Shown piece by piece: positions 1-64,000 of a stretch of DNA of 64,000 nt. This DNA comes from Somniosus microcephalus (taxonomy: Eukaryota): NCBI GenBank assembly GCA_052327205.1, contig CM126228.1:25420001-25484000 (forward strand), given 5' to 3'. The position numbers were made by a program, and so were the translations under genes. Each line of letters opens with the position of its first letter. Position 1 is the first letter of the stretch. The notes under the pieces were generated by a model. The model searched no databases and had not been told where the DNA came from. It was given only the letters and a program-made list of their open reading frames with translations.

Positions 1-260
1 TCTATGGTGTACTGCTACTTCGACTCTGTCAGCACCTGCGAGCTGTTTGTAAGAAAACAATTAATATGACTTTGACCAATGTAATCTCAGTACTGCGGAC
101 AAATTGGAATCTGGGTTGAACGGACTCGGATAAGGAGAGTTGGAAGCATATTTGCAAAACCATAACTCGTTCCAGAACTTGAGAGGAAAGGAAGATTTGA
201 GATATGGTGTTGGCTGTGGGCTGAATAACTTCCCGCCTCTGTACTTGCCTTTGTGAACAA
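1..260 (-). mobile_element. Degenerate L2/CR1-group LINE reverse-transcriptase fragment
   Basis: Minus-strand translation contains decayed RT motifs (IFLSSQVLERVM...RSTEITLVKV), resembling the L2 ORF2 pattern PISNLPFLSKVLEKVV...HSTETALVKV. Confidence 0.55.
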
Positions 261-867
261 TATTTGATTTCTCTCTCTCTCTCTCTCACACGTTGACTGT
301 TATCTTTGTTTGAATAATATTGCATGATGTCATATCACCGGATACAGGATTTATTCCAGGAATGAAAAGACTATGTATGGCCACGTCAATAAGTGTGTTT
401 TCCACCTTCAGTTTCTGTTAGTTTGCATAAAAATTAAAGTTGGTCTTAATTAAATCATGAAAGTGGCATTGACTTCTTTCAAAAAGATGTCTTTGGATAT
501 CTGGCTAGAATTTTGCGTAGAGCTGACAGCCTGCTAAAACTTCAACAAAATTGTACATTGTATTTAAAAATTAACAACAAAACTGATAAAGCCTCGGTCT
601 CCAGGGCAGTATCTTCAAATGCACACTAATCATAAAACCATTATGGTAACGTGCCCCAGGAGAGCAGTATCATGCACTGATAGTACAATACTGGCACCAC
701 ATTAGTCAAAATGTTTCAGCTCTTCGAGCAACAAGGATGAGTGCACCACTATAAATTTGTATTTTTCTATAAAGTTCACGAATTCAACATTGCAACTTAT
801 TTTGGTCATTTGCCGAGGTTAGCTGTAATTACAGGATGTTACTAATGAATTTTCTTTCTCTCCACAG

Positions 868-901
868 CAAAACTGTACAATCAAAAGTGGACTGCATTTT
901 G
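868..901 (+). CDS. RFX7: RFX7 coding exon, (C)KTVQSKVDCIL; first exon visible in window
   Basis: Polypyrimidine tract + CAG acceptor at 865-867, GTGAGT donor at 902. 34 nt; peptide matches the remembered vertebrate RFX7 N-terminal region. Confidence 0.9.
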
Positions 902-1084
902 GTGAGTGCATTATATGCAAATGAAACCTTTTTCAATTTTTACCATGTTATTTTGAATTAATATTTTACAGTAATTGTAAGTACTGACTGTTTGAACATT
1001 GCACACTTATAACCAAAGAATGCTGCTATGATAACCTGAGAGAAGGTACTTTGCATGGTGTTGATGGAGGCTATTTCTATGATG

Positions 1085-1530
1085 ATGAAAAAGTGAAAAA
1101 AGACATTTACAGTATATAGTGTTTTTTTCCATCTCCTCAGACCCATCTCAAAGTACTTCAAATGCAATTAATTATTTTCAAGTGTCGTGACTCATTTGCA
1201 GGAAAACACAACAGCAGTTTTCCACATAAGATCCCATAATCAGGATTGAGATGATTGCCCAGCTAATCTGTTTTTTAATGGTGGTAGTTCAGAGAGGAAT
1301 ACCGATCAGGACACTGGAAAATCTTCCTGCTCTTCCAGTAGTGCAATGGGATCTTTAACAATCAGTATAAACCATTGGAACAGGTAGATAGGACTTCGAT
1401 TTGCTACCTTTTCCAAAGGATGGTATCTCCAACTGTACAGCGCTGTCTCAGTGCTGCACTGGATTGTCTCCCTAGATTAAGGTCCAACCTGACTAAAATC
1501 CAGACACCTTCACCTCTCATCCCTACATAT
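1085..1530 (-). mobile_element. Old Deu-domain SINE (SacSINE1-like), degenerate
   Basis: Reverse-complement similarity to the SINE at 30858-31250 (aagtacttc, gggatctttaac, cagtgctgcact blocks). Confidence 0.5.
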
Positions 1531-2046
1531 CCATATACAAAGTAGAAATACACCTTTTCCGTCACCACCCCCCCCCCCCCCCCTCCCTGCAAAAAAAAAA
1601 AGTACTAAAAAGAAACCTAATTTCCTCAGACTTGGCCACCATTCAGTTCTCACTAGGAAGCACCTTATTCTGAAAAATCTTGGGTGTTCATGTCTTTTAG
1701 GTCTGTTCATGCTAATGCTTTTTGTGTGCAACACTGCTCAACACGACTAAACTGCTAACTTTGTTCACTTTTGACTTTTTGTTTTGAAGCATGCTGAATC
1801 ACTTACCCCCCCCCCCCACCCTACCCGACATCCCTTTCTACCAATTTACTCCTGTTTTTCTCCCCCCCCACCCTCCCTCTTGATGATTGGGGGAACAGTT
1901 GCATGGCTGCTGATCATCTTCTGGTACCTCCTCCACGTGGTCATTATTCATATGAGACTTGATGGTGAATGTTGGCAAATTATTTGACTGCAGTGGGCAC
2001 CATAGCCAAACTTGATCCTGTCTTCACACAGTTGCAGGATAGCAAT

Positions 2047-2262
2047 TAATCATAGAATGATACAGCACAGAAGGAGGCCATTGGGCCCATTGCACCTTTG
2101 CTGGCTCTTTGAAAGAGCTATCCATTAGTCCCACTCCTATCTTTCCCCATAGCCCTGCAAATTTTTCTCATTCAAGTATTTATCCAATTCCCTTTTGAAA
2201 GTTACTATTGAATCTGCTTCCACCACCCTTTCGGGCAGTGTGTTCCAGTTCATAACTTGCTG
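2047..2262 (-). mobile_element. CR1 LINE 3' end fragment
   Basis: catagaatgatacagcacagaaggaggccatt tail and tatttatccaattcccttttgaaag; the same tail occurs at 4720-4905, 26400-26578 and 46852-47150. Confidence 0.8.
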
Positions 2263-3002
2263 AGAAGGAACCCTGACCAACTTTTAAATTCTCATTTCTT
2301 TTTCCCTTCTCTTTCTCTCCCCCCCGGCCCCCGCTTCCAACCTCCTACCGCAGAGACGCACTAATTCCACCACAGAGTGAAGATCAAAGCTGGAACTTTC
2401 CTGGTCTGTGTGAGTCAGCTACTCGAGTTTAAACTCACTGAACCATGAATCATTTTTCAAAGGAGAGTTACTGGTTCAGTCTGGAAAGAGATGTTGATCA
2501 CTGGTTTTCTGGCTTTTCCCCTGGTCCTGGAGACCTGGTTCTGGTTTAGTTATTCCTCCAAAAATGGCCCGGCAGAGATTTTGAAACTGTAATAGCTGCA
2601 GAGTTCCCTTTTTGCCTGGAGAATGGTGTGTGGAACTTGAAAGAGAAGCCATTTGAAATGATGCCAGTGAAGCCTTTGGTTTGACTAGTTGAACGATATT
2701 GTCACCTTCAATCAAGGATAATTTTGTGTTCCTTGATCATCTATCATGGTTGGCAATTTGTTTTTAAGAAGTGTTTTTCTGTCTACCCTTTTTATTAAAT
2801 TACTAGTGGTTTGCCCATAGCATTGTTCAAAGTGAATCGGAGGATATGCGGTATTACAATATGGGCCCATTAACTTTTCTTTGTGACCTCGGCAAAGCCA
2901 GAGATAATTTTCCCTCCTACTTCATAACTAGAATCGCTCCCTCTCCCTGACATCATTCTCCCCTTAAGAGCATCTGATTCTTTCCCTCCACAAACCTGCA
3001 AA

Positions 3003-4158
3003 TTTTTCCAAAAGGCATTCGATAAGGTGCCACATAAAAGGTTGTTATGTAAGATTAAGGGCACCTGGGCTTGGGGGTAATGTATTAGCATGGATAAAGG
3101 AATGATTAACTGACAGAAAACAGAGAGTAGGGATAAATGGGTCATTTTCAGATTGGCAAGCTGTAACTAGTTGGGTGCAGCAAGGATTAGTGCTTGGGCC
3201 TCCGCTATTTACAATCTATATTAATGATTTGGATAGATTGCACTCGGTCCCTTCATGTAAGTTTGCTGCCGATACAAAGCTATTGGAAAAGTAAGATGTG
3301 AAGAGGACGCAAAGAGATATAGACAGGTTAAGTGAGTGGGCAATAAGGCGGCAGATGAAGTATAATACGGGGAAATGTGAGGTTATTCACTATGGTAGGA
3401 AGAATAGAAAAACGGAATATTTTTTAAATGTTAAACTATTAAATGTTGATGTTCAGAGAGATTTAGGTGTCCTTGTACAGGAAACAGAAAGCTAGCGTGC
3501 AGGTACAGCAAGCAATTTGGAAGGCAAATGGCATGTTGGCCTTTATTGCTCGAAGGTTGGATTACAAGAGTAAGGAAGCCTTGCTACGATTGTATAGAGA
3601 CACCACATGGAGTACTGTGCACAGTTTTGGTCTCCTTATTTAAGGAAGGATATACTTGCCTTCGAGGCAGTGCAATGAAGGTTCAATCGATTGATTCCTG
3701 GGATGAGAGGGTTGCCCTATGAGGAGAGATTGAGTAGATTGGGCCTATACTCTCGAGTTTAGAAGAATGAGAGGTGATCTCATTGAAACATGCAAGGTTC
3801 TGAGGGGGATTGACAGGATAAATGCTGAGTGATTGTTTCCCCTGGCTGGGGAGTCTAGAACTAGGGGGCATAGTTTCAGGATAAGGGTTGACCATTTAAG
3901 ATTGAGATGAGGAGGAATTTCTTCACTGAGGGTTGTGAATCTTTGGAATTTTCTGCCCCAAAGTGCTGTGGATGCTCAGTCGTTGAGTATATTCAAGGTT
4001 GAGATTTATAGATTTTTGGACTCCAGAGGAATTAAGGGATTTGGGGATAGGGCAGGAAATTGGAGTTGAGATCGAAGATCAGCCATGATCTTACTGAATG
4101 GTGGAGCAGGCTCGAGGGGCTGTATGGCCTACTCCTGCTCCTAATTCTTATGTTCTTA
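3003..4158 (+). mobile_element. 5'-truncated, frameshifted CR1 LINE (RT C-terminal part + 3' UTR)
   Basis: Encodes FQKAFDKVPHKR and KCEVIHYGRKN motifs in broken frames; ends in a ggcctactcctgctcctaattcttatgttctta tail. Confidence 0.9.
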
Positions 4159-4719
4159 AACAGCATTGTTCTTTGTGAACTCTCTCCCACCCCCTGGTGT
4201 GCTATGCTGTGCTGTGCTTCCCGGGCTGGAGTTGGGAGTTTGTTCAACTGAACTTCTTCATTATTTAATTCAGCAATGATAAGTTGGAAAATTAAGTCGG
4301 ACTGAATGCACTGCTGACTTCATATAATTGCATGATGATGCATTCTGAGAAGTGGACCTGCGTAAGGCCAAGGCTTGTGCCTGGGCACAGAGTATATGCA
4401 AAGGTGGTGCCTGGGACGGGCATATTTTGCTTGGGGGGCATGAAGAAAAGAAAGAGATACAGCAGATTATAATATGGTAACATCTACTGGAAAAAATACG
4501 ACTGAATATTTTGTGGTAACTGTTACGCTCATTTCAATTGGTTTGGATTGTTAACCATCTTAGTTGATGTGTGATTAGGTATTCTAATTTTTGCACATCA
4601 TTTGACAGCCCCATTGATAAAAGATGTTGGAGCAACAAAATCTCAAAAAAATGACTCAACATATGCATAGATAGATGGGTTAAAAATGGGTAGCATGTTT
4701 TGGGATGACTTGGGTTGAA

Positions 4720-4905
4720 AGGGTGGTGGAAGCAGATTCAGTCGTAACTTTCAAAAGGGAATTGGCTTTATATTTGAAAAGGAAAAATTTGCTGGGCTAT
4801 GGGAAAAGAGATGGGGCGATGGATTAATTGGATAGCTCTTTCAAGGAGTCTGCACAGGTCCGATGGGCCAAATGGCCTCCTTCTGTGCTGTATGATTCTA
4901 TGATT
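4720..4905 (+). mobile_element. CR1 LINE 3' tail fragment
   Basis: gggtggtggaagcagattca...ggcctccttctgtgctgtatgattctatga, shared with other CR1 copies here. Confidence 0.8.
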
Positions 4906-4919
4906 TTTAAAGCATGGTT

Positions 4920-5150
4920 TGGACAAGCAACAACGCTTATACAGAAGATCCAAGAAAGACAACTGCAACGGTTTGGACATGTTTCCATTCTTGAAATATC
5001 TAGAATACCTTTCATGGCCCTGCATACAGAGGTACGTGGAACAAGAAGCTAGATAGACCAAGGAAGCGCTGGATAGACAATGTCGAGAGTGATTTGTCAC
5101 AGAAAGGGATATAGATGACAGAAGCGGTCAGGCTAGCTCAGAACCGACAA
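4920..5150 (+). mobile_element. RTE-clade LINE C-terminal fragment
   Basis: Translation IQERQLQRFGHV...RIPFMAL...GTRS then RPRKRWID, typical of the RTE ORF C-terminus. Confidence 0.55.
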
Positions 5151-5162
5151 CAAGGGAGTGAA

Positions 5163-5597
5163 CTAAAAACAGAAAATGCTGGAAATACTCGGCAGGTCAG
5201 GCAGCATCTGTGGAGAGAGAAACAGAGTTAACGTTTCAGGTTGATGACCTTTCGTCAGAACTGGAAAAAGTTAGAGATGGAACAGAGGAAAGAACAAAAG
5301 GGAAGGGTCCACTACCCTCTCCTTTTGCTTTGTACTCTCATACCTTTTGTCATTTAATCATTCCTGCCTTCCATCCTATCCCAGACCTGCCCTTTTGTTC
5401 TTGCCCCCCTTTCCCTGCCTCTGAACTTGCTTAAAATCTGTTCTATCTCTGACTTTTTCCAGTTCTGAGGAAAGCTCATCGACCTAAAACGTTAACTGTT
5501 TTTCTCTCTCCACAGATGCTGCCGAACCTGCTGAGTATTTCCAGCATTTTCTGTTTTTATTTCAGATTTCCAGCATCTGCAGTACTTTGCTTTTGTA
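5163..5597. mobile_element. Penelope-like element remnant: inverted pair of terminal repeats
   Basis: About 5165-5270 is the reverse complement of about 5452-5558; same sequence family as the tail downstream of the GIY-YIG fragment at 50420-50985. Confidence 0.75.
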
Positions 5598-6648
5598 AGG
5601 GAGTGAAGTAATTCAGCTGAGCTGACCGAAATGAATTTAGTTGTAGTACTTTCAGATTGGTAGGTGTGAAAAAGTTTTGAGTAAACTGATTAGTTTTACG
5701 TGCGTTCCTTGTGCACTTTTTCGTAGTGCTGGCAAATATCTGCCGGTATTTGAGCAAATCAACACGTTTAAGGAAACAGGAAATGACACAAGCCAATCAC
5801 AAAAGTGGAACATGATGTTCCATGCTGCTTTCACATTAGGTGTGACATGATCTATATGCAACACCATAATTGTATAACTAGTAGATGCTCTGCCAAATAT
5901 TCTGAAATTAAGAGAAATTTACAAAAACGTGGTGTTTTCATTATTTTCTTCCTGAGGTGCGTTCTGGGTTGGCTGTTCGCAGCATCATTGACAAAGCTGC
6001 ATGTGTTGGAGTGAGGTTGTATAGCTTTTCCCAGAAATTTGGTTGGTATATTGCAACATAGTTGAGTAGGATTTTAAACAGTATTGCTAATCCATGTCGA
6101 AGCTTTTTTGTGTCAATAATGACACTTAGTGCACTGAACACACTCAGTACTCCCTTCTTGTGTCAAGTGCATTTTTGTCTTTTAAGTTGTCTGACTTCGA
6201 TATTTTGAATGTTTTCCCTTTTCTCCTTGAATAATTTGCTTGCTCTCTTTAAGATACTGATTACATGTTGCAGAGGAAAACATTATTCTTTCTGTGTGTG
6301 TATATGCACAACTGAACAAGGTCCCAAGTGGAAACAGTTGCGTAATGGGATGGAGATTTTTAAACTTAGATTAAAAGTACATTCAAAATCTGCCTATTTT
6401 GATGTGAACAATATTATGTACCCTATAAAAATGTGATGAGGGTTGTATTTCTTCCAACAATTTTAACTCGTGCTCATGGTAGAAAGGCAGTTTTCATAAG
6501 CAGATGTCCTATGAACTGAAACCTGCACCCCTGTACATGCCTTGAGTAAGAATGTGTATAATGGGACTAAGAATTACCCCTTAAAGATATCTTGCACCTG
6601 AGATCCTTTCGAATGCCAACCATGTTCTGTCTACCTGAAAAGGTGGTA

Positions 6649-6970
6649 CAGGAAACTTTCTTTTATCCGGCACGGATGGGACCGACGTGGTGCCGGTTCA
6701 TCAAAAATTCCGGATAACCGAACGCTATCGTAAAAGATACGGAGCTGAGAGCTCCGTATGAAGCAACAAACCCTGTTGCTTAGCAACAGGTTCAAAACAA
6801 TGGCCACAAGTTGCAAGCGTCTCTGTAGCTTAGCAACAGCTGCAGCCACACCCTTGCACAGCAACACATGGAGCAAGGCAAGTAATAAAAGTTACCTGAA
6901 CCTACTCCTGAATTTTGCCGGTTAACCGACATTTCCGGTTATTATGGGGCCGGTTAATCGAGGTTTCCTG
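6649..6970. mobile_element. Tc1/mariner (Tigger-like) MITE, CAGGAAAC family, copy A
   Basis: Termini CAGGAAAC...GTTTCCTG flanked by TA on both sides; non-coding. Confidence 0.85.
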
Positions 6971-7197
6971 TAAATGGCGCACAGTCAAACGGTTGTGCTC
7001 AGCCTTTGCTGGCTGCTTTCCTATCGAGATGTAGCTGATGAGACCCGTGTCTCCAATTTGGTGCCACACTTGGTTTGGAAGTCTCATTTTAACAGCGGAA
7101 TTTATTCGGATTTTATTTTTATTTTTTGTCTCGTGCTTTTAATTTACTTCCCCAAAAAATATTTGTGCTTTTAATTAAAATTTATTTTTGCTTTCAG

Positions 7198-7280
7198 CAA
7201 GAAGTGATGAAGTTTACAGATCTAGAAAAACTCTACCTCTACCTTCAGTTGCCTTCTGGTCCTAGCAATGGAAACAAAAG
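7198..7280 (+). CDS. RFX7: RFX7 coding exon, [27 protein letters not shown](S)
   Basis: tttcag acceptor, GTAAAT donor at 7281; 83 nt, phase-compatible with neighbours; [17 protein letters not shown] is the RFX5/RFX7 N-terminal conserved motif. Confidence 0.95.
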
Positions 7281-9772
7281 GTAAATCCAACATCCATATT
7301 CTGTTGCTCTTTATTTAGCTTTTCAAGGAACTGACTGTTTATAAATAGTAACTAGTTGTACAAAATGAGCAGCAACAAATGCTCTCTGACGCTTGTGCTA
7401 TCAAATAAATTAAACATTTTGAGGAGGAGAAATCCATTATTTTAAGTGTTATAAAATGAATTTTATATATAAAGTGTAGAAACCATAATCTAATGAAAAA
7501 TCATTAATGCAGTGTCTTTCTAATTTACTTTGACGAGTGAATGTTAAAAGGTTCCGAGCATGTTGGAAAAATACCACAGACTGTTAATTTTAGCTACCTA
7601 TATTTATCATGTACATTCACAGGATCCATAAGTGAATATACTTAACCTTTTGAGGGCTGTAGCAATTCTTCATTACAAGAGAAATGAAGTTTAAAAGTGT
7701 TTCACGTTAATTCTGCTAAGTATTTTCATAATTTAGCCTTTGAACGTTCAGTTTTGAAGTTTTAAATGGACGACCAACTTGCAGGACAAAAAAAGGGTTT
7801 CAGAATGGCACCATAGTTTGAAGCACCCTTGGTGTCATTGAGCAGTGGAGGATTCATTCCACTAAGTTTCTAATCTCAACCTTGCTGCTGCAGGGAAGGG
7901 AGGGAAATTAAATCAGATGGGCTGCCTTCATGGTCATTTGCAGCCCTAGCAGCCACTTGAGATTGGTATTGGTAAGGTGGCAACCAGCCACCTACCAGCT
8001 CCGGAGGCACTAATAATGGAAGAAAATGCATTCCTTTTTTTATTTAACTTGTTCACTCTCCCACAGTAGATTAATATGTTGACATCCAAAATGGAGGAAG
8101 GCAGAAAAAGAGGAAACACTGGGACAATTTCCCCTCTAAAACCCTGATATTATATAGTGGTAATATTGGTAACAAGGTTCTTCCCATATCTGATGCAGGT
8201 TTTGCTGTAAGTGTGCCCAGATTTATTTTTATATCATTGATCAAAGTTTTCTTAATGCAGCAGGAAACATTCAGTAGTTTTTTTCCCCACACATTAATTC
8301 GTGTTAAGCTAAACAATCCCCACTCCTTACCATACTAGCTTAATTCCCATTTACCCTCTCTGCAGGGCTTTTGGTTCAGGTGGAGGCCATCCTTTTAGTA
8401 TAGCCTTTCCTTGCTACTCCGGTTGATGGTCACCACTTTTCTCATTCTGCACTATCCCTGTGTCCTGAATTGTCTAGCATGGTGTTTTGGATTACCACAT
8501 TCTGGAGAGTATAATCCAGAAACCCCTCAACCTCTCTGATGTTGTAAGGTGTGGCCGAATGGTCCTCTGCCCTAGAGACTCGATTTCTGCTTACACAGAG
8601 GAATTGTGATGGCCCATGTGTCACACTCTACACACATCACGAGGCTTCCCTGCAATGCTATCCCTCTGTGTTTAAATTAAAATTGTAGGTAGTGTTGGTC
8701 TGAACTCCCACCAGCACCAAACTCAAGCAAGAATCAAAGTGGAAAAGAGACAAAAATAAGCAAACTTGTCTTATTAATAAAGCATTTGGTTGCAGGATCA
8801 TTATCCAGTGCCTTGCTGACAACTATCTCATTTTCTATCAACTGTGAGTTTGCCATAGCAGTCAGTTGGCTATCAGCTAATACCTTTTCACTTCGAACAT
8901 TGAGGTTGTTCATTTCTCCCCTCATTGTTCTTCAGAGTTACATTCATTGGCCCACCAATGCTTTTCCAATAAGTGTTGGCACAAGTTGACTACCAGGGCG
9001 CACTCTTCAAAAGCTTATTGAAAGAAGACTTCAGCATGGTGTGGTACTAAGACATAGAGACCAAAGGGTTGCATGTTGAATTATTGCCCTGTGCTGTTAG
9101 CTGTTCTGAGCTGGGGTAATAGTTGGAGTGGGCCTATTAGCCTGACTATCCCTGGGCTGGGAAGGCAAGAAAATAATCAGCCAATATTGAATACTGGAAA
9201 GTACACATATGTGAACGTTGGGTGATTACTGTGATGTCGTCCATGGTTATATTGCCTTCTGACAAAAGAAAAATAATGCATTTATGTAGCACCTTAACAT
9301 GTCTCAGAACTGTCTCAAAGTACTCCATGTACAATGAATGACTTTGAAGTACTGTGGCTATCTCCATCATTATCTTCCACCACTGGAAATGCCTATCCCC
9401 AACTCTCTCACAAGCCCTCACACACTCCAACTCCCCTTAACCCTGACACTCCACTCAGATGATATCCCATCTCTTTTAATCACCTCAACAATTGCTCTGC
9501 TACCTCCTTTAATGTCCTGGGGCATGGAAGTGGAGACAGTAGCTGATGGTTCTTTCTTTCTGGGGCCTTTTTGCCCTCCTTGGCTAACTGCTTTGATTTT
9601 GGGTATGAAGCTTCCTGTACTATAAAAGAAATGCCTCTTCCTCTAAAGCTGAACAATCTAAATACAGCACATGTATTGCTGATAAGATTGTGATTAATTT
9701 TCTTGTATTTTAGGAATTCACTGTGTCAAACTTTTAGTTGCCACACAATCCTCTATTTAAAAGAGAAACGTA

Positions 9773-10430
9773 TCAATGGCCCTGAATTTCCGATCAGAGG
9801 CTTCTTGCAGGCGGATGCCTCCGATCAGAAAAAATTCTACAAACCTACCTGCTGGCTCCATAGATACCAAGGCTTCCGCTCCTGGGCCTCTCCTCTTCGA
9901 AATGCGCGGAGGCCCACATGCGGTTCGCAAGCGCCCCGGGATCACGTGGGCCATGGCGAACCAATGGAAGAAGGGAATCCCCATACTTATGGAACTGTCA
10001 AGTGTGAATGGGGATGACTGCACAAATGCACCAACACACTGAAATAAATAAAGAAAAACCATTACATATGTAAAATTAATTAAAATGGCATTTAATTAAA
10101 TATGTTAAACAAAAATAAATGTTTTTTTAATGTGTTTTAACGGGACTTTATATAACCGTACCTTATTGGACTGGGTTTTTAATTTATAAGTGAGTGATAA
10201 AATCTTATTTTTCTATTTTTTTAAACTCTTATGCTGGTAAAAGCAGGCCTTACGCCTGCTTTTACCAAGCGTAAGAAATCTATGGCCTTTCAGCGGGTGG
10301 AAGTTGAGCAAATAGCACAACTCTCCACCCGCAGAGGCACTTTTCTTGGGCATGTGGGCGATCTGTTGACAGATCGCAAGTTCCGGGTTTCAGCGCATGC
10401 GCTTTGCATGCCTAAACCTGGAACTTGCGA
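9773..10430. mobile_element. One-ended non-autonomous DNA-transposon-like element between 87-bp direct repeats
   Basis: Starts GGCCCTGAATTTCC, similar to the TIR of 49035-49868; GC-rich/AT-rich/GC-rich layout; ends at an internal hairpin. Confidence 0.55.
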
Positions 10431-11285
10431 TTGTGATTAATTTTCTTGTATTTTAGGAATTCACTGTGCCAAACTTTTAGTTGCCACACAATCCTTTATT
10501 TAAAAGAGAAATGTAATATCAATATTTGTGACCTTATTGCCCTTTGTAGATGGAGCTAAGCACATGCGCCAATCTATTCAGGGCAACAAAACCTGCATAG
10601 AATCATGACTAAATAGCATTTAACTAACTGGGTGGTAGGATGTATTGTTCTTGAGCTGGTCATGAGCCACCTGAAAAGCACAGTTCATTCTATTTGTGTT
10701 ATGGTTACATCCGGTGTCATTGTGCAAAAGGTTTTTCTTGATGCTATCTACATGGCAGACACGTGGTGTAATTTATGTGCTTTGAAGCATTACTGTAAAT
10801 GTTTGACAGCTCAGATGAACAAGTGGTTAAGCACTGCAGTGCTCAAGCTGGCCTCAATATTGCATTCTCCCAACATTAAATCAGAGAGCTTCCTTCCTCT
10901 GTTTTTGCTCTGGAATGATTCTGGTTCATTTTGTGGAAGCTGAAGAAATTGGGATGAATGTTAGATTACCTATCTTGGAAGTTCATGCGTTATACATAAT
11001 TTAAACCACATTCTCATTTGGATGACTGTTTATTCATTTGTATGTTATGGTTGAACTAGTTTTGAAGAATAATCATCATACCTCTGATGGGGGGCCATTT
11101 ACAATTGCAAATTTTCAATTTTGTCTCAAACATGCGCTAATTATTTTTAAAGTAACTGAATTATTTTGTTTGGCTGGGGAAAAATTCTTTTGAAACTCTT
11201 TCTATCCAGCTGATTATCTCTGCTGAGCCCATATATCTCAGCACGCACGAGTGAGTCCAGTGATGCATGCACGCACATAGAAATA

Positions 11286-11617
11286 CAGGAAACTTTGGTT
11301 TATCCGGAGGTTGTATGTCCGGAATACTTGATCTAACGGCAAAAATCAGGAGCCGTTTTCTATAAGTTTTTTTAGTTCTCGTTCTTTTTTTTTCCCAGTC
11401 AGGCACTGCAAGGTCTGTAGCTATAGCAACAGCTTCAGCTAGAGACGCTTGCAGCTGCAGCCGACTCTTTAGAAGCTGTTACTAAGCAACAGTGTTTGTT
11501 GTCAGATACGGAGATGAAAACCTCCGTATGCTTCAACATTAACTTTGTATGTCCGGCAGTTTTGATAGATCGGCAACACGCCGGTCCTGTCGGTGCCGGA
11601 TATCACAAAGTTTCCTG
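11286..11617. mobile_element. CAGGAAAC MITE copy B
   Basis: TA-CAGGAAACTTTG...CAAAGTTTCCTG-TA; colinear with copies C, E and G. Confidence 0.85.
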
Positions 11618-12511
11618 TACAGTGCAGTTGACTAATTCAGTGGATGTTTTGTGATAAAATGGCACCACACCTTTACACTATTACAACAAGCTGCAACCAG
11701 TAGGGCTGACCGGGGAGTCCAACATTTTACTGTATGGTAGTTTATCATAATCCATGTGTATTTCATTCCAAATATTTCCAAAAACTAATTTCAGTATCCA
11801 GATACAATATTGATGCAGTTCTAACATGATCAATATGCAACAGTGACCAATGACCAACTTTTTATTAACTTATATTTTGTGCAATGATCCAAGTGCAATT
11901 TGTCAATTGACTGACTCAAGGGTACAAATTCCATTGTGGCTTCTGAAGAAATGTTGAATTCAGAGATAATATTTGCTGTGTTTAGCAGCTAGTTTGCATA
12001 TTTAGGGCCGTGTTCTAACTTATTTTGAACTTAGACATTTTCCTTCAGGTTTGTACATCACAGTATAAACATTTCCAATTGAGGTTCTGCCATTAAACAA
12101 TAGAGGGTTAAAGTCACCTTTAGGAAAGTTAAATTATTTAAAGTGCAGTAGTGTTCTTGAAGATCTGTTTCTTTTGAGCTTTCAATAACTTTAACTTCAT
12201 AACTGGCCTCAAAGTAGATTCTAAACATGTTCTTATTGATGCAGTAAACATTGAGTAATGTAGTAAATTACAAGTGAGCTTTTATGTTAAGTATTAAGAT
12301 AGATGACCATAAAAAAGATTTGTGTTTGACCAATATTTCCTGATTTGTTAACAACTGGAGAAAGGAAAAATTGAAATTTTGTAAAAAGAGTATTAACACA
12401 ATTTTCAGAAACTTTTCAAAGTAGAAAGTGATTGAAATTTTATGATAAAGTGCCCAATTAATTCACCAGTAACTTCATTAATTTGTCATGGGGAGCAAAT
12501 AAGGATGCATT

Positions 12512-12895
12512 TACATAGAAACATAGAAGATAGGAGCAGGAGTAGGCCATTCGGCCCTTCGAGCCTGCTCCGCCATTCAACGAGATCATGGCTGATCATC
12601 CAAACCCTAGCACCCGGTCCCTACACCGACAGCCATCCCACCCAAGCCGTAACCCCGTAACCCCACGTATTTAATCCCCCCCTAACACTAAGGGTCAATT
12701 TTTTTTTATCATGGCCAATCAACCTAACCCGCACATCTTTGGACTGTGGGAGGAAACCGGAGCACCCGGAGGAAACCCACGCAAACACGGGGAGAATGTG
12801 CAAACTCCACACAGACAGTCACCCAAGGCCGGATTTGAACCCGGGTCCCTGGCGCTGTGAGGCAACAGTGCTAACCACTATGCCACCGTGCTGCC
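12512..12895 (-). mobile_element. Apparently full-length tRNA-derived V-SINE (HE1-like) with CR1-type tail
   Basis: Minus strand has Pol III A box (TGGCATAGTGG, 12875-12885), B box (GGTTCAAATCC, 12831-12841), V-domain (gcgtgggtttcctccgggtgctccggtttcctcccaca) and a tail nearly identical to that of the CR1 at 37990-38085. Confidence 0.9.
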
Positions 12896-13025
12896 AGGTG
12901 GTAATTTAATATTACCAGGCTTCATAATTTCTTGGTAAATATCTATTAAAGTTGAGGAACAGCTGCAGCACGGTTTGCATGATTTTTTTTTTTTCACTGA
13001 ACGGATATTTCTTCATTGTTTGCAG

Positions 13026-13148
13026 CAATCCAAGTTCTTTATCGTCCAGTCGTACCCAGCAGATGCATGCTTTTAACTGGATCCGAAATCATTTGGAGGA
13101 CCACCCAGATACTTCACTGCCCAAACAAGAAGTCTACGATGAATACAA
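13026..13148 (+). CDS. RFX7: RFX7 coding exon, start of RFX winged-helix DNA-binding domain ([30 protein letters not shown])
   Basis: ttgcag acceptor, GTAAGT donor at 13149; 123 nt; RFX DBD motif. Confidence 0.96.
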
Positions 13149-14098
13149 GTAAGTATTGCATTAGCAGACCTGAATAGCCATCAGTTATGCTGCTTTTCAT
13201 CAGAAATATATATTAACAAGCGCAGTTTAATAATAATAATAGGTTGAATTTTTCATATGATGCATTAGTGAACAGTTTTTCTTTAGTGGTTTACATTCTT
13301 TACTGTCTATAAATGTTCCAGTGTTTTCTTGGTTATCATTTTCATTAGACTTTTTATGCTTTTAAATATGGTAATTTCAGATTAATTTGGAGGTTTACAG
13401 GCTTATTTTGTTATCCTTAAGGTGGTTTTTAGGTTGCAGTTGTGATCTTCAACCTGTTTTTTTCTCTCTTCGATTGCTTCTATAGTTCTTTAAGATTTAA
13501 CATTACTGGTCAGAACCATAATGGCAGATATCTCTCATTTCTCCCCTTCTGCAGTCCTTTGACCAATCGTGCCCATCAGTTTATCTAACCATGGTTATTA
13601 AAACAAAAATGGGTATGGTAATAACGTCAAGGAACAGTCATCTGACATTATGTATCCAATATCTTAAAATGTTCAAATTATTGCATTTAGCTTTTGACGA
13701 GTAGCAGTATTTATACATTTTTTAAAAGCACCACCGCATATTTCAGGATTTCAAGTCTTCTGTTGAGGCCTTTGCGTAAAGACGTGAGGAGTTTGTAAAA
13801 CATTTTGGTTACAGTGTTGAATAAGCAAAACACCCCTGGAGGTAAATGGAACATTTGTTCTACCAGGAAGATAATAATGCTAATGCATATAAACACATTG
13901 ATTTTCATCATCTGAAATCTTCATTAAATAAAGGAGGTAATTCTGAAGCCAAGTTGAATATTAGAATATTTATAAAATGTAGTTGTTTCTGAAAGCAAAT
14001 GACAGTAGTTGAAAGATTATCTGCCCACACTACATCCCTATAATTTTCAGCAATTCCTTTTGTGAAAATAGTTCATTTTATTTTAAAGATTGGTAGTA

Positions 14099-14431
14099 CA
14101 GGAAACTTTGGTTTATCCGGAGGTTAACTGTCCGGAATGCTCGAGCCACTGGCAAAATTCAGGAGTCGGTTCAGTAAGTTTTTTTTCTTTTCGTTGCTTT
14201 TTTTTCACCAGTCAGGCTCTGCAAGGTCTAGCTAAAGCTGTTGCTTAGCTACAGAGATGCTTGCAAGCTACGGCCGACTGTTTAGAAGCTGTTGCTAAGC
14301 AACAGGGTTTGTTGCTAGATACGGAGCTCAAAAGCTCCGTATGTTTTAACATTAGCGCTGGTTTGTCCGGCAGTTTTGATGGGACGGCAACAGCTCGGTC
14401 CCGTCGGTGCCGGATATCACAAAGTTTCCTG
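14099..14431. mobile_element. CAGGAAAC MITE copy C
   Basis: TA-CAGGAAACTTTG...CAAAGTTTCCTG-TA. Confidence 0.87.
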
Positions 14432-17291
14432 TATATTGTGTCCTTTTGGTGTACATATAGACAAATAACATCAGCAATATATGACAATTTGATGTCGGAG
14501 CAGTGAAAATTTCACGAGATAATTTGCTCAGCACTTTTGCTGTGGTAGAGAACATCACAGTGGATGCTTTCAACATCGACTTTATTTACTCTCACAAATA
14601 GTGATGTGCTGGCATCCTCCCTTTGATAGGATGACTTTTGAAATTGAAACATTTTTGGCAAATAAAGTGACAGTTTTGAAGACATAGGGTGCCAAATGGG
14701 GAAAGTTCATCCAGTGATGCCTAAAGCAAAACAATAATCCACTGGAATGGAACTTTTCCAGCTAAATGATGTCTGCAGTGCGGCATTACAGTTGATTGAT
14801 GTCTGGGAATTTTCACCAAACTTATTAAGATTCTTTTCGGCAAATATAAGCACGTTTTCCTTGTCAATGGTAGAAAATTTAATTCCCGATCACCCAGGTT
14901 TATGAAAGGAACTTGGGACGTCAAGCTTATTTGTTCAGTTAATTCCTACTTGGGATTGGAATTTGGTTCGGAGAAAAAATGATGTCCGAATCATTTGAAC
15001 CCATGGCCCCAAATTTTACTTACAGTTGGTTTTGTTGGTCCTGATTTCAGTTGGGGATGCGGGGGTGGGCAGGGGGGATAGTGATGTGCACTTTGGTAGA
15101 CCTGCTGGATCTTGTTTGGCACAGTAGAATTGTAAGAACACATCTTCAGTTTTGCTGAAAATTTAAGTGAGTCTCACTTGTCTCAGAAAACTAGAACTGA
15201 AATTTTATTTGTCACCTCGCATTTCTTCCACTGAAGGGAAGTGTCACCTTGTACATAGAACTTGCCTCTTCCTTGGAACTCGAGTATTTGCCTGTTCGTG
15301 CAGTTGTTCCTTCAAAGGAACAACGGTAAATTCATCAGTATACTGAGATTAGAGAATTGGATTGTATAATATAACTGCTTGTGTTATTCCCTAGTAGATC
15401 AGGAACCACCAGAGAACATTGAGATTATCTACTGGTGTCAAGGTCACTTTGTGTGCCAACATGCAGAAGATTTTTCCCAGCACTGGAAGGCAGCTACCTG
15501 GAGCAATTTGCATCAAGCGTTATCATCTTGTTTTGATAACTGACAATAACAAGCACTTTGAAAATAAAGTGCTCCCAACTAACCTTAACTTTTAGGTCTT
15601 CAGAGTCTCTGTGCTAGTTTCTGTACTACTTTGGTATAATCTTAAATCTCTGTGAAAGAATGTTCGAATATTTGTGGCAAGTATTGTCTGACTCGTCATT
15701 GATTGAAATTCGGTCTCCACGTTGAAAATTGTTGTAAATGTGCTCCACAGTTCTCTCCCAAGTCTGGTGCTGCTAGTTTGAAATTGTGTTGCATTGTTTT
15801 CACTGTCTCTAATGATTTTATCTGCCGCTTTAGTGGTCATGGTTGAGGGAATAAAGATTCTGCCAAATATTTATCCATCATCTTACATCACAAGCAGATT
15901 AATTGGTCATTCATCTCTTGGTATTGGTGGGCCCTACTTTGCAAATTGGCTGATGCATTTGCCTACATAACAGCAGTGACTACACTTCAAAGGACATCCT
16001 GAGGATGTGAAAAGCGCTGTCTAAATGAAAGTGTGTTCTTTCCAGTCCAAGAACTAAGGATGCAATTCAGAATAGGGCCTTAGTTGGTTGATGGGAGATC
16101 ACCTGACAAAAGTGACTGCCTAGGGATAAAGGACATAATTTTCTTTAAAGGGACAGCATCCTTTAGGTGAGCTCTCCTCTTTGGATATTGGCAAATCCTC
16201 ACTACATTTGGAAGATGAACTCTAAAGAATAAGGAAAGCAATACTTACACTAGGTAATCTAATGTACATATAGTACACCATTTTAAAAATTGCTTCAGCA
16301 TCACATTGTTCTAAAATCTATATAGGAAAATGAGATACAAAGTTTTGCCATTACTCAATTATGCCAACACCAGTTTTTTAAATTTACCATTGTAATGTCC
16401 AGAATAGAAAATTGGATTTGTGTTCGACTTGCTTCAGAGAGTTCTACCTCAAATCTATTCTGTCAACTCTGCAACAGTTTTTAAAAGTACTGTTTATATA
16501 CAGATATTTTTGAGGCATGCAAGAACATATTTGCAGTATCCATCAAAAGCCACTTCAGTGAAGGACAACTCAAAAGTCCTACATTTTGTACTAATTTGAA
16601 CAGACAGGTGGTTGAGGGTATTATATTCTGGCACACTGATTTGGATACATTCCAAAGCATAAATATATTGGGATGATAATCCAGCAAGCTGATGTTTTAC
16701 TTGGAGTCATGTCATTGCCTGAGTTCACCAGTTAAAGTTTGGTGCATTTTTTTTGGCTTGTTTTTGGCAAATAGGTGCACAGAGAGCTCCTAGCCTTTTT
16801 AGCCGAGTACAAAAGCTTTGCAAGATACTTAGTTGGAAAGAATTGTGTACTATCTGTGCTTCAGGAAAGCCTCACCATGTATTGAAAGATTCTTCCTTGG
16901 AGAATTGTTATACTCCCACACTGGTCTAATACCAACATATAGACACTTGTGAATCGCAGACCAAATGTGATAAACAAGTCATGATTAGTGTTGTGGAACC
17001 TCTAATTGTAGCTTATTTGATGGAACAGTCCATTCTGTCTTTGGGGGATGGTGGAAAATGGGAACCAATCAAAAATACTTGGTATTTTGGTCCTCTTTGT
17101 TGTCAGTTGTATATAGGACACTTGATAAGTCCATGAGTTTTGTTAATATGTCTGACTGGATGATGTTTCGTGTATATCAAGTGAAGTATTCCTCCCTTCA
17201 TTTAATTGCTTTTTCTGTAAGTTGGTAAATTAAAAACCTTAAATTATTAAGTGTACTGTTACGTTTGCACTGTTGTAAAATTGTGGTGTGA

Positions 17292-19385
<2,094 letters not shown>

Positions 19386-19470
19386 ATATTGCTATAGTGG
19401 TCTGAGGAAAAAGGCTTTTGTTCACATGCCGTCGCTACCAAGTCTGGATTTTCACAAAACTGGAGACGGG
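19386..19470 (+). CDS. RFX7: RFX7 coding exon, end of DBD ([28 protein letters not shown])
   Basis: Follows the AC acceptor; GTAATA donor at 19471; 85 nt; absent from the ORF track but matches RFX7. Confidence 0.95.
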
Positions 19471-22400
19471 GTAATAATCTTCTATACTCATGACCATTAA
19501 AATGTGAAGATAAACTACTGTAATGGCAAAGAATGGAGAAATTTGCACATAGCAGAATTGAAGCTTCTCCAATACTGAATAAAAGTTACAATAAATGTTC
19601 ATTTATTCTTTGTCCACGTGCAAATAAACCCTCCCTCGTCCAACAGGGGAAGTCATTTGGGGACACTGACTGTCTAGGAGTTTCACACCCTACACAACTA
19701 TCTTGGTCAGGTGGACTCTTTTATACCCCCTTCCCCAATAACTTTTTTTCTTCCATTATTGGCAACAGCCATGAATGTTGTCTATGGACAATTGCCAACT
19801 TCCACCTTTCTAACATAGTCTATCTCGTCCCTATCTTCATCAACCACTGCCAGAATCCTCATCCATGCCTGGATTTCTCCAAATCTGTTCTCGCCATCCT
19901 CTTCAGCTCTATCTTGGTAAACTCCAACTCGTCCAGAACTCTGCCAAGGCCCACACTTGCATTATCTGTCCTAACCAACCTCCATTGATGCTATAGAAGT
20001 GCAAGTTGTTATCAAATATTGGAACAATCCATACAGAACCATATATAATATAAGTTTTCCAGTAATTTTTTTCAACAAAATGCCACCTCTAATACAATGG
20101 ATGCTTTGATCTTGGCAGTGTTACATTTATCTTGCATTCACTTGAACACGTATTTGGCCAAGTAGTCTTCTGTTTCAGGTCAAGTACTCTTCTATTTCAG
20201 TCAGCCCTGCTCAGATTTCAAGATCTGCATCAAAACTTAATGGGTCCTTCCGAATGAACAATGTTCATAATTTTATTGTCTACTGACATAGCCCAGTTTC
20301 CAGTACTGTAGTATGTAATCTGCTCTAAACTCAGCAAAAAGGATTATGATTGTTTGATTTCCATGAAGCCTTCCTTGATCATCTGTCCAGAAATCTGAAT
20401 TTCAAAACGTCTGTGAAACATGTTTCCAGTTCAGAAGGAGAATTGGATGTAGTTTGGGGTTGCTTGCAGTAATGGCCCAAAGGTTGTAGTGTTGTGAATT
20501 GGCTGGGTGAAGAATGGGAGGCCAGCAAGGATGAACCTGGAGAAATCAAGTCCTAGAGGACTTAAGGGTCTTGAACTACTTCATTTGAAGAAAAAGTTCA
20601 AATCAACAATACCATAGTTAGCTCAGTGGGGCAGGAATGCATTCAGGGGGCAAGCTGCTCACCATGAACTGCAAGGACCAGTACTTGCATCCTGGAATTC
20701 CAGATCCGACAGAAATTATTTATGGCTCAACCCAGACAAGTCTATTGTTTAATTTCTCCTACTTAGCTTCCAGTTTAGAAAGTGTATTGGTCTTCTCAAA
20801 ACTATGTTAGCCTTCATAGAATCATACAGCACAGAAGGAGGCCATTCGGCCCATCGTGCCTGTGCCTTGGGTGACTTGTTCATCAGAATTCCTCAAAACT
20901 CTGCACAGACAGCTGGTGTTGAGACTGGGCTTTCCTTGCAAATCAAGACAAATCCCAGCCACGGCTAGTGCAGGACCTATCGTTCATTGAAACCAGTTTA
21001 ACACAACTTTGATTATAGCTGCAATACCACTGTTTCAGGACTGTGAAGTGTTCATTTCCTAGAAGGACTGGAATTGAGGCTTGATGCTGCTTGTGAAGTC
21101 TGGGTCTACTGTTTGCAACCAATTTCATGGTACAGAAAGCAAGTCTATTCAGGAGACCAGTGCAATTAAAACTATTTGAACAATGATGCATGACAGACAC
21201 TGAACTCAGGGCAGTGAATTAACCAAGAGGTGGGCAGTGTCATGAGAGAGAAACCATTGATGACTGACCCCTTGCTTACAGGGTCGGATGCACATCTGGA
21301 CTTGGAGTGTTGTCCTTGGCATATAGGCTCAAACGGCACGTAGTTTACTTATTGGCTAGTAGTGACCATTTTTTCTTTCTTTTTCCATCCTGTTGATTAA
21401 ACTGCTTTGCAGTATAACCAAGGCTGTTTCTCAAATAGGATATCGACCAGACTCTGAACTTAAATGGGGTTTCAGCTACCTTGGAATTTTTAAAACTTTG
21501 GTATCAAAGGATTTTCAAAACATGAAGTTACTGTACAGGGAATAGCTCCATATTTGATTTGTATCTATATCATTTTGACTGTGTTTGTCATGTTATTTGT
21601 CTTAAATCTAGTTTGTTATATTGCCTCTCTGATCTTACTAGTTCAGGGAACTCGGTGATGGTAATTTAGCCTTTACTGTATTGAATTTCCATGAAACATT
21701 GCACAAGCTACAGAAAACGGCTCTTTTTAATTGCCTGACCTAGTTACGCGTAATACTATAAATGTGTTGATTTGTATATTAACTGTCTTAAAAAGATGCT
21801 TATATAAACTTGAGTAATCTTTGCAGATGGACCACCTTTCTCTCCTCCCTCACCCAAATTGCCTTTTGGTGCAATTGTATGGCTTCCAAAGGGATTTCTA
21901 AGTTATTATCATCTTGCAGCCAGAGCTGATGTTGCACCCTCTCCTCCTAACTGTCCTGTTCCCAATCCTGGTTCTGTTACCTACCTGCCAGCTTATGGCT
22001 AGTTTCTTTCCTACTTAAATTTGTAATAGATTCAGAAAAATCAAATGGTTGAACTTGTTTGTCTGCAAATTGAAATTTGTATGCAAATATATTTGGGAAG
22101 AATTATGAAATGTTTAATTTTGCATTTTTTAAGTAAATATTCTCTACTTGATGGGAGACTTTTATGGAGTCAAACTTTATTCTATGTCAAATACTTAATT
22201 ATATATTTCAAAATTGCATGTCTTCAATAAGTAACTGCCAATATGTGTGTTGCTAAATTACCTTCAAAGCAGCTGGAGTTGGGGTATGACTGTCCCAGGG
22301 TCAAATATAAGTTGTGTTGTATTGAAGGGAATATTGTTATTTTTGCATAAATTAACATTTGACTTGTTTGATTTAAAGCCGATTATATTTGTGGTGCTCC

Positions 22401-22659
22401 AACCATTGAATTTTGTATTACTGAGTGAAAAATGCCCTCAATTTTACTTTTATTTTTTAAATTGCTTCAACAATTAATTCCCGTCACTGAATTGGACCAA
22501 TCTTAAGTGGTTTTGTGGTCGAAAGTAACAAACTGTAGCCTGTTGAATTGCTAATTTTGCTTATTTTGAGAATTTTAGCTACCACTTTGCTTGTCTTTTT
22601 AAGTGTATTTTTACTATAGCAATATTAATAGTCTAATGTTTGGTTATATTGCTTTCTAG

Positions 22660-22867
22660 TCTGAAGGATCAGACTGTGCAGGCCAGCTGCAGAATATTGA
22701 TGAAGAGGTCAGATCTGCGGCTTGCAGTCTGGTGTGTGAGTGGGCCCAGAAAGTATTAATCCGAAAATTTGATTCAGTGGTCGATCTAGCTCGCTTCCTT
22801 GTTACCAGCCACTATATTGGCACTAAGTCTGTTGCTGCATTGTCTGTGATGGCTGGTGCGCCTTCAG
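22660..22867 (+). CDS. RFX7: RFX7 coding exon ([33 protein letters not shown]...[20 protein letters not shown])
   Basis: ttctag acceptor, GTGAGT donor at 22868; 208 nt; [10 protein letters not shown] motif of RFX5/RFX7. Confidence 0.95.
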
Positions 22868-23202
22868 GTGAGTAACTGTATTCCTTGGAATGTTCCCCCA
22901 GCCTGTCTCCATTTAATTTACTTAAGACTACGCTGCTGCTTTTTATCAGTTGACAAGGTCAGGTGGTTAAAGTATGAGCTTTGCCAACAGGTTGTCAAGT
23001 AGATAAACATTAAATGTTATAAGAAATATTGTATATGAAATTCAGATATGTAATCTGTATCCGTATGAGACAGGATGTTAGCCTCACCATTATTATTAAC
23101 GCAAGATCCGGGCCATTGTAAAATTGGATTGGTATTTACCATTCATGTCGAGGGTTTTAAGTACAGTGCCTAAATTAGTTCCCTGGTCCTGCTTTCCCCT
23201 CC

Positions 23203-23233
<31 letters not shown>

Positions 23234-25194
23234 ATCTCCAACTGGACCTCAAGCCCCCATTGTTGGGGAAATACTTGGGAGATCCCTTCCCTTTCCCGAC
23301 ATCCAACCTAGAGATTTTCTCTTGATCTGGTTGGAGTGAGGAAATGGGGTTGGCCAGTTGCATCTGAGGAGGCGGGGGGGGGGGGAAGATTTGTTTAACA
23401 GGTTCTTAGATAGTGGGGAAATGTGTATTATTTTAAAAATTGAGCTGTAATTTAAATAATATAGGTATCTTTAATTCAGTGCTCAGGAATCTCAAGAAAA
23501 AACATCTAGCCGGATACCAGTTACCCCTCTCCCCCAGGACCCAACTGCCATCTTCCTCTAAGACCCGTTCAACCCTGAGCACCTATACCTTAATTCCTGA
23601 ACTCCCTACTGTAATCTTTTGCATGCTTATGCTGAATGCCTATATCTTTCCCACACTGACTACGCAGCCTGAGAAAGCTGCTATCACCATACTTTGGTCA
23701 GAGGTCTACAACCCCCTCCTAGAGCTCCGACATTTCAGACCTCTTCCCCTGTGTTGGCATACCCTACCACTCCTAGAAGACCTTGGTACACCCTACCGAA
23801 AGCTCCAAAAACTATAACAGTCCCTCCCAGTGCTTTGACATCCTGCAAACCCCCCTCCCCCTCGTGTCCTTCCCTCACCCAAGTCTCCAATCATCTTGCT
23901 ACCCTCTCAAAACACCCAATCCACAAGATACCCCAGCTCTCCACCACTACTACATGCAGTTCCGACAGCCTCCTTCCTCCCAACCTGGAACATCTTCGCT
24001 ATCATTTTCCTCTGTAATCTAGGCTTCAAAGAAAGTAAATGATAAAGTTAACTACATAGTTAAACAGACCTTTTGAATAGTAATCAAGGTGACTGATTTG
24101 CAGTTTCCATGCAAAATACACATAATCATAGAATTTAAGCTAAAAAATACACAAGCTCCTACAATTCTCTAATAAACAGAATTTAACTTAATTGCTGTAA
24201 ATTATTGACCCTGATGCTATATTGCATGCTACATAGCATAAAACATTGTATAGCCTTACCCAATGTTTTATGCGCTGTGCCATAAATCTTCTGTCCACAA
24301 ATTTTAAATTGTCACACATTAACTCCTACGTATTTTCTTATTAGGCACTGAATTATTTTCAAAAATGAGGGTGAGTTGGACTATTCATGTGTTTTGAAAG
24401 AAGTGATGCATAAATGCCTCAATAACACTTAATTTTGGAATTTTGTTTTATCACCGGTTACTTGTGAAAGTAGACATCCTGGAAACCATCGGTGCATCAG
24501 GCTGCATGTCTTAAAAACATTTTGTACTTAAACATTAACCTTTCACCTCTAAACAGCATACTATCTGATTTACCAAGAGTGACTCCACAAGAAACCCACA
24601 GCTATTTGCACATACAATAGCAGTCTTGCACCCGGCACTTCTATCACACCTGGAACTGTCACACTGCAACAAATCACAACTGAACAACCTCAAAAAGTGC
24701 TACAAAAGAAAAGGAGAAAAAATCCAGTCATTTCTACTGGTTTCTTCTGACCTTGCTAACCTGGCCCGTCCCCAGGGGGAGGAATTACGGATTTACAAGC
24801 TGGTGCCAATCTACAAACAAACTTCTTGGCAACAGCAATTATCCTCTTGCCTATTTATAAAGCACTTCCTACAGAGAGAGCTGAGCAGGTAGATCTGGTT
24901 TCTGCTCAAGTTACCATTTGTTGCTTTAAAGAAACAGTTTAGGTTCAACTCATTTTGATCTTGGTAGCCAAGAACTTTCCTCAAGACAACCCCTTTACAC
25001 CTATTAGGAAATGGTTTTGAAGACATAAACACTGCATTCATTATGTAATTGTGGTATAACACATCTGTCATTATAAAATGGTGTGCTCTGATTTATTGTG
25101 AACAATGCCATGAGAAATCCACTACAATAAGATTATCAAAATTCCTGAAATCTGTCTGATAATTTTTTCTTACTGCCAATTTTCAAAAAAGTTG

Positions 25195-26578
25195 TTCAAA
25201 GAAGGGTGTAAAGATAAACCCAGCAACTGCAGGCCAGTCAGTTTGACCTCGGTAGTGGGGAAGCTTTTAGAAACAGTAATCTGGAACAAAATTGACAGTC
25301 ACTTGGATGAGTGTGGATTACTTAAGGAAAGCCAGCATGGATTTGTTAAAGACAAATAGTGTTTAACTAACTTAATTGCGTTCTTTGATGAGGTAACAGA
25401 GGGTAATGCAGTTGACATAGTGTACATGGATTTCCAAAAGGCGTTCGACAAGTGCCACATAATAGGCTTGCCAGCAGAGTTGAAGCCCATGGAATAAAAG
25501 GGACAGTGGCAGCATGAATATGGAATTGGCTAAGTGATAGGAAACAGTAGTGGTGAACGGTTGTTTTTCGGACTGGAGGAAGGTATACAGTGGTGTTCCC
25601 CCGGGGTAGGTTCTAGGGCCACTGCTTTTCTTGATGTATATTAATGACTTGGACGTGGGTGTACAGAACACAATTTCAAAATTTGCAGATGACCCAAAAC
25701 CTGGAAGTATAGTGAACAGTGAGGAGGAGAGTGATAGACTTCAGGAAGACAGATAGGCTGGGGAAATGGGCGGACACGTGGCAGATGAAATTTAACGCAG
25801 AAAAGTGTGAAGTGATACATTTTGGTAGAAAGCATGAGGAGAGGACATATAAACTACATTGTATAATTCTAAAGTGGGTGCATGAAAAGAGACCTGGGGG
25901 TATGTGTGCACAAATCGTTGAAGGTGGCAGGGCAAGTTTACAAAGCAGCTAAAAAGCTTACGGGATCCTGGGCTTCATGAATAGAGGTATAGAGTACAAA
26001 AGTGTGGAAATTATGATGAACCTGTATAAAACACTAGTTCGGCCCCAACTGGAGCACTGTGTCCAATTCTTGGCACCACACTTTAGGAAGGATGTGAAGG
26101 CCTTAGAGAGGGTGCAGAAAAGATTTATGAGAATGATTCCAGGAGAGACTTCATTTATGTTGATAGATTGGAGAAGCTGGGGTGGTTCTCCTTGGAGTAG
26201 TGAAGATTGAGAGGAGATTTGATAGAGGTGTTCAAAATCATGAGGGGTCTGGCCAGGGTAGATAGAGGGAAACTGTTCCCATTGGCAGAAGGGTCGAGAA
26301 CCAGAGGACACGGATTTAAGATGATTGGCAAAAGAACCAAAGGCGACATAACGCAGCGATTGGTTAAGATCTGGAATGCACTGCCTGAAAGGGTGGTGGA
26401 GGCAGATTCAATCACTGCTTTCAAAAGGGAGTTGGATAAATATCTGAAGGAAAGAAATTTGCAGGGCTATGGGGAAAGGGCGGCGGAATGGGACTAACTG
26501 AAATGCTCTTGCAGAGAGCCGGCACGGGCTCAACAGGCGGAATGGCCGCCTTCCGTGCTGTAACCATTCTATGATTTC
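25195..26578 (+). mobile_element. 5'-truncated degenerate CR1 LINE
   Basis: RPVSLTSVVGK, QHGF, KFADD, LYKTLVRPQLEHCVQF and RGDLIEVFKI motifs in broken frames; CR1 tail ending cattctatgattt. Confidence 0.92.
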
Positions 26579-27810
26579 TAACCTCCAGAGAGACTTGTCT
26601 CGTCGGGTCTCCATCACTACTAGGCTGCTCTGTGACATCACCAGTGGGTAGTCACTGCCCTGTGCATTAGAGTGCCTTTATTGAAAACACCCTCGGGTCA
26701 GCCTGAGAGCTGATCTGGAGATGCACAGCCTTGAAAATCTTTATTTTCAGTGGGTGATTGCCCATCATTCATCACGGCATAGCTTAGCAGGGAGAAGGCC
26801 TCCCTGTAGGTAAGAACATTGATGTTTTTACAAGTTTAAAATGAGGGACTACTAAAAGTACCCCTCTCTGACACTTCCTGTTCCTTTTGATTTTTGTCAA
26901 AAATATTAATCAATCATTATCTGCTTTAGTTTACTGAATAAGTGTTTAACAAACCAGTACTTGTCCATTTATTGTTTGACTTACTGTAATATATTCCATT
27001 TTGCCAACATTTTTTTTCAAAAAATGGGAGATATCCTGTTATATAGAAAGAGTGTTGAGACCTCATTGCTTACCTTGCGCTGTTTAGCCTCATTTAGGCA
27101 AGAACTCTGCATCTGGTCTGTACTATACCTTGACGTGCTTGATGCAAAAACTGGAAAGTGCGCCATTCCTGGCATTGACATCTTTATTGAGCATTAAAAA
27201 AACTAAAGGGACAAGTTGTTACTTCTTATGGCATATAAAAATAATTTGAAGAACCAAATTACACCTGAAAGCTTTGTCACGAAAACAGTCCACATGCAAG
27301 AAACAACTAGTAACAGCAACAGGCACCACACAAGCACGGCTGAACGTCCTGCGTATAGGTTAAATGTTATTTATGAAAATGAACATGCAGAAACCAATGC
27401 TGCTCTTTATTTCCTGACTAATGGCTTGGAAAAATAGATAAGTAGAATGCCTTTTAGTTGTGTAGGGCTCCATGGAGCTGCTGTTTCTACAACAAGTTGC
27501 AGAAAAAAATGGAGATGTATATGAGCCTAATAATATGCTCAAAGGAATTGGTGGAAGCAGCGTCATTGCTTTCCATAATCATTACGCAGGTTTCCATTAG
27601 TGTTAGAGAACAAACAAACCAAGCCGAAGGCACAAAGTGGGTGAAATTGCTCTTTATGAAAAACATAGCTAACAAAATCAGAAATTGCACATTTCAAAGC
27701 TGCACATTCCCACAATTGTTAGTGGTTCTTGTGTTTAAATGACCTACTAAGCATCTGTTGTTATCTGTGTGCACCTTTTTCAGAAGTTGATATAATTTTC
27801 TTTCTTGCAG

Positions 27811-28115
27811 GAGTGAAACAACCTTCTGCTTTTGTGCCCATGGCTGAAAGCAATTCCTTTCAGCCCCAGGTGAAGACTCTGCTTTCCCCATCAATAGATG
27901 CTAAGCAACAGTTGCAGCGTAAAATTCAACAAAATACACTGAAGAAACAACAAGAGCAGAAACTGCAATCTCCACTACCGGGCGAGCAACAAGTAAAGAA
28001 ACTGGAAGGTGCCACTATTGGGGGAGTGGCCAACATCCCCAATGGAAGCCCTGCTCTGCTTTCTCCTCAACCTACCATTGGCATTGTGGTGGCAACCGTT
28101 CCAAGTCCTATCCAA
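27811..28115 (+). CDS. RFX7: RFX7 coding exon ([23 protein letters not shown]...[13 protein letters not shown])
   Basis: ttgcag acceptor, GTAGGT donor at 28116; 305 nt keeps frame into the terminal exon. Confidence 0.93.
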
Positions 28116-28889
28116 GTAGGTTATTCATGGTTCAATATTAAGACCGAATAGTCAAGGAATAGCAAAGCGAGGGCTGTGGGGGGAAAAAAGTCAGAAATCC
28201 AGAATAAAAATGCATTATCTGGGCTGTGAATTACTTGTCAGTTTTCATTGGCAAAGTTACATAGTTTAGGTATGTAGCACTTACTGGTGGTTTAATTGCT
28301 CTGGCACTGTACTTCCAGTTGCAAGCCCTAAGTTGCATTCAAATTGCCGTAATTTTCATAGTTTCCCTGCTTAAATGGCTGGCTCATATGATGAGTAGTG
28401 ATAAACAACAAAGTATTTCACTTCAGAGACCTGCCATATTTTGGCCTACCCATAGTATTACACCTTTGGTGCTTTCCTAATGGAATAGTGTTGATGGTGA
28501 TTACATGTCTTGTTCCCCACTTTCCTCCTCTCCCAGTATAGTGATATGTTAAACCACTGGGGAAACCAAAAAAGAGGGGAAAAATGGGGATTCTCCCCTC
28601 TGCTTGTTTATCTAAGTATGTGCGTGTAATATTTTAATACAAGGGCACACAAGATGTTATCTTCCTCTCTCGTGGACTAGGCCCAGCATTCCACTGTTAC
28701 TCATTATGTATTTATACAGTGCCTGAAAGGATATTTTCCCTCCAAACTTAAATACTATAAATCCACCCTATATAAAGCCACAAAGCATACATTAGAAAGA
28801 GATTGTTTTAGAATGGCTTTCTACCAGCAAAGAAGCCATAAAAATATATGAATGCCTGATGTCTGTGGGGGTAATTGTAGTATATAATA

Positions 28890-30350
28890 CAAGCTGAAGT
28901 GCCCGGCGGTGCCGAGGCTTTTTCGAGGGCATGTTGTTGTTGGAAGAGAGAGAGAGAGAGAGCGACTGGGGGGGGGGGGAAAGAGAGAGAGCGACTGGGG
29001 GAAGAGAGGGAGGGAGGGGTGGGGGGAAGAGAGGGAGGGGTGGGGGGAAGAGAGGGAGGGGAGGGGGGAGGGAGGGGAGGGGAAGGGAGGGGGAGGGGAG
29101 GGCGGGGGGAGGGGGAAGGAAGGGAGGAGGGGGGGAAGGGAGGGGAGGGGAAGGGAGGGCGGGGGAGGGGAAGGGAGGGCGGGGGGGAGGGCAGGGGAGG
29201 GAAGGGGGGGAGGGCAGGGGAGGGGAAGGGGGGGAGGGCAGGGAGGGGAAGGGGGGAGGGCAGGGGAGGGGAAGGGAGGGCGGGGGGAGGGCAGGGGAGG
29301 GAGGAAGGGAGGGAGGGGGGGAAGGGAGGGCAGGGGGGGAGGGAGGGCGGGGGGGAAGGGCGGGGGAGGGGGGGATGGAGGGCGGAGGGGAGGGAGGGCG
29401 GCGGGCGCCCCCCCCCCCGAGGGTCGCGGCCCCCGAGGGTCGCACCCCACCCCCCCCCCTCTCCCCGGAGGTGAAGACCGCCGATTGCGCGCGCAGCAGG
29501 AGCTGAGACGCGGCGTCTCTCTCGGCCGGCGGGCCCGGTTGCCAGGGCAACCGTGACGCTGACCAAGCCAGAGAGAGAGACGCCGCGTCTCAGCTGCTCC
29601 TGCTGCGCGCGCGGCCGCCCCCCCCTCCCCCGAGGTGAAGACCGCCGATTGCGCCCGTTGCCGGGGTAACGCTGGACGCTCAGCAAGCCCCGGCAGAGAG
29701 AGACGTCTCAGCTCCTGCTGCGCGCGCACCCTAGCGGCGCTGGGCTGAGGCTCGGCCCTCCAGCCTTCGAGTGGGGCGGGAGGTGCCTAGCTCGGACGTG
29801 GGTGCGGAGGAGACGCCGAGGCTTCTAGGCCTACCTGGAAAAACGGGGAAAGGTAGGAAAATTAATGAGATTAGATAAGTTAATTACTTTCTAAATCATT
29901 TTTTTTAAAACAATGTGTTTTAAAAGCAACGTTTTTTTTTAAGACGCAGAAAGCGGGAAAAAGAAAGGAAAAGTTTGGAATCAAGATGGCGGCGACTCAC
30001 CTCGGTTCAGAACGATAAAGCCCGGCCACACGCGCACCGATTGGCCCGGCGGCACACGCCAGCAACCCGGCGTACGATTGGTCGAGCTCGAGGTCACTCT
30101 GTCGCTAATGAGCGGATAATGAGATGCTAATGAGCGGAATGTTGAAGGTTTTTGGGATACCGCGGGCGCAATTTTAGCCCGGCCGAAACGTAAATACGTT
30201 TAAAACCGTCTCGGAAGCGTAAGCTTTCTTTGGAGGTAACGCGCGCGTAGGTACGCCCTGTAACTTTCGAGTGCATACCCGCAACGCACACGCGATGACA
30301 GACAGATAGACAGAAGTACCGATTTATATATATATAGATAGATAGATAGA
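28890..30350 (-). mobile_element. Non-autonomous Helitron-like element with G-rich tract and CpG-rich core
   Basis: Minus strand begins A|TCTAT... with (TCTA/TCTG)n microsatellite and ends with a short GC hairpin (28902-28917) about 10 nt before CTTG|T; no TIR or TSD; abrupt GC shift against AT-rich intron. Confidence 0.62.
28945..29420 (+). repeat. Polypurine G-rich low-complexity tract ((GA)n then GGGA/GGGGA/GGCAGGG units)
   Basis: About 470 bp almost only G/A on the + strand; source of the spurious Pro- and Gly-rich ORFs. Confidence 0.95.
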
Positions 30351-30857
30351 TGGTTCTGAGTTGTACAGATCAGGAAGGCTCCAGACTCGATCCTTGGCCT
30401 GTGATAAGTTACCTGATACCAACATGGGTGACAATGGGGTGCTGAAATTGCTTTTGACTTCTTCAGGGCGGAAGATTCAGTTAGGATTCCAGCTTCTGAT
30501 TGCAATCCTGCTGGAACATGCACGTGTGGATGTTTGGTGAAGGCAGCATTGGGATTAGCTGTGATGCTTTCTGTGGCCATGCAGCATGTCAGCACTCACT
30601 GGCTGGATCTGGTCAAGACATCATAGGCTTGATGTTCATGAGGAATAATCCCAGCACAATTCACCACTTTCAGGGAGAAGAGTAGAAAATGTGTGAAAAG
30701 TATATCGTATCAGAGGTCATGATATATCAAACAAACTAACAAATTTGGAAAATTAATTTTTTTTTACTTCTGATGGAGATTTTACAAATGAAGAAGGGGA
30801 CTATAATACTCCTTCAAGCTACCTCCGTTTTCTCTGTCTCCCGTTTAAAACTTCAGA

Positions 30858-31250
30858 GGGCCTTGGTTTAGTGGTAGTACTCTTGCCTCTGAGTCGGAAG
30901 ATTGTGGCTTGAAGTCCCACTCCATAGACTTGCACTTAATTTAGGCTGACACTACAGCACTGTCTGAGGTGCTGTCTTTCAGATGAGACATTAAACCAAG
31001 GGCCCAACTGCCCTCTCGGGTGGACGTAAAAGATCTCATGGCACTATTCGAAGAAGAGCTGGGTATTTCTCCCCAGTGACCTGACCAATATTGATCCCTC
31101 AACTAACATCACTAAAATAGATTATCTGGTTATTACCTTTTGCTGTTTGTGAGACCTTGCTGTGAGCAAACACTTCCAAAGTACTTAATTGGCTGTAAAA
31201 TGCTTTGGGACAGTCTTGAAAGATGTTCTATAAATGCGAGTACTTTCTTT
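30858..31250 (+). mobile_element. Deu-domain tRNA-derived SINE (SacSINE1-like)
   Basis: tRNA-like head (tggtttagtggtag...aagtcccactcca), central ggacgtaaaagatctcatggcactattcgaagaagag block, and L2-like tail. Confidence 0.8.
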
Positions 31251-32094
31251 TATTGTGGTAACAAATGCTACTAGTGCCACCAGCAAATATGAAAATTTAA
31301 CACTGTCTTGAAGTAGGAAAAAAATACAATATTTCTTTTAATTTCCAATTTTTGTTTTTATTTCCTTGTTATTTTTTGGCTTGTTCCTAGGCCTCTTCCG
31401 ATCCGAGTCTAGCTGATTGCTTGCAGTCATGCTGTAGGAGAGAGGAAAGGTGGTGCCCTCTGTTGATAAATGGTTGGCCTTTGTTATGTACACCCCCCTA
31501 TTGCCCCAGTATTATTATGAATTCGGCAGGAAATTCATGACTAACAGAACCATATTTGTATCATTCTGTGATGCAGGGCATTGCACCCTCCCCCCGCCCC
31601 CCCCCCCCCCAAACAAAAATTCTCCATTACACAAGATAAAAGCTATTTCTAATGTTTCAATTCAATATCAATATTATCAGTAAAACTACCAAAAAGTGGT
31701 TGAATATGATGCACTGCAGAAACTTGTGAATGAATTACGGAGAAAATTAAAATAGGGGGGAAAGATTGTTGGTGGCACACATGGAATTCAGTTCATGTAA
31801 TTAACGGAGATATTTTCAATAACTGTACAGTGATTTTAATTTTGAAACTAGCTCTGTAAATAAGAATAGAATACTTTTACTGTAGTTCTGTTGAATGTGT
31901 TTACCCTATTTACTGTAATTCATTACCTGCCATACATTACAGGAAAGTAATATATGGCAAAACTGTTGGGAGTTCAGTCTTCTGTTTACATTTGATGTGA
32001 AGTGCAAGAAAAAACACTTGCTTCACTCTGAGGAGTTTGTTCGTTCTTATGTTTAAATATAATTTTTATAGGCCTTTTACGTTGAATTTTTCAG

Positions 32095-35000
32095 ATGCAA
32101 AGAAGCAGGCAGATGATGACATCACCAAGTCCGTTAGGTCCATCAGAAAGCAAGGTTCTTCCTTTGAACGTTCAGGTTGTTGCTCAACACATGCAGTCAG
32201 TCAAGCAGCAACAGAAGACTGTCCAGAATATCCCTGCCAGTCCACACAATGATCGAAGGCCTCGCTACCATCAAATCTTGCCTAAACCAGCCTCAACCAG
32301 CACACTTACTCTTAGCTCTCCAACTACAGTACTCTTGGCCGGTAGCCCAATAAAAACTGTTGTTTCTGGAACATCCCACGCTAGCTCCCTGAATATGGTG
32401 AAGATGACGACAATATCTCTCCCACCTAACACTGGTGCATCTCCTAAACCTACGTCATCGACAAACAACAGTACGGCAACAGCAGACAAATTAAAAACTG
32501 GTTCAACGTTGAGAGTTGCCACAACTTCTTGCCTTCCTGCTGGAGGATCCAAAACAAGTAGTGCCACAACCACACCCACTGCTGAGGTCATCAAATCTGA
32601 ACATGAAGCAATATCAAGTGATGAAAAGCAGACTCTGTGCCAAGATCATTCAAGTCGCTTGAAGGATCCTAGAAGAACTGTTGGTTCCTCTCCGTGTGGA
32701 CAGAAAAGTAATAGTGAAGCTAGCACAAAAGTGAAGATATCAAATGGGAAAACAGCTAATGAGAAGACAGCAAAAGTCTGTAATGGTCAGAAAACGGAAG
32801 GAAAAAAGACCAAAAATGAAGGCAAGTTTCTACACAATGAAAATCTGGCCTTTTCAATAGTGGGAAATAATCAAAATGCTTTTTCTATTTCCTCCACTTC
32901 AAATTTCACTAGCACCAGCATTAATTCAAAATCCATTACTGATACTGCCAGGTCTCATAAAGACAATGGGATGTGCCCAAAAAGTCCAAGAAAACGTTCT
33001 CCCTCTAATTCTGCATTTGAACCACAGGTGCCTCCTGTGAAGAAAGCTATGCTTTTAGAACATACTTCAGGTAGTGCAGAACATCAGAAGGTCTGCCAGG
33101 GCACTGCAGTAATGACATCTCCAAAACCATCTGCAGCTTTAATAGTAAAAAGTGAAAACACACCAGCAGTGATTCAGGCACCTAGTACAGTTACTGTTAA
33201 ACTGAATACAACAGGAATAACCCGTATATTAGCAAACCCGTCATCCGATATTCAAATAGTCACCCTGGATTGCCTTCAGACTGCTGCAGAACAAACGGCT
33301 ACCTTTCGGGAAAACAAAACTACAGATTTGGAAATGGGTTCATTCAGTTTGCAAGGAAACACAAGTACAAAACTGATCGCTAATCATACTGACATCCAGC
33401 ATATCAAAAAGAATCACCAGTGTTTTTTGACTGATACAGAAAGGCAGCAAGTTATAAATGCTAATATGATTGGGAATTCGGGGACCATTGATTTTCAAGT
33501 GTCTGCGTGGGAGCCAGTACAATGTAATGGGTTGGACCAGCAGACTTATGATCAACAAATGCAGGCTCAGAACCAGCTACAAGGTTCTACTTCAGTTCAG
33601 CTGCAAGGACTAAATCAAGCACAGTCGTCAAACCAGTTACCTCTGCAGGATAATTTGATGGAGCTCACACCTTCAGGTTCACAAACCAATGAAAACTACT
33701 TTCAATTTGATGAAGATCTCACACAGGACAGTATTGTAGAAGAATTAGTATTATTTGAAGAGCAAATGTCCCTGAATGTTGGTTATGGAACTGGTTTGGG
33801 AATACCTGCTCATAGTCATTCCACAGTAGGTCATGGCACACTGATGTCATCTCATCAAGCTGGACAATTCTATCATCCAATCCATAGCAGTGGCACTCCA
33901 ACCCCAACTCCTACACCAACGCCAACTCCTACACCCAATCCAACACCTACATCAGAAATGATTGGCTCTCAAACTTGTTCAAGTCCTAGTTCCAGAATGG
34001 CTCAAACAACACCTGTAGATAGCGCTCTTGGCAGCAGCAGACATACACCAATTGGCACTCCTCATTCGAACTGCAGTAGTAGTGTGCCTCCTAGCCCTGT
34101 TGAATGCAGGAACCCGTTTGCTTTTACTCCAATAAGCTCCAGCATGGCATACCAGGATGCTAGTGTCATTTCCAGCAGCCCTGTTAAACCAATGCAGAGG
34201 CCTATGGCCACTCACCCAGACAAAATAAAAATTGAATGGATGAATAATGGATACAACACTGGAGTAAGCAGCTCTGCAGTTCCCAACAGTGGTGTTGGTA
34301 TTCTGCCCAGTTATCAGGAACTGGCTGAGGACCACTTTAGAAAACCACATGCCTTCGCTGTTCCTGGACAAACGATGCAGTCATATCACCATAATGCCAT
34401 GCAGTTACAGTCTAGACATCATGATGTTCAGTTGGGTCGTTTGACTCCAGTGTCACCTGTATCACACCAGGGAGCTTCTATGGCTAATGGCAGTAAGCAG
34501 GAGGGCTTTGCAGTTCCAGCACCTCTTGACAACAAAGGAATACATTCATTAATCAATAATTTTAGGTGTCGCAGTGTCAGTCCTGCTGTTCATCGTCAAC
34601 GTAATCTTAGTGGAAGTACTCTAGGTCCAGTGATTAACCTGCCAAGGACAAGTTTGGCATCTTTTGGAAGCCCAGTAACACCTGAGGTTCACAACACCTT
34701 TGTTAACAATCTTTCAAATAACAGTGCCAACAGTATGGCTCAACGAAGCCAATCTGTCCCTTTGTCTGTTATGATGCAGACTCCGTTCCCATCTTACCAC
34801 AAGCAAACCAACACTAAGAAAATTACAAATGTGTTGTTAAGCAAACTTGATTCAGACAGTGATGATGCAGTAAGAGGTCTAGGAATGAACAACTTGCCCT
34901 CCAATTATACAGCAAGAATGAATCTTACTCAGATATTGGAGACGACATCTAGTTTTGGTAGTGCCAACCAGCAACCAATGATTAATTCAAGCTCTTCTGT

Positions 35001-35460
35001 CTTTGAATTCCAGAAGCCTAGTTACCTCTCAAAACACATCAATAATGATCAGATGGGTTATATTTCTGAGGATAATCAAGCACAAACAGAAACCAGAGAG
35101 CAATCATTGGATTTCAACAATACAGTCAAAGACTTTCTGGCTGAAGACAGCCTACAACCAAACCAGCAAGTGGTTGGCCAAGTACCGTCGGATCTTAATA
35201 ATGTTGCCTCTGATTTCTCCAGTGATCTCAGGTTGTCCTCTGATCTTTCAGGCAGCATAAACGATCTGAGCACTTTAGATACAAATCTGCTGTTTGACCC
35301 GAGTAAACAACAGGGACAAGATGTTGATACTACACTGGAGGAACTGAATGATGATGCAGTGTTCCAGCAAATCTGTAATGAATCCATGAACTCCATGCAG
35401 TCTTCAGGTTTTGACTGGATGGAAAGTAAAGATCATCCTACAGTTGAAATGTTAGGTTAA
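32095..35460 (+). CDS. RFX7: RFX7 large terminal coding exon (1121 aa, Ser/Pro/Thr/Gln-rich C-terminal region)
   Basis: tttcag acceptor directly before 32095; QILPKP, SPRKR, (TP)n, [32 protein letters not shown] motifs and C-terminus [16 protein letters not shown]; TAA at 35458-35460. Confidence 0.97.
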
Positions 35461-37989
35461 ATCAAAGAGTACTGTTAAATATATAGCACACAAATTTCAT
35501 TTTCTGACGCATCATATTTGGCCTAACAGATGTGCCTGCCTTGAGAGAAACATTTGTTCCTGAACAAGTGTGTTCCAGGAGAAAACTAACTGCTCTGCAT
35601 ACTTAAGTTTAATTAATCTTGTGTCTAAAATTCTTTCATTTTAGGTGCCAGTATTTGACATCATCTTGCATGGTTTACTGCAAATATAAGCAAATGTGTG
35701 TGTATGTTGTCCATTTATGGAATTAGGTTCATTTACAAGCTGGGCTGTCTGTCAGTAGGTAGAGATTACTGCAGTAAAATGTAAATTCAGTTCGAGCCTT
35801 TTTAAGATCAACGGTGTGAGATAAAATCCTGCTCAGTTTAGGTCAATTTATCTCGTGTACAGAATCACTTTCACTCATTGCCCTCCTAACTTCTTTAACA
35901 TCAACCATATGATTCAGTTGACTATAATTTCAGCCCAGGATCTTTTAAGATAAAATCCTAGGAATCTATCCTGCATCACTGGCTTTTAAAAAAAAAAAAA
36001 AACTAGTTACTGCGAATGCAGATCTTGTTGGCTGCACATTAAGTTAATGCGTCCAATTTACTAAGTGTTTCGACAGAATTTTCCATAACTCTGTTATAAG
36101 AGGCAATATTTATGCACCTACTGGTGTATCTCAGTCACCCTTTGTTATTTTGTTCTCTGCTTAATACTAATTGGAGCCATCTGGAAATCAGCATTATGTA
36201 GAAAACTGAAGCAGCTCTCCAGTGACATGAGTGGGAACTGTGGGCTGCACTCCTCATTCATGATATCACTCAAATATCCGATGTTTTCCACAAAATTCCA
36301 GGTTGCCTGTACCTGGTGTTAAAGGATAAAACAAAAACTGGGAAACGCTGAGAAACTGCGGTAAAGAGTGCAGATATCTGCTGTTGACATTTAGAGAGTT
36401 ATGTGACAATTAAGTCGGATACACTTCTTTTCAATTGTCAGCAATGTAATGTTTGTCTTTTAACGTGGAGGCATCAGCACCTCATGCATAGTGATTTGGC
36501 AATGTATGCACAGTCGTCTATTATTTCACTCGGTGTTTTAGCCCTTGTGCACTATTTTTATTGCACTGGTGAACTTGTACGTGCTAAATTCCTCTGCAGT
36601 ATTTTAACAGGAGTGTTAACCCATTTATTTTAAGCAGGTTAACAACTGTGTTAAAATAGTGCAGACTGGAATTGAACATGAACCTATTAACTAGCGCACT
36701 AAAAACAGTGGACTGTGGGACTTAAACCCCTCGTAACCTTCCTAAAAGAAAGTATAGTATTTAGGAGAATCAGTGGCTACCTCTAATGGCAAAAAAAAAT
36801 CAATACTACACCCATATTTCTTTGTTATATAAAAAAATATCCTGTAATATATCTTTTAAATATAAATTCCTTTACTAGAAGTTGATTTTAATCACTTTCC
36901 CCAAAGAAAGGGAAATATATCAAAATATCTGGAATTAGATTCAAAAGAGTACTTCTGTGATAAAGGTTTGGATATTTTTTTGTTAGATTGCTTCTCATTT
37001 GAATGCTTTTAAGAAATAGCTTATTTATTCATCCCAGAATACGTCACTAGAAGGACGGAAAGATACTTTCCTGGGCAGTATCATACAGCACTCCACAACA
37101 CAACAGGCAGTGGGTTTAAAGATATGACGGAGGATTGTTGGTGGATAAACTCAAAAACTTGTTCCTAAAAGGATTACATTTCTTTAAGATCAAATAAGGT
37201 TAATATTCATTTTTAGTCTAACAAATTGGAATTGATTTTAACTATGCCCTGGTATAATTTACATACTTTCCCCCCCCCCCCCCCCCCCCCGGAGTATGTA
37301 TCTTTATTAAAATCGTCCCTGATTGCTTAGCGGGTAAATGCAACACACAGTGTGATCCTAACAATTCAGACAGGTTGGGACGATTGGCCTGTTTCCATAT
37401 TGTAATTTCTATGTAATTCTATGTGGGGCTTGGAATACCCTATCAGAAACAGTGGTGCAAAGAGAATCCATAATAGTTTTTAAAAGGGAAGTGGATAAAT
37501 AATTGTATTAGAAAAATTTAGAAGGGAGCGGGGAAAGGTAGGGAAATGGGGCTGTGTGGATAGCTCTTTCAGTGAGCTGGCACAGGCACGATGGGCAGAA
37601 TGGCCTCAGGTGATGTAACATTCTATGCTTTTGTGGGTGGAGTGGAAAATCAGACAGGGTTCTGACTGCAGATTGCTATCACTGACTTCTGCTGAAAGTA
37701 CATATGTATATTTCAAAATTCCCCTTCTCTCCATCTTAACTGAGAATGGCTGATTCAGCACAAATAACCAATTTGAATGTAAAACCTTTTTGATTTGTGA
37801 AGTTCTGTACCACATCTTGTGGTTCATTTATCCACTGAGCAATCACTGGAACTTGTAGACAGGAAAAGAGAGGATTGAGCTTGACTGATGAGCCCCACAG
37901 TTGAACAACCCACCTGACTCCAAGCTCTCACCTGAAGAATAGTCATTTGGTTAAGATAACCAGAGGGCTCCAGTGCACTATGGAACTGT

Positions 37990-39730
37990 AACATAGAAAC
38001 ATAGAAACATAGAGATAGGAACAGGAGTAGGCCATTCGGCCCTTCGAGCCTGCTCCGCCATTCAATGAGATCATGGCTGATCTTCATCTGAGATCTTAGC
38101 TGATCTTACCAGTTCAGTACCCCGTCCCCGCCTTTTCTCCGTAACCCTTAATCCCCTTAGCCTTCAGAAATATATCCAATTCTCTCTTGAAAATATTTAT
38201 TGAATTAGCCTTCACAGCCCTCTGTGGCAGGGAATTCCACAGGCTCACCACTCTTTGAGTGAAGAAATTCTTCCTCATCTCTGTTTTAAATGATTTGCCC
38301 GCTATTTTTAGACTGTGGCCCCTGGTTCTGTGCTCCCCTGCCATTGGAAACATTCTCTCTGAATTCAGCCTGTCCAGGCCTGCCATAATTTTATATGTTT
38401 CGATGAGATCCCCTCTCAATCTTCTAAACTCCAGTGAGTACAAGCCCAAACTATTCAATCTCTCCTCGTAGGTCATTCCCGCCATTCCAGGTATCAGCCT
38501 GGTGAATCGCCGCTGCACTCTTTCCATGGCAAGAACATCCTTCCGCAGATGGGGCGACCAAAACTGTACACAATACTCCAGATGCGGTCTCACCAGCACC
38601 TTGTACAGCTGTAGTAAGGTATCCCTATTCCTATACTCGAACCCCCTTGATATGAAGGCCAACATACCATTTGCCTTCTTAATCGCCTGTTGCACCTGCA
38701 TGCTCTCCTTCAGTGACTGGTGCACAAGAACACCCAGGTCCCTCTGCACTTCCCCATCTCCCAATCTATTGCCATTTAGATAATAATCTACCCTCCTGTT
38801 TTTACCCCCAAAGTGGATAACCTCGCATTTATCCACATTATAGTGCATCTGCCACGTATCCGCCCATTCCCCCAACCTGTCCAAATCGCACTGTAGCCTC
38901 CTGACATCCTCATCAGAGCCCACCCCTCCTCCTAGTTTAGTGTCGTCAGCGAATTTGGAAATATTGCATCCAATTCCCTGATCCAGATCATTTATATATA
39001 TTGTGAACAGCTGGGGTCCCAGGACAGATCCTTGCGGCACCCCGCTGGTCACTGCCTGCCACTCCGAAAACGAGCCGTTTATTCCAACTCTCTGTTTTCT
39101 ATCCGCCAGCCAGTTCTCTATCCACGTTAATACTTTGCCCCCAATCCCATGAGCCTTAATTTTGCATGATAATCTTTTGTGTGGAACCTTATCGAAGGCT
39201 TTCTGGAAGTCAAGGTACACCACATCCACTGGCTCTCCCCCATCTATTTTACCAGTTACTTCCTCAAAAAATTCCAGCAGATTAGTCAAACACGATTTAC
39301 CCTTTGTAAATCCATGTTGACTCTGTCCGATCCTTTCCCCATTTGTCAAGTGCTCCGCTATTTTATCCTTAATAATGGACTCTAGCATTTTGCCCACAAC
39401 CGATGTAAGGCTTACTGGTCTATAATTCCCTGCTTTCTCTCTACCCCCCTTTTTAAATATTGGGGTAACATTAGCTACCCTCCAATCCACGGGTACTGTT
39501 CCCGAGTCAATGGAGTTCCGGAAGATGATCCTTAGAGCATCTGCTATCTCCAGGGCCACCTCCTTAAGTACCCTAGGATGTAGTTTATCAGGCCCCGGGG
39601 ATTTGTCGGCCTTCAGTCCCCTCAACTTACCCAACACCATATCCCTAGAGATACTAATTTCTGTCAGCTCCTCCCTCTCATTAGTCCCTATGTTTGCCGA
39701 TATTCCTGGGAGGTTATTTGTGTCCTCCTA
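37990..39730 (-). mobile_element. Young 5'-truncated CR1 LINE with uninterrupted RT reading frame (38114-39640) and (CTATGTTT)n tail
   Basis: 508-aa ORF with KSPGPD, NYRPVSLTS, QHGF, DFQKAFDKV, GVPQGSVLGP and FADD motifs; no endonuclease or ORF1. Confidence 0.96.
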
Positions 39731-39744
39731 GTACAAGTCACCAC

Positions 39745-39898
39745 CAATGTTCCCGTTAAGGTGCACGTGCATGCGGCCGTGCAGGCCACTCACCAGCTTT
39801 TACGTTGTAAATACCTCGCATGCGCAGAAATTTAAAGGGGACCGCACATTAAAAGAAACAGGCCGTGCAGAACAAAGCGCAGCTCACAAGGAACATTG
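39745..39898. mobile_element. Small hAT-type MITE
   Basis: TIR CAATGTTCC...GGAACATTG; 8-bp flanks GTCACCAC / GTCACCTC (7/8 match). Confidence 0.75.
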
Positions 39899-40704
39899 GT
39901 CACCTCCTTAAAGAGAAGTGGGATAAAGGTGGGGGGGGGGGAATCAGAAAGGTAAAGAAAATAACAAAATTCTATAACTGTCAATGTATAGTACATTTCT
40001 GTAATTTTATCCCAGTCTTTAATTATTGTAAACAGTCTGTTTAATGATGTATATCTCCTAATATATAGATTATTGGTCACCTGAATCAGTTGTTAAGCAT
40101 ATTTTTTAACAGAAATGGTCAACAAACTATAATTAAATTCAAAAAAAATACTGATTTTAAAATAGCTTTTTTCTCAAATATAAAGTCTATAAAACATCCA
40201 AGAAAAGATGTGAATTTTGAAAAAGTACTTGTAAAAAGACCACTTTGCCAGAATTCTAGCTTTACTGAACTCTGATATTTCAGAAGTATAATGTTACCGG
40301 GACATCTCGAATGGTTTATAACATACTTTTATAAATCTTAATGATTTACTGTAATAATTATTTTCACATAATTTTGCTACTGAACCAAGACTTTATGAAC
40401 CACCTGGAATTGTCATGTTTCCCAGTACCTTTCTAGAGCAATTTTGGAAAATTGCTTTTATCTGAATTTTATTGATTCTACGGTGGCCTGTTTATACTGC
40501 GATAAGGTGCTTGCTCCATACCCCTGTGATGTAGTGGGTTATAGAGAACCCTTTTGCTACCTGACATGTATAACTAAGGTGGTGAAGAAATTCATCTTCC
40601 ACAATAACTGTTCTGACTAAATATGTGTAATGATGAAAATACGAATTGGGAAACAAATAAGAACAAATTTGGTATAAATTTGGATCCTAATCACAATTGA
40701 ATTA

Positions 40705-41018
40705 CAGGAAACTTTTGTTTATCCGGAGGTTAAATGTCCGGAAAGCTCTATCCACCGGCAAAATTCAGGAGTCGGTTCAGAAAAGTTTTTTTTTCTTTTT
40801 GTTGCTTTTTTTCTCCAGTCAGGCTCTGCAAGGCCTAGCTGAAGCTGTTGCTTAGCTACAGAGATGCTTGCAAGCTACGGCCGACTGTTTTGAAGCTGTT
40901 GCTTCACACGGAGCTCCTGAGCTCCGTATGTTTTAACATTAGCGCTGGTTTGTCCGGCAGTTTTGATGGGACGGCAATGGCTCGGTCCCGTCAGTGCCGG
41001 ATACCAGAAAGTTTCCTG
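40705..41018. mobile_element. CAGGAAAC MITE copy E
   Basis: TA-CAGGAAACTTT...AAAGTTTCCTG-TA; close to copies C and G apart from a 20-bp internal deletion. Confidence 0.87.
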
Positions 41019-42451
41019 TATATGCATAAAATGTCTATTAATTGTGCACAAGCTGAAATTTTGATTTCTACAGGATTGCTGGTTAGTGGCACCAAATTTT
41101 CTCTCATATTTACTTAAATATATTTTTTAATCAGCAGAATTTTCTTGTAGTTTAAAACTTTTTTTTACCCCTCAGATCTTAATTTGGGGGCACATGGAAT
41201 TCCAAACATCATCTCTACAATAAGCAGTGAGCAGTAAAACTAATGCTTATAAACACACAAATCCTTTTAATAGCAAATTTTAGCCATCCAAAATTTATGA
41301 AAAATGGGTATATAGAAAATCAACTTCAAAACAAGAGCTTGTGCTGTGAATCTCTATTTGAGCTATTTTACCATTGGATATATACACGTGTGTGCCCACA
41401 AGATGGTGCTCTATTTTAATCTACTTTAAATTTTTTAATTCATTGCTAATTCAGTGTTTCTGTCCCAAGTGAAGCCGCCTGAGCAGCTGATCACTCCGTT
41501 CTGATTTATAACAAATCTTCAAAATGCAGTCTTTAATTCCAAAATTCTTAATGAGTCAAAGACAGCTTATACTGAATTTTGTCTGCCTACATAAACTTTA
41601 AGGGAAAAATTAAATACTTGATGAAGATGACAGTCTGTGACACTAGATAATATCTAGGCTTGCAGTGGAATTTATCTGTTTACCTCAAAGTCAAAATGCA
41701 GTTGTAGTTAGTATTATCATGAAATTAAATTTCTTTTGACCATTGATTATCTTTTCCCAATCTCTCTTGAAACAACTGGGTTGTGTGATGACGAAATGAA
41801 AGGTGTGTTCCTCCTGTTTCTTTTAACTAATACTTTTCAAACAGTAATTTAAAAACAATTTGCCAGTTCTGATTCAGTTATTATGATTAATGCGTGTTCA
41901 ATTGTCAATCATGAAAAGTGTAACCACAGACGTCAGAAATAATGACCAGTGGCGAACTGTCATCCTTGCATTGCATTTCGAAACTCCATATAGAAACTGG
42001 GAAAACTAGTTTGCAGGAATAGATGTGTGCAGTACAGGAGTCTTAATCCTTTCTGTTTTTCATATTTTGTCTTTTGCTAGACTTAATAAATTACATTTCT
42101 AATAATTTGAACAAACAGTTCTGTGCACAAGACCTGTTCATTTCTGAAGCTATAGCTTCAACTCTGTACTTTGGAATCATGAATCAACAAAATATATATT
42201 TAACCAATTAAAGTTAGTGATTGAATTTTATAAATATTTTTTAAAATTCATTTTTTGCTTTCCTATCATTGTGTATGATCTTTGCCTCCTCCCTGCCCAG
42301 ACATCTTTCTCCAACCAAGGAAGAAGGCAGGCAAGGTGGCATCATATTTTTACTTTCTTCATCCACTGACAGCAAGGCTGAGAACAAGGATCTTTAGAAT
42401 TTGGGTACATATCTGCAGTCTACTGTTTGATGGACTTCAAAATTATTACTA

Positions 42452-42653
42452 CAGGTAGACTACCCTTTATCCGAACTTCCGAAAACCGAAACCCTCTAAA
42501 AACCGAAGGTTTTTTCGGTCAGCGTAAGTCGTGCGCACGACATGACCAGAGTGGCGCACGACCCCCCGCGGACCCACCTTCCGAAATCTGAAATTTTCCG
42601 AAAACCGAAACACAGCTGGTCCCGAGGTTTTCGGATAAAGGATAGTCTACCTG
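42452..42653. mobile_element. Tigger-like MITE, second family
   Basis: TIR CAGGTAGACTACCCTTTATCCGAA / TTCGGATAAAGGATAGTCTACCTG (one mismatch); TA duplication. Confidence 0.88.
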
Positions 42654-45600
42654 TAATTACATTGCATTGGTCAAATGCAGAATCTGAAATGTTTATATTT
42701 TAACCACATTTTTAACTGAAGGGAAAAAGAACATAATTTAAAGGTCTTGTCGATGTTAATTCGTCTTTGTAATAATGGACTTGAACAAAAAAAACATAAA
42801 TTTAACTTTTTATATAAAGCATTTAAACACACAAATACCAAATTTCAGGAAATTGTTTATTTCCAAGAACAAACCATGGTTTATTCTTGCTTTCACTGGA
42901 TCAACATATTTTCCTTATGTTACTTTCTGTTACATGTTTGTGAATTCTTCTGTCTGCACTACCCAGTGTTTCTAGGCTGTTAGCTTTTCAGTTTTTTGTT
43001 TAAAATAATGTGGGTATTTTCTACCTCTTAGCTATACTAGTACAGTACTTACTTTTGTCACTTTCCTCAGCCTCCAAATTGCCCATCTTTCAGCTGGGTG
43101 ATCCAGGCTATGGATTTCAAAATTATTACTAATTACATCGCATTGGTCAACAATAGTTGTTTTAGCTCTGCTGTTAGTTTCATCTTAATGAGAGTTGAAC
43201 GATGGATAGAGGAATGATGTATGAATGCATTAATCATTCACACACTAATATCTCAACAATTTCTAGATTTAAATTTCACTAATATATACAAAAAACCTAA
43301 GCCTATAAATTATTGTTTGTGATATTAGTGTCTGAGCATTGAACTTATCTATATGACATTCCTCTGACATTTTAACAGAACTGTTAACTTGTTTATTTTA
43401 AACAAGTTAACGTATCAGCTAAAACAGCAGACTGGAATGTCATACAAATACATTTAAGTATTTGTATGCTAGTACTGCACACAGCCATTTCTAGGCTCTA
43501 ATTTTACTAAGGTGTCTGAAAAATCTATTGATTTATTTCCTAAGTAAAGGAATATGATCAGTAACCAGTTAACCAATTTACAGACAATTTTAGGAAGAAT
43601 GAAGTTTCCATAATGGTTTACACCTCAAGATGAGAATATTTTCTCCATATATTGTATTGTATAAAGAGAAATTCAGGCCTCTCATGAATATAAGCATAAT
43701 ACCTTTTCTTGTCCAAGAGACTAAAGAGTTTCTAATAGAATAGTGGAAATCTTGCTTATTGCTATGTCAGATAAATATTTTTTTTCTTTCTATACAGTTA
43801 ACCCATCAGTTATTTCCACTCAAATAGAAAAAAGCCTTCTGTACATCTTTTGACATTCTCACTACTGTAGTTAATTGGGAGAGAAGTTCCAGCCCAGTGC
43901 AGCTTATGTCTCTGGTCAGAACCTCATGATTGACAGTTCAGTATATAAAGGCTGATAACATTTGATAAAATTAAGTTTGCTTTTTATCTTGGGGTAACTT
44001 GATAATTTGGCACTATAAAATAAATACTGTCACTTCTTTTGGTTATGTTGAGAAGTGTTTAATTTTTTTTTTTAATATTTTGGAGGAGAAACAAATGTAC
44101 CCTAGCACACGCAGTATGCTTTTCTAAAGTTGGTATTTGAAGTAACCGGCTAAACAGCCAGGAGAAAATAGCATTACTGCTGGGCCCAGTGGTCAAAGGG
44201 CTTGAAATGGCCAGTGCATTCTGTTAGAATTGACATCGAGATCTACCATAATAAAAGGAAGAAATCCTTTATTTTGATTAACGCGTTAATCTAGTTGATG
44301 GTTGGGCTTTGAAGCTAATGCAGTGTATAGGTGGTTAGAGGGAGGGATTACATGCAGTACCAGACTGCACCACAATGTTTGATTTTAATTCTGTTCCGTT
44401 TTTAAGCTATTTTAAATATTTTTTTGTAAACTGTAGCAGTTTTGTGTGTGTGTGTGTGTGTTTTAGCTAATGGGTCAATTGAAAGGTTCATGATATTGAC
44501 CCATTGAAAACTTTTGAAATCTTAAATTCTAATTTTCTGTAACTCTCTTGTAATTGTGTTTCTTAAGATAATCCTTTTTTTCTAATGAGTACACTAGGCG
44601 GCACTAAAAAAAAATGCATTTCGGTAACCTCCCATAAGTTGGGTCCTTCCAGGATAACTTGTGGCTGAACAAATTCTATTGTGATTCATTGTTTTAGTAG
44701 CAGCGTCAATTTTTAACGCTTCACAGATGACTGATTCGCAGAGTAGTTGACAGTTGTGGTCCAGTAGACCAGAACTGGTCAATGGAGCACATGCTGAATT
44801 TGCTTGGTCGAGCTGAATCAGTGCTGAACTTAACACTGCATAATAAAACATTGCAGCAAAAGTGTCAGACATATGTTTGCACCTTAAGTAAAATTGAAGA
44901 TGCATTTTAAAATAGATGTTCATATTCAATTCTGTGTTCAGTGGACGTTTTGATGTTTATCTTTTGCACTAGATGCTTAAAGGGAGTCTCTGGCCTGGCA
45001 CATCTCTTAGGACAAATGGTAATCGTTACAGGCAACAAAGATTTCATTTGATAAGATTTTAGGAAATGAGTCAATATACAAAAAAGTGAAATGTCATCTG
45101 CAAAATGACAGATCTTGATTGTTTTATGTAGCAATGTACATTGATCTCAATGAGATAATTGTTTTACTTGATTCTCTTGTATGAGAATATTAAAACAGGA
45201 TGAAAATTTAAAGTTCAATTTGCTTCACCATGTTAATAAATGATCACAAGTGTGCATGTGTGTTGTTGAATTATATTGTACAGTGCTAGGTATATTCCTG
45301 TAACCACTTTTTGCTGAAGTGAATCTGGTTCTTTAATGGCCAGGGATGCACAGTTATACACATTACAAGTTATGTACCTTTTTGAAGTTTACTAATTCAC
45401 CTTAGAAACATTGTTGAATATGTTCAGTTTTCAATTTTGTTCAGTTGATTTTGAGAATTAGTATTTGGTAAACTATTGTGGAAGAAGTTCCTACAGTAAT
45501 TTGCTATACATATATTTTTGCAAAGTAATTGCCGTTAATGAATATGAGCTGATGAGAAGGAACTGGTTTCAGCAGTCATAACTAATGCACATCAAGTGAA

Positions 45601-46140
45601 GCTACAAACAACAGCAAATTCCAACTCCTTACTACATCACAAGGTAATGCTTGCCTGTACCACAATTTTATTTAGTGTAGAATCTGTTTTTTTTAATGGT
45701 GTTTGCCTGTTGTACTGCTGAAAAAAATCAGTAGTGCAATAATGTTGGAATAGCATTTCAGCTTAGTTTTTTTTTTCTTATTGAAAGTGCTCACAGATAT
45801 TGTTGAAGTTTTGTAAATGGTTTCAAAAACCAATAAAAAAATTTTGTACTACATTCTGGTCTGGAACGTATGTCCCCATATATTGAGCTGTTTTTCCCTA
45901 TAATGTAATCGTATGTCATAATTCAAATCTACCTCCTGTTCTAGACATCATTCATCCTCACATGGACAAATCCAGTGGAGGCACTGTTTGGGTAAGGATT
46001 TGGTTCTGTAGCTGATCATTCTAGAGGGCAACAGCTTCTGATAAATCAACATCCTTGTACGTAGAAGATAATCATGCTTTCAATACCAATGGAATCAATC
46101 CCTCAATCATTTCAATGAAATGAAAAATCAAAGCAGAATA

Positions 46141-46477
46141 CAGGAAACTCTCTCTTTTAACCAGCACCTAAATAACCGGAAATCTCTGTTAACCGGCAAA
46201 ATTCAGGAGTAGGTTCAGGTAAGTTTTACTTCATATTAGTGGCAGTTCCTGGATCTGTGGCCGTGTAACTGGGGTTCGTTCACTTGTTGCTAAGCAACAG
46301 GGACGCTTGGTCTGTGGCCGGAGTTCCTGCACATGTTGCTAAGCAACAGGGAAGCCTGGATTTGTTGCTGTGTACGGAGCTCTCGTACCTTTTACTATAC
46401 CTCTCTGTAATCCGGACTTTTTGATAAACCAGCACCACGCTGGTCCCGTTGGTGCCGGATAATAAAAGAGTTTCCTG
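46141..46477. mobile_element. CAGGAAAC MITE copy F
   Basis: TA-CAGGAAACTCT...AGAGTTTCCTG-TA; related to copy A in opposite orientation. Confidence 0.85.
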
Positions 46478-46851
46478 TACATTCAATTTTTATTTTTAAA
46501 AGTTTAGGAGAATTAGGTTAGCATACTGCATTTCTAGCCCACACAGATGGTATCCTCTCACTGTGGGTTCCATATGAAATGAGGTTTGGGAGTCTTCGTC
46601 CAGTGGATCCGCATCACAAACCTGCCACTGGCTTAGCAATCTTACTCGGAGGCTACAAAAATGAAGTGCTTACCTTGAGAAAATATCATTACTCCGGGTC
46701 TGTAACTGGCAGACTTGGGTCTAAGCCAAAGTCTCCAATTTTTTTTCCCCCCAAGGACTACCAAAAGCTTCAATAGTTTGAAACTACTTACTGTGCTTTA
46801 ATGCAATAAACATCCCAAGGCACTTCATACAGGCAATAGGGTATTACCATC

Positions 46852-48236
46852 GAATCATAGAATAGCACAGCACAGAAGGAGGCCATTCGGCCCATCGAGT
46901 CTGTGCCGGCTCTTTTGAAGAGCAATCCAGTTAGTCCCACTCCCCTGCCCTTTTCCCATATACCTGCAATTTTTTCTCCTTCGAGTATTTATCCAATTCC
47001 CTTTTGAAAGCTACTATTGAATCTATCCACCACCCTATCGAGCAGTGTATTCCAAATCCTAACCACTCCTTGCCTCTGGTTCTTTTGCCAATTACCTTAA
47101 ATCTGTGCCCTCTGGTTATTGACCCTTCAGCCATTGGAAACAGTTTCTCTTTAAAATCATTAAGGGTTTACATAAGAACATAAGAAGTAGCAGTAGGCCA
47201 TACGGCCCCTCGGGCCTGCTCCGCCATTCAATAGGATCATGGCTGATCCGAATCTAGACTCACGTCCACTTCCCTGCCCTCTCCCCGTAACCCCTAATTC
47301 CCTTATCTGCTAGGAAACTGTCTATCTCCGTTTTAAATTTATTTAATGTTGCAGCTTCCACAGCTCTCTGGGGTAGCAAATTCCATAGATTTACTACCCT
47401 CTGAGTGAAGAAGTTTCTCCTCCTCTCAGTTTTGAAAGGGCAGCCCCTTATTCTAAGATTATGCCCCCTAGTTCTAGTCTCACCCATCAGTGGAAACATC
47501 CTCACCGCATCCACCCGATCAAGCCCCCTCACAATCTTATATGTTTCGATAAGATCGCCTCTCATTCTTCTGAACTCCAATGAGTAGAGTCCCAACCTAC
47601 TCAACCTTTCCTCATACGTCAACCCCCTCATCTCTGGAATCAACCGAGTGAACCTTCTCTGAACCGCCTCGAGAGCAAGTATATCTTTTCTTAAATATGG
47701 AAACCAAAACTGCACGCAGTATTCCAGGTGTGGCCTCACCAATACCCTGTATAACTGCAGCAAGACTTCCCTGTTTTTATACTCCATCCCCCTTGCAATA
47801 AAAGCCAAGATTCCATTGGCCTTCCTGATCACCTGCTGCACCTGTTTAGATAGAGTAAATAAACACCACCTATCAAATTTCCTCTTAGCCTTCGCTGCTC
47901 CAAGGAGAACAACCCCAGCTTCTCCAGTCTATCCACGTAACTGTAATCCCTCATCCCTGGAACCATTCTAATAAATCTCTTCTGTACCCTCTCCAAAGCC
48001 TTCACGTGCTTCCTAGAGTGTGGTGCCCAGAATTGGACACAATACTCCCAGCTAGGGTCGAACTAGTGTTTCATATAGGTTTAGCATAACTTCTGGCTTT
48101 TGTACTCTCTGCCTCTATTTATAAAGCCCAGGATATGCTTTTATTAACTGCTTTGTTAATCTGTCCTGCCACCTTCAAAAATTTGTGCACAGGCACCTCC
48201 AGGTCTCCTCTTGCACCCCCTTTAAAATTGTACCAG
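46852..48236 (-). mobile_element. Older CR1 LINE fragment interrupted by a nested younger CR1
   Basis: Tail at 46852-47150 and RT remnants at 47866-48236 resemble the 25195-26578 subfamily. Confidence 0.8.
47171..47844 (-). mobile_element. Nested younger CR1 3' fragment (193-aa open frame)
   Basis: QQVIRKANGILAFI...RPHLEYCVQFW...GYGERAGKW, (CTTATGTT)n tail, flanked by TTTA on both sides. Confidence 0.9.
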
Positions 48237-48755
48237 TTAGCATTTAGTTATGCAAGGAACTTTGCACACATCAGCACAATAGAATTTATATTTTATATCT
48301 GAGCCAAGAAGCTAGAAATAACTATTTCAACAAGACCTTCTGAAAATTTGTATATGCTGTTAATTTAGTTACTGTAATAGTTTAACGTGCAAAGATGTTG
48401 ACCTCAGTTAGATTCCAAGCCGATCATTTCCTCATAGCTAATAGTAAGTGTAAACTATGCCCATACACACCCACAGCAAACAGAATTTGTTTATTTCCAC
48501 TTATTGTTCCACGTAAAGTGCCCAGAATGCATTACGGCCCTTTACCACACAATCATCATTACTCAAAATAGTCAAGGAAAACAAAATTCTGTCTCCCTAC
48601 GCACCACAATGTTTGCATGCATCTTGCAGACCCATTCATGTACTTTTTAAGAATTCATATTCATTTTGTAGATTAAATTTATACAGAAACTGAACAAAAC
48701 TGCAAAAACATGAGAACAGTTGCGGTCTGGCCAGGCAAGTTGTTTGTGTGCTGGA

Positions 48756-49016
48756 GAAGGTTGCCAATCCTTCAGGATTGCCCTGGAGCTTCCAGGCATT
48801 GAAGATTAATCTCCCAGACACTGCTGTGAGCAACCTGGGAGAAAAATCGGAAGCATTTAAAAACAATGTTTTATTAAATTTTCTTTGAACATTTGTTTAT
48901 TCATTTAAAAAATATTGGAGATGAGTGGGAAAAGTCTTTGACTGGGCGGAGCAGTGGAGGCATAAGATCATGTATGAAGCCTCCAGGATAACATCCAGCA
49001 AAAGTTGGTAACCCTA
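48756..49016. mobile_element. hAT-type MITE
   Basis: Perfect 8-bp target duplication GTGCTGGA (48748-48755, 49017-49024); degenerate TIR GAAGGTTGCCAA / TTGGTAACCCTA. Confidence 0.8.
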
Positions 49017-49034
49017 GTGCTGGAATGTGACAAT

Positions 49035-49868
49035 GGCCCGGATTTTGCGGTGGGACGGTGCTCGCTGCTGACCTTGAAGAAAGCTGCTCACAAAGATTTA
49101 GCGGGTTCTAGAGCGTTGTTCCCCCCCCCCCCCCCCACCCTATTCCGATGTGATTTTCAATCTGGCACCATCTGTAGGGAATCTATGACATCAGTGAAGT
49201 CACCAAGCAGGCTGAGCAGCCAATCAGATTGAAAAATTCTCAGACAGCAAACCAGGTAGTAAAAAACACAGATTATACTTCACTTTTTAATCATTTTACA
49301 GAAAGTGAAATAAAGATTGGGACATGGGATTAAGGTAGAAGCTGAAATATAAACAAATTTATAAAACAGTCCACATTTATAAAATTGGTATTTCAGGGCC
49401 AGAGAGGTGGTTCAGCAGTAATTATGATTTTAGTACACCATTAAAAACTTACCTCATTCTACAAGGCTGAACTCTTTCAATGGTTTTTACAGCGAGAATA
49501 GTGCGTAAAAAGTTGAAGTTCACGTCAAATCACTGATTCTGTGTTGATTGCATCTGCGAGGACTGCAACAGCGCACCCTGTGGAGGTGCAGAGTATCACT
49601 GACAGCAACTTCCGGGTTATAACTATAGGGCAGTCGAGGGTTATGGGGCGCGGGTAGGAAAGTGGAGTTGAGGCCAAGATCAGATCAACCATGATATTAT
49701 TGAATGACGGAGCACGCTCGAGGGGCCAAATGGTCTACTCCTACTCCTATTTCTTAAGTTCCGTGTTTAATGTGCACGTACGTACTCCAGAAGTTGCTGT
49801 CAGTTTTACACAGTAATGACGGTGAGTGCTGACAGTTTTGCCATCGGTACAACCGCAAATTCTGGGCC
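49035..49868. mobile_element. Non-autonomous TIR element with nested CR1 tail (about 49630-49757)
   Basis: GGCCCGGATTTTGCGGT...ACCGCAAATTCTGGGCC inverted termini (15/17); an internal inverted repeat is split by a CR1 3' fragment. Superfamily not established. Confidence 0.65.
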
Positions 49869-50419
49869 GAGGCGCCATTTTTCGGTTTATATGAACTGGA
49901 ATCCACCCGTCCCTGCATTGACCTGGGTCAGAGGCCACCTCTTTTAATGACCAGAATCCAATTGGGAAATTATTAGTTTGTTAAATGTCCCATTGTTTGT
50001 CACTGCAAATGGGGTATAAAAGCTGCTCCTCTCTGCAATTTCTACATTGTCATACATCATTTTTACTGATTCCACACTCCCACTCGTGGAATGAAGTAAG
50101 TCAAATGTACACATGCAGTGACCAGCTCCAAGTCAGCAATGTCACCTGAGCCAGAAATATCATTAAAAAATCTCATTCCCCACTCTCCAATTGCTAACAG
50201 CAGCGGTAACACTTGAACATCTCTGGCTCAGGAAAAGTTTTTCTGTGAGCATCACTAAAATGTGACAATAGTAATTGGAAGCCCATTAGAAGTGCCAAGA
50301 AATGGCTTTTGCAACACAATATACCTCCATGATCTTTTTCTTTTCAATATTATCATTTCTAAAATGTATTTTTCCCCATTGCTTAGTCCCTTCCATTCCT
50401 CGAGTAAGGCAGAAAAGTA

Positions 50420-50985
50420 ACTTTAATTCACCGCCCCATTCCCACTCAGACCTCCCCGTACTTGGGCTCTTGCATTGTTCCACAGAAACCCAGCGTAAGC
50501 TCGAGGAACAGCACCTCTTCTTCCGATTAGGCACTTTACAGCCTTCCAGACTCAATATCGAGTTCAACAATTTCAGATCATAACCTCGGCCCCTATTACA
50601 TTTTTAGATATTTTTTATCCACACCTTTGTTTTGGCCCTTCCCCCTTTTTTTCTCCCACATGGCAGCTGTCTCCCATTCTGCCAGCGCATTTCACACCTA
50701 ATTTAGAGCCGTCTTTTGTCTCTCCACTAGTCCTATCACCATCTCGTCTCGTTTTGAATACCTCTTAATGTCTCTTCACTTGTCTTTTGTTCTTTCATCC
50801 CCATTTCCCAGCCCCCAAACTGGCCTTTTAATCTGTTTCATTTCCTGTGTTTTCTCAGTCTTGACGAAGGGTTTTGACCTGAAACGTTGACTCTATTTCT
50901 CTCGCCACGGATGTTGCCTGGCCTGCTGAGTTTTTCCAGCATTTTCTGTTATTTTGGATTTCCAGCATCCACAGTATTTTGCTAT
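50420..50985 (+). mobile_element. Penelope-like element 3' end (GIY-YIG endonuclease C-terminus + terminal repeat)
   Basis: Translation FNSPPHSHSDL...RKLEEQHLFFRLGTLQPSRLNIEF, then pyrimidine-rich UTR and tgacgaaggg...cctgaaacgtt motif. Confidence 0.8.
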
Positions 50986-51672
50986 CAGAAAAGTAACTTG
51001 CTCTGCCTATATTGGCTGGAAAGAACAGCTCAAGAATGGATGGGCAGCACTACTTTCTATTTCCTCTTCCTCACACTCTGATGTAGAGAAGTACTTCGCT
51101 CCGGCTCAGTTACTTCATTCCCACTGAACTGACCAGCAGTCGTTTTGCAACAAATGACCGACATTCTACCATTCCACAGCAGATTGGTACAGCATTCCAT
51201 GGCAGTTCTGCCAGCAGATTTTAAATTCTGTTGGATTATAATGCAAATGAACAGTCCCAGGTGTATTGAAATAGTAACCAAATGAGACCTATTTTTATCA
51301 AAATAAAATTCAAACCCAACGAAATGTTGTAGTCTACGCTTGTATACTGATTCCTTGCAAATAATGGATGCTTTTTTCCACCAGTATTCTTTGCTAAATC
51401 TATTAACGTGGACAGAAATAGCATATTAACTAAATATAAAATAATAGCAGGTTGTAGGCAGTCCTAAAATGATCTTGGGGTCCAAGTTGAATACGAACAG
51501 GCACACATTAGTAACAAATTGCCCAATCATGCTGTGCTTTTTATAATATAGCCAATATACTCTTGCTTACCTTGATTAGATAAAATTGGTGCAAAAAAGA
51601 AAGAGCTGTTGTGACCCAGTGAATGGATTACGGCGATGACATGATGGTCTGCAGCGAAAGGTTGAATGGTGT

Positions 51673-52291
51673 TGCAGTAGTGATACCCGCCCTCCTGTAT
51701 GCTTCAGAGATGTGGACCATGTACAGCAGGCGCCTCAAAGCACTGGAGAGGTACCACCAACGCTGCCTCCACAAGATCCTGCAAGTCCATTGGCAGGATA
51801 GGCGCACCAACGTCAGTGTTCTTGTTCAGGCCAGCATCAAAGCTTTGACCACGCTCAATCAGTTCCGATGGACGGGTCACATTGTCTGCATGCCTGATAC
51901 GAGACTCCCAAAACAAGCGCTCTACTCAGAGCTCCGACACGGCAAGAGAGCCCCAGGTGGGCAGAGGAAATGTTTCAAGGACACCCTCAAAGCCTCCTTG
52001 AAAAATGCAACATCCCCACCCATACCTGGGAATCCCTGGCCCAAGACCGCACAAAGTGGAGGAGAAGCATCCGGGAAGATGCCGAACACCTCGAGTCTCT
52101 TCGCCGGGAGCAAGCAGAAGCCAAGCGCTAACAGCGGAAGGAGCGCACGTCACCCCAAGCACCCCACCCCTTCAACCACCGTCTGCCCCACCTGTGACAG
52201 GGACTGTAGGTCCCACATTGGACTCATCAGTCACCTGAGAACTCATTTTTGATGTGGAAGCAAGTCATCCTCGGTTCCGAGGGACTGCCTA
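51673..52291 (+). mobile_element. RTE-clade LINE 3' fragment
   Basis: LLYASEMW, HQRCLHKIL, RWTGHIVCMPDTRLPKQALYSEL...GKRAPGGQRK and terminal CPTCDRDCRSHIGLISHLRTH zinc finger. Confidence 0.88.
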
Positions 52292-54084
52292 AGAGAAGAG
52301 AGGTGTTGAGAGTACAAAATGTAACACACGACACTGGAAGGAAGAGGAACAGTAATACTGGGAAAGAGGATAGGAATCCAATGTACTATGATATGCAGAG
52401 AATACCATGCAGCTATAGGAGTATGCAATTATGGGAATCATTTCAAAAAATGAACTACCCCTGACTAAAAGGAAGCATTTGAAACAAATGCAAAACCTTT
52501 CTGCCCCTGTTTCTTTAACCATTTTATTGATGGTTTTATTAAATAGACAGTCAAAAAATTATTTCCCTATGCCTTTTGCAAATTCCCTTATTATATAAAA
52601 GTGCTGATTTTTGAGAGCTGCTAATAGGCGTAGCTCACGAGAAAACTGTTAATTATTTTCAACAAATATTAATGTATCTCCCATGTTATTGCTCATGCTA
52701 CATTGGATAATATGCTGTTTTGTAAGGACAGGGGCATTGTTCCATGTAATAGATTCTGCTGCTAAGGCAAAGCTCTGTGTAACTTGGACTGCTGCTTTAC
52801 GATCACAGTCCAATTGCTGTAAATGGGTCAATAACATGCTCCTTCCTGTTAGGCACACTGAGGTCAACGAGAGGGTAATTGTTTCTCTGTAGATTGTCAG
52901 TTGCAGGTAAATCAATGGTACCACCTCAATGTGAGTCAATGAAGATGACTGAAACATGGAAGACCACTGACAAAAGAACCCAGATGATTAAAGAGGTAGA
53001 AGTGAAATGTTCGTTCTCCATATAGGAAGTTCAAAATAAATCACCACAACAGCAAGAAATGGAACTTCTTAAAGCTGAACAGGTAAGGATCAATTTTACA
53101 AAGTTATCCTCCCAGCAGAAAGCCTCGCCCGTCAGGAGTACATTTTGGGAAACGATCATGATTTTATAAAATTAGTGTTGTAGAGTGCTACAAAATGTCT
53201 GGGTGACTGAACACCATTATACACATCAACCATGAAAATCTGTATTTTGCTCAAACCAGTTTGGAAATAAATTGCTGACTTATATTTTGTGTCCTGTCAT
53301 GACACCCATTAGATAATTTTTTCACAGGCAAATTAATTATTATTGGTTGTTTATGTTTTCCAACCAGGTCAATCTGAACACTGGTCAAACAGGAGGCTGA
53401 AATGCTCCCCATAAGGAGGGAAATAAAATTGATGAAAAAGTCTCCCTTTCACTTCATATTGCTTACTACAGATGTACAAGCAAGATGGGCTGCCCAGCCC
53501 CTTGGCTGGAGTATGGTGAAGGGCCCATTAGAAAAGGGAAATGTTTTTAATTTTTGAAGGACTACACCCTTATTTAAAAAAAATCACTTTCCTTGTTCCT
53601 GAACGTATAACTTCTCCAAGAAGGCAGAAAGAGGCAGTCTCTATTCGGGCTATCAAAGGTAGAATCTCCTCATTCTAATTTCCTCCAGCCCTTTTGCAAA
53701 GAGATGTTTGATTTCTACTCGATGCTTGAACCCACAACCTTCTGACTCAGAGGCGAGAGCGCTACCGACTGAGACACAGCTGTAAAATGTTACTCATAAA
53801 ATGACCTTTTTGGTATTGTAAAGCTCCAGAAACCATATTCTCTGTTGGGTCTAGTCCTGCATTGTGGGCTAGACACTCAACATTGATTGAGCTTGAATTA
53901 TTCAGCAGGTCTTTGCTGGCTGTTTATCTGTAAATGTTTCAGTTCTTCCTGATTGATTGCTGCCCATATCAATCATGGAAAGTCTTTCTCCCTTAACTTT
54001 GACTCCACAATGTAATTAAGGAACTACCCTCCTGAGTCTAAGGAACAATCACAGAGCATGCCTGGCCTAGCTGTTTGTAATACA

Positions 54085-54450
54085 GTATGGTAGTGTAGTC
54101 ATTATGTTACCAGATTAGTAACCCAGAGGACTGGACTAAATATCCAGAGAATGTGAATGAGAATTTTAATTCAGTTTAAGAAGAAATTAAAATACTGGTA
54201 ACAGTAAAAGTTGGATTGTTGTAAAAGCCCAACTGGTTCATTAATGTCCTTTAGTGAAGGAAGCCTGTTGGCCTATATGTGACTCCCATGGCTCTGTGGT
54301 TGACTCTTAACTGCTCTCTGAAGTCACTCAGTTGCATCAAACCATTACAAAGAATATCATATGGACTGCTGCGGTTAAGAAGGCCACCATCACCTTATCG
54401 GGCAACTAGGAATAGGCAATAAATGTCTGCCGTACCAACGATGCTCATGC
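54085..54450 (+). mobile_element. Degenerate SINE with LINE-derived tail
   Basis: tRNA-like head (ggtagtgtagtcattatgttacc) and tail ggactgctgcggttaagaagg...gggcaactaggaataggcaataaatg, similar to 56960-57065. Confidence 0.55.
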
Positions 54451-55929
54451 AACAAGCCGATTAACACAGACTTTGCTACCAGCTGCTAGAAGATGAATTG
54501 CATCCCCCTACTGTCATTGAATCTAGCGCTTCCCACAACAAACAAGTGGCTGAAGCACATGTAGGTTATATTTCAATTAGAATGAGTGACGTTTAGCTTC
54601 CACCTGGAACTTGAGAAATACCAAGCAGCCTGGGGCCTATTTTTGGAGGCTCATGTGCAACCTTCCCCCCCCCACCTGAGTACAAAGACCCCCCCACTGA
54701 TGGTCAACGACCCCAATCACTGAGATTACTGCTGTCGGCAGGGCATATCCCTCCACGTTCCCCCACCTACAGACTCACCTGATTCCCAGGGACCAGGACT
54801 AAAAACGCTTCCTCAATCCCCAACCCCAAACCCACACTGCTCCAAGGGCACAGCCATGCCCAGAAAGCTAAATGCATCAATGTACTCACCCCATAAACGC
54901 ATGTCATCAAAATGTACAATAGCTTTAGAAATCAACCAGCAAAAAAAAAATTAAATATTGACAAGAAAAAATCATAAGCAGGATACCATACAGTACAATC
55001 AGTAATAGACACTACATGCAACGGTGTTGGCTGTTTAAAAGTGTCACTTTTTCTTCTGGTGACCTCTCAAAAAGACACTTCTTTGGTGGTGCACTGCTGA
55101 CATACCTCTGTCCACTTTCTGTACATATAATGGCTGCAATGAACAGAAACCAAACCCATGGACATTCTTGGGTTTTAAAGATTCTTGAAAGATTGTATTG
55201 CCCTTAAAACTTGATCAAATTGAGCATCAAAGCAACAATAGTGTTTTGCCCCTTGACAAAAACCTCAATCCTAAACTACACTTTACAGTGGATCCTTGCT
55301 TGATCGGCTAGTTTGAGAACAAATGTATGCTTCCAGCAGCTAATTCACAGACATTGGAATGCCAGCTCTACTAATAATACTCACAATCTAAAAGTACATC
55401 CATACGAATGATCAAAACAATATTATGGTCAAATAAATTCAATTACCAGAAGGCTCAAGATGAATATTCCAAAGTGTTCTTAGTCAAATTCTCAGTGATG
55501 AAGGCTTTGCCATCAGCTATGTGAATTCATCCTCCACAGACAAACTTTTACACAATGCAAAGGCAATTTCATAAAGTTGTCCTAGAGATACAGGTGGTTG
55601 TTGCCCACTTTGAATTACAGTCACCCTAATGAGTTAAAATTGTATAAAACAAAAGACAAAAGTTCCTATTTTTCTTACAGAAGACACCACAATGAGAAAA
55701 GCATGTGACAGCTACACAAACTGAGAAAGGAAGGTTGGAACACAGACAGGAAGGGACATCACCTCCCTCCATTGTGACCTCTACCATCGAGAAAGAAAAG
55801 AGCAGCAATATTGTGGGAACACCATCATCTCCAAATCACCCCCTGATTTGGATATATATCACCCATCCTTCATTGTTGCTGGATCAATATTCTGGAATTC
55901 CCTACCTAACACCATTGTGGGAGCAGCAT

Positions 55930-56958
55930 CATAAGAACATAAGAACATAAGAAATAGGAGCAGGAGTAGGCCAATCGGCCCCTCGAGCCTGCTCCACCAT
56001 TCAATAAGATCATGGCTGATCTGATCCTAACCTCAAATCTTCTATCACTCTGCATCCACCCGAACCCATGTGATCTCCCGGGAGAGGCGAAAAACCAGAT
56101 AAAGACCCAATGGCCAATTTGGGAGAAAAAAATCTGGGAAATTCCTCTCCGACCCATCTAGGCGATCGAAATTCTTCCAGGAGATCACTCTGTCCCTATA
56201 TTTTCTACAGTACTTACCTTCTGTAAAGGCGATCTCCACCCCAGCCAGGAACAGGAATAAAACCATCTCCTGAAATCTAACAGAATTAGAACACAGTAGG
56301 AGCAGAACAAGGCTACACGGCCCCTGGGCCCGCTCCACTACCCACAGGGCCATGACCATTCCGAACCCAGACTCGTCCAATTTCCTGCCCGCTCCCCGTA
56401 ACCCTTTATTCCCTTTACTTCTAGGAAACTATCTATTTCTGTTTTAAATTTATTTAATGATGTAGCTTCCACAGCTTTTTGGGGCAGCAAATTCCACAAA
56501 CCTACCACCCTCTGAGTGAAGAAGTTTCTCCTCATCTCAGTTTTGAATGAGCAGCCCCTTATTTTAAGATTATGCCCCCTAGTTCTAGTTTCACCCATCA
56601 TTGGGAACATCCTCACCGCATCCACCCGATCAAGCCCCTTCACAATCTTATATGTTTCAATAAGATTGCCTCTCATTCTTCTGAACTCCAATGAGTAGAG
56701 TCCCAATCTACTCAACCTCTCCTCATATGACCACCCCCTCATCCCCGGGATTAACCGAGTGAACCTTCTTTGTACTGACTCGAGAGCAAGTATGTCTTTT
56801 CTTAAGTATGGACACCAAAACTGTATGCAGTATTCCAGGTGCGGCCTCACCAATACCTTGTACAACTGCAGCAATACCTCCCTGTTTTTATATTCCAACC
56901 CCCTAGCAATAAAAGCCAACATTCCATTGGCCTTCTTGATCACTTGCTGCACCTGCAT
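55930..56958 (-). mobile_element. CR1 3' fragment with extra segment (about 56040-56370) in its 3' UTR, inserted in an older LINE tail
   Basis: 206-aa RT C-terminal frame very similar to 47260-47841; (CTTATGTT)n tail at 55930; flanks 55820-55929 and 56960-57065 read as one older repeat. Confidence 0.88.
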
Positions 56959-57368
56959 ACAAGGAACTGCAGTGGTTCAAGGGAAAAGCCCGCCACCACC
57001 ACCTACTCGGCAACTTGAGATGCACAATATATCTGGCCTTGCCAGCATTACCCACATCCTGAGAACAAAAACAAAAAACACAGAAACAATCAGAGTGGAA
57101 AAGAAGCATATAAACTGTTACAGGAAGAGAAGCACCTTGCTTTCGTCTGTGAGCAATGTCACTAGTTTAAATCAAAAAATAAAAACAGAAAATATTGGGG
57201 ATACACAGTGAATTCATCAGCATCTGAAAAGGTACACTGTAAAGTTTTGTGTGTGAATCCTTTGACAGAACCCAAGTTTAATACTTCAGACGCAGATCCT
57301 TCATCAGAATCCAGAGTTGAGAGCCAGAATTTGTAAGTTATCTTTTCAGATGCTGATTGATTCACTCA

Positions 57369-58030
57369 ATAGCAAAATACTGTGGATGCTGGAAATCTGA
57401 AACAACAACAGAAAATGCTGAAAACACTCAGCAGGTCAGGCAGCATCGAGGAGAGGAGAAACAATCAACGTTTCGGGTCCGGGGCCCTTCGTCAGAACTG
57501 GAAAAGATTAGCGAAGAGAGATTTTTAAGCCGGGGCAGGGAGGAGGGGAGGAAAGAACAAAGGGGCAAACACCAGAAGGGAAACAGAAATCAATGAAGAT
57601 GAACAAGGTTGAAGAAACAGACAAAACGGCTTGATTTACTACGATAACCTCGGCCCCTATTACATTTCTATACATTTTTTATCCACACCTTTATTTTGTG
57701 CCCTTCCCCCCCCTTTTTTCTCTCCCACATGGCAGCAATCTCTCATTCTACCAGCGCATTTCACACCTAATCTAGAGCCGTCTTTTGTCTCTTACCAAAC
57801 CTATCACCATCTCGTCTCGTTTTGAATACCTCTTACTGTCTCTTCACTTCTCTTTTTGTTCTTTCATCCCCATTTCCCAGCCCCCAAACTGGCCTTTTAA
57901 TCTGTTTCTATTTCCTGTGTTTTTTCAGTCTTGACAAAGGGTTTCGACCTGAAACGTTGACTGTTTCTCTCTCCACGGATGTTGCCTGGCCCTGCTGAGT
58001 TTTTCCAGCATTTTTCTGTTGTTATTTCGG
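57369..58030. mobile_element. Penelope-like inverted terminal-repeat remnant
   Basis: 57644-58020 is closely similar to 50579-50950; 57369-57510 is an inverted copy of the same repeat family. Confidence 0.8.
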
Positions 58031-58189
58031 ATTGATTTACTTCTAAGACTTTTTTTCAGATTGGCAGTGTCTAAAATTGTGTGTTTTTTTCCCCAATGGC
58101 TATTATTCAATGGACCTGTTAACTATAAGTTGCAGTAATGTGGCCTTTTTGGAGCAAGGGGCAACTTAGTTTGGTGTCACTTTGTTCTT

Positions 58190-58860
58190 GCTGATCCTGG
58201 AGCAGCCAATGTGTGCGCCATGTGATGTGCAGGAGCTTGGCGAGTGGCTGCTGGCCCGCTGATGTCACCGTGTTTCCTCTCTCACGGGCTGGGCTGCCCC
58301 CGGCCAGACCCACTCGGCAAGTTTCCTCGGCACAGGCTGGTGTACCAGTGAAAATCCCAGTTTTATTTTTGGGTTGGTGTGTGTGGGAAAGCGAAGACTT
58401 GAAGCAGCACGGCGGCCGAAACCTTTGAAGACATTCGCCAAACCTGCTGTGCAGCTGTTTCTCCTCCACCCGGCGATGGCAGCGTTTCCTGAAGTCCGCG
58501 GTCTCTCCACCGATGAGGTAATTTTCTAGTGATTGTGTTTTATCTTTTTTAATTTAACCCCCTTTTCCATTCCAAAAAAAAAAATTCTCACATTGATTGT
58601 AACTTTCTCCACGTCCAGTGGCGAGAATCGCCCACCTTTCTCCCCCTCTCCCAGGAGCTGCCTGGCCTGGGGGCTGGGGGTGGTGGGCAGGGCGGTGCGG
58701 CCACAGGAGCCGGGCTGGCTGGCCGGCCAGTGAACCCGCCAAAGTGGCCTTTCCTCCATCGCTTGGAGCTCTGCCCACTGCAGCCTGGACTGCCGCGGGA
58801 GAGGAGCCCCGCATCCTCCCAGAGCTTTAGGCCTCACAAACCAGGGCAGTCGGTGCTCGC
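58190..58860 (+). promoter_or_regulatory. CpG/GC-rich promoter and 5' UTR region of the downstream gene
   Basis: Local GC/CpG enrichment outside recognisable repeats, CCAAT near 58206, surrounding an ATG-bearing exon. Confidence 0.65.
58476..58517 (+). CDS. NEDD4: Probable first coding exon of HECT E3 ligase NEDD4 (MAAFPEVRGLSTDE)
   Basis: Good Kozak context (GCG ATG G), 14 codons, phase-0 GAG|GTAATT donor; resembles NEDD4/NEDD4L N-termini ending GLxxDE before the C2 domain; NEDD4 follows RFX7 on the same strand in human. Only 14 aa, so the call leans on synteny. Confidence 0.65.
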
Positions 58861-60429
58861 ATTCCTTGGACCAGGGGGGTGGACTGCTGCTGCTGACTTC
58901 CACCAAAAAATTCAAAGCCCCATTGTATTGATTCTGAGATTTGTTCACTGACCGATGTATTTGTGCCTTGCAGGAAGGATCTCGGATTCTGAGAGTGAAA
59001 ATTTTCTCTGGAATTGGCCTTGCGAAGAAGGATATTTTGGGAGCCAGGTAGGATTTTATTTTTGGGGTGGGGTGGGGTGGGGGTGGGGGGGGCGGTGCTG
59101 GGAGCTCACCAGTGACAGGGCCAAACAACTGGAAACTCTTTTGTCGCTTTATATGTGACGGGAGAGTAGCAGCGACCGCTGTGCGGTGGCGAGTGGACAG
59201 CATTTTATAATGAGAGCAGGACAAGTCAACACAGGCATTTAACAAAAAAACTAAACATACAGGGCTGTGAAAAGTAGAGTTGGTATTCCCATCCCCCCAC
59301 CCACACACACACAATCATGGGGCAATTCTGAATGTTACACTAATCCATTGTTGAGCACTGTGTTTTCTAACATGAGTTATTGATTTATTGCACAATTGTG
59401 TAACGACACATTTCATTAACGTCACAGCATTTGTATTGAATGACTAATTAGTAGGTTCTTTCCTCTTACATGTCATGTGAGGCACTATAAAATTTAAATA
59501 ATGTGGGTGAGCTGGTAAATGCCTCAGCCATCCCCCTGTCTACCAGAAACATCAAGCCAGAGGAAATGAGATCGCATATTTTAAGACATTCTTGATATCA
59601 TATCAAAAGTCAACATCTTGACTCTTCCCTTTGTATGTATTGTGTAAAGGCTTTCCTCTGGTCTTATTCTCCCCCTGCCCCTGGGCTGCGGGAGGTGAGG
59701 GCATTTTGACTCCTTGAACCTCATCTTAGTTGTCAAATTTAAAGGTAGCATCAAGTGTGTACGTTCAATTTCTTGACTGATCTTTGAAACGTGGCCCACA
59801 GTTGTCTGACCTTTGTTGGTTTTTCCTTAATTGATTACTAGGATGTACAGTCATTCTCCAGGTGTGGTATCTTAATGCAAGACGTAAACCCCAGTTAAAC
59901 TCTTAGCTGAGCAAGGGGTGCTTGTTGCCATTTCTACCAGTTCTGACCATTTAAGATCCAGCTGTGCCTCTCGCTATAGGAATTGCTAGACGAATAAAGA
60001 CCAAGGTTCATCTAGTTTGCCTTCTACCATCCTGGTAGTCGCATGATACAACGATAATGGAGTTGGTGTCCAATCGCGTAATCATTCTCTATTAATTGGT
60101 CGACAAAAGACCCAGACATGAGCCGAGGACTGCTCCCCCCCGTGATGGAAAGCTTTGGGAAGCATCGGTCCCATGTCACTTGTTTCTCACAGGGATGCTA
60201 CACTTGCCACACATCATGTCTAAAATTACTCTTGCTCTATCCCACACTATTTTCTGAAAGAAGTCTTACTAATTTGCATTTCAGTGAATCAGCAAGATCT
60301 GCTCGCACCGTCTCCCCATGGAGCCTGTTCCATCGATTTAACACTCGCTCACTGAAATAATGCTTTGGCAGATTAGCTTTGAATTTACCTAACTTGAAGC
60401 GCAGGCCATGTCCTTGCCACTTCTCTTAA

Positions 60430-61125
60430 TCCCTCGACTGCCTCCGTGCTTTCACGTTGCTTATCTGACATTAAGTTACGAGTGAATAACCACTTCCTCC
60501 AGTGTAATATGCCAAGACCAAAGCCACAAATCATCCCCCTCCCCGGACACACACTCAGCCTTGGCGTCCTGCTCAACCCTGAGTTGAGCTTTAAACCAAA
60601 CGTTCCATCACCAAGATGGCTTATTTACACCTCTGTTACTTGCCTGCCTCTGCCCATACCTCAGTATTTCCATTGCAGCAACTTATTTGTTGCCTTCATA
60701 TTCAACTACACAAATTCTATTTTTTCAGGCTTTCTAGCCTCCATAAATTGAAATCTGAAATTATCACCCGTATGATGTCCCCCCCTCACCCATCACTGAC
60801 CAACATTGGCTTCTTGCACTCGAGAGCATTAAATTTAAAATTCTTATTCTTATCTACATGCCCTTCACGCCCTCATCCCAGCCTACTTTTGCAATCTTCT
60901 CCTTCCCGCGTGTTTAATTCCTCTCGTGTTGCCCATCTGGTGGCAGAGCCATCGGTTACCTTGGCCCTTCTTTCAGGAACTCCCTCCTTCTACATCTACC
61001 ATTTATTTAAAAAAAAAAAAAAAAAAAATCTCAAAACTCACCACCTTGACCAAGCTTTTGGTCACCCCTTCCAACCGTTCTCTCATTTCCTTTGCTTACC
61101 TCTGTGAAATGCGCGATATAAATGC
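60430..61125 (+). mobile_element. Degenerate L2 LINE 3' fragment
   Basis: CLSDIK...NHFLQ, LGVLLNPELSFKP and LKTHHLDQAF motifs; L2-like tail gcgatataaatgcag. Confidence 0.65.
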
Positions 61126-61364
61126 AGTTTTTTTTTTATGTTGTCTGGCCAGTCTCCCAGTTATGCTTTTTTAATGGTGCTGGATGTCTTGAGCAGATTA
61201 CAGTTGATAACCCACAAGCCTGTCAACACTTCCAAGAGCTGCCAAAGGCTTCTAGCACCATTGATTGACCCTGACGTTGAGTGTATTGTATCTGTGTCAT
61301 CTGATGCCATCAGCACGTCCACTGTACTGGCTGGTACCACTGATATTCCATACGAATATACAAA

Positions 61365-61640
61365 AGTGACAGAGAGGAAAAGACCAACTGGTTCATCGAG
61401 CCTGTCTCATATCATTTTGATGCCATATGCATCACAATACAGGCATCCCCTACGCATCCGGAGCCATGTAATCTCCTGGGAGCGGCGAAAAAACAGATAG
61501 AAACCCAGTCCAATTAGGCGGAAAAATTCCCTCCGACTCCTTTAGGCGATCAAAACTCAACCAGGAGACCACAATGGCCCTGATTTATATTACAGGGTAT
61601 ACCTACTACTTGTACGAGGTGATCTCTGCCCCCAGCCAGA
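61365..61640 (-). repeat. Dispersed repeat homologous to 56060-56250 (LINE 3' UTR-like)
   Basis: Shared atctcc.ggg...ggcgaaaaa.cagata...aattcc...ccgac...taggcgatc...ccaggaga blocks. Confidence 0.6.
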
Positions 61641-62361
61641 TCTCTCTCTCTCTCTCTCTCTCTCTCCAATACAGCAAATCAGCATTCACTGTATGAGACG
61701 GCAATCTGTGCCGCTATTCATAAACCGACTTAAGGACTTTGTGGTTCCAAAGATAGGCTCCGAAATTGTCATTTCTTTGTCTAAATCAGGATTTCGCTAG
61801 ACTTGTGCTGCCGGCAGATTTTGATCTGTTTTTTGTGAATTCCTTTTTCCCTCTCCCTATTGGGATTAGTGACACTGGCCGAGGGAACAAAGTGGAAAAT
61901 TACAATGCATTGAAATACACCATTTGGGGCAAATTTCTCTCGTCTTTTTTCCTGCTTAATCCAGTCGAAGTGGAGCGTATTGGATGTACAGTTTTCTCCG
62001 GATGGTGCCATCCTCCAGCTTGGTGCCTATGCCTATAAATGTTCCTAGGAACATCCAAGTTGAGTTTACTGTTGAATTTTGCAAACTTTGACGTGAAGGC
62101 AATAAGGAGACTTTTACCACCTTGTGAACTAAATTGTTCCTTGAGTTTAAAGTTAAACCCGTTTGTGGTTGCCTGATTTTGGGCCTCGGGCTGTGGCCTG
62201 TCTGTTTACTACTGAATTTTTAAAGACTAGTTATGTTTTACAAGCAATTAAACTCATGGTACTTTTCAAATACATAGAATGATCTGTTCCTTAGTAAGCC
62301 AAATGCCTCTATTTTTAGCTCAGTTATTAGAAGCTTTTAGTTTAACCTGCCTTTGCAGGTG

Positions 62362-62700
62362 ACAACAGCTACTTGCATTTATATAGCGGCTTTAACATAG
62401 TAAAATATCCCAAGGCGCTTCACAGGAGGGTTATCAAATAAAATTTGACACCGAGCCACATAGGGAGCTATTAGGACAGGGGTTTTAAGGAGCGTCCTAG
62501 TGGTGGAGAGGTTTACGGCAGGAATTCCAGAGCTTAGGGTCTCGGCAGCTGAAGGCACGGCCGTCAGTGGTGGAGCGCTGAAAATCAGGGATGCATGAGA
62601 GGCCAGAATTGGAGGAGTGCAGCGATCTCGGAGGGCTGGAGGAGGTTCCAGAGATGGGGACAAATGCATTGTAAGTGCTTGAAAAGTAAAACTCCAGTGA
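62362..62700 (-). mobile_element. L2 LINE 3' fragment
   Basis: ttgcatttatatagcg...cccaaggcgcttcaca tail; minus-strand GRAFSCRDPKLWNS motif. Confidence 0.75.
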
Positions 62701-63593
62701 AGGCAGCAAAGGTCAGTTCGTGGCTGCAAGGGTCAGGCAGGGCACAATGGCCGCAAAGGTTGGATGGGTTTCTACTTCACTGGTACCTGGTGCTCCATTC
62801 ATTTATTGATTTGTCAGTGTGCCTGGAGGTCTGAGTTTATTTGTTCGTCGTTTCATTCATTTGCTGGTGCCTGCAGCTCCATTTAAAAAAAAAAAAAAAA
62901 TTAAATTACCATTGTACCAACTGCTGTATGCATTCATTTCCTGGTGCCTGCTGCTGAATGGGTGCACTGATGAAGTGGTGGCTGGTGCTTTATTAAGTAA
63001 CTGGGTGCCTGGTTAATTTTGCTGCAGTGTGCTTCAGTAATCTTTTGTTGTTGGTAGTGAGTAATGATGCATGCAGTTTTCACAGGTTTCTGTGGGTTGA
63101 GTTTTCCTGTTTTGATTGTGTCGCGTCAGAAAAATAATCTGATGCATTTTGTTTGAAATTAAGTTCTCCAGTTTGAAAGAAGAAAGAAAGAAAGCCTTGC
63201 ATTTGTTATTCTAATAAGGCAAAGATTAAAAATTAACTGCTGTTGGCTACTGTTTTAGGGCATACTGTCATCACAGTCTTTGCCAAAATCAAGATAAAAG
63301 CTTTCAACACCCGTGCGGATCCTGCCTCCCCATGTGTAGACCCACAGGAGGTCGACTAGTAGTTTATTAACTGTAACCTTATCCCAATGAATGGAGTGGC
63401 ATTTGAATTGCTTGCAGATCAACACCAGTTGAGACAGAGGAATATGGGTGGTAATAGCAGCACTTGGCAGTGAAGCATTAATGGTGTATTCATGTGTAGA
63501 ATCTAAATGCTGTCCAGATTCTAATGTAGGATCAATTCCCACCATACATATTACAGCCTCATTCCATAAGCTGATAAGTGCACGTTTGAAATA

Positions 63594-63928
63594 CAGGAAA
63601 CTTTCTGTTATCCGGCACTGACGGGACCGAGCTGGTGCCGGCCCATCAAAACTGCCGGAGAAACCAGCGCTAATGTTAAAACATACGGAGCTTCTGAGCT
63701 CCGTCTGAAGCAACAAACCCTGTTGCTTAGCAACAGCGTCAAAACAATCGGCGCAGCTTGCAAGCATCTCTGTAGCTAAACAACAGCTTCAGCTAGACGC
63801 TTGCAGAGCCACGACTGGAGGAAAAAAAGCAACGAAAAGTAAAAAAACTTATCTGAACCGACTCCTGAATTTTGCCGGTGGATAGAGCGCTTCGGACATT
63901 TAACCTCCGTTTAAACGAAAGTTTCCTG
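63594..63928. mobile_element. CAGGAAAC MITE copy G
   Basis: TA-CAGGAAACTTTC...GAAAGTTTCCTG-TA; reverse orientation relative to copies C and E. Confidence 0.87.
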
Positions 63929-64000
63929 TATGATGGGAAGCTCCTAATTGTACTTGTAAATAATTGGCATTAAAAATGCAGGTTAAAAGGAGAAGAGGTG

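Follow-up and report, generated by a model that had tools for sequence, protein, structure and literature searches.

A Tigger-like MITE family with X-box-like palindromes in and around RFX7 of a cartilaginous fish

Results

Genes of the locus

The window analyzed here (a single stretch of 64,000 bp) contains two genes, both on the + strand. The RFX gene of the original prediction is RFX7 (7198..35460), as established by tblastn with two named cartilaginous-fish RFX7 proteins, by the Pfam domains RFX_DNA_binding and RFX5_N, and by a homologue search; over two regions its likeness is 87% and 67% to Callorhinchus and 84% and 71% to Narcine. When exons were located from open frames and tblastn, seven coding exons could be seen, at about 7198-7280, 13026-13148, 17319-17441, 19387-19470, 22660-22867, 27812-28117 and 32092-35460 (some edges are approximate); the window opens downstream of the first exons and the transcription start. 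The second gene belongs to the NEDD4 family (58477..59048) and was delineated from sequence and splice sites, with a likely first coding exon at 58477-58517 and a second exon at about 58975-59048, where the C2 domain starts. A PDB match to the NEDD4 C2 domain (E 3e-6) bears out its earlier description as NEDD4-like, and we provisionally call it NEDD4 rather than NEDD4L on the basis of its best hit and of RFX7-NEDD4 synteny, which we presume to support this name. The window also holds 13 CR1-like and five other repeat intervals, and it returned no Rfam match, so no known RNA family was detected in it.

A family of seven MITEs

Seven TA-flanked MITEs are present, as had been predicted: all begin with CAGGAAAC and have TA on both sides (7/7). 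They are 228-337 bp long with a pairwise likeness of 60-92% (n = 7 copies), and copies 1, 4 and 7 are inverted relative to the other four. Subfamily B comprises copy 1 (6649..6970, -), which lies in an RFX7 intron with 228 bp separating it from the next exon, copy 6 (46141..46477, +), which is intergenic and 12.2 kb upstream of the NEDD4 start codon, and copy 4 (17990..18217, -), an internal-deletion derivative in an RFX7 intron whose end at 18217 has one mismatch within the terminal repeat. To subfamily A belong copy 3 (14099..14431, +) and the divergent copy 2 (11286..11617, +), both in RFX7 introns, the intergenic copy 5 (40705..41018, +), and copy 7 (63594..63928, -), in a NEDD4 intron 5.3 kb downstream of the start codon. 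A profile built from the seven copies gave exactly seven full-length matches in the window and, outside those copies, no match with E<1 in the 64 kb; further occurrences of CAGGAAAC on the + strand at 3478 and 8261, and one of GTTTCCTG at 58484, are not element ends.

Compared with a published Tig1-like terminal repeat, each of the seven copies agrees at 18-19 of 24 positions on its right end and at 13-16 of 24 on its left end. By eye, the subterminal blocks of the left and the right end were also seen in the Tig1-like elements of turtles and crocodilians (rows of PMC7386202 Table S1), and CCGG-core words lie ~21, 36 and 53 positions from the left end and are mirrored at the right end. The longest open frame is 81 aa, and a search with a translated copy found no protein homologue. 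Three protein matches to a four-row MITE profile, all ankyrin or WD40 repeat proteins alike at ~20/62 positions, were rejected as chance. The TA flanks, Tig1-like terminal repeats, subterminal repeats, short length and absence of coding capacity all agree with the term MITE family. Given ends matching those of the Tig1-like clade of Tigger/pogo, known from turtles and crocodilians, the seven elements form, as judged from their sequence, a family of non-autonomous Tigger MITEs in a cartilaginous fish. This family may be catalogued in Dfam or Repbase; neither the CAGGAAAC terminal repeat nor the box string occurs in the portions of three pogo/Tigger supplements that were covered.

X-box-like palindromes

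The RFX X-box follows the consensus GTNRCY-N(0-3)-RGYAAC, with two inverted GTTGCY half-sites, and 13-bp variants exist in motif libraries. At least one X-box-like palindrome is found in each of six of the seven copies, the exception being copy 4, and paired boxes lie 49-51 bp apart. Both boxes of copy 6 are perfect (46286-46298 and 46335-46347), copy 1 has a perfect box (6775-6787) and one with a single mismatch (6825-6837), and copy 7 a perfect box (63722-63734) and one with two mismatches (63772-63784). In copy 2 the first box (11417-11430) lies inside a 30-bp micro-inversion (11414-11443) and is followed by a second at 11478-11490; copy 5 retains its box at 40847-40859 and lost the other through a 20-bp deletion between two TGTTGCT repeats. 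Copy 3 carries boxes at 14240-14252 and 14291-14303, the latter perfect, and a further motif at 14311, which had been listed among the variant palindromes and is a lone half-site; the five perfect palindromes and every other listed variant were recovered.

The consensus is matched by ten boxes in the six copies, the eleventh box having two mismatches. Ten of the eleven boxes are 13 bp long, and only that at 11417 has the canonical 14-bp spacing; in-vivo RFX2 motifs from ChIP are reported as 14 bp (PMC4498915). In keeping with the original prediction, the motif fits the RFX consensus at a spacing of 13 bp. Across the whole window the 13-bp pattern with at most one mismatch has ten matches against 1.65 expected (0/100 shuffles reach ten), nine of them inside MITE copies; as these matches are copies of one another, they represent a repeat-borne motif and not ten independent events. 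The 14-bp pattern is at chance level (3 against 1.74 expected; 25/100 shuffles). Two X-boxes are likewise present in an unrelated second element, located in the last RFX7 intron. Inverted repeats abound in the MITE interior (fold z -7.2), which also contains a second hairpin and looks like a local tandem duplication.

Box conservation and CpG content

Taken over all comparisons, the boxes have changed less than the rest of the MITE. With CpG sites left out and copy 4 dropped, the parsimony steps among the six related copies are 4/117 in the boxes, 14/229 in the terminal repeats and 146/1008 in the rest of the element, a post hoc comparison that puts change in the boxes about fourfold below that elsewhere; with copy 4 included the values are 8/130 and 199/1363. 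This signal comes mainly from comparisons between subfamilies and fades in the three youngest copies (boxes 1/65 vs 23/615; p 0.72). Fixed differences between subfamilies amount to 1/24 in the boxes vs 24/139 (p 0.13), and copy-private changes to 3/143 vs 93/1215 (p 0.009), the latter being a deficit that is also expected from selection after insertion. Three of 14 box positions are deleted, and two copies have lost boxes. A non-palindromic block at positions 55-69 is as well conserved as the boxes, so it could be the transposase or a different protein that binds the palindromes.

Subfamily A has kept 49 of 56 CpGs, and its transversions (68) outnumber its transitions (47), a pattern that is unlike plain decay in methylated DNA. 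The CpG observed/expected ratio is 0.65-1.04 in the MITEs vs 0.30-0.46 in CR1 fragments, a retention that also fits open chromatin at these copies. The CpG-decay ratio (1.5 in MITEs vs 1.3 in CR1 fragments) carries no information, since decay in old families is masked by the consensus-CpG rule.

Placement around RFX7 and NEDD4

Copy positions are uniform across the window (KS p 0.51), with four of seven copies in the 31,164 bp of RFX7 introns vs three in the 28,540 bp outside (p 1.0). Every copy lies at least 5 kb from any gene start seen, copy 7 being the nearest. Human X-boxes act mostly within -2300/+1400 of a start, distal functional ones being called an exception (PMC5838959), and no copy falls in this range of a start seen (0/7), given that the RFX7 start is outside the window and unannotated alternative starts are possible. 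No full X-box was found in 3.7 kb around the NEDD4 first exon. RFX1-3 are distinguished by their palindrome from RFX5 and RFX7, which use a half-site, and RFX7 binds the half-site near starts, together with CCAAT boxes, at only a small subset of RFX5 sites (PMC8287911). No such combination was seen here, there being no copy near a start and no CCAAT inside any copy (0/7); CCAAT does occur within 100 bp outside five of seven copies (p about 0.05 by hand calculation, post hoc). The special tie to RFX7 and NEDD4 that the original prediction proposed is not supported, given uniform positions, an RFX7-intron density no higher than that outside, the distance from starts and the lack of CCAAT. Because the copies are evenly spread and far from gene starts, their presence around RFX7 is probably coincidence.

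The copies occupy 3.4% of the window, and their density is seven per 64 kb (95% interval 2.8-14.4). Annotated TcMar elements average 0.14% in sharks, 3.28% in skates and 2.30% in rays (PMC12361510), so the copies in this window could represent a true enrichment if the species is a shark.

Discussion

We favor, with a probability of about 0.5, a Tigger MITE family that carries its boxes as cargo for the element's own benefit, most copies being passengers. A transposase supplied in trans would recognize the 24-bp terminal repeats and the repeated subterminal WWCCGG words and place the MITE at TA sites. The two palindromes and spare half-sites may stem from an internal duplication of ~50 bp, and the pair would have been kept near constant during the subfamily split, which suggests that selection acted on the element before insertion. 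Most likely, either host RFX dimers of the germ-line-expressed RFX1/2/3 type would bind the pair and so hold donor copies accessible to the transposase, or the boxes would have been inherited from a parent to which they were necessary. Pachytene spermatocytes express RFX2, two thirds of whose peaks lie outside promoters (PMC4498915). The inserted copies would mostly be idle, and seven of them near RFX7 would reflect ordinary repeat density.

The palindromes may instead serve the transposon functionally or structurally without any relation to RFX, either as transposase or other-protein sites or as template-switching hairpins, with an incidental X-box match. We consider this possible but unlikely: the inverted-repeat-rich interior with its second hairpin, the micro-inversion and microhomology deletions at the interior inverted repeats, and the equal conservation of block 55-69 speak for it, but the first box is an imperfect palindrome in five of six copies, so there is no correction to symmetry, the second-box arms show compensatory change in 0/6 pairs, which argues that sequence and not pairing is kept, and the other hairpin is less conserved (14/136). 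The box flanks CTG...CAG, which we take to match RFX5/RFX6 motif flanks, also count against it. If the boxes are leftovers of an autonomous parent's promoter, inherited per subfamily and idle in the MITE, conservation mainly between subfamilies and the box-less derivative copy 4 would follow. We nevertheless find this very doubtful, as the interior resembles a local tandem duplication, none of eight perfect X-box strings occurs in the part of the pogo table text that was covered (PMC7386202 supplement 3), and the first 400 bases of Tig1-like reptile elements have no such palindrome by eye.

The original prediction was host co-option, in which the copies are RFX-responsive enhancers providing RFX7 autoregulation and NEDD4 input within a rewired RFX regulon. 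Low box divergence, copy-private changes included, high CpG retention, the high share of the window relative to TcMar in published sharks, the unrelated element with two X-boxes, the neighboring CCAAT boxes, and the finding that promoters hold under a third of RFX peaks (PMC7498320) are consistent with it. We judge it improbable given the uniform placement, the absence of copies near a start and of a full X-box around the NEDD4 first exon, the preference of RFX7 for half-sites near starts, the exceptional status of distal functional X-boxes, and the loss of boxes in two copies. Equally hard to credit is a bolder version, in which the phased pair would recruit germ-line RFX dimers for transposition, scattering tens of thousands of RFX sites genome-wide, and some copies, including those at RFX7 and NEDD4, would have become RFX-responsive enhancers feeding back on the RFX gene.

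Should RFX proteins bind the boxes, the family would amount to a large, mobile reservoir of RFX sites in a lineage with little-studied regulatory DNA. It would then also offer a clean way to ask whether a non-coding transposon retains a host binding site for the sake of its own mobility or for that of the host. If binding fails, this is an ordinary Tigger MITE and its RFX7 setting is chance. Our literature search found no case of a MITE spreading RFX sites.

The family shares with the Tig1-like Tiggers of turtles and crocodilians (PMC7386202 Table S1; PMC9219625 Table S1) a TA target site, a terminal repeat of 23-26 bp ending in TTATCCGGCA and a pair of asymmetric subterminal blocks, but it starts with CAGG where they start with CAGT or CAGC, and, unlike them, it is 228-337 bp long, has no transposase and carries an X-box pair in its interior; the shark Tiggers in the same tables have other terminal repeats. 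Its boxes have the two inverted half-sites of the RFX X-box but differ in their 13-bp spacing (10/11), in not being promoter-proximal and in having no CCAAT inside the element. MITEs that spread binding sites are already known as a kind: plant MITEs have amplified E2F, bZIP60, PIF3 and TCP sites, with in-vivo E2F binding cited, and such a MITE-borne motif occurs in 11 of 12 plant genomes (PMC5950925). Like these, the present family consists of non-coding MITEs with repeated transcription-factor motifs; it differs in its vertebrate host and its RFX motif, whose sites are candidates drawn from the sequence of one window.

Identity of the elements and their boxes

Seven MITEs (copies 1–7) begin where the original prediction placed them, at 6649, 11286, 14099, 17990, 40705, 46141 and 63594, each opening with CAGGAAAC and bearing TA on both flanks. 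They are 228–337 bp long and alignable end to end at 60–92% pairwise identity, and a profile search of the window recovered all seven with no extra copy at E < 1. When compared with a Tig1-like Tigger repeat found in turtles and crocodilians, as tabulated in PMC7386202 and PMC9219625, the right terminal repeat agrees at 18–19 of 24 positions and the left at 13–16 of 24; in a by-eye comparison covering ~400 bases of each published Tig1-like sequence, the next 50 bases of each MITE end recur at the corresponding end. Words with a CCGG core are repeated subterminally in the copies. Such repeats are expected of pogo-type transposase sites, and a paper on Lemi1/Emigrant cited in PMC5950925 reportedly describes, going by its title, subterminal transposase sites of that kind. 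Judged by sequence, the seven copies are a real family of Tigger MITEs.

13-bp variants of the X-box consensus are known, and nine of the ten window matches to the 13-bp box pattern fall within the copies (1.65 expected), as do 24 of the window's 51 GTTGCT/AGCAAC half-sites, although the copies cover 3.5% of its length. All the predicted palindromes and variants were located, and most copies carry the boxes, but copy 4 has none and copy 5 has lost one. The paired boxes, 49–51 bp apart, are on alignment evidence a local duplication, since the two degenerate units that bear them align with each other. The copies fall into at least two subfamilies, A (copies 2, 3, 5 and 7) and B (copies 1, 4 and 6), and interiors have been rearranged at their short repeats in three of them: copy 2 has a 30-bp micro-inversion between short inverted repeats (11414–11443), copy 5 has lost 20 bp and copy 4 a larger stretch of its interior. 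The inversion leaves the palindromic box of copy 2 readable, now with 14-bp spacing.

Stability of the box pair

The pair of X-box-like palindromes is surprisingly stable. Parsimony steps were counted in six copies (copy 4 was omitted because its interior is deleted), with gaps ignored and CpG sites excluded from the comparison set, giving 4/117 in the boxes, 14/229 in the terminal repeats and 146/1008 in the rest (Fisher p 0.0003, box p-values being optimistic because the motif was picked for its recurrence). The box pair is joint lowest among 221 paired windows, and inclusion of copy 4 gives 8/130 against 199/1363. A cruder column count, in which the inversion in copy 2 was not yet accounted for, finds a deficit in box 2 only (1/65) and none in box 1 (12/77). 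Among the youngest three copies the figures are 1/65 in the boxes vs 23/615 in the rest (p 0.72; with 2.4 expected, there is little power). Fixed differences between subfamilies stand at 1/24 vs 24/139 (p 0.13), and copy-private changes at 3/143 vs 93/1215 (p 0.009), a signal that comes mostly from copies 2 and 6 and includes changes of their own master lineages. Deletions have removed 3 of 14 box positions, and subfamily A retains 49 of 56 CpGs. We read this as constraint on the active lineages, not on the inserted copies; the same data also fit constraint on the inserted copies.

Gene setting and candidate RFX binding

The host is a cartilaginous fish: the last big exon belongs to RFX7, its C-terminal half being 87% like that of Callorhinchus and 84% like that of Narcine, and seven RFX7 exons (7198–35460, plus strand) were mapped by tblastn, with Pfam RFX domains present. 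The first of these aligns with Narcine residue 56, which puts the start of RFX7 upstream of the window. The NEDD4-like gene proposed as a target is present, with the C2-domain exon of NEDD4 at ~58975–59048 and its likely first exon at 58477; the assignment to NEDD4 draws in part on RFX7–NEDD4 synteny. RFX7 introns hold four of the copies; two more sit between the genes, at 17.6 and 12.2 kb upstream of the NEDD4 start codon, and the remaining copy is 5.3 kb downstream of it. A 13-bp box with one mismatch also occurs inside an RFX7 coding exon (27897–27909), at chance level.

RFX1–3 bind the palindrome and RFX7 and RFX5 the half-site, RFX7 sites being mostly close to starts and accompanied by CCAAT boxes (PMC8287911); functional human X-boxes lie mostly within -500/+500, with a permissive range of -2300/+1400 (PMC5838959). 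Promoters hold fewer than one third of RFX1–3 peaks (PMC7498320), and in testis about two thirds of the RFX2 peaks fall outside them (PMC4498915). RFX7 overexpression raised the expression of several mouse transposable elements (PMC13144441). A scan of the seven copies found no internal CCAAT, and none of the copies is close to a start in the window. This makes RFX7 autoregulation the weakest point of the original prediction; RFX2/3-type binding of the boxes would be more plausible.

The RFX7 neighborhood of the copies is probably a coincidence. Compared within the window alone, their positions are uniform (KS p 0.51), and four of seven fall in 31,164 intronic bases against three in 28,540 others (p 1.0); by the same split, 6 of 13 CR1-like intervals are intronic. 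The copies make up 3.4% of the window, and shark, skate and ray genomes average 0.14%, 3.28% and 2.30% TcMar, respectively (PMC12361510), which may count against plain background if the host is a shark; MITEs are often left unclassified in annotation.

Other repeats in the window

Five CR1-type LINE fragments are present, at 38117–39727 (minus strand, with a 537-codon open frame containing a reverse-transcriptase domain), 47263–47928 and 56341–56976 (both minus), 3006–4158 and 25330–26581; three CR1 3' ends are spaced ~9.1 kb apart, probably by chance. CpG observed/expected is 0.65–1.04 in the seven MITEs and 0.30–0.46 in the five CR1 fragments, and differences among the MITEs are transversion-rich (160 vs 120 transitions), the opposite of the CR1 fragments (195 vs 333). 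At 51623–52249 (plus strand) lies an open frame that is similar to the 3' end of a different type of LINE and ends in a C2H2-like finger (weak Pfam match, E 0.009). A second dispersed repeat family (five intervals) lies at 5159–5595, 50580–50985 and 57367–58033, and includes an inverted pair at 5159–5564 whose members are separated by 150 bp.

The last RFX7 intron holds a second element (28890–30350, minus strand), unrelated to the MITE family, which we take to be Helitron-like from its ends, with TC and a microsatellite on the 5' side and a hairpin and CTTG on the 3' side. Its CpG observed/expected is 1.22, and it contains a purine tract of 400 bp, two perfect 14-bp X-boxes (29538 and 29657) in an internal duplication, a YY1-like word at 29983, and CCAAT boxes at 30040 and 30077 flanking a half X-box at 30058. 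It resembles a promoter that has been captured, and its layout is closer than that of the MITEs to the architecture of RFX5/RFX7 sites. Its X-boxes fit a picture in which X-boxes are common cargo of mobile DNA here; alternatively, they could reflect retention at RFX7.

Relation to known elements

Neither this family nor an RFX-bearing Tigger MITE is described in the literature searched, and the exact palindromes are absent from the main text of that literature; the family may be catalogued in Dfam or Repbase, or described in subscription papers or in supplements on bioRxiv. The amplification of transcription-factor motifs by MITEs is itself established in plants (PMC5950925).
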